Source: an uncultured Gemmatimonadales bacterium
GTDB lineage: Bacteria > Gemmatimonadota > Gemmatimonadetes > Longimicrobiales > Longimicrobiaceae
NCBI GenBank assembly: GCA_963716255.1
Contig: OY970303.1
Location: 640,001-704,000, forward strand
Length of the DNA stretch: 64,000 nt
Direction: 5' to 3'
Positions 1-64,000 of the stretch are shown piece by piece. The translations under genes were made by a program, and so were the position numbers. A model generated the notes under the pieces. That model had not been told where the DNA came from, did no database searches, and was given only the letters and a program-made list of their open reading frames with translations. Every line of letters begins with the position of its first letter. Positions within the stretch are counted from its first letter, which is position 1.

Positions 1-946
1 GCGGGGCGATTTGCTCCGGCATCTCTCGCTCGCACGCCACGTAGAGCGAGCCCGGGGTCTGCATCTCCAGCGCCTGGTGAGGCCGCTCTTCGTTGAACTC
101 GCGCCGGAAGGCATCGAATCGCTCCTGCTGCACCTGGACGTTGGCCGCCGGGGGCCGCAGCGTGCCCGCCTTGAGCGTGCGATGCATCCGCTCGTGCGAG
201 CCGTTCTGCTCCGGATGGGCCGGCTCGATCCGCTCGTGCTTGATCCCCATCTGCGTCCACCAGACACTCAGGCGCGAGAGCCCGGCGATGGCTTTCGTGC
301 AGAACGGGCCTCCATTGTCGCTGCGGATGGCCTGCGGAAGGCCCCGTTCGCGAAAGAGATGCTGGAAGCTCGCGCAGGCTCCCCTGTGCGCGGTCGAACT
401 CAGTCCCTCACAGGCCAGCAGGTAGCGGGTGTGAGTGTCCGTGACGGTCAGCGGGTAGCACAGCGTCCCGTCGCCCATGCGGAACTCGCCCTTGAAGTCG
501 GCGTTCCACAGCTGGTTGGCGGCCTCCACCGTGTGTGAGACTCGCCCCGGGTGAGACCACTCCCGCCGGTGCGGCCGAGACTCCACCAGCCCCTCCCGCT
601 TGTACAGGTCTCCCACCGTGCTCGCCGCCGGCAACTCCAACTCGGGTCGGCGCGGGCGTAACCAGACCAGGATTTTACGGGGGCCCCAATCCGGATGCGC
701 TTTGCGGGCCTTCAGCAGCGCGGTCCGGACCTCCTCCTTCATGCGGTGCGGACAGGACTTCGGTGCATGGCTGCCGGAAGCCAGCCCCGCAATTCCCTCC
801 TGCTCGTAGCGGTGCAGCCGAGTGTATCCGGCCTGGCGACTGATGCCGAACCGCTCGCACAGCTCCGTCATGCTGTAGAGCCCCTCCTGTGCGAGAACGA
901 CGAACTTCATCCGCTCATCCATCGGGTTGGTCTGTCTCCACGGCAT
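1..946 (-). CDS. IS481-family DDE transposase, truncated by the window edge
   Basis: Manual minus-strand translation from ATG 946 gives MPWRQTNPMDERMKFV..., and near the edge ...FDAFRREFNEERPHQALEM, typical of the IS481/integrase-core family. Missing from the ORF track because its stop lies outside the window. Confidence 0.85.
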   Translation of the reverse strand, partial: MPWRQTNPMDERMKFVVLAQEGLYSMTELCERFGISRQAGYTRLHRYEQEGIAGLASGSHAPKSCPHRMKEEVRTALLKARKAHPDWGPRKILVWLRPRRPELELPAASTVGDLYKREGLVESRPHRREWSHPGRVSHTVEAANQLWNADFKGEFRMGDGTLCYPLTVTDTHTRYLLACEGLSSTAHRGACASFQHLFRERGLPQAIRSDNGGPFCTKAIAGLSRLSVWWTQMGIKHERIEPAHPEQNGSHERMHRTLKAGTLRPPAANVQVQQERFDAFRREFNEERPHQALEMQTPGSLYVACEREMPEQIAP

Positions 947-1034
947 GGCTCTCCCTAGGTGTGGGCGAGCGCGTAAGCTACCGTGTCAACCATCCTCCCG
1001 GTCTATTCTGTCAACAATCTACCCGGTCCATACC
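1..1034 (-). mobile_element. IS481-family insertion sequence (left end only)
   Basis: Upstream of the transposase are two imperfect direct repeats, TGTCAACCATCCTCCCGGTC (984-1003) and TGTCAACAATCTACCCGGTC (1009-1028), resembling repeated transposase-binding sites. The end reads GGTATGGACCGGG on the minus strand and abuts a half repeat at 1035. Confidence 0.75.
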
Positions 1035-1070
1035 GTCTCGCCCCTTCGGGCCGACATCCCTCACGCAGGC
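1035..1070 (-). repeat. Family A repeat, 5' part only (interrupted by IS481)
   Basis: Minus strand GCGTGAGGGATGTCGGCCCGAAGGGGCGAGAC matches the start of the copies at 5649, 11714 and 20992. Confidence 0.85.
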
Positions 1071-1144
1071 TCCCACGTGACCGCAGGATCCAGCCGGCTC
1101 CGCACCGCTCTCCCCCGCCCCGCCCCGCTTCGCGCCCCTTCCGC

Positions 1145-1639
1145 ATGCACCACTTCACAGAGCCCGTCACCGCGCGCATCGTCGACTTCCTGCGGGAGAT
1201 CGGCGTGGAGGTGGAGGCGTGCGAGCTGCCGGACCCGTGCTTCCTCCCCGGCGTGCGGGTGGAGCGCGGCCGCCTCCTCGTGGACGAGGCGCGGCTGTCG
1301 TACCCGGGCGACCTGCTCCACGAGGCCGGGCACGTCGCCATCCTCACGGCCGCGGAGCGGGGGGAGCGCCGGGGCGACGTGGGCGCCGACCTGGGCGAGG
1401 AGATCGGCGCCATCGCCTGGTCGTACGCGGCGGCGACCCACCTTGGGCTGGATCCGGCCGTCGTCTTCCACGAGCACGGCTACCGCGGCGCCTCCGGGGG
1501 CTTCCTCGACAACTTCCGCCACGGGCGCTACGTGGGCGTCCCCCTCCTCCAGTGGATGGACCTCACCCGCGACGACAAGGGAGCGCGCGAGGAAGGCGTC
1601 GCGCCGTACCCGCACATGCTCAGGTGGCTGCGCGACTGA
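1145..1639 (+). CDS. hypothetical protein with HEXXH (HEAGH) zinc-metalloprotease-like motif
   Basis: ATG 1145 in frame with ORF 983-1639; coding-like codon bias; LLHEAGH followed by GEEIGAIAWSY. Confidence 0.75.
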   Translation: MHHFTEPVTARIVDFLREIGVEVEACELPDPCFLPGVRVERGRLLVDEARLSYPGDLLHEAGHVAILTAAERGERRGDVGADLGEEIGAIAWSYAAATHLGLDPAVVFHEHGYRGASGGFLDNFRHGRYVGVPLLQWMDLTRDDKGAREEGVAPYPHMLRWLRD

Positions 1640-1657
1640 CCGCGGGCAAGAAACCCG

Positions 1658-1686
1658 TTGGCGCGGGCGCGGGCGGCATGTACAAT
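1658..1686 (+). promoter_or_regulatory. putative sigma70 promoter
   Basis: TTGGCG-N17-TACAAT upstream of the CDS at 1758. Confidence 0.55.
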
Positions 1687-1757
1687 GTCGGGGAGTGGGC
1701 GCGCCCCGCCGACCCGGCCGGGGACGGCGCCCGGACCGCACGGCAGGAGACGCGCGC

Positions 1758-2585
1758 ATGAGCCAGCCCGAGACGGTCCACGTGCCGGTGGCGGCGGAGG
1801 ACGACGGCGGAGTCGTGGCGGTGGAGGTGGTCGGGTCGCTGGGGCACGCCCGGTTCCCCGACCTGTGCGTGAAGTGCGGCACGCCCGCGAACCGCACCCT
1901 CGCCATCAACAAGCTGTTCTACTGCGACAACGGGGACAACCCGGGCTACTTCTACGCGTCCGGGGTGGCCGCGCCCGCCTGCCCGGCGTGCATCCGGGCG
2001 CACGAGAGCGAGCAGCGTCCCATCGCCCCCGAAATGAGGAGCAAGCTGCTGCGGAAGTGGGCCCTGGAATCGCTGCCCTTCGTCTTCCCGCTCGGCGTGA
2101 ACCTGTGGTTTCTCACCATCTTCGTCCCCAAGCTGCTCGAAGCGGTCCGGGAGGGCACCGACCCCGCCGAGATGGCGATCTGGGGCGGGGTGTCCGCCTT
2201 ATTCGGGCTGCTGGCGCTGATGTTCTGGCGAATGATCATGCAGAAGGGCCGTCCGCTGATCCTCGCCCCGGCGGACACGTACGCGCGCTGGGTGCGGGTG
2301 GAGAAGGGGCCGCTCGGCAGCCGGCTCGTCGCCGTCACGGACCCGACCCCGGTGATGCGGTCGGTGGACTTCACCGCCGACATCAGCGAGATGTTCGAGC
2401 CGGAGCGCCACCGCTTCTCCTTCCGCAACTTCGAGGTCGCCGACCGCTTCGCGGAGCTGAACGCCGACCGCGAGTGGGACCCCGCCTCCACGCGGGCGCA
2501 GCTGGCGCGGCGGGGCCGCATGGCGGTGATCGGCGCCGTGGCGCTGGCCGTGATCTACGCGCTGGTGGCGGAGTTCATCCTCTGA
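1758..2585 (+). CDS. hypothetical membrane protein with CxxC...CxxC motif
   Basis: AGGAGA RBS then ATG 1758; CVKC and CPAC motifs; three hydrophobic segments. Confidence 0.75.
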   Translation: MSQPETVHVPVAAEDDGGVVAVEVVGSLGHARFPDLCVKCGTPANRTLAINKLFYCDNGDNPGYFYASGVAAPACPACIRAHESEQRPIAPEMRSKLLRKWALESLPFVFPLGVNLWFLTIFVPKLLEAVREGTDPAEMAIWGGVSALFGLLALMFWRMIMQKGRPLILAPADTYARWVRVEKGPLGSRLVAVTDPTPVMRSVDFTADISEMFEPERHRFSFRNFEVADRFAELNADREWDPASTRAQLARRGRMAVIGAVALAVIYALVAEFIL

Positions 2586-2668
2586 CGCTCGCCGGGATCC
2601 CGCGGCCGGCGGCGCGCCCGCCCCGCGGCCGACGCCTCCCTGTTCCACCCACCGCGATCCGATCCGCC

Positions 2669-3481
2669 ATGAGCGAGCCCGTCCGGCTGGAGGTGCAGGA
2701 CCACGTGGCGACCCTGACGCTGGACCGCCCCGACACGTTCAACGCGCTGGACCTGTCGACCGCCTCCGCGCTCGCCGACGCGCTCCTCGGCGTCAGCTCC
2801 GACCCGCGGGTGCGCGCCGTGGTCCTGACCGGGGCCGGGCGCGCGTTCTCCGCCGGGGGCGACCTGCGCCACGCCATGTCGCACCCGCACGGGCCCCCCG
2901 CCGCATTCCGGGAGCTCGCCACCCGCGTGCACGTGTGCGTGGCCGAGATCCGCCGCATGGACAAGCCCGTGATCGCCGCGGTGAACGGGGTCGCCGCGGG
3001 AGGCGGGTTCAGCCTGGTGCTCGCCTGCGACTTCCGGGTCATGGCGGCCTCGGCGCGCCTGGTGCAGGGCTACACCAGCCAGGGGCTGGCCATGGACGCG
3101 GGGGGCACCTTCATCCTGCCGCGCCTGGTGGGGCTCGCACGCGCGCTGGAGATCGCCGCCTTCGACGAGCCCATCCCCGCGGACCGGGCGCTCGCCTGGG
3201 GGCTGGCCACGCGCGTGGTGCCCGACGGGGCGGCGCTGGACGAGGCCCGCGCCATGGCGGCGACGCTCGCGGGCCGCTCCGTGCACGCGTTCGCGGCGGT
3301 GAAGCGCCTGCTCACCGACGCCTACGACACGCCGCTGGAAGCGCAGCTGGAGCGCGAGCGCGCGGCGCTGGTGGCCTGCGCGGGGCACCCGGACGGGGTG
3401 GAGGGGATCCGCGCGTTCCTGGAGAAGCGCCGACCGGTGTTCGGGGGGGACGGGGCCGCCGCCCCCCCGCCGCCCGCCTGA
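2669..3481 (+). CDS. enoyl-CoA hydratase/isomerase (crotonase family, PaaG-like)
   Basis: LTGAGRAFSAGGDL, KPVIAAVNGVAAGGG and FLEKRRPVF motifs. Confidence 0.9.
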   Translation: MSEPVRLEVQDHVATLTLDRPDTFNALDLSTASALADALLGVSSDPRVRAVVLTGAGRAFSAGGDLRHAMSHPHGPPAAFRELATRVHVCVAEIRRMDKPVIAAVNGVAAGGGFSLVLACDFRVMAASARLVQGYTSQGLAMDAGGTFILPRLVGLARALEIAAFDEPIPADRALAWGLATRVVPDGAALDEARAMAATLAGRSVHAFAAVKRLLTDAYDTPLEAQLERERAALVACAGHPDGVEGIRAFLEKRRPVFGGDGAAAPPPPA

Positions 3482-3575
3482 TCCGGCCGGCGGCCGGCCC
3501 CGCCCCGTGTCCGGCGCGGGGCTCTCCGATCCCTCCCCTTCACGCGAGCCGCGACGACGGCCGGGCGAACTGCCG

Positions 3576-5348
3576 ATGAACTTCACGCGAGTCACCCTCC
3601 GGGACGCTGCGATCGACGGGATCGAGGGCGCGACCCTGCTCGTGCCCGACGGCTGGAGACTGGACGGCGGGTTCGCCTGGACGCCGCTGCTGTCCATGCA
3701 GGCCGGCCTGCCGCTGCACGTCTCCGACCCGCGCACCGGCGCGGCCGTGAGCATGCTCCCCGGCCACCAGTTCGTCTGGCCGATGCAGCCCATGCCCGGC
3801 ATGCAGCCCGGCGCCAACTGGCTGGGCTCGATCCTTCTCCCCCCGCCCGGCCACCCTGCGGAGTGCGTGCACCAGGTGTTCATGCCGGGGCCCCTTCAGC
3901 ACCTGCAGGGCGCGCGGCTCGTCGGCTCCGCGGACATGCCGGAGCTCGCCGCGGAAGCGGCCCGCGACGTCCCGCACATGACCGTGCACGCGACGCGCCT
4001 CCGCTATGCCTTCGGCTGGGGCGGGCGCCCCTGGGAGGAGGAAGTGTACCTGTCGGTATCCTTCGACCGGCCCAACGGCTACCTGGCGAGCTGGTGGTGC
4101 AACGCCCACTCGCTGCGCGCCCCGGCGGGCACGCTGGACGGGATGGCGCCCCTGCTGACGGCGGCCGTGCTGTCGCTGCGCGTGGGGCTGGACTGGTCCG
4201 CGCTGCTGGAGCACGCCCGCGGCCGGTTCCGCGAAGCCATGCGGAAGCAGCAGTCCGACCCCGACCCGCGCGGCCTGATCCTGCCCCCGGCCCAGCCCCT
4301 CGACCCGGCCTGGCGGCGTCAGCTGGCGGAGATCCGCGAAGCGCACCGGCCTGCGTGGGAGCGGTGGCAGGCCTCGCAGGACCGCCGGCACGCCGAGCTC
4401 GCCCGGGCCGTCGGCGGCCTGGAAGCGTACACCGACCCGTTCGAGCCGCGCCCGGTGCGGCTCCCCCGGTCCATGTACGGATACTGGGCCGGCTCCGACG
4501 GCAGGATCGCCGCCGCGCCGGGCGCGACATCCGGCATGCCCGCGGACGGCACGACGGAGTGGCGGCGGATGAGCGGCGAGCAGCCGGGACCCTGGAACCA
4601 GCCGGGCTACCCTGCCTGGCCCGGGACCGCGGGCACGATCCCCGCCATGAGGCCCCCCGCCCCGGGCGCCTCCGCGCCACCCCTGCACCGGGTGCCGGGC
4701 GAGCCGCGCTACCCGGACGGATACGGCTCCTCCGGCACGATCCCACCCCCGCCGGGGTCGGCCTCTCCGGCCGCGCCACCGGCACACCCGCTGCGGCCGG
4801 GACCGACCCCGGCGCCCCCGCAGGCCCCGCCGCCGCCTGCGCCGCACCGGGAGCAGCCCGCCGGCACGGGGGAAGACGGGCCCGGATCCACGGATGCCGA
4901 GATGGCCAAGCTGGAGACGTGGACGTCGGAGCTGGACGCGGAATTCGAGCGGATGCTCAAGGAGATCACGACGATGTACGAGCACGCCAATCGTATCGCC
5001 GCCAGGAGCGGCTCCACTCCCGGCGCCTCCTACGGCATCATCCTGAAGCGGCTGAACGAATGGCACGAGTACTTCCGCTCGCACCAGGGCCGCGCCTTCG
5101 CCAGCGAGGCGAGCCGCCGCTCGCTTTACGGGCAGTCGCTGACCCGGATCCTGGAGCAGGTGGAGAACCGGATCGAGGACATGGCGAAGCAGTGGAGGAA
5201 GTTCCAGGAAACGGAGGCCAGGGAAGAGGCGGACTTCCAGCAGGGGCTGCGCGACGCGACGACGGCATCGCTGGAGAAGAGGCAGGCGATGCAGCAGAAG
5301 TTCAGCGAGGACCTTCAGAAGGCGAGGAACAAGGGCTGGCGGAGGTGA
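3576..5348 (+). CDS. hypothetical protein: globular N-terminal domain, Pro-rich linker, helical/coiled-coil C-terminus
   Basis: Long ORF with coding-like codon bias; ATG 3576 chosen as start. Confidence 0.7.
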   Translation: MNFTRVTLRDAAIDGIEGATLLVPDGWRLDGGFAWTPLLSMQAGLPLHVSDPRTGAAVSMLPGHQFVWPMQPMPGMQPGANWLGSILLPPPGHPAECVHQVFMPGPLQHLQGARLVGSADMPELAAEAARDVPHMTVHATRLRYAFGWGGRPWEEEVYLSVSFDRPNGYLASWWCNAHSLRAPAGTLDGMAPLLTAAVLSLRVGLDWSALLEHARGRFREAMRKQQSDPDPRGLILPPAQPLDPAWRRQLAEIREAHRPAWERWQASQDRRHAELARAVGGLEAYTDPFEPRPVRLPRSMYGYWAGSDGRIAAAPGATSGMPADGTTEWRRMSGEQPGPWNQPGYPAWPGTAGTIPAMRPPAPGASAPPLHRVPGEPRYPDGYGSSGTIPPPPGSASPAAPPAHPLRPGPTPAPPQAPPPPAPHREQPAGTGEDGPGSTDAEMAKLETWTSELDAEFERMLKEITTMYEHANRIAARSGSTPGASYGIILKRLNEWHEYFRSHQGRAFASEASRRSLYGQSLTRILEQVENRIEDMAKQWRKFQETEAREEADFQQGLRDATTASLEKRQAMQQKFSEDLQKARNKGWRR

Positions 5349-5540
5349 CGGGAGACGGGGCGACCCCGGCGGACTCCGCCGCGTCCCGGCATGATTCGCG
5401 AGGGGCCTGGATTCCGGGCGGCCGGAGAGCCTGGCGGCGCTGGTGGTCCCCTTCGACACGGCGGCGGATGCCGGGCGGAGTGCCGTGAAGTGGGTGCGAA
5501 AGTGCGGGAATGAACTGCAGTTCGAGGTTCGCAGTCCGTG

Positions 5541-5576
5541 AAAAGCGCCCCCGCCGGGAGATCCCGGTGAGGGCGG
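5541..5576. terminator. hairpin (family D), probable terminator
   Basis: AAAAGCGCCCCCGCCGGGAGATCCCGGTGAGGGCG; related hairpins at ~20948-20984 and ~42388-42429, all between convergent genes. Confidence 0.5.
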
Positions 5577-5646
5577 CCCTCACCCGGCTCGCTTGAGGCT
5601 CGCCCCCCTCTCCCGCTTGCGGGGGAGGGGGCCGGGGGGAGGGGGC
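5575..5646 (+). repeat. Family C REP-like CCCTC(T/A)CCC...GGGAGAGGG palindromic repeat
   Basis: The 30-bp core GGCCCTCACCCGGCTCGCTTGAGGCTCGCC is identical at 5575-5604, 11555-11584 and (reverse complement) 23842-23871. Confidence 0.85.
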
Positions 5647-5648
5647 GT

Positions 5649-5783
5649 GCGTGAGGGATTACGGCCCGAAGGGGCGAGACCCGGCGGCAGTTTGCCGGGG
5701 CTCGACTCCGTTACGCACGGTTGTTTCGTGCGTTACGGAGCCGAAGCCCGACCCCGGCGCCAGCCGGGGGCACGCCCGAACCC
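5649..5783 (+). repeat. Family A multi-hairpin repeat (subtype A1)
   Basis: GCGTGAGGGAT...GAGAC-stem-GGCAGTTT-stem-GGCTC...CTCCGTT-stem-TACGGAG...GGGGGCACGCCC, repeated across the window. Confidence 0.9.
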
Positions 5784-5805
5784 GCCGTAGCCGTTCACGA
5801 GCCGT

Positions 5806-6804
5806 TCAGTTGGTGAGGGCGTCGCGGTACCGGCTCCAGTCGTCCAGCACCGTCCCGGCGCCGCGCACCACCGTGGTGAGCGGGTCCTCGTCGATGCGCA
5901 CGGGAAGGCGCGTCTCCTCGGAGAACAGCGCCCCCAGACCGCGCAGCTGCACCCCGCCGCCGGTCATCACGATCCCCTCGTCCACGATGTCGGAGGAAAG
6001 CTCCGGGGGGGTGACCTCCAGCGCCTGCCGCACGCCGGTGGTGATGGCCTGCAGCGGCTCGCGCAGGCAGTCGCGGATCTCCTGCGAGTTGACCCACACG
6101 GTCTTCGGGAAGCCGGAGACCAGGTCGCGCCCCTTGACCTCCATCTCGTGCTCGGAGCCGTTGGGGTAGGCGGAGCCGATGCCGATCTTGACCGCTTCGG
6201 CGGTGGCCTCGCCCACCAGCAGGTTGTGGCTGCGGCGGATGAAGGCGACGATCAGCTCGTCCAGGTCCTGCCCCGCCACGCGGATGGACACGTTGGCGAC
6301 GATCCCGGAGAGCGCCACCACCCCGATCTCGGTGGTCCCCCCGCCGATGTTCACCACCATGCACCCCTTGGGCGTGGTGACGGGGAGCCCGGCGCCGATG
6401 GCGGCGGCGATGGGCTCGGAAAGCATGAACACCTGCCGCGCCCCGGCGGCGATCACCCCCTCGCGCACTGCGCGCCGCTCCATCTCGGTGATGCCGGAGG
6501 GAATGGTGATGAGTACGCGCGGCTTGACGCGCAGGCGCCGCCGCGGGAGAACGCGCTGCAGGAAGTGCCGCAGCATGAGGTCCACGCGGTCCACGTCCGC
6601 GATCACCCCGCCGCGCATGGGGCTCACGGCCAACACGCTGTCCGGGGTGCGCCCCAGCATCCGCTTTGCCTCCAGCCCCACGGCGAGCACCTTGCCGGTG
6701 GAGCGCTCCATCGCCACCACCGAGGGCTCGTTGATCACGATTCCCTCGCCGCGGACGTGGATCAGGGTGTTTGCGGTCCCGAGATCGATCGCGATGTCTG
6801 CCAT
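5806..6804 (-). CDS. mreB: rod shape-determining protein MreB-like actin homolog (orphan paralog)
   Basis: IAIDLGTANT, NEPSVVA, EPIAAAIGAGLP, NIGGGTTE, TPPELSSDI and MTGGG motifs; no mreC/mreD adjacent. Confidence 0.9.
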   Translation of the reverse strand: MADIAIDLGTANTLIHVRGEGIVINEPSVVAMERSTGKVLAVGLEAKRMLGRTPDSVLAVSPMRGGVIADVDRVDLMLRHFLQRVLPRRRLRVKPRVLITIPSGITEMERRAVREGVIAAGARQVFMLSEPIAAAIGAGLPVTTPKGCMVVNIGGGTTEIGVVALSGIVANVSIRVAGQDLDELIVAFIRRSHNLLVGEATAEAVKIGIGSAYPNGSEHEMEVKGRDLVSGFPKTVWVNSQEIRDCLREPLQAITTGVRQALEVTPPELSSDIVDEGIVMTGGGVQLRGLGALFSEETRLPVRIDEDPLTTVVRGAGTVLDDWSRYRDALTN

Positions 6805-6902
6805 TTCACTTCAGGTGTGTGCTGTGGACTGCGAGCGCCGCCCGGCGGGGCGGGCGCCTGGATGCGGGCGGAGGCGCGACGGCGCGCGGGCCGGAAACGG
6901 CG

Positions 6903-6955
6903 AAAAGCCGCCGGCGGCCCTCCCCGCGGCCAGGGGGAGGGAGCTCGCTGGCGGC
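6903..6955 (-). terminator. intrinsic terminator of the proximal riboswitch
   Basis: Minus strand GCCGCCAGCG..CCCTCCCC-loop-GGGGAGGG..CGCCGGCGGC-TTTT; the 5' arm is the aptamer 3' strand. Confidence 0.7.
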
Positions 6956-7035
6956 TCGGCTGGCGTAGCGGGTGGTTCCCGCCGTAGCCCCGTGGCTCTG
7001 CGCCACCGCCTTTCGACGGCTTCGCCCTTTTCAGC
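6947..7035 (-). ncRNA. c-di-GMP-I (GEMM-I) riboswitch aptamer, G20 type
   Basis: Minus strand GCTG-AAAAG-G-GCGAA-GCCGTC-GAAA-GGCGGT-GGCGC-A-GAGCCACGGGGCTAC...TACGCCAGCCGAGCCGC-CAGC: P1, GNRA-capped P2, A47 and P3 match the GEMM-I layout. Confidence 0.85.
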
Positions 7036-7100
7036 TTCGCGTATGGATCGTCCGACGGCACCGCGGCGAGCGCCGCGCGGGAGGGACCGGCCGGGCGGGG

Positions 7101-7144
7101 AAAAAGAATAGCCGCCAGCGCCGATCTCTCGGAATGCTGGCGGC
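7101..7144 (-). terminator. intrinsic terminator of the distal riboswitch
   Basis: Minus strand GCCGCCAGC-ATTCCGAGAGATCGGC-GCTGGCGGC-TATTCTTTTT; the 5' arm is the aptamer 3' strand. Confidence 0.8.
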
Positions 7145-7225
7145 CAGGCGAGCGTGGCGGGCGCGGCCCGCGGTAGCTCCGTAGCTCTGCGTCCCCGCCT
7201 TTCGGCGGGTTTGCTCTTTGCAGCA
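7135..7225 (-). ncRNA. GEMM-I riboswitch aptamer, A20 variant (c-AMP-GMP/3'3'-cGAMP-type)
   Basis: Minus strand TGCTG-CAAAG-A-GCAAA-CCCGCC-GAAA-GGCGGG-GACGC-A-GAGCTACGGAGCTAC...CCTGGCCGC-CAGCA; the base before GCAAA (position 7215) is A. Confidence 0.85.
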
Positions 7226-7283
7226 CCGCCGCCCCACCGGGGGCGTCCGGGATATGTGCCGTACTGTCACCGACTTGATCCGG

Positions 7284-7313
7284 AAGGTAGCCGCTCCGGA
7301 CGGGGTCCGTCAA
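7284..7313 (-). promoter_or_regulatory. putative sigma70 promoter for the riboswitch-mreB leader
   Basis: TTGACG (7313-7308)-N18-TACCTT (7289-7284). Confidence 0.45.
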
Positions 7314-7332
7314 CCCGGTGGGCGCGGCGCGC

Positions 7333-8598
7333 TCACGCCCGCGCGCCCACCGGGAGCGGTGCGGCGTCCGCGGCCTCCGAGCCGTGGGCCGCGCCCACCC
7401 GCCGCGAGGCCAGAAAGACCAGCGCCGCCATGACGGCGACGACGGTCGCCAGCGAGCGCGGGGTGCCGTCGTACAGCGACCCGGCCGCGAAGCCGGTGAG
7501 CGCGCTCCCCGCGGTCTGCAGGCTCCCCATCAGCGAGGAGGCCACCCCGGCCAGCCGGCCGTGCGGGGCCATGGCCCCGGCGGTGGCGTTGGGCTGTACC
7601 AGCCCGATCCCCAGCATGTAGGCCATCATGGGGAGGAGCACCCCCGCCGCGCCGCCGGTCCCCGTCCAGGCGGCGAGCAGCAGCGCCGCGCCGGCGGCGA
7701 GCACCAGCAGGGCGCCGCGGCGGAGCAGCGCGTCCGGGGCGTGGCGGGCGAGCAGGGCCCGGTTGAGCGCCGCCCCCGCCATCATGGAGCCGGCGGTGAG
7801 GGCGAACAGCAGGCCGAAGCGCTGCCGCGGCACGCCGAAGCCGTCGATGAAGACGAAGGGCGAGGCGCTGACGTAGGCGAACATCCCCGCGTAGGCGAAG
7901 CAGGTCGCCCACAGGTGGGCGCGCCCCGCCCGGTGCCGCAGCACGGCGCCGTAGGCGGCCAGCACCGCGCCGGGGCCGCCCTCCGCCGCGTGCCCGGCGG
8001 GGAGCGATTCCGGGAGGCCGCGCCAGCTCGCCAGCGAGAGCGCGGCCCCGGCCGCGCCCAGCACCAGGAAGATGGCGTGCCACCCCAGGTGCACCAGCAC
8101 GTACCCGCCCAGCGTGGGCGCCACCAGCGGCGCGGCCACCATCACCACGGTGACCTGCGACAGCACCGCCGCGCCCTCCCGCGCCCCGAAGCGGTCGCGG
8201 ATCACCGCCCGCGCCAGGATGGGGCCCACGCTGGCGCCCATCCCCTGGACGAGGCGGCAGGCGACCAGCACCGGGAGCGACCCGGCGGCCGCGCACGCGA
8301 GCCCCGCCGCCGTGAACAGCGCCAGCCCGCCCAGCAGCACGGGGCGGCGCCCCACGCGGTCGGAGAGCGGGCCGCAGACCAGCTGCCCCGCCGCGTACCC
8401 CGCCAGGAACAGGCTGAGGGTGAGCTGCACCGCCGCCACGTCCGCCCCGAAGACGCCCTGCAGCTGCGGCATCGCGGGGAGCGACATGTCGATGGCCAGG
8501 GCAGTCATCCCCGTGAGCGCCGCCAGCAGCAGCGCCAGCCCCCTCCCCCGCCGCGGTCGCGTCGCGGCGTCCCCCCCGTGCTCGGCTTCCTGCTTCAC
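7333..8598 (-). CDS. Bcr/CflA-family MFS multidrug efflux transporter
   Basis: AIDMSLPAMP, GPLSDRVGRRPVL and APTLGG motifs; about 12 hydrophobic segments. Start (GTG 8598) uncertain. Confidence 0.88.
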   Translation of the reverse strand: MKQEAEHGGDAATRPRRGRGLALLLAALTGMTALAIDMSLPAMPQLQGVFGADVAAVQLTLSLFLAGYAAGQLVCGPLSDRVGRRPVLLGGLALFTAAGLACAAAGSLPVLVACRLVQGMGASVGPILARAVIRDRFGAREGAAVLSQVTVVMVAAPLVAPTLGGYVLVHLGWHAIFLVLGAAGAALSLASWRGLPESLPAGHAAEGGPGAVLAAYGAVLRHRAGRAHLWATCFAYAGMFAYVSASPFVFIDGFGVPRQRFGLLFALTAGSMMAGAALNRALLARHAPDALLRRGALLVLAAGAALLLAAWTGTGGAAGVLLPMMAYMLGIGLVQPNATAGAMAPHGRLAGVASSLMGSLQTAGSALTGFAAGSLYDGTPRSLATVVAVMAALVFLASRRVGAAHGSEAADAAPLPVGARA

Positions 8599-8620
8599 TC
8601 CACCATCCACGTGCCTGTGC

Positions 8621-8652
8621 AAAAAAAACGAGACCCCACCCGTGGGGCCCTC
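8621..8652 (-). terminator. intrinsic terminator after the DoxX gene
   Basis: Minus strand GGGCCCCAC-GG-GTGGGGTCTCG followed by T8. Confidence 0.7.
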
Positions 8653-8702
8653 CCACCTGCAAGGCGCGGGCGCGCCCGCGCGGACACGCCCGCCGCCCGG
8701 AT

Positions 8703-9143
8703 CTAGCGAGTCCGGCCGCGCAGCACGCGCGCGTCCAGGCTGTGGGGCCCGCCGCCGTTGCCGGCGAAGTAGGCCCACACCAGCGCGTAGAGCAGCGCCA
8801 GCTCGCCGCCGTTGGCGATGGGCGCGGCGCCCTGCGACGCGTGAGCCATGAAGTACGCGGCCACCATCTGCAGCGCCAGCACCGCCGCCACCGGCCGCGT
8901 CAGCAGCCCCAGCACCATCAGCAGCCCGCCGACCAGCTCCAGCACCCCCGCGAGCCCCATCATGCTCACCAGCTCGGCGGTGGCGCCCGGCTGCCCGCCG
9001 AAGCCGCCGAACGACCCGAACAGCTTCTGCGCGCCGTGCTGCATGAAGAGCAGCCCCGCGCCCACCCGCAGCACGGTGTGCAACGCCCACGCGAGCGTGC
9101 TCCGCCCGTACGACGCCGATGCGGGATTCGCGAAATCCGCCAT
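8703..9143 (-). CDS. DoxX family membrane protein
   Basis: LRVGAGLLFMQHGAQKLFG, LGLLTRP, NGGELA and GPHSLD motifs; AGAGGA RBS. Confidence 0.88.
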   Translation of the reverse strand: MADFANPASASYGRSTLAWALHTVLRVGAGLLFMQHGAQKLFGSFGGFGGQPGATAELVSMMGLAGVLELVGGLLMVLGLLTRPVAAVLALQMVAAYFMAHASQGAAPIANGGELALLYALVWAYFAGNGGGPHSLDARVLRGRTR

Positions 9144-9212
9144 GAGTCCTCTCCTGTCCGTGAGCCCTGGAGCCGAAGCGCGCGGCACGCCTGACGCCCC
9201 GCGCGAGTGCGC

Positions 9213-9236
9213 ATTTATCTTAGCACAGAGATAAAT
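9213..9236. promoter_or_regulatory. putative transcription-factor operator (perfect inverted repeat)
   Basis: ATTTATCT-N8-AGATAAAT, AT-rich, in the divergent doxX/malQ intergenic region. Confidence 0.6.
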
Positions 9237-9340
9237 CCATCGCAAGGGCCGCCGGGCACTTCCCTTGCGACGGCGACGGCCCGCACCGTCCCCCTCCGGG
9301 CGGGGCCGCCCCCTCCACACCACCCCTGTTTTCCGGGATC

Positions 9341-11497
9341 GTGATGCAGAAGCAGTCGCCCCTGCACGACCTCGCCGACCTCGTCGGCATCGTCCCCAGC
9401 TACGTGGACCAGGCGGGCACCGAGACGCGCCTCGCCTCCGACGAGACTCGCGCCGCCATCCTGCGCGCCATGGGGATCGACGCCTCCACGCCGGAGTCGG
9501 CCCGCCAGGCGCTGGAGGACATGCGGGCCCGGGAGCGGGCGCGCGTGGTCGCCCCGGTGCGGGTGGTGCGCCGCTGCGACCCGGACGCCGCGCGGGTGGA
9601 GCTGCGGGTGCCGGGGTATGCCGCCGGCGACGCGGAGTGGAGCGTGGAGCTGGTCCCGGAGCGGGGCGAGCCCCGGCGCCTTTCCGGCACGGCTCGGCCG
9701 GAGCGAGATGGATCAGTGGCGGTGGAGCTGGGCGAGCCGCCCCCGGAGGGGTACCACCGGCTGCGCGTGTCGGTGCGCGCCGGCGGCGGGGAGCACGGCG
9801 GCGAGCAGGCGCTCGTCGTGGTGCCGGACGCCTGCCCCGCGGTGACGGAGGTCGCGGGGCACGAGCGCGTGTTCGGCGTCATCGCCAACCTGTACACGGT
9901 GCGCAGCGCGCGGAACTGGGGGGTGGGCGACCTGTCCGACCTGGGCGCGCTGCTGGAGTGGACGGCGGAGGTGGGCGGCGCCTTCGTGGGCGTCAACCCG
10001 CTGCACGCGCTCCGCAACGCCGGGGCCGACGTGAGCCCCTACAGCCCGGTGAGCCGCCTCTTCCGCAACCCCATCTACCTGGACGTGGAGGCGGTGCCGG
10101 AGCTGACGGAGAGCGGCGAGGCGCGGCGGATGCTGGAATCGGACGCGCTGCGCCGGGAGCGCGAGGCGCTGCGGGCGAGCGACCGGGTGGAGTACGAGCG
10201 GGTGATGGCGCTGAAGCGGCGCGTGCTGGCCGTGCTGCACCGCGAGTTCGCCGCCCGCCACGCCGCCTCGGAGAGCGGGCCCGGCCGGGCGTACCGGGAC
10301 TACGTGCGGGAGCAGGGCGAACCGCTGGAGGCATTCGCGACCTTCGAGGCGCTGGCCGACGCGCTGGGCACGGGGAACTGGCGGGAGTGGCCGGAGCGCT
10401 TCCGCGATCCCGCCTCCCCCGCGGTCGCGGCCTTCCGGGCAGAAAAGGAGGCGGCGGTGGACTTCAACCGCTGGCTCCAGTGGGAGCTGGACCGCCAGCT
10501 GGGGGAGGCGGCGGCGCGGGGCGGGCGCGCGGGGCTGACGGTGGGCCTGTACCAGGACCTGGCGATCGGCACCTCGGGGAGCAGCGCGGACGTGTGGGCG
10601 AACCCGCGCCTCTTCCTGCCGGGGGCGAGCATCGGCGCGCCGCCGGACGACTATTCCGCGAGCGGTCAGAACTGGGGCCTCCCGCCCATCGACCCGCGCG
10701 CGCTGCGGGAGGACGGCTACCGCTACTGGACCGCGCTGGTGCGCTCCTGCATGCGGCACGCGGGGGCGCTGCGCATCGACCACGCGGTGGGCCTCTTCCG
10801 CCAGTTCTGGATCCCGGAGGGGATGGACGGCGCGCGGGGAGCCTTCGTGCGCCTCCCGGCGGACGACCTGCTGGGGATCCTGGCGCTGGAGGCCCGGCGG
10901 CATGGGGCGCTGGTGGTGGGCGAGGACCTGGGGACGGTGCCCGCGGACGTACCGCCCGCCATGCACGCGCGCGGCGTGCTGTCGTCGCGCGTCTTCTACT
11001 TCGAGCGCGAGGGCGACGCCTTCCGCGCCGCCGCGGAGTACGAGCCCATGGCGCTCGCCACCGCCAACACGCACGACATGCCCTCGCTGGCCGGCTTCTG
11101 GGCCGCGCGCGACGTGGACCTCAAGCGCGAGGTGGGCCTGATCGGCGGCGACGAGGCCGCCGACCAGCAGCGCGGCGCCCGCCTGCGCGAGCGCCGCGCC
11201 ATCCTGGAGCGCCTCGCCGCCGACAGCTCCCTCCCCGCCGCGGAGGAGCCCGCCTCCCCCGCAGAGCTGCGCGGCGCGGTGCACGACTTCCTCTGCCGCA
11301 CCCCCGCCGCGCTGGTGGGCTTCAGCCTGGACGACCTGGTGGGCGAGGTGGAGCCGGTGAACCTCCCCGGCGTGCCGCCCGACCGCTTCTCCTCCTGGAC
11401 CCGCAAGCTGGCGACGCCCGTCGAGGCCCTCGCCACGGACCCGGACGTGCGCGCGGCGCTGCGGTGCGGAGACAGGGGAACGGAAGTGCGGGAGTGA
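9341..11497 (+). CDS. malQ: 4-alpha-glucanotransferase (amylomaltase, GH77)
   Basis: SPYSPVSR, YQDLAIG, GAPPDDY, GQNWGLPP, LRIDH, GEDLG and THDMP motifs. Confidence 0.95.
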   Translation: MMQKQSPLHDLADLVGIVPSYVDQAGTETRLASDETRAAILRAMGIDASTPESARQALEDMRARERARVVAPVRVVRRCDPDAARVELRVPGYAAGDAEWSVELVPERGEPRRLSGTARPERDGSVAVELGEPPPEGYHRLRVSVRAGGGEHGGEQALVVVPDACPAVTEVAGHERVFGVIANLYTVRSARNWGVGDLSDLGALLEWTAEVGGAFVGVNPLHALRNAGADVSPYSPVSRLFRNPIYLDVEAVPELTESGEARRMLESDALRREREALRASDRVEYERVMALKRRVLAVLHREFAARHAASESGPGRAYRDYVREQGEPLEAFATFEALADALGTGNWREWPERFRDPASPAVAAFRAEKEAAVDFNRWLQWELDRQLGEAAARGGRAGLTVGLYQDLAIGTSGSSADVWANPRLFLPGASIGAPPDDYSASGQNWGLPPIDPRALREDGYRYWTALVRSCMRHAGALRIDHAVGLFRQFWIPEGMDGARGAFVRLPADDLLGILALEARRHGALVVGEDLGTVPADVPPAMHARGVLSSRVFYFEREGDAFRAAAEYEPMALATANTHDMPSLAGFWAARDVDLKREVGLIGGDEAADQQRGARLRERRAILERLAADSSLPAAEEPASPAELRGAVHDFLCRTPAALVGFSLDDLVGEVEPVNLPGVPPDRFSSWTRKLATPVEALATDPDVRAALRCGDRGTEVRE

Positions 11498-11507
11498 ACG
11501 GCAAAGA

Positions 11508-11687
11508 CCCCCTCCCACGGCCCCTCCCCGCAAGGGGGAGGGGAGCACGACGACGGCCCTCACCCGGCTCGCTTGAGGCTCGCCACCCTCTCCCGATCCT
11601 GGGAGAGGGGGCAACGGCTGGACTCCGCGTGGTTCTCCCCTCCCCCGCTTGCGGGGGAGAGGTGGCGCGAAGCGCCGGGGTGGGGGG
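11508..11687. repeat. cluster of three family C REP-like palindromes
   Basis: Hairpins at ~11508-11545, 11555-11611 and 11635-11687 of the CCCCTCCCC...GGGGAGAGG type. Confidence 0.8.
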
Positions 11688-11693
11688 TCCCCG

Positions 11694-11850
11694 CGGACGC
11701 CAGCGCGAGCCCCGCGTGAGGGATTTCGGCCCGAAGGGGCGAGACCCCGCGGGCAGTTTCGCGGGGGCTCGACTCCGTTGCAAACGGTAGTATCGTTTGC
11801 TACGGAGCCGAAGCCCGACCCCGGCGCCAGCCGGGGGCACGCCCGAACCC
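11694..11850 (+). repeat. Family A multi-hairpin repeat (A1) with 5' extension CGGACGCCAGC
   Basis: Aligns with the 5649 copy, with compensatory stem changes. Confidence 0.9.
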
Positions 11851-11867
11851 TGCCGTTCAAAAGCAGT

Positions 11868-14048
<2,181 letters not shown>

Positions 14049-14140
14049 GTGGCCTCTGGGTGGGGAACCGGGCTTCGACTTCGTTCGAACGGGGGGCCGC
14101 TCTGGCAAGTCAGGTGCCGGGTGGGACGGCTTCCGGCGGA

Positions 14141-14293
14141 GGGCTCGGGCGTGCCCCCGCTGGCGCGGGGTCGGGCTGCGGCTCCGTAGCAGACGAAACT
14201 ACCGTCTGCAACGGAGGCGAGCCCCGGGAAACCGCCCCCGGGTCTCGCCGCTTCGCGCTCGCATCCCTCACGCGGGCACCCTGCTGGCGTCCG
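14141..14293 (-). repeat. Family A multi-hairpin repeat (subtype A2)
   Basis: Reverse complement aligns with family A. Confidence 0.9.
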
Positions 14294-14350
14294 CGCGGCG
14301 GCCCCGTTCCGCAGTTCCTTGCCTCTCCCGGAACTGCCCCTTCCCGCGGC

Positions 14351-15319
14351 TCAGGCGATGCCGGCTCCGCCGGCCGCGGCGCCGCGCACGCGCTCGGCGT
14401 CCCGGCGCGGCGGCTGGCCGAAGAGCCGGGCGTATTCGCGGCTGAACTGCGACGCGCTCGCGTACCCCACCTCGTAGGCGACCGCGTCCGCGCTCGGCGC
14501 TCCCGACAGCATGCGGCGGCGAGCCTCCTGCAGCCGCAGCCGCTTCTGGTACTGGATGGGGCTCATCGCCGTGGCCGCCTTGAAGTGCTGGTGCAGCGCC
14601 GAAGGGCTCATGTGCACCCGGTGCGCGAGCGCCCGGACTTCCAGGGGTTCCGCGAAGTGCTCCCGGATCCAGGCGATCGCTCCCGAGACCCGGCGCAGGC
14701 GGCCGTCCCCGATCGCGATCTGGGCCAGCCGCCCGAACTGCTCGCCCTGCAGCAGGCGGTAGGCGAGCTCCCGCAGGACCAGGGGCGCCAGCACCGGGAC
14801 GTCTTCCGGGGCGTCGAGGAGCCGCACCAGCCGCAGGAGCCCGTCCAGGAGCGGCGCCCGCAGGGGGCTCACGTAGAGCGCCCGCCCGTCGTGATCGTCG
14901 GGGGGTGCCCGCCGGCCCGTCTCCACGATCAGCGCCGCGAGCTCGCGCGGATCGACCGCCAGCGTCATGCAGAGGTACGGCTCGTCCGGGGTGGCCTCCA
15001 GGACGTTGCCGACGACCGGCAGCTCGACCGAGACCGCGAGGTACTGCGACCGGTCGTAGACGTAGGTGGCACCGCCGAGCGTCACCTGCTTCCGCCCCTG
15101 CACCACCACGTACACCGCGGGCTCCTGGAGGACGGGCGCCGGCTCCGTCGGGTGCGAGAACCGGTACAGCTTCAGCGCCGGGATTCCCGTCTCGTGCCTT
15201 CCGTCCACGCCCGTCCGGCGCTCGAGGATCCCTACGAGCTCACGCCGCAGCGCCTCCAGGCGGGCGGCCTCGGGATCGAGTTCCTCGGCCGAGCCGGTTG
15301 CGTGCGGGTCGAGTATCAT
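14351..15319 (-). CDS. AraC-family transcriptional regulator (YqhC-like, AraC_N domain)
   Basis: VVVQGRK, SPIQYQKRLRLQEAR and VGYASASQFSREYARLFG motifs; divergent from the SDR gene. Confidence 0.92.
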   Translation of the reverse strand: MILDPHATGSAEELDPEAARLEALRRELVGILERRTGVDGRHETGIPALKLYRFSHPTEPAPVLQEPAVYVVVQGRKQVTLGGATYVYDRSQYLAVSVELPVVGNVLEATPDEPYLCMTLAVDPRELAALIVETGRRAPPDDHDGRALYVSPLRAPLLDGLLRLVRLLDAPEDVPVLAPLVLRELAYRLLQGEQFGRLAQIAIGDGRLRRVSGAIAWIREHFAEPLEVRALAHRVHMSPSALHQHFKAATAMSPIQYQKRLRLQEARRRMLSGAPSADAVAYEVGYASASQFSREYARLFGQPPRRDAERVRGAAAGGAGIA

Positions 15320-15528
15320 CGCTGCGCGCTCTCGTTGAGTGGACGGCCTGCCGGGTCGCCCGGACGATACGTCGTCTCCCTCCGTGCTTCCAGCGTCGTG
15401 GAGGAAAGGGCAAGCATCGTCCACGATCGGGCAGAAGCCGCGCGGGGCGGGACGATTAACTTGCTTCCTCGCAATCGATGCCCGCGGCGGCTCGCCGACC
15501 CGGTGCAAAAAACGGAGAAGGAGACATC

Positions 15529-16401
15529 ATGACGGACAGGAAGACCTGGTTCATCACGGGAGCCGGCCGTGGCATGGGCGTCGACATCGCCCGGGCCGCC
15601 CGGGACGCCGGCCACGCGGTCGTGGCCACCGGCCGGGACCCAGACGCGGTGGCCCGGGTCCTGGGCGCGGCGGACGACCTCCTGGCCGTGAAGCTAGACG
15701 TCACCCGCCCCGCCGATGCCGCCGCGGCGGCACGGGCCGCCGTCGAGCGCTTCGGCCGCATCGACGTGCTGGTCAACAACGCCGCCAACTTCCACGCGGG
15801 CTACTTCGAGGAGCTGACGCCGGAGCAGGTCGAGCGGCAGCTCGCGACCAGCCTCCTGGGCCCGATGAACGTCACGCGGGCGATCCTGCCGGTCATGCGC
15901 GGGCAGCGCTCCGGGCACATCGTCTCGATCTCGTCGACGGCGGGCCTCATGGGCTACGAGTTCTGCACGGCCTACTCCGCCTCCAAGTTCGGCCTGGAGG
16001 GGTGGATGCAGGCGCTGGAGGCCGAGGTCGCCCCGTTCGGCATCCACACCACGCTCGTGAACCCGGGCTTCTTCCGCACGGAGCTCCTCACGGAGCAGTC
16101 GACGGCCTACGCGGAGCCGTCCATCGAGGACTACGCCCAGCGCACGGCCGCCCAGCAGGAGTTCTGGAAGTCCCAGAACGGGAAGCAGGGGGGCGACCCC
16201 GCGAAGCTCGCCCGGGCGCTGGTCACGATCATGAGCGAAGCGCAGCCGCCGCGGCGCTTCCTCGCGGGCGCCGACGCGGTCGCCACCGCCGAGCAGGTGG
16301 TCGCCGACCTCCAAACCCAGATCGACGCGTACCGCGAGCTCTCGTCGTCGCTCGCCATCGACGACGACGGTCCCGCCGGGAACGGGAGCGGGAACGCCTG
16401 A
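15529..16401 (+). CDS. short-chain dehydrogenase/reductase
   Basis: ITGAGRGMG, VLVNNA and YSASK motifs; AAGGAG RBS. Confidence 0.93.
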   Translation: MTDRKTWFITGAGRGMGVDIARAARDAGHAVVATGRDPDAVARVLGAADDLLAVKLDVTRPADAAAAARAAVERFGRIDVLVNNAANFHAGYFEELTPEQVERQLATSLLGPMNVTRAILPVMRGQRSGHIVSISSTAGLMGYEFCTAYSASKFGLEGWMQALEAEVAPFGIHTTLVNPGFFRTELLTEQSTAYAEPSIEDYAQRTAAQQEFWKSQNGKQGGDPAKLARALVTIMSEAQPPRRFLAGADAVATAEQVVADLQTQIDAYRELSSSLAIDDDGPAGNGSGNA

Positions 16402-16477
16402 CAAATAACGGCGGCCGCTCGGCGCGCCGCGACACCGGGCCGCGGACATCTTCGACTCGTCCGCGGCCGCCATGGCC

Positions 16478-16512
16478 AAAAGAAAACGGGCCCATCGCGG
16501 TGATGGGCCCGT
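16478..16512 (-). terminator. intrinsic terminator after tRNA-Ala
   Basis: Minus strand ACGGGCCCATC-ACCGC-GATGGGCCCGT-TTTCTTT. Confidence 0.8.
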
Positions 16513-16517
16513 CGGAG

Positions 16518-16590
16518 TGGAGCGTATCGGGATCGAACCGATGACCTCCGCCTTGCAAAGGCGGCGCTCTCCCAGCTGAGCTAACGCCCC
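16518..16590 (-). tRNA. tRNA-Ala(TGC)
   Basis: GGGGCGTTAGCTCAGCTGGGAGAGCGCCGCCTTTGCAAGGCGGAGGTCATCGGTTCGATCCCGATACGCTCCA folds as a cloverleaf; anticodon TGC; G3:U70 pair; 3' CCA not encoded. Confidence 0.97.
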
Positions 16591-16605
16591 TTGTTTGGGG
16601 CGCCG

Positions 16606-16635
16606 AATATAACGCTTCCGGCCGTTTTGCGTCAA
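16606..16635 (-). promoter_or_regulatory. sigma70 promoter of tRNA-Ala
   Basis: TTGACG-N18-TATATT just upstream of the tRNA. Confidence 0.7.
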
Positions 16636-16816
16636 CCGCGCAGCGCCCTGCCGCGCCGGCGGCCGGCCCCGAGTTGCCACGTGGAACCCGCGGCGGCATA
16701 ATCAGTAGCAATTCGCGCGGCAACCACCGCGCGCGCCAGGCGTTCCCGTCCACCCGCATCCGGCTGCACATGATCCCGTCGCTGCTGACCCGCAAGATCG
16801 AGAAGCTTCCCCCGAG

Positions 16817-18982
16817 GTGCGCCTCGAAGGGCGCATCCTCTTCCTGGTGGACGACCCGGAGCTGGTCCGGCGGCAGCTGGAGGGAGAGGACGTGGAGCTC
16901 ACGGAGGAGCTGCGCGGCCTGCTCCGCGACAACATCTCCACCGACGAGATCACCCCGGCGTACATCTGCTACTACTTCGACGAGACGCTGGGGGAGTTCC
17001 CGTACCTGGGGCTCAAGGCCGGGAGCGAGTTCCCCATCCGGCAAGGGAGCGTGAAGAAGGGCGGCTTCGTGGCCTCCGTCTCCGGGAGGCGGCGCGGCAA
17101 GGGGAGCTCGCGCGAGCAGAGCCCCTACGCCGAGATGATGGCCGGCATCCGCGTGGTCATCGCCGAGAACATCGAGCGCATCTACCGCGAGAACTGCCAG
17201 AACCTGGGCGTCCTCACCAGCACCAACTTCGAGCTGGTGGAGCGCATCCGCCGCGGCGAGACCATTCCCCTCACCGAGTTCACCGACGGCGCGGACGAGA
17301 TCACCCGGGGCATCATCGAGCACGGCGGCCTCTTCAACTACAACGTGGCGCGCCTCCAGGGGCGGGTGAGCACCCCGCCCATCTCCTGCCACCGCGAGCA
17401 GCCGGGGAGCGTGGCCCCCGACGCCGAGGACGTGCGCGCGCTCCGCGGCAGCGGCGCCGGCGACGCGCCCGGCCCCGGCACCGGCGTGGACTCCGCCGCG
17501 GCGCAGCTCGTCGCCACCTCCACCTCCAACGCCGGCACTGACGCGCTGGGCGCCCCCGAGGGCACCGCGCACCGCGCGCCCCGGCCCATGACCATCGCCG
17601 AGAAGATCTTCGCGCGGCACTGGGTCACGGACCTGGCCCGGGGCGCCACCGGCGTGCAGTGGGTGCAGCCCGGCGACTCCGGCTTCGTGCAGACGGACAT
17701 CCGCTTCTCGCACGAGTACGTCACCCCCATGTCCGCCATCTTCTTCGAGCGCTACGTGGGCGAGGACGAGCGGGTGCTGGAGCCGGAATCCATCCTCTTC
17801 TTCCGCGACCACCTCACCTTCCTCAAGGACGCCATGTCCCCCGAGCGGGTGCAGCTGGGGCTGCTGGACGTGGCCAACCAGCTGGAGGTGAAGCAGCGCG
17901 AGTTCGCGGAAAAGCAGGGGGTGCGGCTGTACGGCGAGCTGGGGCACGGCAAGCACGGCTCCGAGGCCATCTGCCACTCCAAGATCCTGGAGCAGTACGC
18001 GCTCCCGGGACACGTCATCATCGGCTCCGACTCGCACACGCCGCACGCGGGCGCCGTGGGGTGCGTGGCCTTCGGAGTGGGGACCACCGCCATCTTCAAC
18101 TCCTGGATCACCAGGGACGTGCGGGTGGAGGTGCCCAGGTCGTTCCGCGTGGTGGTGCACGGCGACAAGCCCGAGAACGTGTCGGCCAAGGACTTCATGC
18201 TGGAGATCCTGCGCCACCCGTACATCAAGGACGGGCACGCCATCGGGCAGATCATCGAGTACGCGGGGCCGGCGGTGGAGTCGCTCAGCGTGGACGAGCG
18301 CGCCACCATGACCAACATGGCCGCCGAGGTGGGCGCCTTCACCGGGATCGTGGCGCCGGACGCAAAGACGGTGGACTACCTGGTGGAGCAGCGGGGGATG
18401 AGCCGCGAGGAGGCGGAGCGGCTGACAGCGGGGCTGTTCTCGGACGAGGGCGCCGACTACGTCACCGTCATCGAGATCGACGCCTCGAAGCTGCGGCCCA
18501 TGATCGCGCTCCCCGGCGACCCGGGGAACGGGATGTACGTGGAGGAGCTGGGCGACGAGGTGCGCATCGACATCGCCTACGCAGGGAGCTGCACCGCGGG
18601 GAAGAAGGAGGACATGGACATGTACGCCCGCGTCCTCCGAGAGTACCACGAGCGCGGCGTCCGCAAGCCGGAGGGCGTGCAGCTGTACATCCAGTGCGGC
18701 TCGCAGGAGGTGTACGCGTACTGCCAGGAGCAGGGGTATGACCGCGTCTTCCAGGAGGTGGGCGCCACCTTCATCGAGCCGTCGTGCGGGGCCTGCATCA
18801 ACGCGGGCCCGGGCGTGTCGCGCCGGCCCACGGACGTCACCATCAGCGCCATCAACCGCAACTTCCCCGGGCGCTCGGGGCCGGGGCAGCTGTACCTGGC
18901 CTCGCCCTACACCGTGGCCGCCTCGGCCATGGAGGGGCGCATCGTCGCCTGGGAGCCTCAGGGCGAGCCGGCCGGCGTCTGA
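16817..18982 (+). CDS. aconitase-family hydratase; fused small (swivel, LeuD-like) + large (LeuC-like) subunits
   Basis: N-terminal NISTDEITP and GSSREQS swivel motifs; GSDSHT; Fe-S cysteines in GSCT and SCGACI; SAINRNFPGRSG. The true start may be ATG 16770 (see findings). Confidence 0.88.
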   Translation: MRLEGRILFLVDDPELVRRQLEGEDVELTEELRGLLRDNISTDEITPAYICYYFDETLGEFPYLGLKAGSEFPIRQGSVKKGGFVASVSGRRRGKGSSREQSPYAEMMAGIRVVIAENIERIYRENCQNLGVLTSTNFELVERIRRGETIPLTEFTDGADEITRGIIEHGGLFNYNVARLQGRVSTPPISCHREQPGSVAPDAEDVRALRGSGAGDAPGPGTGVDSAAAQLVATSTSNAGTDALGAPEGTAHRAPRPMTIAEKIFARHWVTDLARGATGVQWVQPGDSGFVQTDIRFSHEYVTPMSAIFFERYVGEDERVLEPESILFFRDHLTFLKDAMSPERVQLGLLDVANQLEVKQREFAEKQGVRLYGELGHGKHGSEAICHSKILEQYALPGHVIIGSDSHTPHAGAVGCVAFGVGTTAIFNSWITRDVRVEVPRSFRVVVHGDKPENVSAKDFMLEILRHPYIKDGHAIGQIIEYAGPAVESLSVDERATMTNMAAEVGAFTGIVAPDAKTVDYLVEQRGMSREEAERLTAGLFSDEGADYVTVIEIDASKLRPMIALPGDPGNGMYVEELGDEVRIDIAYAGSCTAGKKEDMDMYARVLREYHERGVRKPEGVQLYIQCGSQEVYAYCQEQGYDRVFQEVGATFIEPSCGACINAGPGVSRRPTDVTISAINRNFPGRSGPGQLYLASPYTVAASAMEGRIVAWEPQGEPAGV

Positions 18983-19064
18983 ACCTTCCCGACGAATTGC
19001 TTGCTTTCGCCGCGGACTTCCCTATGTTTCGGTTTATGTTCGGAACCCTTCCACCCCTGTCCAC

Positions 19065-19496
19065 ATGAGCGCCAAGGACGAAGCGCTGCGGCTGATCGGC
19101 GCGCTCCCCGGGGACGCGTCGTGGGACGACGTGGCCGCCGCGCTCAGCTCCCCCGCCTACGAGGCGGGGAGCACGCCGGTCCGGCGGGTGCGGGAGTTCC
19201 AGGCCTCGTACGGCCCCGCGCCGGACGCCGCGGCGCCGGCGCAGGCCCACACCGAAGCAGGGAGCAGCGAGATGGGCTACAGCGAGCGAATCACCATCCA
19301 GTCCGGAAAGCGCGGCGGCCGGCCGTGCGTGCGGGGCCTGCGCATCAGCGTCTACGACGTGCTCGGGTACCTGGCCGCGGGGATGTCCGAGGAAGCCATC
19401 CTCGCCGACTTCCCCGACCTGGAGCGCGCCGACGTGCGGGCCTGCCTCGCCTTCGCCGCGGACCAGGAGCGGAGGGTGGTGCGGGTCCCCGCGTGA
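19065..19496 (+). CDS. DUF433-family antitoxin with N-terminal extension (alternative start 19272)
   Basis: RITIQSGKRGGRPCVRGLRISVYDVLGYLAAGMSEEAILADFPDL is typical of DUF433; overlaps the next gene by GTGA. Confidence 0.85.
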   Translation: MSAKDEALRLIGALPGDASWDDVAAALSSPAYEAGSTPVRRVREFQASYGPAPDAAAPAQAHTEAGSSEMGYSERITIQSGKRGGRPCVRGLRISVYDVLGYLAAGMSEEAILADFPDLERADVRACLAFAADQERRVVRVPA

Positions 19497-19825
19497 GGCT
19501 GCTCCTGGACGAGAACCTGTCGTTCCGGCTGGCGGCGCTCCTCGCGGACGCCTTCCCCGGTACGGCGCACGTGCGCGACGTGGGGCTCTCCGGCGCGGAC
19601 GACGACGCGGTGTGGGAGCACGCGCGCGTCCACGGCCTGGCGGTCGCCTCCAAGGACTCGGACTTCCACGACCGCGCCCGGCTGCACGGCCCGCCCCCCA
19701 AGCTGGTGTGGATCCAGCGGGGGAACTGCTCCACCCGCGACATCGAGGCGATCCTCCGCCGCCACCGCGCCGACCTGGAGCGCTTCGACTCGGAGCGCGG
19801 GGCCGCGGTCCTCGTGCTGGCGTGA
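19493..19825 (+). CDS. DUF5615/PIN-like (VapC45-like) toxin
   Basis: VRLLLDENLS...DDAVW...SKDSDF...PPKLVWI motifs; translationally coupled to the DUF433 gene. Confidence 0.88.
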   Translation: MRLLLDENLSFRLAALLADAFPGTAHVRDVGLSGADDDAVWEHARVHGLAVASKDSDFHDRARLHGPPPKLVWIQRGNCSTRDIEAILRRHRADLERFDSERGAAVLVLA

Positions 19826-19895
19826 ACGGCCCCGCGTCCGTCCCCGCTTCCGCCGCACCTTCATCCTCTCGCCTTCCCCACCCGCCGGAGTAGCC

Positions 19896-20639
19896 ATGAA
19901 GGTGGAAGACTACGTGGGTGAAGTCCTCGGACAGCGGGGGCACCCCAACAGCTTCCCCAAGGAGCTGGTCCTCCCCGACGACCTCGTGGTCGGCTTCTCG
20001 GCGCTGTTCGTCGCGGGCGAAAAGGAGGCCCGCGAGTACGGCTGCAACCTCATCTACGAGGAGTCGCGCAACGAGCTGTCCAGGTCCCAGCGGTACGTGG
20101 GCGACATGAACAGCTGCCCCATCCGCACCATGATGCACTGGGAGAACTGCGCGGACGTGCACTGCCACCCGGCCGCATCCATCGGCGACGTGGACGGGTA
20201 CTCCCCGCATTCCATGGAAGACTTCCTTTCCTTCAGCGAGCAGACGCACAAGCCGCTCTTCATCCGCTTCGTCGTCTCGCACGACCGCATCTACGCCGCC
20301 GTGTACCGGAAGGGGCACACCCTCTACGACGCCCAGGGGATCGACGAGCTGCGCGGCAGGCTGGCGTACGAGATCGGGCAGTACTTCAAGTCGCGCTGCC
20401 CCGTGGGGGACGAGGAGCGCCTGGAGACGATCATGAAGGAGCAGGAGAAGGCGCGCCTGGTGGGGGAGGACGTGAACGACGCGGCCGCCCGGGTGGTGAT
20501 CGAGTTCAAGCGGCGGACCCCGGGGCTGGGCGAGTTCACGGCCGAGGCGACCACCAAGGCGTGCAAGCAGGTGGCGGCCCGGTACCGGTTCGGCTTCTAC
20601 GCGCGCAGCGGCACCTACACCCTGGCGCGGGTGGACTGA
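19896..20639 (+). CDS. hypothetical protein with JAB/MPN-like E...HxH...SxxD motif
   Basis: GGAG RBS; REYG ... VHCHP ... HSMED. Confidence 0.7.
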   Translation: MKVEDYVGEVLGQRGHPNSFPKELVLPDDLVVGFSALFVAGEKEAREYGCNLIYEESRNELSRSQRYVGDMNSCPIRTMMHWENCADVHCHPAASIGDVDGYSPHSMEDFLSFSEQTHKPLFIRFVVSHDRIYAAVYRKGHTLYDAQGIDELRGRLAYEIGQYFKSRCPVGDEERLETIMKEQEKARLVGEDVNDAAARVVIEFKRRTPGLGEFTAEATTKACKQVAARYRFGFYARSGTYTLARVD

Positions 20640-20673
20640 TGGGGCCGGTTTTACTGCAACGGCGTTGAAGGGC

Positions 20674-20831
20674 GGGTTCGGGCGTGCCCCCGGCTGCGCC
20701 GGGGTCGGGCTGCGGCTCCGTAACGCACGATACGACCGTGCGTAACGGAGGCGAGCCCCGGTGGAAACAGCCCCGCCGGGTCTCGCCGCTTCGCGCTCGC
20801 ATCCCTCACGCGGGCACCGCGCTGGCGCCCG
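20674..20831 (-). repeat. Family A multi-hairpin repeat (A2)
   Basis: Reverse complement aligns with family A. Confidence 0.9.
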
Positions 20832-20841
20832 CGAGGGTGGA

Positions 20842-20892
20842 CCCCCTCACCCCCTGGCCCCCCTCTCCCCCGCAAGCGGGGGAAAGGGGGAG
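20842..20892. repeat. Family C REP-like palindrome
   Basis: CCCCCTCACCCCC...CCCTCTCCCCCGCAAGCGGGGGAAAGGGGGAG. Confidence 0.75.
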
Positions 20893-20991
20893 AACGGCAC
20901 GGCGTCGTTGCCTTCAGCGCGCGTTCCCCTGACCCGCGCAAAGACGAGCGCCCCCAACCGGGATCCCCCGGTGAGGGCGCTTTTCGCAGTC

Positions 20992-21120
20992 GCGTGAGGG
21001 ATTACGGCCCGAAGGGGCGAGACCCGCGGGCAGTTTCGCGGGGCTCGACTCCGTTAGCGAGCGTTGTTTGCTCGCTTACGGAGCCGAAGCCCGACCCCGG
21101 CGCCAGCCGGGGGCACGCCC
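20992..21120 (+). repeat. Family A multi-hairpin repeat (A1)
   Basis: Aligns with the 5649 copy; H3 stem AGCGAGC/GCTCGCT. Confidence 0.9.
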
Positions 21121-21137
21121 ACATCAGCCGTAAGAAC

Positions 21138-21488
21138 TCACGCCGTCCCGTGACCGGTAAGCTGCTTGCCGCCCAGGATGTGCACGTGCAGGTGAGGCAC
21201 CGTCTGCCCCCCCTCGTCGCCGGTGTTGATGACCACGCGGTAGCCGCGCTCCGCCAGCCCCTCCTGCTCCGCGATGCGCCGCACCGCCAGCAGCAGCCGC
21301 CCGGCCAGCTCCGCGTCCTCCTCCTCCAGCTGCGCCAGCGAGGGGATGGGCTTGCGGGGGATCACCAGCACGTGCGTGGGCGCCGCCGGGTTGATGTCGC
21401 GGATGGCGACCAGGTGCTCGTCCTGGTAAACGAAGGTGCCGGGGATCTCCCCGTCGATGATCCTGCTGAAGATGGTTCGCTCGGCCAT
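21138..21488 (-). CDS. hinT: histidine triad (HIT) nucleotide-binding protein
   Basis: TIFSRII, DINPAAPTHVLVIP and GQTVPHLHVHILGG motifs. Confidence 0.93.
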   Translation of the reverse strand: MAERTIFSRIIDGEIPGTFVYQDEHLVAIRDINPAAPTHVLVIPRKPIPSLAQLEEEDAELAGRLLLAVRRIAEQEGLAERGYRVVINTGDEGGQTVPHLHVHILGGKQLTGHGTA

Positions 21489-21507
21489 GTTCGCTCGTCC
21501 GTCGTTG

Positions 21508-22392
21508 TCAGGGTGATCCAGCGGGGACCAGCAATGCGCTCCACCACTCCTCCTCCTCGTCCGTCCGCGCCACGCAGAACCCGGCCGCCTCGGCGTCGCG
21601 CACCACGTCCGCGTGCTCCGCGCGCAGGATGCCGCTGACGATGAGGCGCCCCTGGGGGGAGCCGCCCAGCGCCTCGCGAAAAGCGGGGAGGAGCGGCCGG
21701 ATGACGCTGCTGAGGATGTTGGCGAGGAGCAGGTCGAAGCGCCCCAGGCCCCGCAGGAGCGCGGGGTCGGCCATGGCTTCCACGATGCGCACCCGCCCCT
21801 CCACGCCGTTCAGCTCCAGGTTCTCGCGGGCGTTGAGGTTGGCGTCGGGGTCGTATTCCACCGCGACGGTCTCCCCCGCGCCCAGCCGCGACGCCGCGAT
21901 GGCCAGGATCGCCGAGCCGGAGCCCACGTCCAGCACCCGGTCGCCGGGGCGCAGCGCGCCGTCCAGCAGGCGCAGGCAGCCGCGCGTGGTGGCGTGCTCC
22001 CCGGTGCCGAAGGCCATCTGCGGGTCGATGTCGATCACCACCTGCCCCGCGGCGGCGTCCCACTCCGTCCAGGTGGGCTTCACCACCACGCGGTCGGTGA
22101 CCCGCCGCGGGCGCAGCCCCTCCTTCCACTTGCGGGCCCAGTCCTCGCTCTCCTGCCAGCGCCACGACACCTCGGGCCCCGCGCCCGCCGGCAGCTCCGC
22201 GGCCAGCCGGGCGCGCGCGTCCGCGGCGAAGGCCTCGGGGTCGTCCGGCGGGAGGAGGTAGGTGACCAGGGCGTCGCCGGTCTCCACCACGGCGGCGCCC
22301 CCCAGCGCGACGAGCCCCTCGGCGACCAGCGGAGCCAGGTCGGCCGAGGGGGCTCGCACGGACAGCACGAACCAGCGGTCGGGAGCGATCAA
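21508..22392 (-). CDS. prmA: ribosomal protein L11 methyltransferase
   Basis: [25 protein letters not shown] and ANIL motifs; TTG start overlaps the dnaJ stop. Confidence 0.92.
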
Positions 22393-23549
22393 GCGGCGAA
22401 CGCTCCCTTGACCTTGTCCCAGAAGCCCTGGCGGCCCTTCCCTTCCCCGCCGGGGACGGGGCCCTCCAGCTGCGCCAGCTTCCGGAACAGCTCCTCCTGC
22501 TCGGGGGTGAGCTGCGTGGGCGTCCACACGTGCACCCGCACGTGCTGGTCGCCGCGCCCGCCGCCGCCCAGGTGCGGGAGCCCCTTGCCGCGCAGGGTGA
22601 GGGTGTTGCCGCTCTGCACCCCGGCGGGGACGCGCACCTTCTCGGAGCCCGCCACCGTGGGCACCTCCAGCTCCACGCCCAGCGCCGCCTGGCTGAAGGT
22701 GACCCCCAGGTCGTGCACCAGGTCGCTGCCGTCGCGGATGAAGCGCGGGTCGTCCTCCACCTCGATCACCACCACCACGTCGCCGCGGGGGCCGCCGCGG
22801 GGGCCGGCGTTCCCCTGCCCGCGCAGCGTCATGTAGTTGTCCGAGCTGACGCCCGCCGGGATGTCCACCTCCACGGTGCGGTCGGCGCGCTGCCGGCCGT
22901 CGCCCTGGCAGACCTTGCACGGGGTGCGGATGACCCGCCCCTCGCCCTGGCAGGTGGGGCACACGGTGGCGCTGACGAACTGCCCGAAGACGCTGCGCTG
23001 CACCCGCCGCACCTCGCCGGCTCCCTGGCAGGTGTCGCACGGCTCCGGCGGCGTGCCGCTGGCCGAGCCGGTGCCGGTGCACGTACCGCACGGGTCCAGC
23101 ACCTTGAGCTTGAGCTTGCGGTGCACCCCCGTGGCGACCTCGGGGAGCGTCACCTCCAGCTTGACACGCAGGTCGCGGCCGCGCTGCTGGGCCCCTCCGC
23201 GGCGGCGGCCCCCCTGCCCCCCGAACAGGTCGTCGAAGCCGCCGAAGCCGCCGAAGTCGCGCATGAAGATGTTCAGCGCGTCCTCGAAGCCGAAGCCGCC
23301 GCGCCCGCCGCCCGCCCCGGCGGCCGCGCCCTTGACGCCGGCGTGGCCGTAGCGGTCGTAGGCGGCGCGCTTCTGCGCGTCGCGGAGCACCTCGTACGCC
23401 TCGGTGGCCTCCTTGAACTTGTCCTCGGCCTCCTTGTCGCCGCCGTTGCGGTCCGGGTGGTACTGGAGGGCGAGCTTGCGGTACGCCTTCTTGATGGTCT
23501 CGCCGTCCGCGTCCTTGGCGACGGCGAGGATCTCGTAATAGTCTCTCAT
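22389..23549 (-). CDS. dnaJ: chaperone DnaJ
   Basis: J domain with HPD, G/F-rich region and four CxxCxGxG repeats. Confidence 0.97.
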
Positions 23550-23586
23550 GTCCGATCTGGTTGAACGGCTTGAACTGCCTGGTTGT

Positions 23587-23732
23587 GGCGTGCCCCCGCT
23601 GGCGCGGGGTCGGGCTGCGGCTCCGAAACGCACGATAAAACTGTGCGTAACGGAGGCGAGCCCCGCGAAACTGCCCGCGGGTCTCGCCGCTTCGCGCTCG
23701 CATCCCTCACGCAGGCATCGTGCTGGCGTCCG
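23587..23732 (-). repeat. Family A multi-hairpin repeat (A2)
   Basis: Reverse complement aligns with family A. Confidence 0.9.
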
Positions 23733-23737
23733 TGAGG

Positions 23738-23871
23738 CCCCCCACCCCGGCGCTGCGCGCCACCCCTCCCCCGCAAGCGAGGGAGGAGACGACCGCACAG
23801 AGTCCAGCAGTTAGCCCCCTCTCCCAGAATTGGAAGAGGGTGGCGAGCCTCAAGCGAGCCGGGTGAGGGCC
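23738..23871. repeat. two family C REP-like palindromes
   Basis: 23738-23789 resembles the reverse complement of 11635-11687; 23815-23871 resembles the reverse complement of 11555-11611. Confidence 0.8.
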
Positions 23872-23880
23872 GTTTGCAGG

Positions 23881-23908
23881 CTGTTCCCTATTCCCTGTTC
23901 CCTATCCC
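23881..23908. repeat. 7-bp tandem repeat x4
   Basis: CTGTTCC CTATTCC CTGTTCC CTATCCC, directly after the hrcA stop. Confidence 0.75.
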
Positions 23909-24958
23909 TCAGGCCAGGAACTCGGAAACCAGCGTCGAGGTGTTCTCCACGAACGCGATCACGCGGTCGTAGGGCATCCGGGTGGGTCCGATCACCCCGA
24001 TGACGCCCTTGAGGTCGCCCACGTGGTACTCGGAGGTGACCACGGTGAAGCCGGCGAGCGCGGGGGTGCCGTGCTCCTCGCCGATGGTGACCTGGAGCCC
24101 CTGCGTCCCCACCCGGTCGCCCAGCACGCTCTGCAGCAGGTCGCGGCCGTCGATCAGCTCGATCAGGCCGCGCAGCTTCTCGCCGCTGGCGAACTCGGGC
24201 TGGTCGGCGAGCACGGAGGCGCGCCCCAAGTGCAGCTCGGCCGCCGGCGCCGGGGGCGAGTCGAACCACTCCTCCCCGGACTGCAGAAAGATGTTGAGCA
24301 GCTCCGAGGCAGGGTCGCCCGCCGCCACGCTGTCGCGCAGCCGCTGGGGGAGCGTCGCGCGGATCTCGCGCAGGGTGTGCCCCGCCAGCCGCTCGTTGAG
24401 GATGCGCGCCACCGGCGCCAGCGCCGAGGCCGGGACGGTCCCGGGGACGTCCACGTAGATGGTGCGCACCCCGCCCGCCCGCAGCGCCAGCACCAGCAGC
24501 ACCTTGCCCTCGGTGAGCGGGACCAGCTCCAGGCGCTCCAGCACCGCCGCGTCCAGCCGCGGGGCGATGGCGATCCCCAGCTCCTGGGTGAGGAGCCCCA
24601 GCACCTGCGCCGCCCGCCCCACCAGCCGCTCCACGCCCTGCCGCTCCGCCGCGGAGCCCAGCTCCAGGCGAATGGCGTTCAGGTCCGCGTCGGAAACGCG
24701 GGGCGCGCCGATGAGCGAGTCCACGAAGAACCGGTACGCGCGGTCGGTGGGAACCCGCCCCGCGGAGGTGTGCGGGTGGTACAGGTAGCCCTTTTCCTCC
24801 AGGTCGCTCATGGTGTTCCGCACGGTCGCCGGGGACACGCCGAGCCTGAACCGCCGGGTGAGCGTACGGCTCCCGGCGGGCTCTGCGGTCTCCACGTACG
24901 TGCGGATCACCGCGTCCAGGACGTGGTGCTCGCGCTCGCTGAGGGGTTCGCGTTGCAT
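23909..24958 (-). CDS. hrcA: heat-inducible transcription repressor HrcA
   Basis: SPATVRNTMSDLEE, HTSAGRVPTDRAYRFFVD and GVIGPTRMPY motifs. Confidence 0.96.
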   Translation of the reverse strand: MQREPLSEREHHVLDAVIRTYVETAEPAGSRTLTRRFRLGVSPATVRNTMSDLEEKGYLYHPHTSAGRVPTDRAYRFFVDSLIGAPRVSDADLNAIRLELGSAAERQGVERLVGRAAQVLGLLTQELGIAIAPRLDAAVLERLELVPLTEGKVLLVLALRAGGVRTIYVDVPGTVPASALAPVARILNERLAGHTLREIRATLPQRLRDSVAAGDPASELLNIFLQSGEEWFDSPPAPAAELHLGRASVLADQPEFASGEKLRGLIELIDGRDLLQSVLGDRVGTQGLQVTIGEEHGTPALAGFTVVTSEYHVGDLKGVIGVIGPTRMPYDRVIAFVENTSTLVSEFLA

Positions 24959-25042
24959 CTTGTGAGCGACGGATGAAATGCCGGCTGAAATGTGCCCGCA
25001 AGTGCCCGGATCGTCAAGCGACGCAGGCAGAAAGGATGCGCG

Positions 25043-26242
25043 TCAGGCGAGGGAGGCGTGGGCCCTTCCGGCCTCGGCCGCGGACGCCAGCTCCACCGCC
25101 AGGCGATCCAGGAGGAGCCACCCCTCGGCGCCGAGGCGCAGCGTGCCGCCGTCGCAGCGCGCCAGCCCGCGGCGGGTCCACGCGTCCGCGAGCGCGAGCT
25201 CCGCCGCGGAGGCGTGGGCCAGCGGGTAGCCGGCGTCGGTGCGCAGCAGCAGCCAGGCGCGCTCCAGCGTCGCCGCGGCCTCGTCCACGCGCTCCTCGTC
25301 CTCCACGGGGAGGCGGCCGGCGCGCAGCGAATCGCGGTAGTCGTCCCAGGAGCGCACGTTCCAGCGCCGCAGCGGCGTGTAGAAGGCGTGCGCCCCCGGC
25401 CCCAGCGCCGCGTAGGACGCGCCCGTCCAGTACACCCCGTTGTGGCGGGAGCGGCGGCCGGGGCGGCCGAAGTTGGACACCTCGTAGTGCCGGAAGCCCG
25501 CCTCCGTCAGCGTCCGGTGCGCCAGCAGGTACTCGTCGGCGTAGCGGTCCTCGTCGGCCAGCGTCTCGCGGCCCTCCTTGACCCAGCGCCCCAGCGGCGC
25601 CGCGGCCTCGGCGGTGAGGCCGTACAGCGACACGTGCTCCGGATCCAGCTCCAGCGCCCGCTCCAGGTCGGCGCCCCAGTCGCGCCCCAGCCGCTCCGGC
25701 AGCCCGAAGATCAGGTCCACGCTCACGTTGTCGAACCCCGCCGCGCGCGCCGCGAGCATGGCGCGCGCGGGCCCCTCCACGCCGTGCAGGCGCCCCATCC
25801 AGCGCAGCGCCTCCGGGTGGAAGGTCTGCGCGCCCAGCGAGATGCGGTTCACCCCCGCGGCCCGCCAGTCCGCCGCCAGCTCCGCGGTGAAGCTTTCCGG
25901 GTTCGCCTCGCACGTCCACTCCACCTCCGCCGGGTCCCACGTGGCGAAGGGCCGCAGCCGCTCCGCCAGCGCGGCCATGGCACCCGTGCCCAGCAGCGAC
26001 GGCGTCCCCCCGCCCACGTACAGCGTGTCCAGCCGCAGCGGCTCCGTCCAGCCGCGGTCCGCGGCCAGCAGCCGCATCTCCGTGGCGACGGCGTCCAGCC
26101 ACTCCTCCGTGGGCGCCTCGCGGGTGGCCTGCACGGCGAAGTCGCAGTACGAGCAGCGCCGCGTGCAGAAGGGCACGTGCACGTACAGCGACCGGGGTGG
26201 AGTGTCGCTCCCCTCGCCCCAGCCCGCGCGCTCCTCCGGCAT
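25043..26242 (-). CDS. hemW: radical SAM heme chaperone HemW (HemN-like)
   Basis: YVHVPFCTRRCSYCDF, GGGTPS, EANP, YEVSNF and HNGVYW motifs; start approximate. Confidence 0.9.
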   Translation of the reverse strand: MPEERAGWGEGSDTPPRSLYVHVPFCTRRCSYCDFAVQATREAPTEEWLDAVATEMRLLAADRGWTEPLRLDTLYVGGGTPSLLGTGAMAALAERLRPFATWDPAEVEWTCEANPESFTAELAADWRAAGVNRISLGAQTFHPEALRWMGRLHGVEGPARAMLAARAAGFDNVSVDLIFGLPERLGRDWGADLERALELDPEHVSLYGLTAEAAAPLGRWVKEGRETLADEDRYADEYLLAHRTLTEAGFRHYEVSNFGRPGRRSRHNGVYWTGASYAALGPGAHAFYTPLRRWNVRSWDDYRDSLRAGRLPVEDEERVDEAAATLERAWLLLRTDAGYPLAHASAAELALADAWTRRGLARCDGGTLRLGAEGWLLLDRLAVELASAAEAGRAHASLA

Positions 26243-26359
26243 CGTCGGCCCGTTTCCCGTCATGTGGCACGCAGCTCCGGTTCCCGGCGCGAACCCGTTG
26301 TCCGCGCCCGACCTACACGACACCGGCCGGCGCGATCCGTTCCGTGAACGGCAAAGGCA

Positions 26360-26410
26360 GGGTCGGGCGTGCCCCCGCTGGCGCGGGGTCGGGCATCGCG
26401 CTGGCGTCCG
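26360..26410 (-). repeat. Family A repeat, internally deleted copy
   Basis: 5' extension CGGACGCCAGCGCGATGCCCG joined directly to ACCCCGCGCCAGCGGGGGCACGCCC. Confidence 0.8.
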
Positions 26411-26556
26411 TCGGGGCCTCCCATCCGGCGGCCTGAGAGCCGCACGCCTCGCCCCCTATCCCCCGTGCCGGGGGAGGGGAATCTCCTCGCCGCGATCCCT
26501 GCCCTCGTCGTGTCGTTCTCCCCTCTCCCTTTCGCGACAGAGATCGGAGGGTGTCC

Positions 26557-27723
26557 TCAGCAGCGCCGGTAGCGCTTCCCCGGGAGCTGCTCCGCCGCGC
26601 CGCGCAGCTCCAGCCCGAGCAGCGCGGCCAGCACGCCGCCCGGCGCGAGCCCGGCCGCGGCGGCCACCTGGTCCACGTGCAGCGGCTCCGCGCCGAGCGC
26701 CGTCCACGCCTGCGCCTCGTCGGCCGACAGCCCTTCCGGCTGCACCGGCTCGGGCGGAGAGGTGTGGAAGCCCAGGTCGAGGGGCTGCCGCGAGGCAGCG
26801 GCACGGGCGACACGTCCCGAGGCGGCCCGGCCGACGCCGCGCAGCTCCTCCAGCACGTCGTCCGCCGACGTGACCAGCCGGGCGCCTTCCTTGAGGAGCT
26901 GGTTGGTCCCCGCGCTCATGGGCGAGCCGATAGGCCCCGGCACGGCGAACACCTCCTTGCCCTGCTCCAGCGCGTAGCCCACGGTGTGCTGCGCGCCGCT
27001 CTTCGCCGCCATCTCCACCACCAGCACGCCCTCGCTGAGCGCGGAGATCAGGCGGTTGCGGCGCGGGAAGTTGCCGGCGAGCGGCTCGGCACCGGGCGGC
27101 AGCTCGGTGACGAGCAGGCCGCGCTCGCGCATGGCCGCGAAGAGCCGCGCGTTGTCGCGGGGGTACGTCAGGTCGATGCCGTGCCCCAGCACCCCCACGG
27201 TCTCGCCGCCGGCGCCCAGCGCCCCGGCGTGCGCCGCCGCGTCGATCCCCTTTGCCATGCCGCTGACCACCGCGTACCCGGCGCGCGCCAGGTCGCCCGC
27301 CAGCTGCATGGCGGTCTGCCGCCCGTAGTCCGTGGGCTCGCGCGTCCCCACGATGCCCACGGCGGGGCTGCCCAGCAGTTCCAGCCGCCCGGCGGCGAAG
27401 AGCAGAAAGGGCGCGTCGGCGAGCACCCGGAAAGCGTCCGGGAACGCCAGGTCGTCCGACGTGACCGCCACCGCGCCCAGCTTCGCCAGCCGCTCCATGG
27501 CCTTTGCGGTGCGCTCCCGCGCCTCCGCCCCCGCCGCCGCGGCGACCCGCCCCGCCAGCTCCCCCCCGAAGCGCGGCAGCGCCGCCACCTCCGTCGCCGT
27601 CGCCCCGAGCACGCGCTCCGCCGACCCGAAGTGCCTGAGCAGCTGTGCGACGCGGAGCGGCCCCACTCCGGGGACCATGTACAGGCGGAGGAGCGGCTCG
27701 AGCGCGGACGTGGAAAGAGGCAT
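26557..27723 (-). CDS. dprA: DNA-processing protein DprA (Smf)
   Basis: IVGTR, VSGMAKGID, FPRRNRLIS, VFAVPG and NQLLKEGA motifs. Confidence 0.95.
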   Translation of the reverse strand: MPLSTSALEPLLRLYMVPGVGPLRVAQLLRHFGSAERVLGATATEVAALPRFGGELAGRVAAAAGAEARERTAKAMERLAKLGAVAVTSDDLAFPDAFRVLADAPFLLFAAGRLELLGSPAVGIVGTREPTDYGRQTAMQLAGDLARAGYAVVSGMAKGIDAAAHAGALGAGGETVGVLGHGIDLTYPRDNARLFAAMRERGLLVTELPPGAEPLAGNFPRRNRLISALSEGVLVVEMAAKSGAQHTVGYALEQGKEVFAVPGPIGSPMSAGTNQLLKEGARLVTSADDVLEELRGVGRAASGRVARAAASRQPLDLGFHTSPPEPVQPEGLSADEAQAWTALGAEPLHVDQVAAAAGLAPGGVLAALLGLELRGAAEQLPGKRYRRC

Positions 27724-27801
27724 GGGGAGCAGAAGGAAGGAAGTGCGGAACGGCGGCGCGTGCGGCAGCGCGCAGAGACGGGGAGGACCGGGATAGGACC
27801 T

Positions 27802-27970
27802 GCCGTTCGCAGTTCCCGCAGTACCCCTCGAATCTTCTGCGGAGGGAGACTCACGCGGCTGTTTGCGTGAGGCTCCCGGAGCCGGAGCGGAGACAGCCGG
27901 GCAGTTTCGGCTGGCTCCGCGACCCGCGCAGGAGACGGACAGTAGTATCGTCCGGCTCCGGAGCGGACCC
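27802..27970 (+). repeat. Family B triple-hairpin repeat
   Basis: Three GAGAC-stem-loop-stem-GGCTC units; homologous to 42430-42595. Confidence 0.85.
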
Positions 27971-28005
27971 AAGCGCTGAACCGTCCGGAGCGGATCAGCA
28001 GCTCG

Positions 28006-29034
28006 CTACGGCCGCCACTCCTCGCGCTCCAGCCCCTCCCCCCGCTCCGCCTCCATCACCCGGGCGGCATGCGTCCACAGCCCCTCCAGCAGCGGATCCA
28101 GCCCCCGCTGCGCGACCGAGGACACCAGAAACTGCCCCCACGCCCCCGGCGCCTCCACGCGCGGCGCCGGCCACTCCGGCGGCAGCAGGTCGCCCTTGGT
28201 GAACGCCACGCAGTGCGGCTTCGCGGCCAGCTCCTCGGAGTACGCCCGCAGCTCGGCCATGAGCTTGTCGTATTCCTGCTGCGGCTCCAGCGCGTCGGAG
28301 GGAATCATCAGCGCCAGCGTCCGCGTCCGCTCGATGTGGCGGAGGAACTGGTGCCCGAGCCCCTTGCCCTCGTGCGCCCCCTCGATGATCCCGGGGATGT
28401 CGGCGACGACGAAGGTGCGGCTCCCGGAAAGCTGCACCACCCCCAGGTTGGGCGTCAGCGTGGTGAACGGGTAGTCGGCCACCTTTGGCGTGGCGGCGGA
28501 GACCGCGGAAAGGAAGGTGGACTTGCCCGCGTTGGGCTCGCCCACCAGCCCCACGTCGGCGATCAGCTTGAGCTCCAGCTCGATCCGCCGCTCCTCGCCC
28601 TCCTCGCCGGGCTGCGCGTGCCGCGGCGCCTGGTGGGTGGCCGTGGCGAAGCGGGTGTTGCCGCGCCCGCCGCGCCCGCCGCGGGCGGCGACCACCTCGT
28701 CGCCCGGATCCACCAGCTCGGCCAGCGTCGCGCCGGTGTCGGCGTCGCGCACCACGGTGCCAGGCGGCACGCGCAGCACCAGGTCCTCGCCGCTGCGGCC
28801 GGTGCGGTTGCCGCCCTCGCCCTTGTTGCCGCGGTCGGCGGCGTAGTGCTGCCGGTAGCGGTAGTCCATGAGGGTGGAGAGCTGCGTGTCCACCCGCAGG
28901 ACCACGTCGCCGCCCTTGCCGCCGTCCCCGCCGTCGGGGCCGCCCATGGGCTCGTACGACTCGCGGCGGAAGCTGCTCACGCCCTCGCCGCCGCGCCCCG
29001 CCTTGATCTCGATGACCGCATGATCCAGGAACAT
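28006..29034 (-). CDS. obgE: GTPase ObgE/CgtA
   Basis: GGPDGGDGGKGG, GEPNAGKST, ADYPFTT and DIPG motifs. Confidence 0.97.
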   Translation of the reverse strand: MFLDHAVIEIKAGRGGEGVSSFRRESYEPMGGPDGGDGGKGGDVVLRVDTQLSTLMDYRYRQHYAADRGNKGEGGNRTGRSGEDLVLRVPPGTVVRDADTGATLAELVDPGDEVVAARGGRGGRGNTRFATATHQAPRHAQPGEEGEERRIELELKLIADVGLVGEPNAGKSTFLSAVSAATPKVADYPFTTLTPNLGVVQLSGSRTFVVADIPGIIEGAHEGKGLGHQFLRHIERTRTLALMIPSDALEPQQEYDKLMAELRAYSEELAAKPHCVAFTKGDLLPPEWPAPRVEAPGAWGQFLVSSVAQRGLDPLLEGLWTHAARVMEAERGEGLEREEWRP

Positions 29035-29066
29035 CTCTGACCGCCTTGATTTGAACTGCTTGGTTT

Positions 29067-29200
29067 GGGCGTGCCCCTCGCTGCCGCTCGGGTCGGGCTG
29101 CGCGCTGCGTAGAGAACGAGACTACCGTTCCCAACGCAGCCGAGCCCCGCGGAAACAACCCCGCGGGTCTCGGCCCTGCCGGGCGCGCATCCCTCACGCG
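29067..29200 (-). repeat. Family A multi-hairpin repeat (divergent subtype)
   Basis: Same layout; the base of H3 is CTGCG/CGCAG instead of CTCCG/CGGAG. Confidence 0.85.
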
Positions 29201-29214
29201 ACTGTCCCGTCGTT

Positions 29215-29257
29215 CTCCCCTCTCCCCTCGTGGGAGAGAGGACCGGGGGGTCAGGGG
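29215..29257. repeat. Family C REP-like palindrome overlapping a stop codon
   Basis: CTCCCCTCTCCCCTCGTGGGAGAGAGGACCGGGGGGTCAGGGG. Confidence 0.7.
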
Positions 29258-29865
29258 TTCGGCACGACGCGCTCGTGAACCTCGCCCCACAGCGACCTCA
29301 CCCGCTCCGCCGCCTCCGCGTCCAGGAAGCCGCACGCCACTTCCACCGCGGCGTCCACCTCGCCGGCGGAGGCGCCCGCGTTCAGCGCCCCGCGCAGGTG
29401 GGAGTGCAGCTGGCGCGGGGTGTTCCACACCGCCAGCAGCGCGGCGATGCACAGCTCCCGCGTCGCCAGCTCCAGCCCCGGCCGCCCGATCACGCGGCCA
29501 TAGCCGCCCTCCACCATCCAGCGGTCCATCTCCGGCTGCACCGCCGCCACGTTGGCGCGCAACCGGGGGTAGTTGGCCCCGTACACCCGCGCGCACACCT
29601 GCTCGCCGCGCCCGGTCCACCCCTCGCACGCCTCGCCCAGCGGCGCGGGGGCGGGGCGTCCGCTCGCCTCCCGCCAGAGGGCCAGGGCGGTGAGCGCGTC
29701 CGGAAAGCCCACGAACAGGTGCGATTGGAGAAGCACTTCCTCCGCGGCGTCCGGGTCCGCCTCCGCCGCGGCGCGCCGTACCGCCTCCCGCACCACGACC
29801 CCGTCGCGCGTGGCGAGCGCCGCCGAAAGGGCCACCAGCGCCTCTCGCGCCGCGTCCAGCTTCAC
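29251..29865 (-). CDS. carboxymuconolactone decarboxylase (CMD/AhpD-like) family protein
   Basis: YGRVIGRPGLELATRELC...QLHSHLRGALNAG; GTG start 29865. Confidence 0.85.
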   Translation of the reverse strand: MKLDAAREALVALSAALATRDGVVVREAVRRAAAEADPDAAEEVLLQSHLFVGFPDALTALALWREASGRPAPAPLGEACEGWTGRGEQVCARVYGANYPRLRANVAAVQPEMDRWMVEGGYGRVIGRPGLELATRELCIAALLAVWNTPRQLHSHLRGALNAGASAGEVDAAVEVACGFLDAEAAERVRSLWGEVHERVVPNP

Positions 29866-29869
29866 CGGC

Positions 29870-30880
29870 TCAGCTCTCCGGGCCGCGCAGCCGCACGTTG
29901 GGCCGCAGCTGGCCGACCACCTCGCCGCGGGTGTTGACCACGTCCGGGTACGCCAGGGCGTACATCGCACCGTAGTCGTCCTCGGAGATCAGGTCCAGCT
30001 CGCGGAGCACGCCCAGGATCGCGGGCGCCACGGCGCGGGTGGCGCCGTCCTCCACCTTGAGCGCCACCCCGATCTCGGCGCCCGGCACGCCCGCGCAGTA
30101 CACCCCCTCGGCGCCCACCTTGGCGAAGACGCGCCCCTCGGTGCGCCGCATGATCTCGGTGCAGAGCCTGCCCTTGCCGGCCACCATCTCCGGGTGCGAG
30201 GTCATTGCCCCCACCACCCGCGCGGGGGCACGCTCCCCGGCGCGCGCGGCGCGCGCCAGGTTCGCGTACGCCAGCGCCATGTTGCGCAGCGGGAGCGCGA
30301 AGCACACCACGCCGCAGCCGTCGTTGCCGCCGCCGATGGCCTCCGCGGGCATCTGCGCCCAGCGGGCCACCTCGCTTAACATGCGCAGCTGCACGGGGTG
30401 CTCGGGGCGGTTGTAGTCCTGCGTGTCCCAGCCGCGGGCGCGCGCCAGCGCCAGCATCCCGGCGTGCTTGCCCGAGCAGTTGTTGTGCAGGCGCACCGGC
30501 TCCAGCCCGGCCTCCTGGAGCTCGCGGCGGGTGGGCTCGTGGAAGGGGGGGTGCGGCCCGCAGGCCAGCGCCTCCGCGTCCAGCCCCGCCCTCCGCAGCA
30601 CCGACTCGGCGGCGGCGGTGTGGCGCGGCGAGCCCGCGTGCGAGCCGCACACCAGCGCGAGCTCGGCGTCGGTGATCCCGAAGCGGTCCACGGCGCCGTC
30701 CTCCACCACCGCCACCGCCTGGAAGGGCTTCGCCGAGGAACGCCAGAAGGTGAAGGTCTCCGGGTCGCCGGAGTACGCGCGCAGCTGCCCCTCCGCGTCC
30801 ACCACCGCCACGTGAAGGCGGTGGCGCGACTCCACCACCCCGCCACGAACCACGTCCACCGTGCAGTCGATCTCGTTCAT
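29870..30880 (-). CDS. L-asparaginase II family (Rhizobium AnsA-type) protein
   Basis: VRGGVVESRH, RSSAKPFQ, CGSH, NNCSGKH, DGCG and KVGAEG motifs. Confidence 0.9.
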   Translation of the reverse strand: MNEIDCTVDVVRGGVVESRHRLHVAVVDAEGQLRAYSGDPETFTFWRSSAKPFQAVAVVEDGAVDRFGITDAELALVCGSHAGSPRHTAAAESVLRRAGLDAEALACGPHPPFHEPTRRELQEAGLEPVRLHNNCSGKHAGMLALARARGWDTQDYNRPEHPVQLRMLSEVARWAQMPAEAIGGGNDGCGVVCFALPLRNMALAYANLARAARAGERAPARVVGAMTSHPEMVAGKGRLCTEIMRRTEGRVFAKVGAEGVYCAGVPGAEIGVALKVEDGATRAVAPAILGVLRELDLISEDDYGAMYALAYPDVVNTRGEVVGQLRPNVRLRGPES

Positions 30881-31788
30881 CTCCTCCCCACTCCGAGCAG
30901 GATTCCGCAGAGGATCAGGCCCCCGCCGGCGAGCGCGGCCGGGGGCGGAGCTTCGGCGATGGCCGGGAGCAGCCAGGCGATCAACGTCGCCCCCACCGGC
31001 TCCCCCAGCAGCGACAGGTTCACCACGTACGCCGGCAGGTAGCGCAGCGCCCAGTTCTGCCCGGTGTGCCCCACCAGCATGGGCCCCGCGGCGAGGCCGG
31101 CGAACACCGCCCATTCCCGCGGCGCGTAGCCCGCGAGCGGGACGTCCGCGAGCCCCATCACCGGCAGCAGCGCGAGCGCCGCGCACCCGTACACCACGCC
31201 CACGAAGGGCCAGATGTCGATGCGCGCGCGCAGCCTGCGGCCGATGACGTAGTACCCGGCCACCAGCACAGCGCCGGCCAGCGCCAGCAGGTCGCCGCGC
31301 AGCGGGTCGGCCCCGCCGCGGAAGTCGCCCCAGCCGATCCACGCCGCGCCGGCCACCGCCAGCAGGATCCCCGCCCACTGCCTCCGGCCCGGCTGCTCAC
31401 GCAGGAAGAGGGCCGACAGCACCGCCACGAAGATGGGCGCGGTGGAGACCAGCACCACCGACGCGGCGACGCTGGTCAGGCCGATGGACGCGATCCAGGT
31501 GGCAAAGTGGCCGGCCAGGAACACCCCCGCCAGCGCGGCAGTCGCCAGGTCGCCGCGCGACAGGCGGCGGAGCGCGCCCCACTCGCCGCGCGCCGTCAGC
31601 ACCCCCGCGATCAGCACGACCGAGAACGCCAGCCGCCAGAAGGAGATCGCCAGGGCGGGCGCGGTGGAGAAGCGCACCAGCGGCGCCGCCCAGCTGATGG
31701 CCAGCACCGACACCAGCAGCACCAGCGCCGGCGGGACCGGCGGCTGCCCCGCGCGGACGCCGGGCACGGCGGCCTCGCTCACCGCCAT
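30877..31788 (-). CDS. DMT/EamA family transporter
   Basis: About 10 hydrophobic segments; HFATW, TSVAAS and GEPVGA motifs. Confidence 0.88.
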   Translation of the reverse strand: MAVSEAAVPGVRAGQPPVPPALVLLVSVLAISWAAPLVRFSTAPALAISFWRLAFSVVLIAGVLTARGEWGALRRLSRGDLATAALAGVFLAGHFATWIASIGLTSVAASVVLVSTAPIFVAVLSALFLREQPGRRQWAGILLAVAGAAWIGWGDFRGGADPLRGDLLALAGAVLVAGYYVIGRRLRARIDIWPFVGVVYGCAALALLPVMGLADVPLAGYAPREWAVFAGLAAGPMLVGHTGQNWALRYLPAYVVNLSLLGEPVGATLIAWLLPAIAEAPPPAALAGGGLILCGILLGVGRR

Positions 31789-31942
31789 CCCGCGGCCGGA
31801 CCGAGGAGCCGGGGAATATACGGCGCGCGACCGGGAGGAGCCACGTCTTCCGCCGTGAGCCCGCCGCAAACGCGACGGAGGAAGGGCACCGTGGGTGCCC
31901 TTCCTCCGTTTCCGGCCCGCCGGGACGGGACCGCCGCCTGCT

Positions 31943-33598
31943 TCACCGGGCGCGGGCCGGGGTGGTGCGGGACACCGGCTGGGCCGGGACGAGCCGCAGC
32001 AGCGCCGACGGGCTCTCGGCCCGCTTCAGCAGCGCGAAGGCGTCGGCCACGGCGCGGTCCGCCACCGTCACCCGCTGCGCCGCGGCGTTGGCGCCGAACT
32101 TGTGCTGCACCACCTCCTGGCCGATGCGGCGCTCGATGAAGGTGCGCGCCCCCTCGTACTGCTCCGGGGTGATCGCAAGGTTGGCCGCGCGCAGCCGGTC
32201 GTAGAACTCGCGCCGCATCTCCGGCGTGACCGCGAAGTCGGGGCGGAGCTGCGGGTTCTGCCGGCCGTACTCGATGGCGTAGCGGAAGAGCACGTCGTTG
32301 AACACCGCCCCGCCCTTGGATGCCGCGCGGAAGAAGTCCTGCTCCGCCACGGTGGCCGTGTCCGGGCGGACCATCAGGTCCGGGACGATCCCGCCGCCGC
32401 CGTAGACGACGCGGCCCGTGGCCGTGCGGTACGGCCGGGTGGTGTCCGACTGCGCGCCGGGGATGGGCGTCCCCTCCTCGTCCACCGCCCCGGTGGCGGC
32501 GGCCATGGTGGCCCGCGCGTCGCCCGCCTTGGGAAGGTCCTTCTGGATGGAGCGGCCCACCGGGGTGAACCACTTGGAGGTGGTCACCTTGAGGAAGTTG
32601 CCCCCCGAGAGCGGGAAAAGGTCCTGCACCGAACCCTTGCCGTAGGAGCGCGCGCCGAGCACCACCGCCCGGTCGTGGTCCTGGAGCGCCCCGGCCACGA
32701 TCTCCGCCGCGCTGGCGCTGTACTCGTCCACCAGCACCACGATGGGCATCTCCGGCGCGATCTCGCCGCCCCGGGCGCGCGCCACCGTGTTGTCGGCCGC
32801 GGTGCGGCCCCGGGTCTCCACCACCGCCTGGCCGGGCTTCAAGAAGAGCTCGGACACGCCGACGCCCTGGTCCAGCAGCCCGCCCGGGTTCTCCCGCAGG
32901 TCGAAGATCAGCTTCTTCATCCCCTGCCCGCGCAGCCTTTCCACGTTCTCGCGGACTTCCCTGGCGGAGGCCCCGCTGAAGATGGACAGGTTCACGTACC
33001 CCACCCCGTCGCCCATCATGAAGGCGTAGGGGACGGAGCTGAGGTGGATCTCCTCGCGCGTGATGCTGAAGGGAATGGGCTGCTCGACGCCGATGCGGAC
33101 GATCTTGACGTTCACCGGGGTCCCGCGGGCGCCGCGGAGCACCTTGACCGCCTGGTCGCTGTCCCACCCCCTGGTGGAGCGCCCCGCGATCTCGATCATG
33201 CGGTCGCCGGCGCGCAGCCCGGCCCGCTCGGCCGGGGTGCCCGGGAGCGAGGCGAGCACCGTCACCCACCCGTCGCGCTCCACGATCTGCGCCCCGATCC
33301 CGGCGTACTCGCCGGACATCGTGGTGTAGAACTCGTTGAACTCCTCGGGGGTGAGGAAGGAGGTGTGGGGATCGCCCAGCTCCTCGATCATCCCCTCGGT
33401 GGCCATCCGGTACAGGTCGCCGCTCTGGGGACGGTCGACGAAGCGCTCGGAGAGCAGGGTCATGACCTCGTCGAAGACGCGGGCCTGCTCGTAGATGTTC
33501 TTCTGGTCGGAAACGCCCTGCTGCAGGAGCCACCCGCCGGAAACGAGTGCGACTCCCGCGACCAGGGCGGGCGCGACGACGGTGCGCTTGAGCTTCAT
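31943..33598 (-). CDS. carboxyl-terminal processing protease (S41A, CtpA/Prc-like)
   Basis: Signal peptide, DPHT, PDZ domain, DLRENPGGLL, SASAAEIVAGALQD and YGKGSVQ motifs. Confidence 0.93.
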   Translation of the reverse strand: MKLKRTVVAPALVAGVALVSGGWLLQQGVSDQKNIYEQARVFDEVMTLLSERFVDRPQSGDLYRMATEGMIEELGDPHTSFLTPEEFNEFYTTMSGEYAGIGAQIVERDGWVTVLASLPGTPAERAGLRAGDRMIEIAGRSTRGWDSDQAVKVLRGARGTPVNVKIVRIGVEQPIPFSITREEIHLSSVPYAFMMGDGVGYVNLSIFSGASAREVRENVERLRGQGMKKLIFDLRENPGGLLDQGVGVSELFLKPGQAVVETRGRTAADNTVARARGGEIAPEMPIVVLVDEYSASAAEIVAGALQDHDRAVVLGARSYGKGSVQDLFPLSGGNFLKVTTSKWFTPVGRSIQKDLPKAGDARATMAAATGAVDEEGTPIPGAQSDTTRPYRTATGRVVYGGGGIVPDLMVRPDTATVAEQDFFRAASKGGAVFNDVLFRYAIEYGRQNPQLRPDFAVTPEMRREFYDRLRAANLAITPEQYEGARTFIERRIGQEVVQHKFGANAAAQRVTVADRAVADAFALLKRAESPSALLRLVPAQPVSRTTPARAR

Positions 33599-34339
33599 TC
33601 AGCCTCCGGATGTGCCTTGACCGGGGTGGGGGCCGTCTCCCGGGGCGGGAGCGCCGGTCTCGCGCTTGATAAACCCACTTCCGCGAAAAGTTTCTGGGAG
33701 CCGGGAGTCCAGCGCGGCGAGCACGCGCCGGTGCACTTCGGCCTCGGCGCCGAGCGCGTCCACCCGCACGATGCCCCGCACCTGGCGCGCCAGCTCCCGG
33801 TACCCCGCCGCCACGCGGGCGTGGAAGGCGGCGTCCTCGCGCTCCATGCGGTCCTGCGACTTGCCGGCCTCCCGCTGGCGGCGGGCGCCCTCCTCCGGCT
33901 CCAGGTCCAGCAGCACGGTAGCGTCGGGCTCCGTCCCCCCGGTGGCGAAGCGGTTGCAGGCGCGCACCTCGTCCAGCGGGAGCCCCCGTCCCGCGCCCTG
34001 GTACGCCAGGGTGGAAAGCTCGAAGCGGTCGGCGATGACCACCTCGCCGCGCGCCACGGCGGGGCGCACCACCTGCTCCACGAAGGCGGCGCGCGCGGCG
34101 AGCATCAGGAACAGCTCGCTCCGCGCGGGGACGCCGAGCCCCAGGTCGGCGAGGACGGTCTCCCGCACCCGCTCGCCCAGCGGCGTGGAGCCGGGCTCGC
34201 GCGCCACCGTGACCGTGGCGCCGGCGGCGCGCAGCGCGTCGGCCAGCAGGCGCACCTGGGTGGTCTTCCCCGCCCCCTCGACCCCTTCGAGGGCAAGGAA
34301 CAGGCCGCGGCGGGGGGCTGCGGCGGCGGCGTCCGTCAT
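33599..34339 (-). CDS. tmk: thymidylate kinase
   Basis: LEGVEGAGKTTQ, REPG and ADRF..STLAYQG motifs. Confidence 0.95.
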   Translation of the reverse strand: MTDAAAAAPRRGLFLALEGVEGAGKTTQVRLLADALRAAGATVTVAREPGSTPLGERVRETVLADLGLGVPARSELFLMLAARAAFVEQVVRPAVARGEVVIADRFELSTLAYQGAGRGLPLDEVRACNRFATGGTEPDATVLLDLEPEEGARRQREAGKSQDRMEREDAAFHARVAAGYRELARQVRGIVRVDALGAEAEVHRRVLAALDSRLPETFRGSGFIKRETGAPAPGDGPHPGQGTSGG

Positions 34340-34364
34340 GGGGCGAAGCGGTGCGGTGGGAAGG

Positions 34365-35492
34365 TCAGGAAACGGCGGCGGCCGGGTGCAGCGGGAGGAC
34401 GAAGTGGAAGTCGCTCCCCGCGCCGCGGGCGCTCCGCACCCAGATGCGGCCCCCGTGCGCCTCCACGGCCAGCTTGCAGAAGGTGAGGCCCAGCCCGGAG
34501 GAGCTCTGCCCCGCGGGGACGCTGCCGTACTTGCGGAAGATGACGTCCTGGAACTCGTCGGCGATCCCCGCCCCGTCGTCGGAAACGGTGAAGCGCACGC
34601 CGCTCTCCTCCTCGGGCTCGGCGCGGAGGCGGATGCGCACCCCGTCGCCGCCGTGGCGCATGGCGTTGCCGATCAGGTTGCCCAGGACGCGGCGGAGCAG
34701 GTGCTCGTCGGCGCGCACCGAGACCGCGGGCGAGGCGTCCACCGCCACGGAGGAGCCCCGCCGCTCGGCCGGGAGGCGCCACTCCTCCGCCACCTCGTCC
34801 AGCAGGCTGTCCACCTCCAGCTCGCGCAGCTGCAGGCGCACCTCCGACTCCTCCAGCCGGGCGATCTCCAGCAGGTTGTCCACCATGCGCAGCATGTCGT
34901 CGCCGCGCTCGCGGGCGTCGCCCAGCAGGCGCTTCTGCCGGGGCGACAGCGCCCCCAGGTCGCCCTCCACCGCCAGCTCCAGCGTGCCGATGATGGCGGA
35001 AAGGGGCGACTTGAGGTCGTGGACGATCATCCGCGTCAGGTCGTCGCGGAGCTGCTCCAGCTCCTGGAGCTTGCGGTACGAGCGCTCCAGCTCGTCGCCC
35101 GCGGCCTTGAGGCGCAGGAGCGAGCGGATGCGGGCCAGGAGGAGCGGGCGGTTGAAGGGCTTGGTGAGGAAGTCGTCGCCGCCGGCCTCGATGGCGCGGA
35201 GCTTGTCCTCGCTGTCGGAAAGGGCGGTGACGAAGACCACGGGGATGCCGGAGGTGTCCGGGTCGGCCTTGAGCCGGCGGCACACCTCGATGCCGTTCAT
35301 CCCCGGCATCATCACGTCCAGCAGGACCAGGTCGGGCGAGCGCTCCCGGGCCGCGCGGAGCGCCTCCTCGCCCGAGAAGGCGCCGGTCGTGCGGTAGTCC
35401 ATCGCCCCCAGCAGGTCGCAGAGCAGCTCGACGTTGACGGGGTCGTCGTCCACGACGAGCAGGAGCGGGGCCTCGCCGGAGGGTGTGCTCAC
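34365..35492 (-). CDS. hybrid response regulator-histidine kinase (REC + HisKA + HATPase)
   Basis: VVDD, LLDVMMP, KPF, HDLKSPL, NLIGNA and GLGL motifs; GTG start overlaps the upstream stop. Confidence 0.92.
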
Positions 35493-36712
35493 CGCCCCAG
35501 CAGGGTCAGCGACAGCGTCATGCGCCAGTACGACTCGTCGAGGACGCTGTCGCCCCCGCCGCGCCACCCGCGCTCGCCCCCCAGGTCCATCTGCGCCGCG
35601 CCGCCGGCCAGGCGGGCGCCCAGCCCCGCCGTCAGCGCTTTCTCGCTGGGGAAGGCGGCGCCCGCGCTTTCCGGCCCCCAGCGGAAGGGGAGGGTGGCGT
35701 ACCGCGCGCCCAGGCGCAGCGGGAAGGAGCGCTCCTCGGGGGTGGACGGGCCCAGCTCCACCCCGCCCGCCACCATCCACGAGTCCCGGGCGCCGCCCGC
35801 GCGCGCCAGGTCCTCGTCGGCGGCGGACCACCCGGCCCACTGCGCGTTGAGCACCACCAGCGCGCCGGGGGTCACCCGCCCGCTCGCGCCCACGTCGAAG
35901 GTGAGCGGGAGGGCGTAGTCCCTGCCCACGGACAGGCTGTCGGCGTCGCTGGCGGGGCGCCCCTCCAGGGTGCCGCCCGCCGTGACCGACGCCGCCACGT
36001 TGAGCGCGTCCGTGGGGACCCAGCGCACCCCCAGCGAGGCCCCCAGCGCGCGGTACGACCACTCGGTGGTGTAGGAGGTCGCGAGCAGGTCGGTGCTCCC
36101 CGGCACGGTGTCGCCGCGCGCGAAGCGGCGGCTCAGCGTGTCGCGCACCGAGCCGGTGTACAGGTCGCCGCCCACGCCCACGGAAAAGCGCTCGGTGAAC
36201 GAGTACGCCGCCCCCGCGCGGATCCGCGTGACCCCGCCGCGCGAGGTGAAGCGGTCGACGATCGCCACGTCCCGCCCGGGGAGCGCCAGGGTGTCCTGGT
36301 TCTCCACCGCCCAGGTCTGGTCCAGGTACGAGCCGAACCCCGCGGAAAAGGTCCACCGCGTGCCGAACGGGAACACCGCGTTGAGGAGCGGGAAGCGCGC
36401 CGTGCTCCCGTCGGTGTCCTGCCCGGGGAGCGAGCTGGTGTAGAAGTCGGGCTGGAATGCCACGGTGATCGCCGGGGCCGGGAGCGCCGCGATCGCCGCG
36501 GGGTTGATCAGCGAAAGGCCGCCGCCGGGAAGCGCCAGCGCCGCGCCGCCCAGCGCGCGGGCCCGCCCGTCGATGGGCGGATTGACATAGCCCAGCCCGC
36601 GGCTGGCGAGGAGCGACTGCGCCGCGGCGGGCGCGCTCCCCGCGAGCAGCGCCGCCCCGGCGAGGAGGAGCGCGGCCGGGCCGCGGACGATGTGTGTCTT
36701 CATGGGTCTCAT
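35489..36712 (-). CDS. putative outer-membrane beta-barrel protein (FadL/PorV-like)
   Basis: Signal peptide ending AAAQ; ARALGG and NPAA motifs; alternating beta-strand pattern. Confidence 0.7.
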
Positions 36713-38040
36713 GGAAGCGCCGGCCGCGCGGGAAGCGTGTAGACGATGCGCAGGCGCGGCGCCGCGGTGAACCACGCCGCGCCGAAGCTGAGGGACCGGG
36801 GAACGCCGAAGAGCGTGCCCGGGTCGCTGAGCAGCGCCAGCGAGAAGCGGGTGGTGTCGCTGGCCACCTGGTTGCTCGCGAAGCTGGTCAGCGGCACCGC
36901 CAGCACCGAGTCGGCCGGGACGAAGCGCGACCCCCCGTACACCGGCCGGCTGTTCAGGTCCAGCCCGATGATCTCGTTGACCACGTCGCCCAGCGGGGCG
37001 CGGCGCCCCAGCTCCGGCTCCGCCACCCGGCGCAGCGCGATGGGCACGGGCGCCACGGGGCGGAAGCCGCCCGGGACCGCCGTGGGGGTGAGCAGGAGCG
37101 ACACCTCGTTGAGCGTCACCTCGCGGGTGGCGACGCGGGCGCAGGCACCGCTCTGGCACCCGGGGAGCGTACCGGGAAGCTGCACCCGGAGCAGCGTGCG
37201 CGCCGAGCGGATCCCTCCCGCCTGGAGGATCCCGGCCGCCGGCGAGGGCTGGTCGGGGTCGAAGACGAACCGCGCCGCCGTGGGCGACACGTTCACCGCG
37301 AGCACCGTGTCCGGCGACGCGCTGCGGGGGTGCGCCCCGGTGCGGAGCTGGATCCCGCCGGCCAGGAGCTGCACGCGCCCCTGCGCGCCGGTCGCGGTGA
37401 TCAGCAGCCCGGGGAAGCCGGTGCGCGCGATGCGCTGGACCGCCAGCGAGTCCAGCGCGAAGACCACCGAGTCGCCCGCGGCGCGAGCCCCGGTGGTCAG
37501 CGTGGCGCTGGAAAGCAGCGCGGCGCGCGAGCCGCCCGGCTGCGTCCAGCGCACCTGCCCGCCCACCGTGTCCACCGCGAACGCCCACGAGACCGTGGCC
37601 GGGTGCCACGCCTGCCCCACCTCCCAGAGCTGCAGCTCGATGGGCCCGGCGGAGGTGGAGGCGACGCTGTCCAGACGCGCCACCAGCGCCCCGCGGCCCA
37701 GAGTGGCGAGACTGTCCGTCTTTGCCGTCCCGCCCTGGGTGTAGCTGAACGAGGCGGGGAACGCGGCGAGCGTCACCAGCGTGTTCGCCTGGAGGGTCCC
37801 GTCGAAGCGGTTCGCCACCAGCTGGTAGTCCGCGTCGCCGGGGCCGGAGTACCCGGTGAAGCTGCCGAGCTGCTGGAAGAAGCTGTCCGCCGGGAGAACC
37901 ACCTGGAAGGTGGAGGGGAGGCTTCCCGGGAAGACCTCCCCGCCGGTGGCCGTGGGGGGGTCGTCCGTGCAGGCGACCGCCGGAAGGGACAGGAGCGTGG
38001 CGCAGGCCAGCGCCCTCCCGAGGCTGAAACGACGTCGCAT
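36709..38040 (-). CDS. hypothetical lipoprotein
   Basis: [24 protein letters not shown] lipobox; beta-rich mature region; stop overlaps the barrel gene start. Confidence 0.75.
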
Positions 38041-38126
38041 CAAGTGATCCGCTCTGGAATGTTCTCGCGCGGCGGGACGCTCGGGTCCGCCGCGCCGGGG
38101 AGCCGCGGGGCGCGAAGCCTCGAGGC

Positions 38127-39290
38127 TCACGGGCTCCCGGCCTGAAGGTAGACGCGCGGGAGGCGCCGCGTGAGCCCGGTGAGGATCTCGTACGAGATGG
38201 TCCCGCACCGCTCCGCGACCTCGTCCACCCGGATCTCCTCGGCGCCGTCCCGCCCGATGAAGGTCGCCACGTCGCCGGCACGCACGCCGGAGACGCAGGT
38301 CAGGTTTAACACCGTCACGTCCATTGAGATCCGTCCGACGATCGGGACGCGCGCTCCGCGCACGATCGCCTCGCCCCCGGAAGCGCCCAGCACGCGCCGC
38401 AGCCCGTCGCCGTAGCCGATGGCCACCGTCCCCCACACCTCGCGCCCGGAGGCCGTGTGGGTGGCGCCGTAGCCCAGGCTCGTCCCCGCCGGCACCTCGC
38501 GCACCAGGGCGAGCCGCGCGCGCACGGAGGCCACGGGCTCGGGATGCACGTCGGCGCCGGCCATCCCCCCGTACAGGAAGATGCCCGGCCGGACCAAGTC
38601 GCACCCGTAGCCGGCGCGGCGCAGGGCGGCGGCGCTGTTGGAGGAGTGGACCACGCGGGCGGGATCCCCCTCCGCGGGCGCCGGGAGGAGGGACAGCGCG
38701 TGGCGGAAACGCTCCCACTGCCCGTCGGTCGCGGCGAGGTCGGGCTCGTCGGCCGAGTGGAAGTGGGTGAAGCACCCTTCCCAGAGGAGCCGGCCCGCAG
38801 CGATCCGCGCGGCCTCGGCGCCCCACTCCGCGGCCTCCGCCCACGGGAGCCCGGCGCGCCCCATCCCCGTGTCCACCTCCAAGTGGAAGGGGAGCCGGCG
38901 TCCTCGTTCCTCCGCCAGATCCGCCCAGCGCCGCAGCGCCTCCAGCTCCGAGACGGAGGGGGTCAGCCCGGCTCGCGCGGCGCGGGCGAGCTCGTCCGGC
39001 GGGACGGGAGCGGCGAGCAGCACGCGCCCCGTCCATCCCACGTCGCGCAGCGCCTCGCCCTCCACGACGGCCGCCACCCCGAATGCCCACGGCCCGTCCG
39101 GGGCCAGCTCTCGCCGCAGCGCGTCGGCCACCGCGCGGATCCCCAGCCCGTAGGCGTCGGCCTTGACCATGGGGACCACCGCGGCCCCGGGGCCGACGGC
39201 ACTCTGCACGCGGCGCAGGTTGCGGCGGAGGGCGTCCAGGTCGACGTCGACCCACGCACGGGAACGGAGAGGCGTTGACGGACTGGACAC
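38127..39290 (-). CDS. alr: alanine racemase
   Basis: VKADAYGLG, VDTGMGRAG, VRPGIFLYG, GYGDG, GRISMD and TISYE motifs. Confidence 0.96.
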   Translation of the reverse strand: MSSPSTPLRSRAWVDVDLDALRRNLRRVQSAVGPGAAVVPMVKADAYGLGIRAVADALRRELAPDGPWAFGVAAVVEGEALRDVGWTGRVLLAAPVPPDELARAARAGLTPSVSELEALRRWADLAEERGRRLPFHLEVDTGMGRAGLPWAEAAEWGAEAARIAAGRLLWEGCFTHFHSADEPDLAATDGQWERFRHALSLLPAPAEGDPARVVHSSNSAAALRRAGYGCDLVRPGIFLYGGMAGADVHPEPVASVRARLALVREVPAGTSLGYGATHTASGREVWGTVAIGYGDGLRRVLGASGGEAIVRGARVPIVGRISMDVTVLNLTCVSGVRAGDVATFIGRDGAEEIRVDEVAERCGTISYEILTGLTRRLPRVYLQAGSP

Positions 39291-39304
39291 AAGCCGAGTA
39301 GTAT
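39275..39304 (+). promoter_or_regulatory. putative sigma70 promoter for mazG
   Basis: TTGACG-N18-TAGTAT ending 10 bp before the GTG start, implying a very short leader. Confidence 0.5.
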
Positions 39305-39313
39305 AGGCCGACC

Positions 39314-40114
39314 GTGGAGACCACGCAAGCAGAAAACCAGCCCTCTCGCCCCGTTTCCGGGGGCGTCCTCGACCGTGCCCTCGGGCTGGTCGAGTTCCTG
39401 CGCGCCCGCTGCCCCTGGGACGCGGCGCAGACCCCGGCGTCGCTCCAGCCGCTGCTGCTGGAGGAGGCGCACGAGGTGGCGGACGCCATCGCCGCGGGCG
39501 ACGAGCCCGGCCTTCGCGACGAGCTGGGCGACCTGCTCCTCAACCTGGCCTTCCAGGTGGTCCTCGCCGAGGAGCGCGGCGCCTTCGGACGGGAGGCGGT
39601 GGCCGCCGGCCTGGAGCAAAAGATGCGCCGCCGGCACCCCCACCTCTTCGGGCTGGGCGAGGCGGAGCCGTGGGCAGAGATCAAGGCGCGGGAGCGGGCT
39701 GCGCGCGGCGGGGGAGAGGGGCTGCTGGACGGGCTCGCCTCGGGGATGGACCCGCTGCTGCGCGCGTACCGGATCCAGGAGCGGGTGGCGGAGGTGGGGT
39801 TCGACTGGCCGGACCCGGGCGGCGCCTTCGACAAGGTGCGCGAGGAGGTGGAGGAGGTGCGCCACGAGCTGGCCGGCGGCGACGCCGACCGGCTGGAGGA
39901 CGAGCTGGGCGACCTGCTCTTCGCCGCGGTCAACCTGGCCCGGCTGGCGAGGGTGCACCCCACGACCGCGCTGGCGCGCGCCAACGCAAAGTTTTCCGGG
40001 CGCTTCGGCGCGCTCGAGCGCCTGGCGCGGGAGCGCGGGGTGGTGCTGGGAAGCGCGTCGCTGCAGGAGCTGGACGTGCTGTGGGACGAGGTCAAGCGCG
40101 CGGAGAGGGGATGA
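39314..40114 (+). CDS. mazG: nucleoside triphosphate pyrophosphohydrolase MazG
   Basis: CPWDAAQT, EEAHEV, ELGDLL twice, RRHPH and GFDW motifs. Confidence 0.93.
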   Translation: METTQAENQPSRPVSGGVLDRALGLVEFLRARCPWDAAQTPASLQPLLLEEAHEVADAIAAGDEPGLRDELGDLLLNLAFQVVLAEERGAFGREAVAAGLEQKMRRRHPHLFGLGEAEPWAEIKARERAARGGGEGLLDGLASGMDPLLRAYRIQERVAEVGFDWPDPGGAFDKVREEVEEVRHELAGGDADRLEDELGDLLFAAVNLARLARVHPTTALARANAKFSGRFGALERLARERGVVLGSASLQELDVLWDEVKRAERG

Positions 40115-40238
40115 CACGATCCTTGCGGTTCCAGCCCGGCCGGTCCCGCGCTCCCGGGTCTTCCCCGCGAGAGCGGACTTCACCCTCCGACGCCGTACGG
40201 ATGACCCGTTCCCATAGATCAGCGGAGAGGCGGACCGG

Positions 40239-41714
40239 ATGAGCCTGCGCAAGCGGATCGTCCTCAGCCTGGCGCTCATCTCCTGCATCCTGGTGGCGCC
40301 CGCCGCCTACGGCGTGCTGTCGCTGAGGGCGCTGCAGGACGTGGCGCGCACCCTCCGCTTCCGCGCCGCGGAGGCCTCGCTGACGCTGGGGCAGCTGCAG
40401 CGGGCACTTTCCGAGGTGGAGTACGCCGAGCGGGTGTACCTGGCGTTCCCGTCGGGGGAGCAGGCAGCGGTTGCGCGGCAGGGGGTGGAAACGAGCCTGG
40501 CCCGCGTGGACACGGCGCTCACCAACCTGCGCAGCGCCGGCTTCGCCGCGCAGGTCCGGCCCACCGGGCATCGCTGGGTGGAGCTGAAGGCGGCCATCCA
40601 GCAGGCGAACGCGCTCGCCGGCTCCGGGCAGGTGGAGCTGGCGGACACCTTCCGGGTCCGGGAGCTGGAGCCCCGCTTCGCCGCGGTGATCGGGACGCTG
40701 CCGCCCATCGGCCAGGCGATCGACAGCGCGAGCCAGGCGCAGGTGGCCCGCGCGGAGGAGATCGCCACGCGCGCGGTCACCACCACCGGGCTGGCGCTGG
40801 CGGCGGCGCTGGCGCTGACGGTGCTGATCGGCGGGTGGCTGACGCGCACGCTGCTGCGGCCCATCCACGAGCTGCGCCGGGGGATGGCGGTGGTGGCGGA
40901 GGGCGACTTCACGCCGGACGTGCGGGTGAACTCGCGCCGCGAGGACGAGCTGGGCGACCTGGCGCGCTCCTTCGACTCCATGACGCGGCAGCTGTCGGAG
41001 CTGGACCGGCTCAAGGCCGAGTTCGTGTCCGTGGCCTCGCACGAGATCAAGACCCCGCTCAGCGTCATCCGCGGCTACACCGCGCTGCTTCTGGACGGGA
41101 TCTACGGCCAGGTGTCGGACCCCCAGAAGAAGACGCTGGCCTCCATCTCCGACCAGACGGACCGGCTCACCCGCCTGGTGCAGCGCCTGCTGGACATCAG
41201 CCGGTTCGAGGCGGGGGGCGGGAGGCTGGAGCTGCGGGAGATCCCGCTCCGCTTCTTCCTCAACGACCTGGCGCACGGCTTCGACGCGCTGGCGATCCAG
41301 AACCGCATCGACTTCGCGATGGAGATCGCCGCGGACCTCCCCGAGAGCATGACCGGCGACCCGGACCGGCTCAACGAGGTGCTGGGCAACCTGCTCTCCA
41401 ACGCCTTCAAGTTCACTCCCCAGGGCGGGCAGATCCGACTGGTGGCGATGCCCGCGCCGGACGGCCTGGTGATCGAGGTGCGGGACACGGGAATCGGCAT
41501 CGCGGCGGACAAGCTCCCCAAGATCTTCGAGAAGTTCTTCCAGGTGGAGAACGAAGCGCAGCCGCGGTCGGTGGGGTCGGGGCTGGGGCTGGCGATCGCG
41601 CAGGAGATCGTGGATGCCCACGGAGGCACGATCACTGCAGAGAGCCAGGTGGGCCGGGGGACGACCTTCCGCGTCATCCTCCCGCTGCGGCCGCCGGTGG
41701 CGAGCGCGGCCTGA
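40239..41714 (+). CDS. membrane sensor histidine kinase (2 TM, HAMP, HisKA, HATPase)
   Basis: DELGDLARSF, ASHEIKTPL, NLLSNAFKFT and GSGLGL motifs. Confidence 0.93.
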   Translation: MSLRKRIVLSLALISCILVAPAAYGVLSLRALQDVARTLRFRAAEASLTLGQLQRALSEVEYAERVYLAFPSGEQAAVARQGVETSLARVDTALTNLRSAGFAAQVRPTGHRWVELKAAIQQANALAGSGQVELADTFRVRELEPRFAAVIGTLPPIGQAIDSASQAQVARAEEIATRAVTTTGLALAAALALTVLIGGWLTRTLLRPIHELRRGMAVVAEGDFTPDVRVNSRREDELGDLARSFDSMTRQLSELDRLKAEFVSVASHEIKTPLSVIRGYTALLLDGIYGQVSDPQKKTLASISDQTDRLTRLVQRLLDISRFEAGGGRLELREIPLRFFLNDLAHGFDALAIQNRIDFAMEIAADLPESMTGDPDRLNEVLGNLLSNAFKFTPQGGQIRLVAMPAPDGLVIEVRDTGIGIAADKLPKIFEKFFQVENEAQPRSVGSGLGLAIAQEIVDAHGGTITAESQVGRGTTFRVILPLRPPVASAA

Positions 41715-41739
41715 CCCGAATCCCAAAGACCGACCGTTG

Positions 41740-42351
41740 ATGAAGCCGACCCGAGGGCTCGTTTTCCTGCTCGCCCTGTTCCTCGCGGCGTGCGCCACGC
41801 TCGCGCCGGGCTCCGGCGGCCGCGAGGGGAAGCGCCTGTGGACCGAGGCGCACCTCGCGCTGCGCGCCGAGAACTTCCGCGCTGCGGACTCGCTCTTCAC
41901 CCGCCTGGCCACGGCCCACCCGCGCACCGAGGAGGGCCACGAGGCGCTCTTCTTCCTGGGCGAGATGCGCATGGATCCGCGCAACCCCGGGTGGAACTCG
42001 CGCCTTGCGGCGGACTACCTGCGCCGCTACCTGGCGCCGGGCGACTCGTCGCCGCGCGCCGAGATCCACCGCCAGCCGGAGGCGAACACCTTCCTGGAGC
42101 TGGCCAACCAGCTCAACCTCCCCGCCGGCCAGCGCATCGGCGCGCTCCAGCCGGGAACCCCGGTCGAGGTGCGCCCGCCGGCGGCCGCGCCGGTCCCCCA
42201 GCGCGTGGTCCCCAGCGAGGAAGCGGCCGCACTGCGGGTGGAGATCGAGCGGCTCCGCGCGCAGGTGGCCGAGCGCGACGAGACGATCCAGCGGCAGCGC
42301 GACGAGCTGAACCGCATCCGCAACACCCTGGCCCCGGGGCGACGGCCGTAG
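41740..42351 (+). CDS. lipoprotein with TPR-like helices and C-terminal coiled coil
   Basis: MKPTRGLVFLLALFLAAC lipobox; EIERLRAQVAERDETIQRQRDELNRI coiled coil. Confidence 0.78.
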   Translation: MKPTRGLVFLLALFLAACATLAPGSGGREGKRLWTEAHLALRAENFRAADSLFTRLATAHPRTEEGHEALFFLGEMRMDPRNPGWNSRLAADYLRRYLAPGDSSPRAEIHRQPEANTFLELANQLNLPAGQRIGALQPGTPVEVRPPAAAPVPQRVVPSEEAAALRVEIERLRAQVAERDETIQRQRDELNRIRNTLAPGRRP

Positions 42352-42387
42352 GGAACGGCGAGGGAAGAGGGAACAGCCTGCAACGAC

Positions 42388-42429
42388 AACGGCGCCCCCA
42401 CGGGAAGATCCCGGTGGGGGCGCCGTTTT
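42388..42429. terminator. hairpin (family D), probable terminator
   Basis: AACGGCGCCCCCAC...GTGGGGGCGCCGTTTT. Confidence 0.6.
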
Positions 42430-42595
42430 GCCGTTCGCAGTGTCGTCGTACCCATATGCTTCTGTACGGGGGGAGACTCGCCGGCTGTTTGGCGAGGCTC
42501 ACCCCGGCGAGGTGAGACAGCCGGGCAGTTTCGGCTGGCTCGCCGAGCCCGCGGAGGAGACCGGTGGCTGTATCGCCGGGCTCCGGAGCGGCCCG
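42430..42595 (+). repeat. Family B triple-hairpin repeat
   Basis: Homologous to 27802-27970; middle hairpin GAGACAGCCGGGCAGTTTCGGCTGGCTC is identical. Confidence 0.85.
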
Positions 42596-42614
42596 CCTCC
42601 ACGCAAAGAAACCC

Positions 42615-44693
42615 TCAGCCCACGTGGAAAAGACGTGCTCGCTCCCCGTAGCGGGTCTCCAGCGCCTCCCGCAGCCGTGGATGCTTTTCCAGCTCCGGGT
42701 CCGCGTCCACGATGGCACGCGCCTCGCCGCGGGCACGGGTGAGCAGCGCCTCGTCCTTTTCCAGGTCGGCGAAGCGGAAGCTGGGGAGCCCCGACTGGCG
42801 GGCCCCGAACAGGTCGCCCTGGCCGCGGAGCCGCATGTCCGCCTCGGCGATGGCGAAGCCGTCCTCGGTGGAGGCGAAGATCCTCAGCCGCTCGGCCGCC
42901 TCGGCGCCGCCCGCCAGCAGGATGCAGAAGCTTTCCGCCACGCCGCGCCCCACCCGGCCGCGAAGCTGGTGGAGCTGCGACAGGCCGAAGCGCTCGGCGT
43001 GCTCGATCACCATCACCGACGCGTTGGGGACGTCGATCCCCACCTCGATCACGGTGGTGGCCACCAGCACGTCGATCTCGCCGGCGGCGAAGGCGCGCAT
43101 GGCGGCATCCTTTTCCTCGCTCGGCATCTGCCCGTGAAGCAGCCCCACGCGCAGGTCGGGGTAGACCTGGGCGCGAAGCAGCTCCCACTCCTCCGTGGCG
43201 GCCTTGAGGTCGGTCTTCTCGGACTCCTCCACCAGCGGGTAGACGACGTACGCCTGCCGCCCCGCCTCCACCTGCTCGCGGACGAACCCCAGCACCCGGG
43301 TGCGCGCGGACTCCGGCCGCAGCGCGGTGCGCACCGGCTGGCGCCCCGGCGGGCGCTCGTCCAGGATGGACACGTCCAGGTCGCCGTACAGCGTCAGCGC
43401 CAGCGAGCGCGGGATGGGCGTGGCGGACATCACCAGCACGTCGGGATTACTCCCCAGCTCGGAGAGCGCCATGCGCTGCTTCACCCCGAAGCGGTGCTGC
43501 TCGTCCACCACCACCAGCCCCAGCCGCGCGAACTGCACCCCCTCCTGGATCAGCGCGTGGGTCCCCACCGCGATCCCCGCCTCCCCCGAGGCGATGCGGT
43601 ACGCGACCTCGCGGTACTGCTTCGCCCCCAGCCGCCCGGTGAGCAGCGTCACCCCCACCGGCAGGTCGCCCAGCAGCTTCGTCAGCGTGCGCGCGTGCTG
43701 CTCGGCCAGGATCTCGGTGGGGGCCATGAGCGCCGCCTGGTAGCCGTTCTCCACCGCGCGCAGCATGGCGAACAGAGCGACCACCGTCTTGCCGGAGCCC
43801 ACGTCGCCCTGGAGCAGGCGGTTCATCCGCCGCGTCTGGCCCATGTCCTCGCCGATCTCCTTGAGCACCCGCACCTGCGCGCCGGTGAGCGCGAAGGGGA
43901 GCCGCCCGTAGAACGGGCGCACCAGCGTGTCCCGCCGCTCGAAGGCGATCCCCGGCCGCTCCACGGTGGCGCGGTGGCGCGACTGGGCGTGCAGGATCTG
44001 GAGGAAGAGAAGCTCCTCGTACGCGAGCCGGCGCCGCCCCTGCTCGGCCTCGGCGAGGGAGGCGGGACGGTGCAGCAGGTCCAGCGCGCGGGGGAGCGGC
44101 GGCAGGTCGTGCCGGGCCAGCATCTCCGCGTCCAGCATCTCCTCGTCCGCGGCGGAGCGAAGCAGCCCGTCCAGGTTCTCGGCGACCAGCGCGCGGATCT
44201 GGCGGTGCGAGAGGCCTTCGGTGGTGGGGTAGATGGGGAAGATGGCGCCCGACTCCTCGTCGGCCTCCTCGCCCTCCTTCGCCAGCTGCGTGAACTCCTT
44301 GGGCTGCAGCTGCCGGCCGTGGAAGAAGCGCACGGTGCCGGAGACCAGGAGCAGGTCGCCCTTCTGGATCACCCGGTCCAGGAAGGGCTGCCCCGGCCAG
44401 GAGCACTCGATGAGGCCGGACGAGTCGCGGATCACCGCCTGGAAGATGCGCAGCCCCTTGCGCGTGGGGATCACGCCCTTGGACACCACCCGCCCGATGA
44501 CGTTTGCCTCCATCCCCGCCTCCAGCACGCCGATGCGCTGGATGGTGGACGCGTCCTCGTAGCGGCGCGGGACGTGGAAGAGCACGTCGCGCGCGGTGAG
44601 GAGCCCCATCTTCTGCAGGAGCCCCGCGCGGCGCGGGCCGACGCCCTTGAGGAACTGGACGGGACGGTCGAGGTCGGAGTAGGCCGTGGTCAT
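42615..44693 (-). CDS. recG: ATP-dependent DNA helicase RecG
   Basis: LKGVGP, QGDVGSGKT, DEQHRFGV, MSATPIPR and QLHQLRGRVGRG motifs. Confidence 0.97.
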   Translation of the reverse strand: MTTAYSDLDRPVQFLKGVGPRRAGLLQKMGLLTARDVLFHVPRRYEDASTIQRIGVLEAGMEANVIGRVVSKGVIPTRKGLRIFQAVIRDSSGLIECSWPGQPFLDRVIQKGDLLLVSGTVRFFHGRQLQPKEFTQLAKEGEEADEESGAIFPIYPTTEGLSHRQIRALVAENLDGLLRSAADEEMLDAEMLARHDLPPLPRALDLLHRPASLAEAEQGRRRLAYEELLFLQILHAQSRHRATVERPGIAFERRDTLVRPFYGRLPFALTGAQVRVLKEIGEDMGQTRRMNRLLQGDVGSGKTVVALFAMLRAVENGYQAALMAPTEILAEQHARTLTKLLGDLPVGVTLLTGRLGAKQYREVAYRIASGEAGIAVGTHALIQEGVQFARLGLVVVDEQHRFGVKQRMALSELGSNPDVLVMSATPIPRSLALTLYGDLDVSILDERPPGRQPVRTALRPESARTRVLGFVREQVEAGRQAYVVYPLVEESEKTDLKAATEEWELLRAQVYPDLRVGLLHGQMPSEEKDAAMRAFAAGEIDVLVATTVIEVGIDVPNASVMVIEHAERFGLSQLHQLRGRVGRGVAESFCILLAGGAEAAERLRIFASTEDGFAIAEADMRLRGQGDLFGARQSGLPSFRFADLEKDEALLTRARGEARAIVDADPELEKHPRLREALETRYGERARLFHVG

Positions 44694-44815
44694 GCGCCGG
44701 GACGGCGGCGCACGGCGGCGATGCGGTCCGAAGAGGAGGATGTAGGTTTCGGCATCATGCCGCGTAGATTCCGCAGGTGCGTCGTACTTCCACGTCCAGA
44801 ACCGGAACGAGGCAG

Positions 44816-45427
44816 ATGATCCGTCCCGTCCATCTTGCGAGCTTCGCGCTCCTTGCCGCGTGCGGCGGCACCGCTCCGGCCGCCGATTCCGTCCGCTCCA
44901 CCGGCGCCGCATCCCCGGCGGCCATCTTGGAAGACACCCTGATCCGTCCGGCCGCGGTCCCCGGCCACTTCCGGCTGCTGGACAGCCTATCGGCCGACGT
45001 GGACGGCGACGGCGCCCGCGAGCGCGTGGAGCTCGCCGCCGTGGTCGGGGTGGACGACCAGGGCCGTTTCCAGTGGGACGACGGCCAGGAGTGGCTGGTC
45101 GCCGTGCGCGACGGCGCCGACACGTATCCGCTGCTGCGCGAGCACCTTCACTGGGGCTCGGCAGCCTTCTGGATCGTCGACGGCGATTCCGCCGCTCCCC
45201 CCGCGATCCTGGTGCTGACGGAAATGATGCAGTACCCCCACGCCGGCACGCGCATGCAGAAGTACGTCTTCGACCGCTCGCGCGGCGGGTACGTGCGGAT
45301 CGGCTCCGTCGACGCACATGGCGATCTCACCCGGTACCGCGGCCCGCCGCCCGAATCCGGCCTATCTCCCTCGTTCCGTCCGTATTCCGGCCATCCACCT
45401 AAACCCTACAATCCGCCCGACCCCTGA
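44816..45427 (+). CDS. hypothetical lipoprotein
   Basis: MIRPVHLASFALLAAC lipobox; DVDGDG Ca-binding-like motif; WDDGQEW. Confidence 0.7.
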   Translation: MIRPVHLASFALLAACGGTAPAADSVRSTGAASPAAILEDTLIRPAAVPGHFRLLDSLSADVDGDGARERVELAAVVGVDDQGRFQWDDGQEWLVAVRDGADTYPLLREHLHWGSAAFWIVDGDSAAPPAILVLTEMMQYPHAGTRMQKYVFDRSRGGYVRIGSVDAHGDLTRYRGPPPESGLSPSFRPYSGHPPKPYNPPDP

Positions 45428-45497
45428 TCCGTCGGGCAGGTCGCGAGGCCAGGACGGCGTGGGAACTGTCTGCCACGCGCCTTGATGCGGAGGTCCC

Positions 45498-45788
45498 TCA
45501 CAGAGGACGCGCATCGCGGAGCACGTACTGGCGAAGCTCCGGCCGGAGCGCGACCTCCTCGACCACGTCCACCCGGCGACCGAGCAGCTCCTCCAGATCA
45601 TTGACGAGGCCGCCGGGGAACCAGGGGCTGACCTTGTCGCCCGCGTCGATCAGCAGGTCCACGTCGCTGTCGGGGCCGGCCTCGCCGCGCACGACGGAGC
45701 CGAACACGCGCACGTTGTACGCGCCGTGCCGCTCGGCGATGCGCAGGATCTCGGCCCGCTTCTGTCGGACAACGTATTCGATGCTCAT
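45498..45788 (-). CDS. minimal nucleotidyltransferase (MNT/MntA-like antitoxin)
   Basis: VRVFGSVVRGEAGPDSDVDLL and LEELLGRRVDVV motifs. Confidence 0.9.
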   Translation of the reverse strand: MSIEYVVRQKRAEILRIAERHGAYNVRVFGSVVRGEAGPDSDVDLLIDAGDKVSPWFPGGLVNDLEELLGRRVDVVEEVALRPELRQYVLRDARPL

Positions 45789-45849
45789 GCAAGCCTCGCT
45801 CGTGTGCGCCGATCCCTCCGAACACCTCCCGAAATGTAATCCGTTCCCG

Positions 45850-46779
45850 CTACGCCGTCAGCACTTCCTCGGCGAAGGTCGCGATCTCGAACGGCTCCAG
45901 GTCGCCGATGGCCTCGCCCACGCCGATGAACTTGACCGGGAGGTCGAACTCCTCCTTGAGCGCGACCACGATCCCGCCCTTGGCCGTGCTGTCCATCTTG
46001 GTGAGGATGATGCCGGAAAGCGGCACCTCCTGCTGGAAGGCGCGCACCTGCGCCATGGCGTTCTGGCCCACGGTGGAATCCAGCACGATCAGCGTCTCGT
46101 GCGGCGCGCCGGGGAGCTTCTTGGACACCACGCGCTGCACCTTTTCCAGCTCCTTCATCAGCCCGGACTGCGTGTGCAGGCGCCCCGCAGTGTCGATGAT
46201 GAGCACGTCCGCCCCGCGCTGCTCCGCCGCTTCCAGCGCGTCGAAGGCCACGGCGGCGGGGTCGCGCCCCGGCTCGCTCCCCACGAAGTCGCACCCCACG
46301 CGCTCCGACCAGCGGCGCAGCTGCTCGATGGCCCCCGCGCGGAAGGTGTCGCCCGCGGCGATCATCACCTTGCGCCCGGACCGCGTGAGGCGGTGGGCCA
46401 GCTTTCCGATGCTGGTGGTCTTCCCCACCCCGTTCACGCCCACCACCAGCAGCACCGTGGGGCCGCCCTCGAAGTTGAAGCGGAGCGCCGTGTCCGACTT
46501 CCCCCTGGAAAGGATCTCCACGATCTCCTCCTGCACCGCCTGCTGGAAGTCGCGCTGGGTGCGGACCATGCCGCGCTCCGCCAGCGTTTCCACGGCGCCC
46601 ACCATCCTGAGCGTCGCGGGAACGCCGAAGTCGGCGCCGATCAGCACCTCCTCCAGCCGCTCGAGCGAGCCCTCGTCCATTCCCTGCACCAGCACCGTGA
46701 CGTCGGTGAGTGCAAAGTCGACGATCTTGTCCCACAGGGACTTGCGCCCCTCCTCCTTCTTCCTGAAAAGACGAGCCAT
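45850..46779 (-). CDS. ftsY: signal recognition particle receptor FtsY
   Basis: GVNGVGKTT, DTFRAGA, DTAGRL and TKMDSTAKGG motifs. Confidence 0.96.
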   Translation of the reverse strand: MARLFRKKEEGRKSLWDKIVDFALTDVTVLVQGMDEGSLERLEEVLIGADFGVPATLRMVGAVETLAERGMVRTQRDFQQAVQEEIVEILSRGKSDTALRFNFEGGPTVLLVVGVNGVGKTTSIGKLAHRLTRSGRKVMIAAGDTFRAGAIEQLRRWSERVGCDFVGSEPGRDPAAVAFDALEAAEQRGADVLIIDTAGRLHTQSGLMKELEKVQRVVSKKLPGAPHETLIVLDSTVGQNAMAQVRAFQQEVPLSGIILTKMDSTAKGGIVVALKEEFDLPVKFIGVGEAIGDLEPFEIATFAEEVLTA

Positions 46780-46871
46780 GGTCTCGGTTCTGTCGTAATT
46801 CGTGATCCGCGCCGGCTCCTGTACCCCGTACCTGTGGGCGAGTGCGCGGGTGCGGAATGAGAAGCCCGCGA

Positions 46872-47022
46872 TTCGGGCGTGCCCCCGGCTGCGCCGGGGT
46901 CGGGCTGCGGCTCCGTAGCAAACGATACTACCGTTTGCAACGGAGGCGAGCCCCGCCAAACTGCCGGCAGGTCTCGCCGCTTCGCGCTCGCATCCCTCAC
47001 GCGGGCATCGCGCTGGCGTCCG
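46872..47022 (-). repeat. Family A multi-hairpin repeat (A2)
   Basis: Reverse complement aligns with family A. Confidence 0.9.
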
Positions 47023-47041
47023 CAGCGAACAACTGCAAGCG

Positions 47042-47080
47042 AAAACCGCACCGCGAGCCTCGGCTCGCGGTGCGGTAAAA
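47042..47080. terminator. strong hairpin, probable terminator after hisA
   Basis: AAAACCGCACCGCGAGCC-TC-GGCTCGCGGTGCGGT-AAAA. Confidence 0.65.
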
Positions 47081-47120
47081 GAAGCCGCCGCGCCGTCCGG
47101 GGCAACCCGCCCCGCCGGCG

Positions 47121-47879
47121 TCAGGCCGCGGCGATGCGCCGCAGCGCTTCCGCCACCTCCAGGCGGCCCTCGTAGATCGCCTTGCCCACGATCACGCCGG
47201 CCAGCGCCGCCCCGTCCCGGGCGCGCGCGGCCACCGCCGCCACGTCGTCCACGCCGCGGATCCCGCCGGAAACGATCACCTCCGCCCCGGAGTGCGCCGC
47301 CAGCTCCGCGGACACGTCCAGGTTGGGGCCCAGCATCATCCCGTCCCGCTCGATGTCGGTGTAGACGATGGTGCGCACACCCAGCCCCGCCAGCGAGCGA
47401 CCCAGGTCGAACAGGTCGGCCCCGCTCTCCTCCGTCCAGCCGCGGGTGGCGGGGCGCCGGCCGCGCGCGTCCAGCCCCACCGCGATGCGCTCCGCGCCGA
47501 AGCGCGCCACGGCGCGGCGCACCAGCTCCGGGTCCTCCACCGCCGCCGTGCCGATCACCGCCCGCGCCACCCCGGCCGCGAACACCTCCTCAAGGTCGGC
47601 CTCGGAGCGCAGGCCGCCGCCGGTCTGCACGCGGAGGCCGGAGGACGCGGCGAGATCGCGGATCAGGTCGCGGTTGGAGCCGTGCCCGAAGGCCGCGTCC
47701 AGGTCCACCACGTGCACCCAGCGCGCCCCCGCCGCCGCGAACCCCGCCGCCACCTCGCCCGGGTCGTCGCCGTAGACCGTTTCGCGATCCGCCTCGCCCT
47801 TTTCCAGGCGCACGCAGCGCCCGCGCCGCAGGTCGATGGCCGGGAACAGCTCCACCCGGCTCGACGCCGCCTCACTCAC
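47121..47879 (-). CDS. hisA: ProFAR isomerase HisA
   Basis: PAIDL, HVVDLD, QTGGGLR, YTDIERDG, SGG and GKAIY motifs. Confidence 0.94.
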   Translation of the reverse strand: MSEAASSRVELFPAIDLRRGRCVRLEKGEADRETVYGDDPGEVAAGFAAAGARWVHVVDLDAAFGHGSNRDLIRDLAASSGLRVQTGGGLRSEADLEEVFAAGVARAVIGTAAVEDPELVRRAVARFGAERIAVGLDARGRRPATRGWTEESGADLFDLGRSLAGLGVRTIVYTDIERDGMMLGPNLDVSAELAAHSGAEVIVSGGIRGVDDVAAVAARARDGAALAGVIVGKAIYEGRLEVAEALRRIAAA

Positions 47880-49176
47880 CCGCTTTCTGCGCCGCGGGGG
47901 CCGCCCTGCCGCCGGCCAGGCGCACCGCCGAGGCGGCGCGCTCCATCTTCGCCACCTGCGTGCTCACGGCGCCGCGGTAGCGGGCGCGCGACCCGCCGGG
48001 GACGGGGTCGCCGGTGAGGTACTTGATGGACGACGGGTTGATGGGGCGGCCGTTCTCGTGGAACTCGTAGTGCAGGTGCGGCCCGGTGGAAAGGCCCGTG
48101 GAGCCCACGTAGCCGATCAGGTCGCCCTGGCGCACGCGCACCCCCGGGCGGATCCCCGGCGCGAAGGCGCGCATGTGCGCGTAGCGGCTGGAATACGCGC
48201 TGCGGTGGCGGATCTCCACCACGTTGCCGTAGCCGCCGCCCCACCCCGCCTTCGCGACGGTCCCGTCGCCGACCGCGCGGATGGGGGTGCCCGCCGACGC
48301 CGCGTAGTCGATCCCGTGGTGCGGGCGCGAGCGCTTCAGGATGGGGTGGAAGCGGCCGGTGGAGAACGCCGAGGAGATGCGGCGGAACTCCAGCGGCGCG
48401 CGCAGGAACGCGCGGCGCAGCGACTCGCCGTCGCGGTCGTAGTAGTCCTCCGTGCCGTCCGGCAGGCGGTACCAGAACGCCGAGTGCTCCTTGTCTCCCA
48501 GCTCGAAGAGCGCGCCGATGACGCGCCAGGAGCGCGCGGTGCCGTCCGGGCGCACCTGCCGCTCGTACAGGATGCGGTAGCTGTCGCCGGCGTGCAGGTC
48601 GCGTGAGAAGTCGATCTGCCAGGCGAAGATCTTGTCCGCCAGCAGGTCCACGATGCGCTCCCGCTCCTCGCGCGGCACGTCGGCGCCGCGGGCGTCCATC
48701 ACCGCCTGGTACAGCGACGACTGCACCTCGCCGGCGAGCGCGGCGGTGTCGGTGCGGACCTCCACCTCCTCCACCTCCGCGTCCCAGGCGCCGCCCTCGC
48801 GCTCCACGGAGAGCGTGCGGTCCGCGTCCAGGCTGAACTCCATCCCCCGCACCTCACCGCCCACGAACTTCTTGCGGTACGAGATGGTCGCCCCGGGGCG
48901 CAGGGTGCGCGGGTCCTGCACACCCTGGAGCTCCGCCAGCAGCGCCGCCGCGTCGGCGGCGTCCAGCCGCGAGCGCTCCAGCAGTTCCGAGATCGTCTCG
49001 CCCCGGCGAAGCGTGTCCTGGAACGCCACCTCGGCCGGGTTGGCGTAGGCGACGGGGAGGAGCGACGGCGCGGGCGACGGCTTCTCCTTCTCGGGACGGT
49101 GCATCAGGCCGCCGACGCTCGCGGCGCCCACGGCCGCGAAGAGGCCCAGAGCGAGGAAACGGGAGGGGTTTGCCAT
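47872..49176 (-). CDS. M23-family peptidoglycan DD-endopeptidase (MepM-like)
   Basis: HHGIDY, YAHM and STGPHLHYE motifs; N-terminal membrane anchor. Confidence 0.92.
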   Translation of the reverse strand: MANPSRFLALGLFAAVGAASVGGLMHRPEKEKPSPAPSLLPVAYANPAEVAFQDTLRRGETISELLERSRLDAADAAALLAELQGVQDPRTLRPGATISYRKKFVGGEVRGMEFSLDADRTLSVEREGGAWDAEVEEVEVRTDTAALAGEVQSSLYQAVMDARGADVPREERERIVDLLADKIFAWQIDFSRDLHAGDSYRILYERQVRPDGTARSWRVIGALFELGDKEHSAFWYRLPDGTEDYYDRDGESLRRAFLRAPLEFRRISSAFSTGRFHPILKRSRPHHGIDYAASAGTPIRAVGDGTVAKAGWGGGYGNVVEIRHRSAYSSRYAHMRAFAPGIRPGVRVRQGDLIGYVGSTGLSTGPHLHYEFHENGRPINPSSIKYLTGDPVPGGSRARYRGAVSTQVAKMERAASAVRLAGGRAAPAAQKAGE

Positions 49177-49275
49177 GGAACTACGGATTCGGGTTGTCAC
49201 GATGCGGAGACGTGGAAGCGAAGCGGCGCGGTCCCGCATCGCGGGGCCGCGCCAGGCTTCCGGTGTCACCCGCGG

Positions 49276-50517
49276 TCAGTCCATCTGGCGACGGATGAAG
49301 GTGGGAATCTCCAGGTCGTTGGGCAGCGGCTTCTCCGCCTGGCGCGCGGGCCAGCGGATGGGCGCCGACGGCTGGGGCGGCTCGGCCTGCCGGGTCGCCT
49401 GCGGCTCGGGCGCGGGCTCCTGGCGCGGCGGGTACACCGTGGTGGTGTGGGTCCCCAGCGGCCTCACCTCGGGGCGGGGCTCCGGGCGCGTCGACGGCGA
49501 GGTGCGGAAGTTGGGGCGGATCACGTTGTCCGAGCGGTCCGCGAAGGGCGTCGCGGCGTCCTTCTCGAAGCCGGTGGCGATCACCGTGACCCGCACCTCC
49601 TCCTTCATGCTGCTGTCGTGCACCGCGCCGAAGATGATCTCGGCCTCGTCGCCCGCCGCGTCCTGGATGATGGAGGAGATGGTGGTGACCTCGTCGATCG
49701 CCAGGTCCATCCCGCCGGTGATGTTGATGAGCACCCCGGCCGCGCCGTGGATGGAGATGTTGTCCAGGAGCGGCGACGAGATCGCCTCCTGGGCCGCCTC
49801 CATGGAGCGGTTCTCGCCCCGGCCGAAGCCGGTCCCCATCAGCGCCGTGCCCCGGTTGGACATGATCGTCCGCACGTCGGCGAAGTCCACGTTGACCTCG
49901 CCGGTGACGCGGATCAGGTCCGAGATCCCCTGCGTGGCGTGCAGCAGCACCTCGTCCGCCTTCTTGAGGGCGTCCTTGAACGAGGTCCCCTTCCCCACCA
50001 CCGCCAGCAGCCTCTCGTTGGGCACCACGATCATGGTGTCCACCGCACGCTTCAGCTCGGCGAGCCCCTGCTCCGCCTGGCGCATCCGCTTCTTCCCCTC
50101 GAAAAGAAAGGGGCGGGTGACGATGGCGATGGTGAGCGCGCCCATCTCGCGCGCCATCTCGCCGATGAGCGGTGCGCCGCCCGTCCCCGTCCCGCCGCCC
50201 ATTCCGGCGGTGATGAAGACCAGGTCCGAGCCCTCCAGCGCCTTGCGCACCTCGTCGGCGCTCTCCTCCAGCGCCGCGCGCCCGATGTCCGGGCGCGCGC
50301 CGGCGCCCAGCCCGCGCGTCAGCTTCTTGCCGATCTGGATCTTGACGCCCGACTTGGAGTTCTTGAGCGCCTGCGAGTCGGTGTTCACCGAGATGAACTC
50401 GACGCCCTCCAGGTCCTCGTCGATCATCCGGTTCACCGCGTTCCCACCCCCGCCACCGACACCCACAACCTTCATGCGGGCGTTCTGGATGGCGGACTCC
50501 TCGTACTCAAAGATCAT
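49276..50517 (-). CDS. ftsZ: cell division protein FtsZ
   Basis: [25 protein letters not shown] and C-terminal [10 protein letters not shown]. Confidence 0.98.
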
Positions 50518-50588
50518 CTTGCTCTTCCTCCGTCCCGGGGGAGGTACGAAACCACGAGAAAAACGTCGAGTGTCCGGCGCCGCTTCGC

Positions 50589-51833
50589 TTAAAAGAAGTC
50601 GGCCAGCCAGTCACGCATCCACCTGATCACGCCGCCCACGGCGGCTCCGCTCGCCGCGCCGCTCCCCGCGTGCTCGGGGACCATCCGCCGCGCGCCGTAC
50701 AGGGTGAGCCCCGTCGCGGTCGCGAACTTGGGGCGCCGGACCGAATCCGACAAGCCTCCCAGCTCCTCGCCGGGGACGCCGGTGCGCACCGGGGCCGCGA
50801 AGGTCCGCTCTGCCAGCTCCAGCATCCCGTGCAGCGACGCCCCCCCGCCGGTGAGCACGATCCCCGCGCCCAGCCGGTCCGCCAGCCCGCTGCGCTGCAC
50901 CTGGTCCTCCACGAGCCCCAGGATCTCGTCCATGCGCTGCTCGATGACGTGGGCCAGGAGCTCGCGCGCGATGTGGCGCGTCTGGCCCGCGGCGGCGCCG
51001 GGGACCTCGAAGGTCTCGTTGGGGTCCACCAGGTCCGCGCGGGCCACCCCCCAGCGCTCCTTGGCGCGCGACGCCTCGGCGTACGGCAGCGACAGGCCCT
51101 TGGCGATGTCGTTGGTCACCGTGGCGCCGCCCCAGGGCAGGGTGGCCAGGTGGCGGATCTTGCGCTCGTGGAAGATCACCACGTCGGTGGTCCCGCCGCC
51201 CAGCTCCACCATCGCCACCCCGATCTCCCGCTCGTCCTCGGAAAGCACGGCCATGGAGGAGGCGATGGGCTCCAGCACCAGCTCGGCCACCTGGTAGCCG
51301 GCGCGCGACACGGCCTTGCGGATGTTCTGCGCGGCGGAGGCGGCGCCGGTGACCAGGAACACCTCGGCCTCCAGCCGCGTCCCGGCCATCCCGGCGGGGT
51401 CGCGGATCCCGCCCTGCCCGTCCACCAGGTACTCCTGGGGGATGGCGTGCAGCAGCTCGCGGTCGGCGGGGATGGGGACGGCGCGCGCCACCTCGTGCAC
51501 CCGGTCGATGTCGCCGGCGGTGATCTCCTGCTTTCCCACCGCGACCACGCCGTGCGAGGCGCGCGCGTGGATGTGCTCCCCGGCGATGCCGGTGAAGAGC
51601 CGGTCCACGGTGACGCCGGCCATCAGCTCGGCTTCCTTGACCGCCTTGCGGACCGACTCGGTGGTGGCCTCGATGTCGGTGACCACCTCGCGGCGGATCC
51701 CCCCCGTCTTCGCCTGCCCCACGCCGAGCACCTTGACGGGGGACCGGTGGGGAGCGTCTCCCGCGACCTCCGCGATGACCACGGCGGTCTTGCTCGATCC
51801 GATGTCGAGGCCGGCAACCAGAGTAGAACGCAT
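50589..51833 (-). CDS. ftsA: cell division protein FtsA
   Basis: [22 protein letters not shown] and C-terminal amphipathic [10 protein letters not shown]. Confidence 0.96.
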
Positions 51834-51842
51834 TCGCAGGGG

Positions 51843-52568
51843 CTACGCGCGGGGCGGATTCGGAAAACGGACGACCACCTGGTCCTGGAAGCGGAGGTCG
51901 ATGCGGACGGGGCCGGCCGGGGCGCGGCGCTCCACGTCGTCGAGCGCGGCGCGCAGCCGCCGCAGGCGGTCGGACCCGGCCCCGACGGGAAGGACGACCC
52001 GGGCGTCGGGGGCGGACACGGAAATCAGGAGCGCGTCCCGGCCGCTCCACTCCACCTCGGACACGCGGGCGAAGAGCCCCGGGTCCAGCTGCCCCAGGCG
52101 GCCCACCTCGGCGGCGAGGGAGCGGACCCGCGCGTCGTGGAGGCGGGTCTGCTTCCCCCCGCGCAGGAGCGGCAGGTCCACCGCGACGCGGGCGGGGTCC
52201 ACCGGGAGCACCTCGCCACGGGCGGTCACCGGGTGGAGCGCGCCGGCCTCCACCAGCCCCACGGGGCGCTTCTCGCGCACCTCGATGCGCAGGGTGGAGG
52301 GGAGCCGGCGCACCACCCGCGCGTCCTCCACGCCGGGGTGGCGGCGGAGCGCGGCGACCCACACCTCCGGGCGGCGCCACACGCTCTCGCCCCGGCGGAT
52401 CCCGGAGGCCGCGAGCACGTCGTGCGGGGCGACCATGCGGGCCCCGGCGACCTCCACGCGCTCCACCCTGAACCAGGGGGTCCGCTCCAGCAGGCGCGGC
52501 CCCCAGAGGGGCGCGGCGAGCACGGCCGGGAGGGCGGCGGCGAGGGCGAGGCGGCGGGCTCTGCGCAT
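51843..52568 (-). CDS. ftsQ: cell division protein FtsQ
   Basis: One TM segment, POTRA-like region and DLRF motif; position before ftsA. Confidence 0.88.
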   Translation of the reverse strand: MRRARRLALAAALPAVLAAPLWGPRLLERTPWFRVERVEVAGARMVAPHDVLAASGIRRGESVWRRPEVWVAALRRHPGVEDARVVRRLPSTLRIEVREKRPVGLVEAGALHPVTARGEVLPVDPARVAVDLPLLRGGKQTRLHDARVRSLAAEVGRLGQLDPGLFARVSEVEWSGRDALLISVSAPDARVVLPVGAGSDRLRRLRAALDDVERRAPAGPVRIDLRFQDQVVVRFPNPPRA

Positions 52569-52573
52569 CCTCG

Positions 52574-53989
52574 TCACGCGGGCGAAGCCGCGCCGGCGAG
52601 GAGGTCGAGCATCTCCCGGGCGGCGGCGTCCAGGTTCCCGGCCCCGAGCGTCAGGCAGAGGTCCCCTTCGGCGAGCTCCGCGGCGACGGCGGCGCCGACG
52701 GACTCCCGCTCGGGGAGGTAGGCCACGTCGGCGCCGGCGGCGCGGGCCGACTCCACCACCATCTCCCCCGTCACCCCGGCGAGCGGCGCCTCGCGCGCCG
52801 CGTACACGTCGGTCACGAACACCCGGTCGGCGAGCGCCAGGGCGCGGCCGAACTCGGCGGCGAAGTCGCGCGTGCGGGAGTACAGGTGCGGCTGGAAGAC
52901 GGCCACGATGCGGCGGTCGGGGTGGGCGCTCCGGGCGGCGCGCAGGGTGGCGTCGATCTCGGTGGGGTGGTGCGCGTAGTCGTCCACGAAGAGCACTCCC
53001 CCGGCTTCGCCCACGCGCTCGAAGCGGCGGTCCACCCCGGCGTACGAGGCCAGCCCCTCCGCCACCGCGTCCCACTCCACCCCCAGGTGCCTCGCCACGG
53101 CAACGGCGGCCAGCGCGTTGCGGACGTTGTGGAGCCCGGGGACCCGGAGCCGTGCCTCGCCCAGGCGCACGCCGCGCTCGCGGACCGCGAACCTCATCTC
53201 CCCGGCATGGTCCCGGACGTCCTCCGCGCGCACCATGGAGCCGGCGCCCAGCCCGTAGGATACGACCTGCCTGCTGCTCCCGCCGATGCGGGCCAGGAGG
53301 CGCCCCGCGCCGTGGTCGTCGGCGCAGCCCGCGACCATGCCGCCGGACGGCACGGAGTCCACGAAGGCGAGGAACGCGTCCTCGATCGCGGCAAGCGAGC
53401 CGTAGATGTCCAGGTGGTCGGCCTCGAGGGTGGTCACGACGGCGATGCCGGGGCGGAGCGTCAGGAACGAGCGGTCGTATTCGTCGGCCTCGACCACGTA
53501 CAGGCGGTCGCCGCCGTGGCGGAGGTTGCCCCCCCACGCGGGGACGCGTCCGCCGACGACACCCGTGGGGTCGAGCCCGGCCGCCGCCAGCACGGTCGTG
53601 GCCAGGGTGGTGGTGGTGGTCTTTCCGTGGGTGCCGGCGATGCCGACGACCTGCGCCCGGTTGACCACCGCCCCGAGCGCCTCGGCGCGCTTCAGCACGG
53701 GGATGCCCAGCGCCCGCGCGGCGGCGATCTCGGGGTGGTCCTGCGGAACGGCGGCGGTCACCACCAGCGCTGCGCACCCCTCCAGGTGGGAGGGATCGTG
53801 CCCCGCGCACACCTCGGCGCCCGCCTCGCGGAGCGCCGCCGCGGCCGGGCCGGGGTGCAGGTCGCACCCCGTGACCCGCGCGCCGGCGCGGAGGAAGAGC
53901 TCGGCCAGGGGAGTCATCCCCGCGCCGCCGATCCCCATGAAATGGATCGGGCCGCGGTCCATGAACTCCGCCGGTTCGAAGGGGCTCAA
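52574..53989 (-). CDS. murC: UDP-N-acetylmuramate--L-alanine ligase
   Basis: GIGGAGM, GTHGKTTT, EADEYD, DDYAHHPTE and FQPHLYSRT motifs. Confidence 0.96.
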   Translation of the reverse strand: MSPFEPAEFMDRGPIHFMGIGGAGMTPLAELFLRAGARVTGCDLHPGPAAAALREAGAEVCAGHDPSHLEGCAALVVTAAVPQDHPEIAAARALGIPVLKRAEALGAVVNRAQVVGIAGTHGKTTTTTLATTVLAAAGLDPTGVVGGRVPAWGGNLRHGGDRLYVVEADEYDRSFLTLRPGIAVVTTLEADHLDIYGSLAAIEDAFLAFVDSVPSGGMVAGCADDHGAGRLLARIGGSSRQVVSYGLGAGSMVRAEDVRDHAGEMRFAVRERGVRLGEARLRVPGLHNVRNALAAVAVARHLGVEWDAVAEGLASYAGVDRRFERVGEAGGVLFVDDYAHHPTEIDATLRAARSAHPDRRIVAVFQPHLYSRTRDFAAEFGRALALADRVFVTDVYAAREAPLAGVTGEMVVESARAAGADVAYLPERESVGAAVAAELAEGDLCLTLGAGNLDAAAREMLDLLAGAASPA

Positions 53990-54026
53990 TATAGTGGCCA
54001 GGTGCTGGGTGGAAAAGGGATTCGGG

Positions 54027-55181
54027 TCATGCGCCCCGCGCGTCCACGAGCCGCGCGAGGTGTTCGGCGATCCGCGCCGCCGCGTCGGGGCGCCCGCGGG
54101 TGCGCGCCCGGGCGGCGAGATCGCCGCGCCGCGCCGGGTCGCCGGCCAGCCCCACCAGCTCGCCCCACAGCCGCCCGCTCCCCAGCTCGGCCTCCTCCAC
54201 CATCACCGCCGCGCCGGCGTCGCGGAGCGCGACCGCGTTGTGGTGCTGGTGGTTGGCGGCGGCGGTGGGGAGCGGCACCAGGATGCTGGGCACCCCCCAG
54301 GCGCACAGCTCGGCGAGCGCCATCGCCCCCGCGCGCGACACCGCCACGTCCGCCGAGGCCAGCGCCCGCGGCATGTCCTGGATGTACGGGGTCGCATGCA
54401 CCCAATCGGCCCCGATCTCCGCCAGGCGCGCGGCGATCCCGTCGTAGTGCGCCGGGCCGGTGGCCCACAGCACCTCGAAGCCCTCGGGGCGCGGCGGGAG
54501 CCGCCCCTCGGCCACGCCGCGCAGGTCGGCCAGCAGCGCCTCGTTGACGGCGCGGGCGCCCTGGCTCCCCCCCACCACCAGCGCCACGGTCCCGCCGCCG
54601 AGCCCGAAAGCGGCGCGCGACTCCGCGCGGTCCAGGGTGGGATCGGGCGGGCGGATGGGGTTGCCGAACTCCAGCACCTCGGTGCGCGCGCCGGGCTTCA
54701 GGTACCGCCTGGCCTCCGGGAACGCAAGGTGGAGCTGGCGGACGCGGCCGGCGAGCAGGCGGGTGACCAGCCCGGGAAAGGAGTTCTGCTCCTGAAGCGC
54801 CGCGGGGACGCCGCGCAGCAGTCCGGCGAGCACGGCGGGGCCGCTGGCGTACCCGCCGGTCCCCACCACCAGGGCGGGACGGAAGTCGCGGTACACCCGC
54901 GACAGCCCCGCGAAGGAGCGGCTCATGGACGGGAGGAGCCGCCAGTTCTCCCATGGGCGCGAGCGGCGGATGGGCTCGAAGGGGAGCAGCAGGTGGGGCA
55001 CGCCCCGCTCCGGGAGGACCCGCGCCTCCACGCCGCGCTGCGCCCCCACGAAGAACACCTCGGTGCGCGGGTCGCGCTCGCGCATGGCCTCGGCGAGCGC
55101 CAGCGCCGGGTACAGGTGCCCCCCGGTGCCGCCGCCCGCGAACAGCACCCGCGGCGCGCCGCCCGCCCCGTGCGCGCTCAT
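54027..55181 (-). CDS. murG: lipid II GlcNAc transferase MurG
   Basis: GGGTGGHLYP, GGY, EQN, GNP, GGSQGA and SRAG motifs. Confidence 0.96.
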   Translation of the reverse strand: MSAHGAGGAPRVLFAGGGTGGHLYPALALAEAMRERDPRTEVFFVGAQRGVEARVLPERGVPHLLLPFEPIRRSRPWENWRLLPSMSRSFAGLSRVYRDFRPALVVGTGGYASGPAVLAGLLRGVPAALQEQNSFPGLVTRLLAGRVRQLHLAFPEARRYLKPGARTEVLEFGNPIRPPDPTLDRAESRAAFGLGGGTVALVVGGSQGARAVNEALLADLRGVAEGRLPPRPEGFEVLWATGPAHYDGIAARLAEIGADWVHATPYIQDMPRALASADVAVSRAGAMALAELCAWGVPSILVPLPTAAANHQHHNAVALRDAGAAVMVEEAELGSGRLWGELVGLAGDPARRGDLAARARTRGRPDAAARIAEHLARLVDARGA

Positions 55182-56389
55182 CGCGGCGCCGCGCGCGAGG
55201 CCCGCGCCACGCTGAGCAGGATCCCCACCGCGGCGAAGGCGGTGAGCAGCGCGCTGCGCCCGTACGACATGAAGGGGAGCGCCACGCCGGTGGTGGGGAG
55301 GAGCGCCAGCGCCACCCCCATGTTGAGGAAGGCGGAAACGGCCACCAGGTTGGTCATCCCCACCGCCAGCAGGTAGCCGAAGCGGTCCGGCGCCCGCGCC
55401 GCGATGCGGTACCCCACCACGGCGAAGCCGGCGAAGAGCGTGACGACGAAGGCGATCCCCAGCAGCCCCCACTCCTCCGCGATCATGGAGAAGATGAAGT
55501 CGTTGTGGGGCTCCGGGAGGAAGCCGAACTTCTGGCGGCTCTCGCCGAAGCCCACCCCGCCGATGCCGCCGGAGCCCACCGCGATCAGCGACTGGCGGAT
55601 CTGGTAGGTGACGCCCGCCGGGTCGGCCGTGGGGTCCAGGAAGGCGATGATCCGCTTCATCCGGTAGCTCGCGCCCTGGATCTGGCTCCACACCACCGGC
55701 ACCGCGACCAGCCCCAGCAGGATGAAGTGCCCGATGCGCGCCCCGCCCGCGAACAGCACCAGCGCCGACAGCAGCGCGATCAGCAGCGCCGCCGACAGGT
55801 TGGGCTGGAGGAAGACGAGCACCACGGCCAGGAGCCACACCACCAGGAACGGCGCGAGCCCCCGGCTCAGCGAGTGCAGGCGGTCCTGCTTCTTCACCGC
55901 CATGGCGGCCGTCCACACGATCAGCGCGATCTTGGCGAACTCGGAGGGCTGGAACTGGACGCCCAGGTCGATCCAGCGGCGCGCGCCGTTGACCCGCGGG
56001 GCGATCGCCTCCGTCCCCGGCAGGATCACCAGCAGGAGGAGGAAGAGCACGGTCGCCAGGATGGGCCAGGCGGCGATGCGGTAGTGCCGGTAGTCGATGC
56101 GCGCGAGAATCGCCGCGCCGGCCGCGCCCATCGCCGCGCCCATCACCTGCCGCACGGCGTAGAAGTGCCCCGGCAGCCCGTCCGACTGGGCCAGGAAGGC
56201 GCTGGCGCTGTAAAGCTCGATCACCCCGAAGGACAGGGCGAGCAGGGTGAGCAGCACCAGCGCGCCCGGCTCCCACCCTTCGGCGCGCTCCCGCCCGGCC
56301 GCCATGGCGTGGCCCCGCGGCGAGATACGCTCCGTCCCCCGGAAGATCCCCGGTACCCGGATCCCCGCCTTATGCGCGATGGTCTGCAT
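55178..56389 (-). CDS. ftsW: SEDS peptidoglycan polymerase FtsW
   Basis: NGARRW, QPSEFAK, LPEPHNDFIF and LPFMSYG motifs. Confidence 0.95.
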   Translation of the reverse strand: MQTIAHKAGIRVPGIFRGTERISPRGHAMAAGRERAEGWEPGALVLLTLLALSFGVIELYSASAFLAQSDGLPGHFYAVRQVMGAAMGAAGAAILARIDYRHYRIAAWPILATVLFLLLLVILPGTEAIAPRVNGARRWIDLGVQFQPSEFAKIALIVWTAAMAVKKQDRLHSLSRGLAPFLVVWLLAVVLVFLQPNLSAALLIALLSALVLFAGGARIGHFILLGLVAVPVVWSQIQGASYRMKRIIAFLDPTADPAGVTYQIRQSLIAVGSGGIGGVGFGESRQKFGFLPEPHNDFIFSMIAEEWGLLGIAFVVTLFAGFAVVGYRIAARAPDRFGYLLAVGMTNLVAVSAFLNMGVALALLPTTGVALPFMSYGRSALLTAFAAVGILLSVARASRAAPR

Positions 56390-57758
56390 CGTTCTCCCGA
56401 GTGACGAGCTCCACGAACCGCTTTCCCCTTTCCTCGTAGCTCCGGAACATGTCGAAGCTGGCGCACGCCGGCGACAGCAGGACCGCGTCCCCCGGCCGGG
56501 CGATCTCCCGCGCCCGGGCCACCACCGCCTCGAAGGGACCGTCCACCCGCTCCAGCGGCACCCGCCCGCGCAGGTCAGCCTCCACCAGCGGCGCCGCCTC
56601 GCCGTAGGCGATCACGGCGCGGACGCCCTCCCCCAGCTCCGGGAGCAGCTCGGTGTACGGCTCGCCCTTGTGCCTGCCGCCCAGCAGCAGGACCGTCGGG
56701 CGGGTCATGCCGCGGACGGCGACGCGCGTGGAGGCGATGTTGGTGGCCTTGCTGTCGTTGACCCACAGCACCCCGTCGACCTCGCCCACCGGCTCCAGCC
56801 GGTGCGGCGGCGCCCGGAAGCCGCGCAGCCCCCGCCGCACCGACTCGGCATCCGCCCCCGCCAGCCGCGCCGCGACCGCCGCGGCCAGGGCGTTGGCGAC
56901 GTTGTGCGGCCCCAGGATGCGCAGCTCGCCCGCGTCCACCAGCCGCTCCTCGGCCCCGTCTTCCAGCCGCAGCACGAGCGCGCCGTCCACGGCCAGGAAG
57001 CCGCCACGCTCGCCGGGTTCCTGCGCGGACGCGACCCGGAAGTAGAAGCGGGTCCCCGGCGCGTCGCCGATCAGCTCCCTGGCGCGCTCGTCCTCGGCGT
57101 TCAGCACCCAGCGGCTCGCAGCGGTCGCGTTGCGGAAGAGGCGCGCCTTGTCGGCGTAGTACGCCTCCACGTCCGGGTACCAGTCCAGGTGGTCGGGCGC
57201 GAGGTTGGTGAGCACCCCGATTGCCGGCGCGAAGTCGCGCGTCATCGCCAGCTGGAAGGAGGACACCTCCACCACCGCGACCTGCGGTGGCACGTCCCTC
57301 AGCGCCAGCTCCGAGAGCGCCGTGCCGATGTTGCCCCCGGCCGGGGCGTCGATCCCGGCCTCCGCCAGCAGCTGCGAGACGAGCGCGGTGACCGTGGTCT
57401 TGCCGTTGGTCCCCGTGATCCCCACCACCGGCGCGTCCAGCTGCCCGAAGGCCAGCTCCACCTCCGCGATCACCGGTACGCCGGCGATGGCCGGGTCCCG
57501 CAACACGGCGGCCGTGGGCGGGATCCCCGGGCTCAGCACGATCACGTCGCACTTCGCCAGCCGGGCCGTGTCGTGTCCTCCCGTCTCCGCCTCGCCGCCC
57601 AGCGCCCGCACCCGCTCCGCCGCCTCGCGCGCCGCCGGGCCGTCGCCCGCGTCGCTGGCGTACACCGTCGCCCCGCGCGCCAGCGCCAGCCGCGCCGCCG
57701 CCAGCCCGCTGCGGGCCAGCCCCAGCACCCCCACGTCCCGGCCGGCGAGGGAGCGCAT
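56370..57758 (-). CDS. murD: UDP-MurNAc-L-Ala--D-glutamate ligase
   Basis: GLARSG, GTNGKTT, EVSSFQL, NDSKATN and SPACASFD motifs. Confidence 0.96.
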   Translation of the reverse strand: MRSLAGRDVGVLGLARSGLAAARLALARGATVYASDAGDGPAAREAAERVRALGGEAETGGHDTARLAKCDVIVLSPGIPPTAAVLRDPAIAGVPVIAEVELAFGQLDAPVVGITGTNGKTTVTALVSQLLAEAGIDAPAGGNIGTALSELALRDVPPQVAVVEVSSFQLAMTRDFAPAIGVLTNLAPDHLDWYPDVEAYYADKARLFRNATAASRWVLNAEDERARELIGDAPGTRFYFRVASAQEPGERGGFLAVDGALVLRLEDGAEERLVDAGELRILGPHNVANALAAAVAARLAGADAESVRRGLRGFRAPPHRLEPVGEVDGVLWVNDSKATNIASTRVAVRGMTRPTVLLLGGRHKGEPYTELLPELGEGVRAVIAYGEAAPLVEADLRGRVPLERVDGPFEAVVARAREIARPGDAVLLSPACASFDMFRSYEERGKRFVELVTRENDADHRA

Positions 57759-58870
57759 CAGCGGATCTTGAGCGTGGCGAAGGCGACCAGCGCGAACATC
57801 ACCCCCAGCAGCCAGAAGCGGATGATGACCCGGTTCTCGTGCCAGCCGATCTGCTCGAAGTGGTGGTGGAGCGGGGCCATGCGGAAGATGCGCCGGCCCA
57901 CGCCGGTGCGCCGCTTGGTCCACTTGTAGTATAGGGTCTGCGCGGCCACGGAGGCGGCCTCCAGCACGAACATTCCCCCCACGATGGCCAGCAGGAACTC
58001 CGCCTTGAGGAGCACCGCGATCGCCCCCAGCACCCCCCCGATGGCGAGCGACCCGGTGTCGCCCATGAACACCTCGGCGGGGTGGGCGTTGAACCACAGG
58101 AAGCCCATGCACCCCCCGGCCAGCGCCACGCAGAACACCGCCAGCTCCCCCGAGCCGGGGAGGTAGAACAGGTTCAGGTAGTCGGAAGAGTCCACGCGGC
58201 CCAGCAGGTACGCGAAGATCCCCATGGTCACCGCCGCGATGGCCGACAGTCCGGCCGCCAGCCCGTCCAGTCCGTCGGTGAGGTTCACCGCGTTGGAAAA
58301 GGCGGTGATGACGAAGACCACGAAGAGCACGTACGCCCAGGGCGCGAAGGTCACGTGCCACGACTTGAAGAAGGGGATCTGCGTCCAGGTGGGCGGCACG
58401 TCGCCGAAGAGCCCGGGGGTGTAGATCAGGAAGAGCCCCACCAGCACCCCCAGAGACACCTGTCCCACGATCTTGTAGCGCCCGACCAGCCCCTCCGTCT
58501 TCTTCCGCACCACCTTGAGGTAGTCGTCCATGAACCCCAGCCCGCCCAGCCACAGGATCACCACCACCGCCACCCAGGTGTACGGGTTGTCCAGCTCCGC
58601 CCAGAGCAGGGTGGGGATCACCGTCGCCATCACGATCAGCACCCCGCCCATGGTGGGCGTCCCCGACTTGCCCAGGTGCGTCTGCGGGCCCTCGGTGCGC
58701 ACCACCTGCCCCACCTTGAGGATCCGCAGCCGCCGGATGATCCCGGGCCCGAAGTAGAAGGCCACCAGGAACGCCGTCACCACTGCCCCCGCCGCACGGA
58801 ACGTCGTGAAGCGGAAGAGGTTGAAGATGATGTGGTATTCCGAGAGCGGGACGAGCAGGTGGTAGAGCAC
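57758..58870 (-). CDS. mraY: phospho-N-acetylmuramoyl-pentapeptide transferase
   Basis: KSGTPTMGG, NAVNLTDGLDGL, FMGDTGS and MAPLHHHFE motifs. Confidence 0.97.
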   Translation of the reverse strand: MLYHLLVPLSEYHIIFNLFRFTTFRAAGAVVTAFLVAFYFGPGIIRRLRILKVGQVVRTEGPQTHLGKSGTPTMGGVLIVMATVIPTLLWAELDNPYTWVAVVVILWLGGLGFMDDYLKVVRKKTEGLVGRYKIVGQVSLGVLVGLFLIYTPGLFGDVPPTWTQIPFFKSWHVTFAPWAYVLFVVFVITAFSNAVNLTDGLDGLAAGLSAIAAVTMGIFAYLLGRVDSSDYLNLFYLPGSGELAVFCVALAGGCMGFLWFNAHPAEVFMGDTGSLAIGGVLGAIAVLLKAEFLLAIVGGMFVLEAASVAAQTLYYKWTKRRTGVGRRIFRMAPLHHHFEQIGWHENRVIIRFWLLGVMFALVAFATLKIR

Positions 58871-58979
58871 CGTGGTCCGTGGCTGAAAGTCGAAAAAGGT
58901 TACAGGGGACAGGTTACAGCCTGCAAAAACTTGTGCGTCCGTAAGCCGTTCGCAGTTGCCGGCTATTCCCTGTGACGCT

Positions 58980-60455
58980 TCACGCTTCGCGTGAACCGGT
59001 GAACCCTGTTCCCTGTTCCCTGCCGTTCCCGAAGTCCCGCTCCAGCAGCGGGAGCCAGCGCTCCAGCGACTCCCCGCGCGACGCCTTCAGCAGGATGGTG
59101 TCGCCGCCTCCCAGCCGCGCGGACACCGCGGAGTACGCCTCCACCGGGTCGGCGACGGCCACCAGGCGCTCGCCCAGCGCGGAGGCGTGCGGCGCGAAAG
59201 CCACGGCGAACTCGCCGGTGGCGACCACCAGGTCGATCCCCCGCCCCACCCTGCCGGCGATCTGCTCGGCGGCGCGGCGGTGCAGCATCGGCGCGTGGTC
59301 GCCCATCTCGCGCATGGTGCCGACCACCGCCACCTTGGACCCCTCGGCCGGGAGGCCGGCGAGGAGGTCCACCGCGGCGGCCAGGCTGGGCGGGTTGGAG
59401 TTGTAGCAGTCCGCGAGCACCTGGAGGCTCCCCACGGTGTGCCACTCGTTGCGCAGCTTGGGGCGCGGCACCTTGCCCAGGGCGCGGGCGGCGGACTCCC
59501 GGGAGATCCCCATCTCGCGGGCCAGCCCCAGCGCGAACAGGGCGTTGCGGACGTTGTGGCGCCCCGGGAGAGGGAGGTGGATGGGCACGCCCTCCCAGCT
59601 CCAGCGGGTGGTGCCGTCCGGCTGGATCTCGATGGCGCCCTCGCCGCCGTCCGGGTGCAGGTCCGCGCCCTCGGACAGGCCGACCACGCGCACCCGGTAG
59701 CCGCCCAGCTCGGCGCGGGTGCGCTGCGGGAGCGCGGGCGGGTCCTCGGCCACCAGGGCGATCCCGCCCAGCCGCAGCCCCTTGACCATGTTCAGCTCCT
59801 CCTCCAGCACACCCTCCAGGCTCCCCAGCCCCTCCAGGTGCTCCTCGCCGATGGAGGTGACGATGGCGAAGTCGGGCTCGGCGATGCGGCCCAGGATGGC
59901 GATCTCGCCCGGCTCGTTGGTCCCCATCTCCACCACCAGCACCTCGGCCTCGTCGGGGGCGGCGAGGAGGGTGAGGGGGACGCCCACCTGGTTGTTGAGG
60001 TTGCCCTCGGTGGCGTGGACGCGGAAGCGGGCGGCGAGCACGGCGCGGACCAGGTCCTTGGTGGTCGTCTTGCCGTTGCTCCCCCCGATTCCCACCACCT
60101 TGCCGCGGTGGAGGCGGCGGCGGTGGCGGGCCAGGCGGCCGAGGGCGCGCAGGGTGTCGTCCACCTCGAACAGGCGCATCCCCTCGGGGGCGTCGGCGGG
60201 GCGGCGGGACACCACGGCGCCGATCGCGCCCCGGTCCGCGGCCTCGCGCAGGAAGGCGTGGCCGTCGAAGCGCTCGCCCACCAGCGCGACGAAGAGCGAG
60301 CCCGGGACGACCTTGCGGGTGTCGGTGGAAACCCCGGCGAACTCGGTGTCCTCGTCGCCCTTGCGGTCGGCCGCCCCGCGGCTGATCCACGCACGGAGCA
60401 TCTCGTCCTCCAGCGCCTGCCGCACCTCCCCCGCCGTCCACCGGAAACCGCTCAA
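58980..60455 (-). CDS. murF: UDP-MurNAc-tripeptide--D-Ala-D-Ala ligase
   Basis: GERFDGH, GSNGKTTTK, NLNNQVGVP, EMG, DCYNSNP and KASRG motifs; TTG start overlaps the murE stop. Confidence 0.94.
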   Translation of the reverse strand: MSGFRWTAGEVRQALEDEMLRAWISRGAADRKGDEDTEFAGVSTDTRKVVPGSLFVALVGERFDGHAFLREAADRGAIGAVVSRRPADAPEGMRLFEVDDTLRALGRLARHRRRLHRGKVVGIGGSNGKTTTKDLVRAVLAARFRVHATEGNLNNQVGVPLTLLAAPDEAEVLVVEMGTNEPGEIAILGRIAEPDFAIVTSIGEEHLEGLGSLEGVLEEELNMVKGLRLGGIALVAEDPPALPQRTRAELGGYRVRVVGLSEGADLHPDGGEGAIEIQPDGTTRWSWEGVPIHLPLPGRHNVRNALFALGLAREMGISRESAARALGKVPRPKLRNEWHTVGSLQVLADCYNSNPPSLAAAVDLLAGLPAEGSKVAVVGTMREMGDHAPMLHRRAAEQIAGRVGRGIDLVVATGEFAVAFAPHASALGERLVAVADPVEAYSAVSARLGGGDTILLKASRGESLERWLPLLERDFGNGREQGTGFTGSREA

Positions 60456-61957
60456 ACCGCACCTCTGCCGGTAAATGTTTCCCGCTCCGCAAGGAGTTCG
60501 CGGATCACGACCCGTTCGTCGAAGGGACGGACCTCGGTCCCCCAGACCTGGTAGGTCTCGTGGCCCTTGCCGGCGAGGAGGACCACGTCCCCCTCCCCGG
60601 CTTCCCCGAGCGCGCGGCGGATGGCTTCCCGGCGGTCGAGGATGCGCAGGCGGGGAGCATGCCCCATGCCACGCTCCACGTCGTCGGCGATCCGCTCCGG
60701 GTCCTCGGTGCGGGGGTTGTCGGAGGTGACGATGGCCAGGTCGGCGAGCGCCGCGGCCACCCGCCCCATCTCCGGGCGCTTGCCGCGGTCGCGGTCTCCG
60801 CCGGCCCCGAAGACCACGACCAGACGCCCCGGCGTGAGCGGCCGCAGCGCCCCCAGCGCCACCTCCAGCGCGTCGGGGGTGTGCGCGTAGTCGATCAGCA
60901 CCGTCCCCGCGACGCCGGGGGTGGGGACGCGCTCCAGCCGCCCGGGGACCTGCGGCAGTGACTCCAGCCCTGCGGCGATCTCGTCCGCAGCCCACCCCAG
61001 CCCGTGGAGCGCGGCGGCCGCGCCCAGCGCGTTGGCGACGTTGTAGCCGCCCATCAGCGGCAGGCGGACCGGCGCCGCCCCGTCCGGGGTGCGCAGCGTG
61101 AACGCCATGCCGCCGGGGAACGCCCGGGTCCCCTCCGCCCGCACCTCGGCACCGGCGGCGACCCCGAAGCGCACCGTGCGGCCGCGGGGGGCGCGCACGC
61201 CCTCCCACGCCGGGTCGTCGGCGTTGACCGCGGCGACGCCCTCCGGCTTGAGGAGCTCCAGGAGGCGCAGCTTGGCGTCCCGGTACGCCTCCAGGGTGCC
61301 GTGGTAGTCCAGATGGTCGCGGGTGAGGTTGGTGAGCACCGCCGCGTCGAAGCGGGCGGCCGCGGCGCGTCCCTGGTCCAGCGCGTGGGACGACACCTCC
61401 ATCGCCACGCCGCGCACCCCGTCGTCGGCGAGGCGGCGGAGCCACTGCGCCGTTTCCACCGGCCCGGGCGTGGTCAGCCCCTCGGTGCCGGGGATCACGC
61501 GGCCGTCGGCGCCCACCGCCCCCAGCGTGCCGATGGACGCCGCGGGGCCGCGCAGCCCCAGCAGGTGCCGGAAGATGGCGGCGCTGGTGGTCTTGCCGTT
61601 GGTGCCGGTGATCCCCACCAGCACCATCTCGTCCCACGGGTCGCCGAAGAAGGCGGCGGCGGCGTGGGCCGCGGCCAGGCGCCCGTCCGCCACCCGCAGC
61701 TGCGGCAGGCCGACGGACGGATCGGCGCGCTCCACCAGCGCCGCGGCGGCGCCGCGCGCCGCCACCTCCCCCAGGAAGCGGTGGCCGTCGCCACCGGTGC
61801 CGGCCACTGCGCAGAAGAGCCAGCCGGGCTCCACGCGGCGCGAGTCGGCCGTGAGGCCGCGGAGCTCCACGCCGGACGGCTCTTCGTGTCCCACGAGGAG
61901 ACCGCGCTCGCCCAGGCGCGCGGCGATCCGGTCCAGCCCGGCGGCGCGCGACGTCAC
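60452..61957 (-). CDS. murE: UDP-MurNAc-dipeptide--meso-diaminopimelate ligase
   Basis: GTNGKTT, MEVSSH, DYAHTPD, DNPR (meso-DAP specificity motif) and AGKGHE. Confidence 0.96.
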   Translation of the reverse strand: MTSRAAGLDRIAARLGERGLLVGHEEPSGVELRGLTADSRRVEPGWLFCAVAGTGGDGHRFLGEVAARGAAAALVERADPSVGLPQLRVADGRLAAAHAAAAFFGDPWDEMVLVGITGTNGKTTSAAIFRHLLGLRGPAASIGTLGAVGADGRVIPGTEGLTTPGPVETAQWLRRLADDGVRGVAMEVSSHALDQGRAAAARFDAAVLTNLTRDHLDYHGTLEAYRDAKLRLLELLKPEGVAAVNADDPAWEGVRAPRGRTVRFGVAAGAEVRAEGTRAFPGGMAFTLRTPDGAAPVRLPLMGGYNVANALGAAAALHGLGWAADEIAAGLESLPQVPGRLERVPTPGVAGTVLIDYAHTPDALEVALGALRPLTPGRLVVVFGAGGDRDRGKRPEMGRVAAALADLAIVTSDNPRTEDPERIADDVERGMGHAPRLRILDRREAIRRALGEAGEGDVVLLAGKGHETYQVWGTEVRPFDERVVIRELLAERETFTGRGAV

Positions 61958-63957
61958 TCGCCGCCCCCCAGCAGCGTCATCGTGTCGCCGGTGGCGAGCA
62001 CGGTTCCCGCCGCCGGCGCGGTCCCCGCGACCCGGCCGCCGCCGCGCAGGCGCACGTGCAGCCCGAGGGCGTGGGCGCGGCGGGCGGCGTCGCGCAGGGG
62101 AAGCCCCGCGAGCGCGGGGACCGGCACCGCGCGGCGGGCGCCGACGGGACGCGCGGGAACCCCCTCGGCCAGGTTGAAGACGTAGGTGCCGCCGGACGCG
62201 GCGGGCGGCGGAGTGCGCCCGGCGGCGGCCGCGGTCGCCGCCGGCACGGCGTGGCGCGAAGCCACCAGCGACGCGCCGTCCAGCGAAGACGAGCGCGTGG
62301 CCAGGATGGCCTGCAGCATCTCGCGCGTGACCGGCGCGGCGATGGCGCCGCCGTAGTACTCGCCCTGCGGCCGGTTGAGCTTGACGTAGATGGCGAGCTG
62401 CGGGTCGCGCGCCGGGAAGAAGCCGGCGAAGGTGGCCGCGTAGCTCCCCGACTCGTAGCGGCCGGAGGCCCCGGTCAGCCGCGCCGTCCCCGTCTTCCCC
62501 GCCACGTCGAAGGTGGCGAGCGACGCCTTCGCCGCCGTCCCGTCCTCCACCACCGCCACCAGCACCTCGCGCAGCGCCTCGGTGACCCGGGCCGGCAGCA
62601 CGCGCCGCACCGCCCGCGGCTCCCACCTGCGCAGCGTCTCGCCGTCCGCGCCGCGGAGCTCGCGCACCAGGCGCGGCTCCATCAGCACCCCGCCGTTGGC
62701 GAGCGCGCCGTACGCCATCACCAGCTGCAGCGGGGTGACCGCCATCTCGTAGCCGATGGCCAGGCTCGCCGGCGTCAGCCGCGACCACCCGGCCGGGCGC
62801 CGCAGCCGCCCGCCGGCCTCGGACGGGTACTCCACGCCCGTGGGCGTCCCGAAACCGAAGTCGCGCAGGTAGCCGTACTGCTCCGCCGGGCGCAGCCGCG
62901 GCGACAGCTTTGCCATGGCGACGTTGCTGGACTCGCGCAGCGCCTCGCGCACCGTCACCGCGCCCATGGCGTGCACGTCGGTGAAGGAGCGGCCGTTGCC
63001 GTCGGTCCAGCGCCCGTTCTCCGCGAACACCGTCTCGTCCAGCGACACCCGCCCCTGCGCCAGCAGCGAGGCGACGAAGAAGGGCTTGATGGCGGACCCG
63101 GGCTCGTACGGCTCGGTGAAGCCGGCCAGCGTGCGCGCCCCGCCCGCCCGGCGCGACACCGCCGCCAGGATCTCCCCGGTGCGCGGGTCGGCCACCAGCA
63201 GGTCGCCGCCGTCCGACCCGGTGCGGCGCACCGCATCGCGAAGCGCGCCGTCCGCGATCTCCTGGAGGTCGAAGTCCAGGGTGAGGTACACGTCGCGCCC
63301 GTCGCGCGGCGGCGCCACCGGGAGCGACACGGTGGGCTCCTTGCGCCCGTGCGCGTCGCGGCGCATGAGGGCGTAGCCGTCCTCGCCGCTCAGCAGGTCG
63401 TCCCACTCCTGCTCCACCCCGCCCAGCGCCCGACCGTCCGCCGACACGAAGCCCAGCACCTCGCGCCCCACGTCGCCCTGCGGGTAGAAGCGCTCCAGCC
63501 TGCGCTCGGAGTGGACCCCGCGCACCCCCTCCAGCCGCCTGTGCTGCTCGGCCGTGAAGCGCCCGGGGAGCACCACCCAGCGGCGCCCGGGGTCGGTGGC
63601 GCGGCGGGCGGCGCCCTGCGACAGCCCAAGGGCGCCCCGCAGCGCGCGCACGGCCTCGTCGCGGTCGCGCAGTTCGCGCGGCGCCACCGAGATGCGGAAG
63701 GTCTCGTAGCTGAGCGCCAGCGGGGTGCCGTCGCGGTCGAAGATCCCGCCGCGGCGCGCCGGGACCGGGGTGCGCGACTGCTGCTGGTCCGCGGCCTCGG
63801 CGGCCCACTTCTCCCCCTCCAGCGCCTGGAGCTGGAAGGCGCGCCCCAGCACCGCCACCGCCGCGATCCCGAAGGAGGACACCAGGATCCAGCGGCGGAG
63901 CGCGAGCGCGTCCCCGCCCTCCCCGGCCCCGCGCCCCCGGCCCTTGCGCCCGCTCAT
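61954..63957 (-). CDS. ftsI: class B penicillin-binding protein FtsI with C-terminal PASTA-like domain
   Basis: RGGIFDRDG, SxxK (SAIK), SxN (SSN) and KTG motifs; first complete gene of the dcw cluster. Confidence 0.93.
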   Translation of the reverse strand: MSGRKGRGRGAGEGGDALALRRWILVSSFGIAAVAVLGRAFQLQALEGEKWAAEAADQQQSRTPVPARRGGIFDRDGTPLALSYETFRISVAPRELRDRDEAVRALRGALGLSQGAARRATDPGRRWVVLPGRFTAEQHRRLEGVRGVHSERRLERFYPQGDVGREVLGFVSADGRALGGVEQEWDDLLSGEDGYALMRRDAHGRKEPTVSLPVAPPRDGRDVYLTLDFDLQEIADGALRDAVRRTGSDGGDLLVADPRTGEILAAVSRRAGGARTLAGFTEPYEPGSAIKPFFVASLLAQGRVSLDETVFAENGRWTDGNGRSFTDVHAMGAVTVREALRESSNVAMAKLSPRLRPAEQYGYLRDFGFGTPTGVEYPSEAGGRLRRPAGWSRLTPASLAIGYEMAVTPLQLVMAYGALANGGVLMEPRLVRELRGADGETLRRWEPRAVRRVLPARVTEALREVLVAVVEDGTAAKASLATFDVAGKTGTARLTGASGRYESGSYAATFAGFFPARDPQLAIYVKLNRPQGEYYGGAIAAPVTREMLQAILATRSSSLDGASLVASRHAVPAATAAAAGRTPPPAASGGTYVFNLAEGVPARPVGARRAVPVPALAGLPLRDAARRAHALGLHVRLRGGGRVAGTAPAAGTVLATGDTMTLLGGGE

Positions 63958-64000
63958 CGATCCCCCTCCTCGTCGACCATCGTGGCCGCCGCTTCCTCGC

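Follow-up and report, generated by a model that had tools for sequence, protein, structure and literature searches.

A dispersed branched repeat of a Longimicrobiaceae genome, probably folding as single-stranded DNA, lies at the centre of a strand-specific G bias

Intergenic spaces in a 64,000-nucleotide stretch of the genome of an uncultured Gemmatimonadales bacterium (the window; contig OY970303.1, positions 640,001 to 704,000) hold copies of one structured repeat, here called family A, which raises the question of whether DNA or RNA is folded and of how such a repeat is multiplied. A sequence-only reading of the window had listed eight full and two partial copies, all intergenic, with four covarying hairpins in each full copy, and had proposed a mobile element of the REP/REPIN kind. 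All eight full copies were recovered between genes called in the present analysis, with CM scores of 125-153 bits (Table 1). Both partial copies are present as well, but they are other than supposed: at 1035 an IS481-family insertion has split a full copy, whose 5′ end is seen here and whose 3′ part lies about 290 bases before the window start, while the copy at 26360 is a deletion form with the upstream linker fused to H4. The genome-wide count proposed by the earlier reading yielded about 800 copies, 799/800 of them intergenic as in the window, and the optional upstream linker precedes 434/800.

Table 1. Family A and family C repeats and an inserted element in the window (the names hrcA-like and dnaJ-like were taken from reading of the translations).
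Feature	Position	Strand	Remark
IS481-family element	1..1034	-	inserted in a copy just after GAGAC of H2
5′ part of IS-split family A copy	1035..1066	-	3′ part at genome 639608-639708
Family A full copy	5649..5776	+	
Optional upstream linker of the 11714 copy	11694..11713	+	
Family A full copy	11714..11843	+	
Family A full copy, TGCG subtype	14148..14273	-	linker follows to about 14294
Family A full copy, left member of back-to-back doublet	20681..20811	-	
Family A full copy, right member of doublet	20992..21119	+	G001 ortholog has different H2 and H3
Family A full copy	23587..23712	-	between hrcA-like and dnaJ-like genes
Deletion form, direct fusion of linker to H4 and 3′ end	26361..26404	-	
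Family C copy, three H2-type hairpins	27846..27958	+	
Family A full copy, rare subtype, perfect four-way junction	29068..29199	-	
Family C copy	42473..42583	+	
Family A full copy	46876..47002	-	linker follows to about 47023

Family A is a 128-base branched repeat with a three-way and a four-way junction. The four hairpins described earlier are there but do not stand free, the fold being closed: the motifs at either end are base-paired to one another, and H1-H3 are joined in the four-way junction by an additional, fifth helix, P2. This closed multibranch fold in place of a simple hairpin agrees with the earlier view of an architecture more complex than a simple REP, and the stem variants, loops and A.G and T.T mismatches described at the same time were found in the copies; the basal GGGAT...AGCCC is carried by 768/800. 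In an alignment of 30 sequences 99.1% of cells pair, both sides are changed in 14/38 pairs, and the covariation score was matched by 0/500 shuffles. The strong covariation claimed earlier holds as a score, but much of it is whole-hairpin exchange between copies rather than independent compensatory changes. Among 18 orthologous copy pairs in a sister genome, H3 was swapped in 13/18 and H2 in 12/18, and mutual information between H2 and H3 was 0.127 vs 0.108 ± 0.013 after shuffling (730 copies), for comparison with an arm by arm value of 2.75 in the same number of copies. H2 and H3 alleles assort almost freely, and stem sequences are rewritten within copies that keep their sites. Module exchange can produce strong covariation in multi-copy repeats, which should be read with this caution.

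The folded strand was assessed by its stability and its loops. Copies fold better than shuffled sequence, with RNA z values of -3.6 to -5.0 on the GCGTGAGGGAT strand. The H1 loop is GNA in 751/771 copies and the H4 loop GNA or GNNA in 637/706, GNRA being found in only 4. Loops of the GNA/GNNA type are far stabler in DNA than in RNA (PMC13037366). Because of strand and loop chemistry DNA is preferred over RNA as the folded form, and family A likely folds as single-stranded DNA. The selected single-strand fold proposed by the sequence-only reading is supported, by the pairing and by the covariation against 500 shuffles, with DNA favoured.

Copies are enriched in convergent spaces (263/577 vs 43/678 divergent), and in 533/799 cases the 3′ end of the copy is close to a stop codon, the median distance being 28-29 bases. 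Both orientations relative to genes occur, and replication-strand preference is weak (435/800). Opposite-strand pairs sharing one intergenic space are back to back in 61/61 cases; moreover, copies form mosaic clusters and serve as targets of IS elements. Among congeners the copy number ranges from 5 to 763, a spread of about 150-fold with genome-specific subtypes, and orthologous sites are filled in some relatives and empty in others, as would be expected of the REP-like dispersed element suggested earlier. Within the window, the copy at 23587..23712 is found in G001 with H2 and H3 swapped and is absent in G002, G006 and G008, while that at 29068..29199 is absent in G002, G004, G005, G006 and G008. 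REP, BIME and REPIN elements are intergenic, enriched in convergent spaces, arranged in inverted doublets and mosaic clusters, targeted by IS elements and accompanied by a RAYT (TnpA-REP) partner. Family A shares with REP/REPIN the intergenic position, high copy number, inverted doublets and presence or absence among relatives, but it lacks their GTAG/CTAG-type tetranucleotide foot (column profile, 798 copies), their simple hairpin and the RAYT partner.

Mobilisation by an HUH (RAYT) transposase, as suggested earlier, was not borne out: the single-contig genome (96.7% complete) gave no PF01797 match, and the called proteins showed no HUH signature. Among the bracketed genes listed, the search for a nuclease gene flanked by the motif yielded only a 5′-truncated DUF1016 gene, and this family is missing from 7/8 congeners, including the four with most copies. 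The cognate enzyme said to be lacking in the window was not found in the genome either. A DUF559 nuclease was rejected as partner, its gene being bracketed by the neighbouring family B instead. Two GIY-YIG matches and the single reverse transcriptase were rejected as well, no copy adjoining the loci checked (one of the GIY-YIG loci and that of the reverse transcriptase). A TrwC-type relaxase is absent from the genome, the 99 genes flanked by copies on both sides are ordinary by their N-termini, and MutL, PriA and ComEC are encoded, all of them near-universal. An autonomous form with an internal gene was discarded, as the six split copies inspected hold IS4-, IS481- and IS5-like transposases (family names from translations) with their own ends. 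A MITE or IS-derived element was also rejected: the sole terminal repeat is the 5-bp P1, the ISs inside copies have their own ends, and target duplication at copies was not above shuffles (94 vs 84-99 shuffled).

Around the copies the base composition is strand-specific. Silent sites 0.6-5 kb off, on both sides, hold 3-5 points more G than C on the folding strand. For all family A and C elements the shift was +2.85 points G at 0.8-3 kb, against 0.00 ± 0.21 (maximum 0.62) in 500 orientation shuffles and -0.32 to +0.07 in 16 position shifts; for isolated elements it was +4.4 (95/118 positive). The leading-strand effect in this genome is only 0.15, the shadow being about 20-30 times larger. Beyond about 0.8 kb the shadow has the same sign on both sides, in genes of both orientations and in both replichores; its profile is centred on the copies and decays by 6-10 kb, and within about 600 bases upstream of copies the G bias is absent or reversed. 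Family C casts the same strand shadow. Among repeats lying apart from A and C, family B and AGTGCG cast none (n = 30, 17 and 28 for C, B and AGTGCG repeats), and GGGAACAG retains a residual +2.3 ± 0.9. A raised mutation rate near copies was not seen, C/G divergence being flat with distance. GC-biased conversion was rejected as a cause, the apparent A+T deficit near copies having vanished against G002 orthologues.

Comparison of relatives links the shadow to the copies themselves. At orthologous sites the slope was 0.94 ± 0.27 in the present genome (G000) and -0.05 ± 0.28 in the element-poor G002. The difference G000 minus G005 was +0.67 ± 0.26 on G000 copies and, reciprocally, -1.30 ± 0.33 on G005 copies; for G000 and G002 the corresponding values were +1.25 ± 0.15 and -1.71 ± 0.56. 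The shadow tracks each genome's own copies in these two congeners. Copies of G008 gave no reciprocal effect (+0.18 ± 0.24; negative expected), and the difference for the outgroup G020 was 0.41 ± 0.30. In one Bacteroidia genome the polarity around 32 copies was the same and the effect weak (NNR G +3.3 ± 1.0).

DNA uptake sequences of Neisseria and Haemophilus are double-stranded signals of 9-12 bases without a fold, present in hundreds near gene ends. Like family A they occur in hundreds of copies at such places and could spread by biased DNA exchange; to our knowledge, no strand shadow is associated with them. In GRINS, too, nucleotide skew is tied to gene conversion (Nivina et al. 2021, PMC8256042). 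As described there, GRINS are repeated skewed stretches inside PKS genes, whereas family A is a short non-coding centre of mild skew in unique neighbour genes.

A likeness in structure was found with the Flavo-1 motif (Rfam RF01705; Weinberg et al. 2010, PMC2864571). In the available part of its alignment many rows start GCGYNAGGGAU and end AGCCCGACC, the near-invariant core is the same G-C/A.G/U-A helix as P2 of family A, and one row carries the GAC/GGC variant of family A H2. When these rows were compared by eye, the Flavo-1 basal helix NNGAU...AGCNN with its A.G mismatch corresponded to the basal motif of the 768 copies. Flavo-1 also has a high copy number and occurs in either orientation. 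Its inner rod with GGAAAUCC/GAU internal loops is replaced in family A by the four-way junction H1-H3, and family A adds P1 and H4. With the Rfam model of Flavo-1 the gathering threshold was not reached, and there was no match in the window, nor in G000 at E <= 1. The Rfam comparison suggested earlier gave no match to the repeat, whether run on the window, on the genome or on three plasmid regions. The consulted part of the Flavo-1 description states no plasmid link or skew.

A model built from the chromosomal repeats alone detected a full-length miniature in 13/13 plasmid regions examined, and BLAST with this miniature gave matches on 1,444 plasmids, mostly conjugative. The plasmid element is a smaller homologue of family A, unannotated on many conjugative plasmids and apparently new. 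In 5/5 regions with a relaxase or stb marker it lies on the presumed transferred strand, a polarity deduced from gene order that applies to the plasmid homologue and not to the chromosomal copies. On IncN-like plasmids the miniature is located inside direct repeats of 400-650 bp between stbABC and the replicon side, which is the position described for CUP regulons. It occupies the strand on which ssi, Frpo and pas signals act, that opposite the ssb, DUF932 and Kor-type genes. At 14 plasmid sites an upstream module is present, 14 bases of which also occur in the phiX174 F-G intergenic region, where pas lies; the repeat model had no match in that region. A search of phages gave no match. Family A differs from CUP, ssi, Frpo and pas in being chromosomal and 800-fold, in its longer H2 and H3 with GYNGTWT loops, and in lacking the upstream plasmid module (2 chance-level matches in G000). 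A description of the repeat, the plasmid miniature or such a shadow was not found in the open literature searched; the plasmid hairpin may have been marked before, in Delver and Belogurov 1997 or in the supplements of PMC11541004 and PMC12672017.

We propose, at a little under an even chance, that family A triggers polar repair, or polar gene conversion, of the opposite strand and so causes the G-over-C bias. The GCGTGAGGGAT strand, once single-stranded as incoming donor DNA or in a gap, would fold, and a host replication or recombination factor would recognise the G-C/A.G/Y-R helices and GNA mini-hairpins. The opposite strand would then have a nick or primer end and be the one that mismatch repair picks for excision over several kb. 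Because repair is far more efficient on G.G and G.T mispairs than on C.C and C.A, G would build up on the folding strand without extra total divergence. The same strand invasions would copy hairpins between sites and bring the element into empty intergenic sites, and it would therefore spread by conversion without a transposase of its own. The encoded MutL, PriA and ComEC fit this reading, though weakly, being near-universal. Such a reading needs an extra assumption for the near-field loss or reversal of the bias upstream of copies, and the A+T deficit that GC-biased conversion should leave does not appear in the comparison with G002. Tentatively, and with a chance somewhat below even, Flavo-1, the Longimicrobiaceae repeats and the plasmid element of more than a thousand plasmids may form one superfamily of single-stranded DNA signals, whose chromosomal form would be a selfish repair-directing element without an enzyme, spreading by polar gene conversion and, through a strand-specific repair bias, altering silent positions over a large part of the genome.

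That family A is a non-autonomous element of the REP/REPIN kind, for which a dedicated nuclease or transposase acts in trans and casts the shadow as a by-product of nicking, is unlikely but has several observations in its favour. The range of copy numbers and the genome-specific subtypes, the filled and empty sites and the invariably back-to-back doublets would fit it, and the bracketing of the DUF559 gene by family B indicates that such systems occur in this genome. Against it stand the lack of Y1/RAYT, the lack of a nuclease gene between copies save the truncated DUF1016 gene, the lack of target duplication, and the fact that copies are rewritten in place, not replaced.

It is quite unlikely that the host maintains the repeat as a fixed site of priming or replication restart (ssi/pas-like), at which repriming would give the opposite nascent strand a 5′ end and better its mismatch repair. 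The plasmid homologues in leading regions on the presumed transferred strand, the bases of the upstream module shared with phiX174 and the CCGAAGG mini-hairpin in H1, described for RSF1010 ssiA, would suit such a site, as would the near-field reversal, which reaches further upstream, the direction of primer extension. However, the shadow far exceeds the leading/lagging effect and is of the same size on the two replichores, repriming by itself would be expected to have no effect where the strand is already discontinuous, and congeners live with 5-40 copies.

A structured RNA, either a small non-coding RNA or a 3′-UTR element for mRNA stability or termination, is improbable. It would account for the strong pairing and the position near stop codons, and Flavo-1 was proposed as probably RNA. 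In the 533 stop-adjacent cases, however, the mRNA holds the less stable strand, the loops are of DNA type and not GNRA, copies occur in both orientations to genes, and the two-sided DNA skew independent of gene direction is left unexplained; matches to Flavo-1, sense or antisense and often outside transcripts (PMC9723704), also count against it. In three metatranscriptome contig sets, which show neither level, ends nor strand, copy depth was mostly some 5-100 times that of weakly covered neighbour genes; the 5′ end of the dnaJ-like gene was as deep as copies or deeper, and in a DNA run used for comparison copy depth was several hundred to a thousand times that of neighbours. Just as improbable is reversed causality, in which copies insert or survive in pre-existing skew domains of matching orientation: part of the G000-centred shadow appears in G008 (+0.70), whose own copies have none around them, and G000 bases are weakly predicted by G005 copies (+0.62), as are G005 bases by G000 copies (+0.39), but shared older copies can account for the cross terms, the profile is centred on copies and decays, it is absent at G002 orthologous sites, and other repeats of the same spaces cast none.

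The orphan Flavo-1 motif gains a concrete, testable identity as a probable single-stranded DNA signal, and with a homologue on E. coli laboratory plasmids its function can be assayed without culturing the host. The plasmid matches suggest that establishment regions of plasmids carry a widespread element so far left out of annotation. For the chromosome, the results indicate that a dispersed repeat can centre strand-specific base composition at the 5-kb scale, at 20-30 times the replichore effect, which bears on strand choice by bacterial mismatch repair and on analyses of codon usage and skew.

A profile built from the eight full copies of family A in the window, all of which were recovered where the sequence-only reading had placed them, yielded 886 matches across the 8.42-Mb genome, including 813 at full length. 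Both anchors were present in 800 copies with 736 distinct cores, and 799 of these 800 were located outside genes according to our own gene calls (5,438 genes). Two further window copies had been described as partial: the one at 1035 is actually a full copy interrupted by an IS481-type element, and the one at 26360 is a deletion form. Two 200-kb bins (genome 2.2-2.4 Mb and 5.0-5.2 Mb) contained no family A and the bin at 6.6-6.8 Mb contained only one copy; these bins are probably islands or giant synthase genes.

In the predicted structure the two ends of the element form the terminal helix P1 (5 bp), which closes a three-way junction with H4 and P2, and P2, composed of GGG, an A.G mismatch and TNCG, closes a four-way junction with the hairpins H1, H2 and H3. 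The A.G helix recurs in H2. An alignment of 30 copies from several genomes showed pairing in 99.1% of the cells and two-sided variation in 14 of the 38 pairs, and the observed covariation score was attained in 0 of 500 shuffles; P1 is invariant in this alignment and therefore uninformative on covariation. Among 730 parsed copies the T.T mismatch of H3 was present in 687, and the upper stem of H3 (7 bp, 33 alleles) was perfectly paired in 661.

The alleles of H2 and H3 were almost independent of each other (MI 0.127 versus 0.108 ± 0.013 when shuffled, 730 copies), and the two arms of H3 were locked together (MI 2.75 in the same copies). For the analysis of orthologous pairs, 18 of the 24 parsed copies of the sister genome were matched to a copy in the genome of the window, with flanks 91-98% identical. 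H3 had changed in 13 of these 18 pairs, every time on both arms, and H2 in 12; no site was found empty in the genome of the window. The paired H3 changes and the near-free assortment of H2 and H3 together indicate that the covariation stems from a pool of ready-paired alleles that pass between copies, a movement that we read as gene conversion.

Family A occupies 263 of 577 convergent and 463 of 2,495 co-directional intergenic spaces, and 43 of 678 divergent ones, where divergent gene pairs flank 43 copies. In 533 cases its 3′ end points towards the stop codon of a gene on the other strand, at a median distance of 28-29 bases, and in 223 cases towards a start. Of 800 copies, 558 have short words of the form GC[ACT]GT[TC] just past the 3′ end, compared with about 9% of control intergenic edges. 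The pattern was detected in all 8 congeners (5 to 591 matches each), with 155 matches in one genome of another genus and at least one match in 20 of 60 genomes of the host family, Longimicrobiaceae; outside the host family, a 300-genome sample of the phylum gave just 1-2 matches per genome, which look like chance. Filled and empty orthologous sites, a comparison suggested earlier, do exist: those at 23587 and 29068 are both filled in the sister genome, the former being empty in at least three other congeners and the latter in at least five. It is conceivable, if unlikely, that a dedicated transposase, as yet unnamed, moves family A; target duplications were looked for at its copies and none found, and the search for a cognate enzyme, raised by the likeness to elements mobilised by RAYT transposases, found none among the candidates tried, including Y1/RAYT, DUF559, GIY-YIG, DUF1016 and TrwC.

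Insertion sequences of the IS4, IS481 and IS5 types land in family A. Four IS4-type copies, found by their ends (genome 1756508, 2524971, 3672852 and 4230068), are all in the H2 loop, one of them with unequal target duplications. The IS481-type was seen at 8 sites, including window 1-1034, with all 8 left ends just after GAGAC of H2, and 4 of these belong to a derivative of roughly 280 bases or a variant like it. The single IS5-type copy (genome 7602881) is in the H3 loop. A DUF559 nuclease gene (genome 125110-125670) lies between inverted hairpins of family B, an arrangement resembling REP-RAYT with a different nuclease. A 5′-truncated DUF1016 gene was observed between two family A copies in direct repeat (genome 1596500-1597950), whose flanks are duplicated and whose H3 are identical and H2 unlike. 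Family B hairpins upstream of family A were gained or lost between the genome of the window and its sister. Families C and A form 26 mixed doublets, back to back, as though interchangeable, and another complex repeat family of about 38 copies (14-mer count) adjoins family B hairpins (genome 166595, 205088, 254106, 412583 and others).

Repeats and other features located in the window
Feature	Position in window	Strand	Remarks
Family A, full copies	cores 5649-5776 (+), 11714-11843 (+), 14148-14273 (-), 20681-20811 (-), 20992-21119 (+), 23587-23712 (-), 29068-29199 (-), 46876-47002 (-)		
Family B, examples	near 5600-5640, 20840-20900, 23740-23860		
Family C	27846-27958; 42473-42583		three tandem H2-type hairpins; 219 copies in genome
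c-di-GMP-I riboswitches, two in tandem	6947-7036; 7136-7225	-	upstream of mreB-like gene 5806-6804 (name read from translation)
tRNA gene	16518-16590	-	

The Rfam model of Flavo-1 (RF01705) has no match to family A, yet rows of the published Flavo-1 alignment have the two terminal motifs in common with it, as well as the A.G helix (PMC2864571). As a sequence, family A is a fresh variant of this orphan motif; by the model it is not a member of Flavo-1, and it belongs neither to REP-RAYT nor to the MITEs. The outer scaffold with different interiors was found at 10 of the 80 loci listed, in Bacteroidia, Treponema, Anaerobutyricum, Myxococcales and Demequina; one Bacteroidia genome has 191 copies and the Treponema has 2. 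A rarer variant of family A (genome 619816, 620016, 1510901 and 1512226), in which P2/H1 and the H3 base differ, is closer to the Myxococcales and Demequina copies than the main type is. The Demequina copy L200, on an 82-kb contig, adjoins a ParB-like gene, and its region is possibly a mobile element.

With one window copy as BLAST query, 141 plasmids were matched, 124 of them conjugative. The matches correspond to a 90-100-base miniature with the helix order of family A, a near-identical H1, A.G helices and mostly GNA-type loops. The miniature as query retrieved 1,444 plasmid records (1,301 conjugative; 1,074 at ≥80% of its length); phages gave no match. A covariance model (R2) built from Gemmatimonadota-labelled copies only found 23 full-length copies (29-66 bits, rough E ≤ 0.002) in every one of the 13 plasmid regions examined; on 40 kb of element-free outgroup sequence it had no hit below E 0.9. 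The regions were picked by BLAST and the first copy of each is plus by construction; the 10 further copies were all on the same strand as the first copy of their region. Five regions have a relaxase or stb marker, and in all 5 the copies occupy the strand inferred to be transferred; ssb, DUF932, Kor-type, methylase, ParB or radC neighbours were on the opposite strand in 10 of 13 regions, the three exceptions being an IncN copy amid same-strand genes right after stbC, a copy at repA and a copy at yacAB. Several miniature copies lie within 400-650-bp direct repeats at the CUP region position. A plasmid-type scaffold was also seen in NZ_MT732182.1 inside a DUF932/ParB/DUF736/RepA gene run, which we take to be typical of Tn4371-family ICEs. 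An upstream module, which family A lacks, is present at 14 plasmid sites, and one form has 14 bases in common with the phiX174 F-G intergenic region, presumably the location of pas. One paper describes pas as a hairpin (PMC5778457), and three others report single-strand promoters and priming sites working in plasmid regions such as those that carry the miniature (PMC11541004, PMC12672017, PMC7690428). That family A is a host repriming site appears improbable to us. No description of the plasmid homologue was found in the open-access papers searched; older plasmid papers may mark it.

A GNA triloop caps H1 in 751 of 771 parsed copies; of 706 H4 loops, 637 are GNA or GNNA and 4 are GNRA. Such mini-hairpins are far stabler as DNA than as RNA and occur at the single-strand signals of phage G4, RSF1010 ssiA and N4, according to a review (PMC13037366). 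Of 100 sampled copies, the GCGTGAGGGAT strand outfolded its complement in all 100 as DNA and in 96 as RNA. We infer that the fold is selected as single-stranded DNA of the GCGTGAGGGAT strand, and we regard an RNA role as very improbable.

At fourfold-degenerate sites the genes flanking family A carry a bias, given here after correction for gene position and codon context. Between about 0.6 and 3 kb from the element, the folding strand has 3-5 points more G than C, on both sides and in genes of either orientation, and this excess has faded by 6-10 kb; the upstream 600 bases are neutral or reversed. Pooled, this shadow was +2.85 versus 0.00 ± 0.21 in 500 shuffles, random orientations gave about zero beyond 1 kb, and isolated elements showed +4.4 (positive in 95 of 118). 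The leading-strand effect was 0.15, and replichore, subtype and the optional upstream linker did not affect the shadow. At NNR sites A was also reduced on the folding strand. Family C likewise casts a shadow (+5.5, +4.1), and none was seen, on small numbers, for family B and AGTGCG repeats that lie clear of A and C. A weak shadow of the same polarity was found around 32 copies in one Bacteroidia genome. At orthologous sites it was present in the genome of the window and its sister and absent in the congener G002, and it was reciprocal when the genome of the window was compared with G005 and with G002; the own copies of G008 showed none, and the outgroup gave a difference of 0.41 ± 0.30. The reverse causality, a skew preceding the copies, is held to be a slim prospect. 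Net C-to-G and A-to-G differences from G002 run in the direction of the shadow. Neither a gain in GC nor raised total C/G divergence was seen near copies, and the latter result fits a directional bias better than extra mutation. The G008 and outgroup results, the upstream 600 bases and the lack of a GC gain weigh against a shadow cast by the copies.

For a repeat tied to a strand-specific substitution bias over kilobases, no match was found in the open-access papers searched. The reading we favour, with a little less than even confidence, is that folded family A would act as a signal in single-stranded form, producing a discontinuity in the opposite strand and thereby directing mismatch repair and strand invasion; we infer each of these steps beyond the fold. 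Such a single process would account for the two-sided shadow without added divergence, the exchange of hairpins and the spread into empty sites.

Follow-up and report, generated by a model that had tools for sequence, protein, structure and literature searches.

The window analysed here, a 64,000-nucleotide stretch of contig OY970303.1, carries on its minus strand an ORF of the MreB family, and the intergenic leader of this ORF holds two aptamers of the GEMM-I class (Table 1). A cmscan search of all 64 kb returned three matches over gathering score, of which two were full-length minus-strand matches to RF01051 (cut-off 35) and the third was a tRNA. The initial annotation had described two complete GEMM-I-like aptamers upstream of mreB, with an A at the specificity position of the distal unit and a G at that of the proximal unit, and both points were borne out by the covariance alignment, in which model position 11, the unpaired purine ahead of the P2-opening G-C pair, corresponds to G20 of the Vibrio cholerae Vc2 aptamer. 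Elsewhere in the window, a repeated intergenic element was seen at about 5650-5790, 11640-11840 and 14060-14330, where a number of spurious ORFs translate to identical peptide text, and contigs from RNA libraries show very deep cover at 5700-5817.

Table 1. Features of the mreB leader and its surroundings, in window coordinates.
Feature	Position	Strand	Details
Intergenic region	6805-7332		528 bp; leader of the mreB ORF
Predicted sigma-70-type promoter	7284-7313	(-)	TTGACG (7313-7308), 18 nt, TACCTT (7289-7284); 7/7 leader alignment
Distal GEMM-I aptamer	7136-7225	(-)	RF01051, 53.5 bits, E 1.2e-7; A20 (7215), A47 (7188), G48 (7187), C92 (7140)
Predicted terminator 1	7101-7145	(-)	Stem 7145-7110 using the aptamer 3' strand including C92, then AUUCUUUUU; -28.2 kcal/mol
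Proximal GEMM-I aptamer	6947-7036	(-)	RF01051, 57.3 bits, E 1.4e-8; G20 (7026), A47 (6999), G48 (6998), C92 (6951)
Predicted terminator 2	6894-6956	(-)	Long stem 6956-6906 using C92, short interrupted U tail; -42.8 kcal/mol
Accessory mreB paralogue	5806-6804	(-)	332 aa, stand-alone; phosphate-2 Asp replaced by Asn153 (NIGGGT); TIGR00904, 430 bits
tRNA, anticodon UGC (Ala)	16518-16590	(-)

Both aptamers resemble Vc2 in matching the whole RF01051 model and in keeping A47 and C92, and the proximal unit, with G20, has the complete G20/A47/C92 pocket. They differ from it in the G at position 48 of both units, where the Rfam consensus has A, in the A20 of the distal unit, which is kept in 9/9 orthologous leaders, and in G23 and G43 of the proximal unit. 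The base of P2 in the distal aptamer is G-C/C-G, which is Vc2-like and matches the Rfam consensus. Positions 47 and 48, as well as 23 and 43, are counted from what we take to be the Vc2 numbering. For G20 and C92 the numbering is that of Keller 2018. Judged by covariance scores and conservation, the pair is a genuine and conserved form of an already known class of riboswitch.

The predicted promoter belongs to a TTGACG-N18-TAnnnT pattern that aligns in 7/7 orthologous leaders, although the flanks and the upstream gene differ. A consensus promoter scan missed the TTGACG site, which reaches 8 of 12 matches against a threshold of 9, and the promoter/terminator scan as a whole, with thresholds too strict for such elements, picked up neither this promoter nor either of the long terminators. 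Contigs from RNA libraries span both aptamers; being assembled contigs, they are uninformative on transcription, strand and termination and carry no weight in what follows. Terminator 1 is more stable than any of 200 shuffled sequences (z -3.58, 0/200 equally stable) and terminator 2 than most (z -2.21, 7/200 as stable), and the terminator folds beat the P1 fold by 16.2 kcal/mol in the distal and 13.6 kcal/mol in the proximal unit. Across 12 units from seven genomes, the cost of forcing P1 is 3.9-17.8 kcal/mol. The same arrangement extends through the A20 subfamily, in which a complementary arm follows 110/126 aptamers and the arm together with a T-rich tail is found in 91/126, compared with 7/126 in an upstream control. 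Since each predicted terminator consumes C92, the leader likely holds two ON switches in series, and folds and conservation together predict that these act independently. Terminator 2 is less certain than terminator 1 on the folding models: its stem is kept in 7/7 copies with a two-sided change in only 1/21 pairs, its U tail is weak, and it competes with another hairpin, which would sequester the U run and is the lowest-energy fold of the segment in 2/5 genomes. The proximal unit is unlikely to control the translation of mreB, because 142 nt separate the end of the unit from the ATG.

An orthologue of the mreB gene is present in 6/8 congeners at 79-99% identity, with the A20-then-G20 tandem recurring in four congeners and two sister genomes having just a single A20 switch. 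The proximal pattern has only two metagenome matches, both of them contigs with full tandems before the same mreB gene. The A/G difference at position 20 is fixed in 7/7 copies of the leader, and the proximal aptamer is kept in 7/7 tandems while spacers and loops vary. Its nearest relative among the 15 other aptamers of the genome is the distal one (70/90 positions identical, the next reaching 68).

The pairing of positions 20 and 48 bears on how this tandem arose. In a hand count of the first 150 of 272 family-wide matches, reduced to 144 by removal of six from an unpublished genome, G20/A48 and A20/G48 were found 63 times each, A20/A48 13 times and G20/G48 five times, with all five G20/G48 cases belonging to this mreB leader; put otherwise, G48 accompanies 63/76 A20 aptamers and A48 accompanies 63/68 G20 aptamers. 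The G20+G48 pattern was found in 0/400 other genomes of the class. Among the matches listed for the A20/G48 subfamily, position 20 is A in 132/132, with the search pattern left open to G, and by the record titles of the matches listed, which cover 122 of about 340 stretches, the subfamily lies mainly in Gemmatimonadota. The proximal unit appears to be an A20-subfamily scaffold switched to G, and the pair's origin is most simply explained by a duplication with a subsequent A20G change. The direction from A20 to G is drawn from the rarity of G20/G48 rather than from a rooted tree.

The singularity of G20+G48 among 400 genomes would also fit a leader in which only the distal switch works and the proximal one has become a weakened duplicate or a pause element, and the short U tail of terminator 2, its slight covariation and the hairpin that beats it in 2/5 genomes point the same way. 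We consider this quite improbable, as the proximal aptamer outscores the distal one on the Rfam model, persists in all seven tandems against a background of varying spacers and loops, and has a conserved terminator stem.

The gene behind this leader is an accessory mreB. Its ORF passes both TIGR00904 and PRK13927, is 65% identical to the housekeeping copy and keeps the catalytic Glu in this genome, as expected of the MreB/Mbl family, yet it stands alone, is riboswitch-led and has Asn at the site of Bacillus subtilis D158. Three mreB genes are found in the genome. One, of the canonical Asp type, adjoins ORFs assigned by eye to mreC and rodA, and thus combines the shape operon with an intact phosphate-2 Asp; the riboswitch-led copy has neither, and it and another copy both stand alone with Asn for the phosphate-2 Asp. 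Asn153 aligns with the Asp of a solved MreB, and Asn and Asp types split at 100/100 in a tree of 30 rows, from which one unpublished and one cut-short row had been dropped. Within this tree the Asn-type accessory lineage comprises 23/30 rows, its members including the window ORF, G000:C1:1769701-1770693, L025 and L026, and in the two orthologues with a single A20 switch Ala moreover stands in place of the catalytic Glu. In B. subtilis, the D158A form of MreB is reported to have lowered ATPase activity and nucleotide affinity and still to polymerise (bioRxiv 10.64898/2026.07.24.740542). No Rfam match was found at the 14/14 non-orthologous mreB loci scanned. Because the mreB here is an accessory paralogue, the proposed control of a cytoskeletal gene would not be control of the housekeeping cytoskeleton.

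The distal A20 had been taken to imply Hypr-type GGDEF signalling through cGAMP. Hypr GGDEF enzymes are described as carrying Ser where diguanylate cyclases have Asp (PMC6456294). The genome, a single contig of 96.7% completeness, has 21 GGDEF domains, and the specificity site is Asp in 20 of them, the remaining domain not spanning the site. The four tandem-bearing congeners have 71 GGDEF domains, of which 68 are Asp, two Glu and one cut short (from 70 of 74 Pfam matches, four under the cut-off being left out), and a further genome with the single-A20 leader has ten, nine clearly Asp and one partial. Ser or Thr at the site of GacA Ser348 was thus found in 0/21 domains of this genome and 0/71 of the four congeners. 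The same alignment column reads Ser in 29/29 control proteins, all of which have the GGDEF motif. A Pfam search, a six-frame profile search of 71,284 ORFs and a motif scan each returned no Hypr enzyme in this genome, tblastn with the Ser-type proteins of relatives gave only generic GGDEF matches of 31-46% identity, and the Ser-type GAF-GGDEF observed elsewhere in the family was present in 0/9 genomes of the genus. On the degradation side, the cGAMP phosphodiesterase PmxA is reported to carry RxxQ in its HD-GYP domain (bioRxiv 10.1101/600031); in a motif search, 6/6 HD-GYP-like domains of this genome read Rxx(R/K) and none RxxQ. For this genus the Hypr inference therefore fails, since neither a Ser/Thr GGDEF nor a cGAMP-type HD-GYP was found, and it stands as a lead for the phylum Gemmatimonadota, as judged from the enzyme signatures described below.

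Two other candidate sources were set aside. The single CD-NTase of this genome sits in a CBASS-like operon, and SMODS exceeds its cut-off in only 1/5 congeners, so the enzyme is rejected as a shared signal source. A REC-GGDDF protein (G000:C1:5959448-5960650) with a sugar-edge Asn-to-Ser change keeps the specificity Asp, which enforces guanine, and was set aside for that reason. The CBASS-like operon (G000:C1:4822223-4827480) comprises an effector, the CD-NTase, E1/E2-like and JAB-like genes, assigned by eye except for the cyclase, and adjoins type IV pilus assembly genes. The genome also has one diadenylate cyclase domain (G000:C1:837648-838001) and thus probably makes c-di-AMP as well.

A20 aptamers are nevertheless retained in number. 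They account for 7/16 GEMM-I matches of this genome, one of the matches being below cut-off, and range from two to nine per genome in all nine genomes of the genus. One A20/A48 aptamer (G000:C1:4102464-4102538) immediately precedes the gene for a membrane GGDEF of the Asp type, and a sub-threshold GEMM-I-like RNA (22 bits; G000:C1:1008832-1008919) has A20 with G at 47, with a terminator-like stem and an ORF resembling a receiver domain behind it.

Published A20 aptamers are often bispecific. The Vc2 G20A variant is reported to bind c-di-GMP at 53 nM and cGAMP at 120 nM, and the natural A20 aptamer Cbe 1-2 of Clostridium beijerinckii at 30 nM and 463 nM, respectively, so that c-di-GMP is bound as well as or better than cGAMP in both, and A20 in the context of a G-C/C-G P2 base is described as bispecific (PMC6140456). 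For cluster 3 of D. acetoxidans, cGAMP binding is reported to be improved at little cost to c-di-GMP binding. The distal aptamer resembles these in setting A20 on an ordinary GEMM-I scaffold, and differs in that a G20 copy of its own scaffold follows it in series. With the GEMM-Ib riboswitches of Geobacter (Gs1761, Gm0970, pilM) it shares A20 and, as in pilM, a terminator in which the ligand-pairing C is sequestered, and tandems also occur in Geobacter; the P2 base is G-C/C-G here and G-U in pilM, and no Hypr partner enzyme accompanies it in this genome. The pilM riboswitch is described as an ON switch with the same terminator logic, in which changes in lower P2 alter selectivity (PMC9262584).

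We propose, with moderate confidence and from sequence comparison, that the leader comprises serial A20-then-G20 GEMM-I ON switches before an accessory mreB and that both respond to c-di-GMP in this genus. This reading makes the fewest assumptions, because the genus has no writer or eraser signature and keeps A20 switches in number. In the proposed mechanism, the 3' strand of each aptamer, including C92, would fold into the terminator when ligand is absent, and bound ligand would hold P1 and block the terminator to allow read-through. The mreB gene would then be transcribed only at c-di-GMP concentrations high enough to hold both switches open. The A20 unit likely still binds cGAMP and would here be filled by c-di-GMP via a protonated A20, and two switches of unequal affinity may give a steeper response with a higher threshold. 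The tandem would have originated from a single A20/G48 switch, such as that in the two sister genomes, by duplication and a change of A20 to G in the downstream copy.

Several observations sit less easily with this proposal. The weak U tail of terminator 2 would count against it as far as the folding models go, the A/G difference kept in 7/7 copies may be explained by two ligands no less well than by two affinities, and the G48 that accompanies A20 could sharpen selectivity. Further evidence comes from elsewhere in Gemmatimonadota, where two kinds of Ser-type (Hypr-signature) GGDEF were observed, a GAF-GGDEF in part of this family (15/70 members, none of this genus) and a mostly membrane-anchored form in families f5 and f10 (loci of the Ser-type GGDEFs: L207, L206, L208, L211-L212, L216-L218, L221; L174-L186, L191-L196, L199-L200). 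In f5, a Ser-type GGDEF was confirmed by translation in 20/58 genomes, although the exact pattern can miss others. After one unpublished genome had been dropped from the 58, A20/G48 aptamers were found in 12/20 Ser-type-positive and 2/37 other genomes (Fisher 1e-5, kin not independent), and counted by genus in 6/12 and 1/19 (Fisher 0.007, again with kin not independent). G20 aptamers show no such tracking (4/20 and 7/37). The genomes flagged as unpublished (G010, G012, G056, G183) support none of the claims made here and enter only into some of the tool denominators. In genus g14, A20 was present in 12/13 Ser-type-positive genomes and 12/24 others (Fisher 0.013, kin likewise not independent). 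Among kin that are not independent, then, A20 appears to track Ser-type GGDEFs in these other clades, which argues against the one-ligand reading.

Mixed tandems are also found there. Three Ser-type-positive f5 genomes (G317, G218, G128) carry six A20/G48-then-G20/A48 tandems (L309-L314), with units 158-184 nt apart, a terminator after the first unit, a ribosome-binding site directly after the second, and ORFs behind them in which Ig-like repeats were read by eye. These use another G20 subfamily, and the mreB tandem is therefore of separate origin; that mixed tandems seem to have arisen separately in Ser-type-positive genomes further argues against a single ligand. Among at least 122 A20 loci, 42 of which have only about 300 nt of flank, 19 close pairs comprise nine A20-then-G20 (one repeating one of the six f5 tandems), eight A20-A20 and two G20-then-A20. 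Of 75 ORFs downstream of A20 aptamers, 52 are Ig-like/fibronectin, two PilZ, one MreB (the orthologue already counted) and one PD40, with 19 giving no match. PilZ genes follow A20 aptamers in L059 and L125. In L159 and L161 the members of A20-A20 pairs are separated by just 96-111 nt, and as no terminator is apparent behind the first member, the two aptamers possibly share one platform.

These data bear on a two-ligand AND gate, in which the distal unit of the mreB leader needs 3'3'-cGAMP and the proximal unit c-di-GMP, the former coming from a synthase without the Hypr serine, a gene missed by the assembly or an extracellular source. The co-occurrence of A20, and in f5 not of G20, with Ser-type GGDEFs in f5 and g14, the six tandems in three Ser-type-positive genomes, the predominance of A20-then-G20 over the reverse order, the two functional classes suggested by the 20/48 coupling and the fixation of the position-20 difference all speak for it. 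Against it are the lack of a Hypr-signature writer or RxxQ eraser in this one-contig, 96.7% complete genome, the lack of a Hypr writer in the four congeners with the tandem, a CD-NTase that is not common to the congeners, and a P2 base of the Vc2 type rather than the G-U type of Geobacter pilM. For the mreB leader we regard such a gate as possible but on the doubtful side. For the f5 tandems it is the more plausible reading, and on their sequence context these make better AND-gate candidates than this leader. A broader version, which we rate somewhat lower and as rather unlikely, holds that Gemmatimonadota run a cGAMP system read by A20/G48 riboswitches and have built mixed AND gates repeatedly, including the one before mreB, with a synthase of an unrecognised kind in this genome. 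The gates would then precede Ig-like surface proteins in one family and here, through duplication and a single-base switch, an actin paralogue with putatively altered hydrolysis.

The near-invariance of A20/G48 across the phylum, its abundance in genomes without Hypr enzymes and the departure of G48 from the Rfam consensus might instead reflect a third ligand, neither c-di-GMP nor 3'3'-cGAMP, which the leader would combine with c-di-GMP. We regard this as improbable, given that A47 and C92 are intact and fit a guanine-containing cyclic dinucleotide, that cGAMP is the ligand suggested by the link to Ser-type GGDEFs, and that the search yielded no candidate ligand or enzyme.

Tandem arrangements of c-di-GMP-I riboswitches are well represented in the literature, with 347 doublets and 12 triplets reported by Sherlock 2022 (PMC9481103). 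The mreB leader resembles these in its independent switches in series and differs in that, in the sections available to us, the doublets are treated there as same-ligand. Table 2 of that paper, which lists two-input gates, has no c-AMP-GMP/c-di-GMP-I pair, and neither 'mreB' nor 'Gemmatimon' occurs in the portion of its text available. The accessible parts of a dual-biosensor preprint, PMC5888326 and PMC8835794 likewise contain no mixed natural tandem. In the literature searched we found no mixed tandem, no GEMM-I aptamer before mreB and no mention of Gemmatimonadota in this context, a provisional statement from which Kellenberger, Ren and Nelson 2015 may differ; nor did we find a description of cGAMP signalling in Gemmatimonadota.

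The main catalogue of tandem logic gates thus contains no cGAMP/c-di-GMP riboswitch gate, and the mixed leaders described here are short, ready test RNAs. The mreB pair in particular amounts to a one-base experiment set up by nature, in which a single scaffold occurs twice with different bases at position 20. The survey also yielded, as side results at the level of sequence, candidate Hypr-signature enzymes in Gemmatimonadota, the apparent coupling of positions 20 and 48, and an accessory MreB putatively led by second messengers. If cGAMP is needed to open the leader, a synthase escapes current signatures; if c-di-GMP alone opens both switches, A20 is no guide to cGAMP signalling, and a regulon of A20 switches can outlast its enzyme.

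Follow-up and report, generated by a model that had tools for sequence, protein, structure and literature searches.

What role could two riboswitches in series play in front of a gene for cell shape, and do the two respond to a single ligand or to two? This question is raised by a leader preceding an mreB paralog in a soil-dwelling Longimicrobiaceae (Gemmatimonadota) bacterium whose genome consists of a single contig of 8.42 Mb. The window, meaning the whole 64-kb stretch that was analyzed (G000:C1:640001-704000), gave three matches above the gathering score in an Rfam 15 scan of its full length: a tRNA and two c-di-GMP-I aptamers. An MFS transporter gene on the minus strand ends at 7333 and is followed by an intergenic leader of approximately 530 nt before mreB. 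The sequence-only reading had described tandem aptamer-terminator units upstream of mreB, and this observation was confirmed with the same coordinates and sequences. The parts of the locus, in the direction of transcription, are as follows.

7308..7313, minus strand: -35-like hexamer TTGACG of the predicted leader promoter, a role assigned from consensus and conservation.
7284..7289, minus strand: putative -10-like hexamer TACCTT (TAnnnT), 18 nt past the -35-like hexamer.
7230..7245, minus strand: small leader hairpin CGCCCC-CGGU-GGGGCG directly 5' of aptamer 1, from the fold of 7280..7226.
7136..7225, minus strand: aptamer 1 (distal), c-di-GMP-I family, A20 type; RF01051, 53.5 bits, E 1.2e-7, model 1-87.
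7111..7144, minus strand: stem-loop of terminator 1 (T1), 5' arm GCCGCCAGC; the whole of T1 with its U-tract is 7144..7101.
7101..7110, minus strand: U-tract of T1, UAUUCUUUUU, read from the sequence.
7037..7100, minus strand: spacer between the two riboswitch units, free of promoter-like matches.
6947..7036, minus strand: aptamer 2 (proximal), c-di-GMP-I family, G at the G20 site; RF01051, 57.3 bits, E 1.4e-8, model 1-87.
6907..6955, minus strand: stem-loop of terminator 2 (T2), 5' arm GCCGCCAGCG, overlapping the final 9 nt of aptamer 2; the whole of T2 is 6955..6903.
6903..6906, minus strand: short and weak U-tract of T2, UUUU followed by CGCCGUUU.
5806..6804, minus strand: orphan MreB paralog, the putatively regulated gene; 332 aa, monocistronic, Pfam MreB_Mbl PF06723.

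Both aptamers extend over the full RF01051 model (positions 1-87) and exceed its gathering score of 35 bits. The GGC variant family RF03167 was rejected for both, with scores of 43.1 (aptamer 1) and 46.3 (aptamer 2) lying below its cut-off of 59. P1 of aptamer 1 is formed by GCUG (7224..7221) paired with CAGC (7139..7136), and the same 9-nt strand, GCCGCCAGC, closes both aptamers at 7144..7136 (unit 1) and 6955..6947 (unit 2). This strand comprises the 3' strand at the foot of the second aptamer helix (P3), the unpaired C with which the ligand pairs, and CAGC, which in each aptamer forms P1 with a GCUG at the 5' end.

The downstream gene product matches PF06723 (MreB/Mbl) along its full length (434 bits, residues 2-324) and is one of three MreB paralogs in the source genome, where mreC and a RodA-family gene (rodA) follow another copy at C1:6075390. 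None of mreC, rodA, or mreCD was found in the downstream neighborhood of the riboswitch-preceded copy. The gene is monocistronic, and its next neighbor is a convergent plus-strand gene (3507..5348) encoding a 613-aa protein without a Pfam family.

The GCCGCCAGC strand is also the key to the proposed switching. In both units, as had been noticed from the sequence and as the Rfam matches and folds bear out, the 3' strand of the aptamer doubles as the 5' arm of a downstream hairpin that is followed by U residues. In unit 1, the partner of GCCGCCAGC is GCUGGCGGC (7119..7111), and the two enclose a small inner stem; the 3' arm reads GCTGGCGGC at 7119..7111 and continues into TATTCTTTTT at 7110..7101. 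The partner in unit 2 is CGCCGGCGGC (6916..6907), with an inner stem of 8 bp enclosed and TTTT following at 6906..6903. Since the 3' strand of the aptamer is the 5' arm of the terminator hairpin, the bound aptamer and the terminator should exclude each other, and the mutual exclusivity of the terminator and ligand-bound P1 proposed by the sequence-only reading was upheld by the predicted folds and aptamer alignments. T1 has the features of an intrinsic terminator, namely a GC-rich hairpin with the U-tract directly after it, and when folded alone (13 pairs) it reached -26.0 kcal/mol (z -5.05), with 0/200 shuffles as good. T2 forms a strong hairpin of -35.7 kcal/mol, yet it carries only UUUU before CGCCGUUU, and its gain over shuffled sequences was modest (z -2.26; 5/200 as good). 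A simple terminator scan flagged neither hairpin because it limits loops to 8 nt (range, 3-8 nt).

Folding of the whole leader was consistent with this arrangement. Both terminators form in the unconstrained minimum free energy (MFE) fold (-181.9 kcal/mol); forcing aptamer 1 gave -167.2 kcal/mol, a cost of 14.7 relative to the free fold, forcing aptamer 2 gave -176.9 kcal/mol (cost, 5.0), and forcing both gave -161.7 kcal/mol (cost, 20.2). A nascent RNA ending before the 3' arm of the terminator adopts an aptamer-like fold, with the GCUG/CAGC pairing of P1 formed in unit 2. The identity of the 9-nt strands in the two units, with GCUGGCGGC perfectly complementary to both, would also permit cross-talk in which the freed 3' arm of T1 pairs with the 3' strand of aptamer 2 and antiterminates T2, so that the second decision hangs on the first. 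The constrained folds did not favor this scheme: with aptamer 1 forced, the MFE fold keeps T2 in preference to the long-range pairing, and the local T2 hairpin offers approximately 19 pairs against 9. We regard such cross-talk as very improbable.

Recurrence of the same design elsewhere counts in favor of the two-switch reading. We defined an aptamer subclass by a 5' YGCUG (GCUG), GCAGAGC, and a 3' GCCGCCAGC. A hairpin using the final 9 nt and followed by at least 4 U in 9 nt was present in 34 of its 44 distinct aptamers, compared with 53/880 shuffled downstream sequences, in a sample that is biased in that most members were gathered by similarity to the mreB leader or as RF01051 matches. The 44 include one locus (L029) from an unpublished genome (G010), without which the count is 33/43. 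The loop and inner stems between the terminator arms vary widely among the subclass loci, which fits the expectation for an expression platform. Each aptamer of the mreB leader has its own expression platform according to the folds, and the consensus promoter scans placed no promoter-like site between the units. Overall, we consider it probable that two ON riboswitches acting on transcription follow one another at the locus, each provided with a terminator.

The tandem leader is present in five genomes of the genus, i.e., the source genome, G001 (95% identity to the source leader), G006 (86%), G008 (86%), and G002 (80% over part of the leader). Hardly any change affects the two aptamers and the outer stems of both terminators in the alignment, whereas the spacer and the region past T2 diverge. 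T1 and T2 are both kept in the four other tandem genomes, in one of them with changed inner stems. The T1 stem-loop is retained in 7/7 mreB orthologs, with inner stems that vary in L049 and L050, and its U-tract reads UAUACUUUUUUU, UAUUCGUUUA, UAUUCAUUUA, UUUUUGCG, CUUUUUCAUU, or CCUUUUUGUUUUUG in orthologs. L049 and L050 belong to the same genus and have a single aptamer and terminator of the distal, A20 type upstream of MreB orthologs that are 81% and 79% identical, whereas MreB orthologs at 66-72% identity have no aptamer. From this distribution, the proximal unit looks like a later addition.

If one unit suffices in those relatives, the proximal one may contribute little, being leaky or serving another role (RNA stability or a pause), with the distal unit alone effective and control close to that of the ancestral single A20 riboswitch. 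Such a situation would fit the short U-tract of T2, which is degenerate in G002 (UCUCGCCGUUU), the modest advantage of the T2 fold over shuffles, and the low cost (5 kcal/mol) of forcing aptamer 2. Nevertheless, aptamer 2 outscores aptamer 1 and has stayed nearly invariant in five genomes while its flanks diverged, and weak U-tracts are frequent among the platforms of this aptamer subclass. The T2 stem-loop is kept in 5/5 orthologs, including G002, where the inner stem is altered on both sides and an A.C mismatch of the outer stem has become A-U; the retention of the stem through these two-sided changes speaks against a distal-only switch. We therefore consider control by the distal unit alone unlikely.

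Serial control further presupposes that transcription enters upstream of both units. The predicted leader promoter is the sole match to a relaxed pattern (TTGNNN-N16-19-TANNNT) within 6805..7345. Its TTGACG is invariant in 5/5 aligned orthologs and is shared by L049 and L050, and the ortholog versions of the -10-like hexamer read TACCTT, TACTTT, TAACGT, TATCCT, or TATCGT. The source organism uses canonical promoters and hairpin-plus-U terminators, as exemplified by the tRNA at 16518..16590 in the same window, which has a TTGACG-18-TATATT promoter and a hairpin-plus-U terminator. The sequence-only reading had considered that an internal promoter could bypass the distal switch; neither the consensus scan nor the relaxed search returned a candidate between the units or past T2. 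Other parts of the leader showed little structure. The spacer (7100..7037; z +1.52) and the 98 nt downstream of T2 (z +0.97) were no better structured than shuffles, and approximately 30 nt of the spacer is deleted in G002. The region of the small leader hairpin (7280..7226) also folded no better than shuffles (z -0.18), and orthologs have a GC hairpin of other sequence at that position.

Public RNA runs contain only small shares (0.05-0.12) of the 64-kb stretch. Leader RNA of close relatives was found in soil metatranscriptome contigs covering 6873..7264 at 95-99% identity in four runs from three studies; these contigs, aligned at an identity of at least 90%, carry no information on strand or level, nor on where transcripts start and end. 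T1 is spanned by contigs in all four runs, and a single contig spans T1 and T2 together. RNA libraries thus contain the leader of close relatives, including molecules that read through. No contig in the four soil runs ends at 7101 or 6903, and two contigs from two studies stop at 7258. None of the leader contigs reaches past 7264 on the upstream side or enters the mreB body, which is represented by conserved fragments of 30-45 nt, and the lack of contig cover over the mreB body carries no evidential weight. Leader-only RNA contigs were counted toward the termination model as a weak hint.

Whether the two switches read the same ligand depends on the bases that contact it. The base on the 5' side of the conserved GC pair (model position 11) is A in aptamer 1 and G in aptamer 2 in 5/5 genomes, and the A of the distal aptamer is also present in both single-aptamer orthologs. 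We take this position to be G20 of the Vc2 reference, and presumably the A after the GC pair and the C 3' of P3 are A47 and C92 in Vc2 numbering. Both aptamers match the consensus at the position after the GC pair and at the unpaired C of GCC. At the contact bases G20/A47/C92, aptamer 2 therefore reads G, A, and C, and aptamer 1 reads A, A, and C, so that it lacks the G20 feature; the GEMM-Ib signature, A at the G20-equivalent position, is found in aptamer 1 and not in aptamer 2. The G20-site base contacts the ligand, with G reported for c-di-GMP and A for c-AMP-GMP (PMC9481103, PMC6140456). A20 aptamers can nonetheless bind c-di-GMP, and the Vc2 G20A mutant and many natural A20 aptamers are described as bispecific, binding both ligands (PMC6140456). 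The A of aptamer 1 may thus represent a cGAMP-type or a bispecific signature.

On this difference rests the possibility of a true AND gate, in which 3',3'-cGAMP (or some other dinucleotide containing A) is sensed by the distal A20 aptamer and c-di-GMP by the proximal G20 aptamer, with mreB transcribed only when both are abundant. The proximal unit would then be a recently duplicated A20-type unit whose specificity was switched by an A-to-G change, a history consistent with the presence of the A20 unit alone in L049 and L050. Aptamer 2 has GCUG, GCAGAGC, and GCCGCCAGC in common with the A20 subclass. Within the terminator-type subclass, A occupies the contact position in 38 distinct sequences (one of them from G010), and G occurs in only four, all of them mreB proximal aptamers. 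The invariance of A in the subclass and the confinement of G to the mreB proximal aptamer point to selection on the contact base. Among 12 other tandem loci of the family, picked by eye from the matches listed and not exhaustive (144 further matches were unlisted), the distal-to-proximal order was A-A in seven, A-G in three, G-G in two, and G-A in none.

An AND gate would also require a source of cGAMP. In Hypr GGDEF enzymes that make this dinucleotide, Ser348 replaces the canonical Asp nine residues past Asn339 (PMC6456294), a position that corresponds to the D of NDxxGHxxGD. All 19 GGDEF domains of the source genome that cover the site have Asp (GHxxG-D) and none has Ser/Thr. A six-frame motif scan of the genome likewise found 16 Asp sites and no Ser/Thr site, and a DNA pattern for Ser/Thr GGDEF gave no hit in the source genome, its Asp twin recovering 14/16 sites. 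The Ser/Thr pattern does occur in the family, in 4 of 41 genomes belonging to three other genera, compared with 0/8 genomes of the source genus. The Ser-type match in one of these (G034) reads GHLAGS...GGDEF; no ortholog of the family's Ser-type GGDEF was found in the source genome, the best counterpart being 32% identical and having Asp. The only SMODS cyclase (CD-NTase) of the source genome lies within a SAVED-SMODS-ThiF-JAB operon, which is a CBASS defense system. A search with the DncV-like Pfam model PF21654 gave no match in the source genome, but the control genomes were equally silent and the search is uninformative. Within these searches, which cover known signatures of cGAMP synthases, a recognized source of cGAMP as a housekeeping signal was not found in the source genome. 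Furthermore, A20 aptamers are widespread in family genomes without a Ser-type GGDEF.

The strict conservation of A in the subclass, with the mreB tandem as the lone A-to-G exception, is the best case for two ligands, and the missing synthase is the best case against. The sequence-only reading had left both branches open, an AND if the ligands differ and a sharpened response if they are the same. The first gains from the A/G difference at the contact base, consistent in all five genomes, and loses from the lack of a recognizable signaling cGAMP synthase. Because of this lack, and because the U-tract of T2 is weak, the sharpened single-ligand response appears more likely than the AND gate, which we consider possible but rather doubtful. 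Our preferred reading, with a rough probability of 0.5, is that of two serial ON switches that are both most likely driven by c-di-GMP, the distal A20 unit being weaker or bispecific. An argument against this single-ligand reading is that, at equilibrium, a tight proximal switch would add little to a weaker distal one.

With both switches driven by c-di-GMP, transcription would start at the conserved TTGACG/TACCTT promoter, and in the absence of ligand T1 (7144..7101) would halt most transcripts. Those that pass it would encounter T2 (6955..6903). Ligand binding would lock P1, P3, and the ligand-pairing C, withholding GCCGCCAGC from the terminator and allowing read-through, such that a full-length mreB mRNA would require both aptamers to be occupied. 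The distal A20 unit could act as a weaker or bispecific reader of c-di-GMP and the proximal G20 unit as a tight one. Through this double filter, c-di-GMP might then induce an accessory actin-like cytoskeleton protein more steeply and with less leakage.

Tandem c-di-GMP-I switches are already known, and one less usual feature here is the A/G difference between two otherwise homologous units. With 347 doublets and 12 triplets catalogued, they are the commonest tandem class, a triplet from Bacillus thuringiensis being among the cited cases, and tandem switches of the same class have been read as devices for pseudo-cooperative, more digital control (PMC9481103, Sherlock and Breaker 2022). Like the catalogued c-di-GMP-I (GEMM-I, RF01051) tandems, the mreB leader carries a pair of complete aptamers from a single family, each equipped with a separate expression platform, and a steeper response is expected (PMC9481103). 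It differs from them in the contact base (A, then G), in its target (an MreB paralog instead of a surface protein), and in its host, which belongs to the Longimicrobiaceae (Gemmatimonadota). No c-AMP-GMP/c-di-GMP-I gate appears in Table 2 of PMC9481103. The natural AND gates described there (glycine/c-di-GMP-I and ppGpp/T-box) likewise place two ON elements in series with both inputs needed, but they pair unrelated classes with clearly different ligands, whereas the mreB aptamers are homologous and might have different ligands (PMC9481103).

The GEMM-Ib (3',3'-cGAMP) transcriptional ON switches of Geobacter offer a mechanistic parallel. As reported for pilM of G. metallireducens, formation of the terminator precludes the bound aptamer and hides the ligand-pairing C (PMC9262584), and A at the G20 site is common to these switches and aptamer 1 (PMC9262584, PMC6456294). 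For the Geobacter tandem upstream of omcAHG/GSU2885, RNA-seq is reported to show that transcription terminates at the riboswitch in the absence of ligand (PMC6456294). However, that tandem combines A20 with A20 rather than A20 with G20, and Geobacter has the Hypr GGDEF GacA, which makes cGAMP, whereas the source genome lacks such a signature (PMC6456294). The Vc2 aptamer of Vibrio cholerae and its G20A mutant belong to the same fold family, and their G-to-A change is the very difference between the two mreB aptamers; since Vc2 G20A is bispecific, A alone is no proof of cGAMP selectivity (PMC6140456). Among the papers listed by a literature search, none described mreB under riboswitch control or a tandem gate for cGAMP and c-di-GMP.

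The cell-shape gene mreB is an unusual riboswitch target, and Gemmatimonadota is an unusual phylum for one. If the switches work as predicted, cyclic-dinucleotide signaling would directly reach the machinery that determines cell shape in a little-studied soil phylum, through a spare MreB whose induction would accompany a regulon comprising surface proteins and cell-wall peptidases of the M23 type. The pair also constitutes a clean natural test of the G20/A20 base, as it comprises homologous aptamers in one leader with identical platform strands, and the close relatives with the A20 unit alone add to its value. Should aptamer 1 be selective for cGAMP, a synthase not yet recognized in Longimicrobiaceae, and hence in Gemmatimonadota, would be suggested, and cGAMP/c-di-GMP would join the short list of natural riboswitch logic gates, with the accessory MreB cytoskeleton made only when both second messengers coincide.

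Induction of mreB by c-di-GMP would sit alongside a wider regulon of surface proteins and M23 peptidases. The source genome has 15 RF01051 aptamers, six with A and nine with G at the G20 site. Besides the distal mreB aptamer, A-type aptamers precede two Big_2 lipoproteins (one with a polysaccharide-lyase domain), a GGDEF (GGEEF) protein, a GAF-PAS histidine kinase, and an unknown protein. The G-type aptamers sit immediately before start codons. No downstream ORF was called for the aptamer at C1:417974, and a Pfam scan of the ORFs past seven of them identified two M23 peptidases, a subtilase, a cadherin-like protein, a PEP-CTERM protein, a DUF4382 protein, and an 89-aa ORF without a Pfam match.

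Two G20-type aptamers (G at the ligand-contact site) precede genes for secreted M23 peptidases, which, taken with the MreB paralog behind the tandem, suggests cyclic-dinucleotide control of cell-wall remodelling. The features outside the window, in coordinates of contig C1 of the same genome (G000) or of the extracted locus L056, are as follows.

1854125-1854219 and 2819752-2819847: two G20-type aptamers, each ending 13 nt 5' of the start codon of a secreted M23 peptidase gene
4102464-4102538, minus strand: A20-type c-di-GMP-I aptamer, about 155 nt 5' of the ORF of a GGDEF protein
L056:1808-2809, minus strand: that downstream ORF, encoding a 333-aa GGDEF protein of the Asp type (GGEEF)

The A20-type site could form a feed-forward loop, with expression of a diguanylate cyclase switched on by a cyclic dinucleotide.

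Serine at the GGDEF base-selectivity site (NDxxGHLAGS...GGDEF), the signature of Hypr, cGAMP-making GGDEFs, is encoded in 4 of the 41 Longimicrobiaceae genomes (loci L071-L074, from G020:C93, G019:C52, G064:C9 and G034:C1:3429309-3429425), and the scan across these 41 genomes found none in the window's genus. The window's own genome (G000) encodes a cyclase within a CBASS-like operon of type II. The stretch that holds this operon has a third-position GC content below that of its neighbours, and the operon is probably a defence island gained by acquisition.

G000:C1:4822400-4827500 (L055:2907-7984): SAVED-domain protein, SMODS cyclase, ThiF/E1-like protein and JAB protein

Elsewhere in the family, the proximal aptamers of three tandems (L059:318-413, L064:371-466 and L065:1593-1689) score as RF03167, the c-di-GMP-I-GGC variant family, and lie immediately 5' of the start codon; these tandems are mixed, transcriptional and translational.

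The mreB leader itself carries two further elements.

7250-7275, minus strand: conserved block GUGACAGUACGGCACAUAUCC between aptamer 1 and the predicted promoter
6836-6860, minus strand: GC-rich inverted repeat between the mreB start and T2, the predicted terminator of the proximal aptamer

RNA contigs from two studies share a stop at 7258, which could be a 5' end, processed or true, that differs from the one predicted from the -10 element. The repeat, which lacks a U-tract, is retained in orthologs with a changed sequence (GCGCCCGCC...GGCGGCGC versus GCGCGGCC...GGCCGCG), and the region holding it, folded whole, was not better than shuffles.

Three other features of the window were recorded.

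2-946, minus strand: transposase/integrase ORF with HTH and rve domains, extending past the window start
3507-5348, plus strand: 613-aa ORF, convergent with the mreB paralog
16485-16635, minus strand: tRNA (16518..16590) with flanking signals

The 613-aa ORF matches no Pfam family, and its GC3 signal for coding is strong (0.92). The promoter of the tRNA (TTGACG-18-TATATT) is close to consensus and its intrinsic terminator is canonical, so that the locus is a useful reference for the appearance of such signals in this organism.
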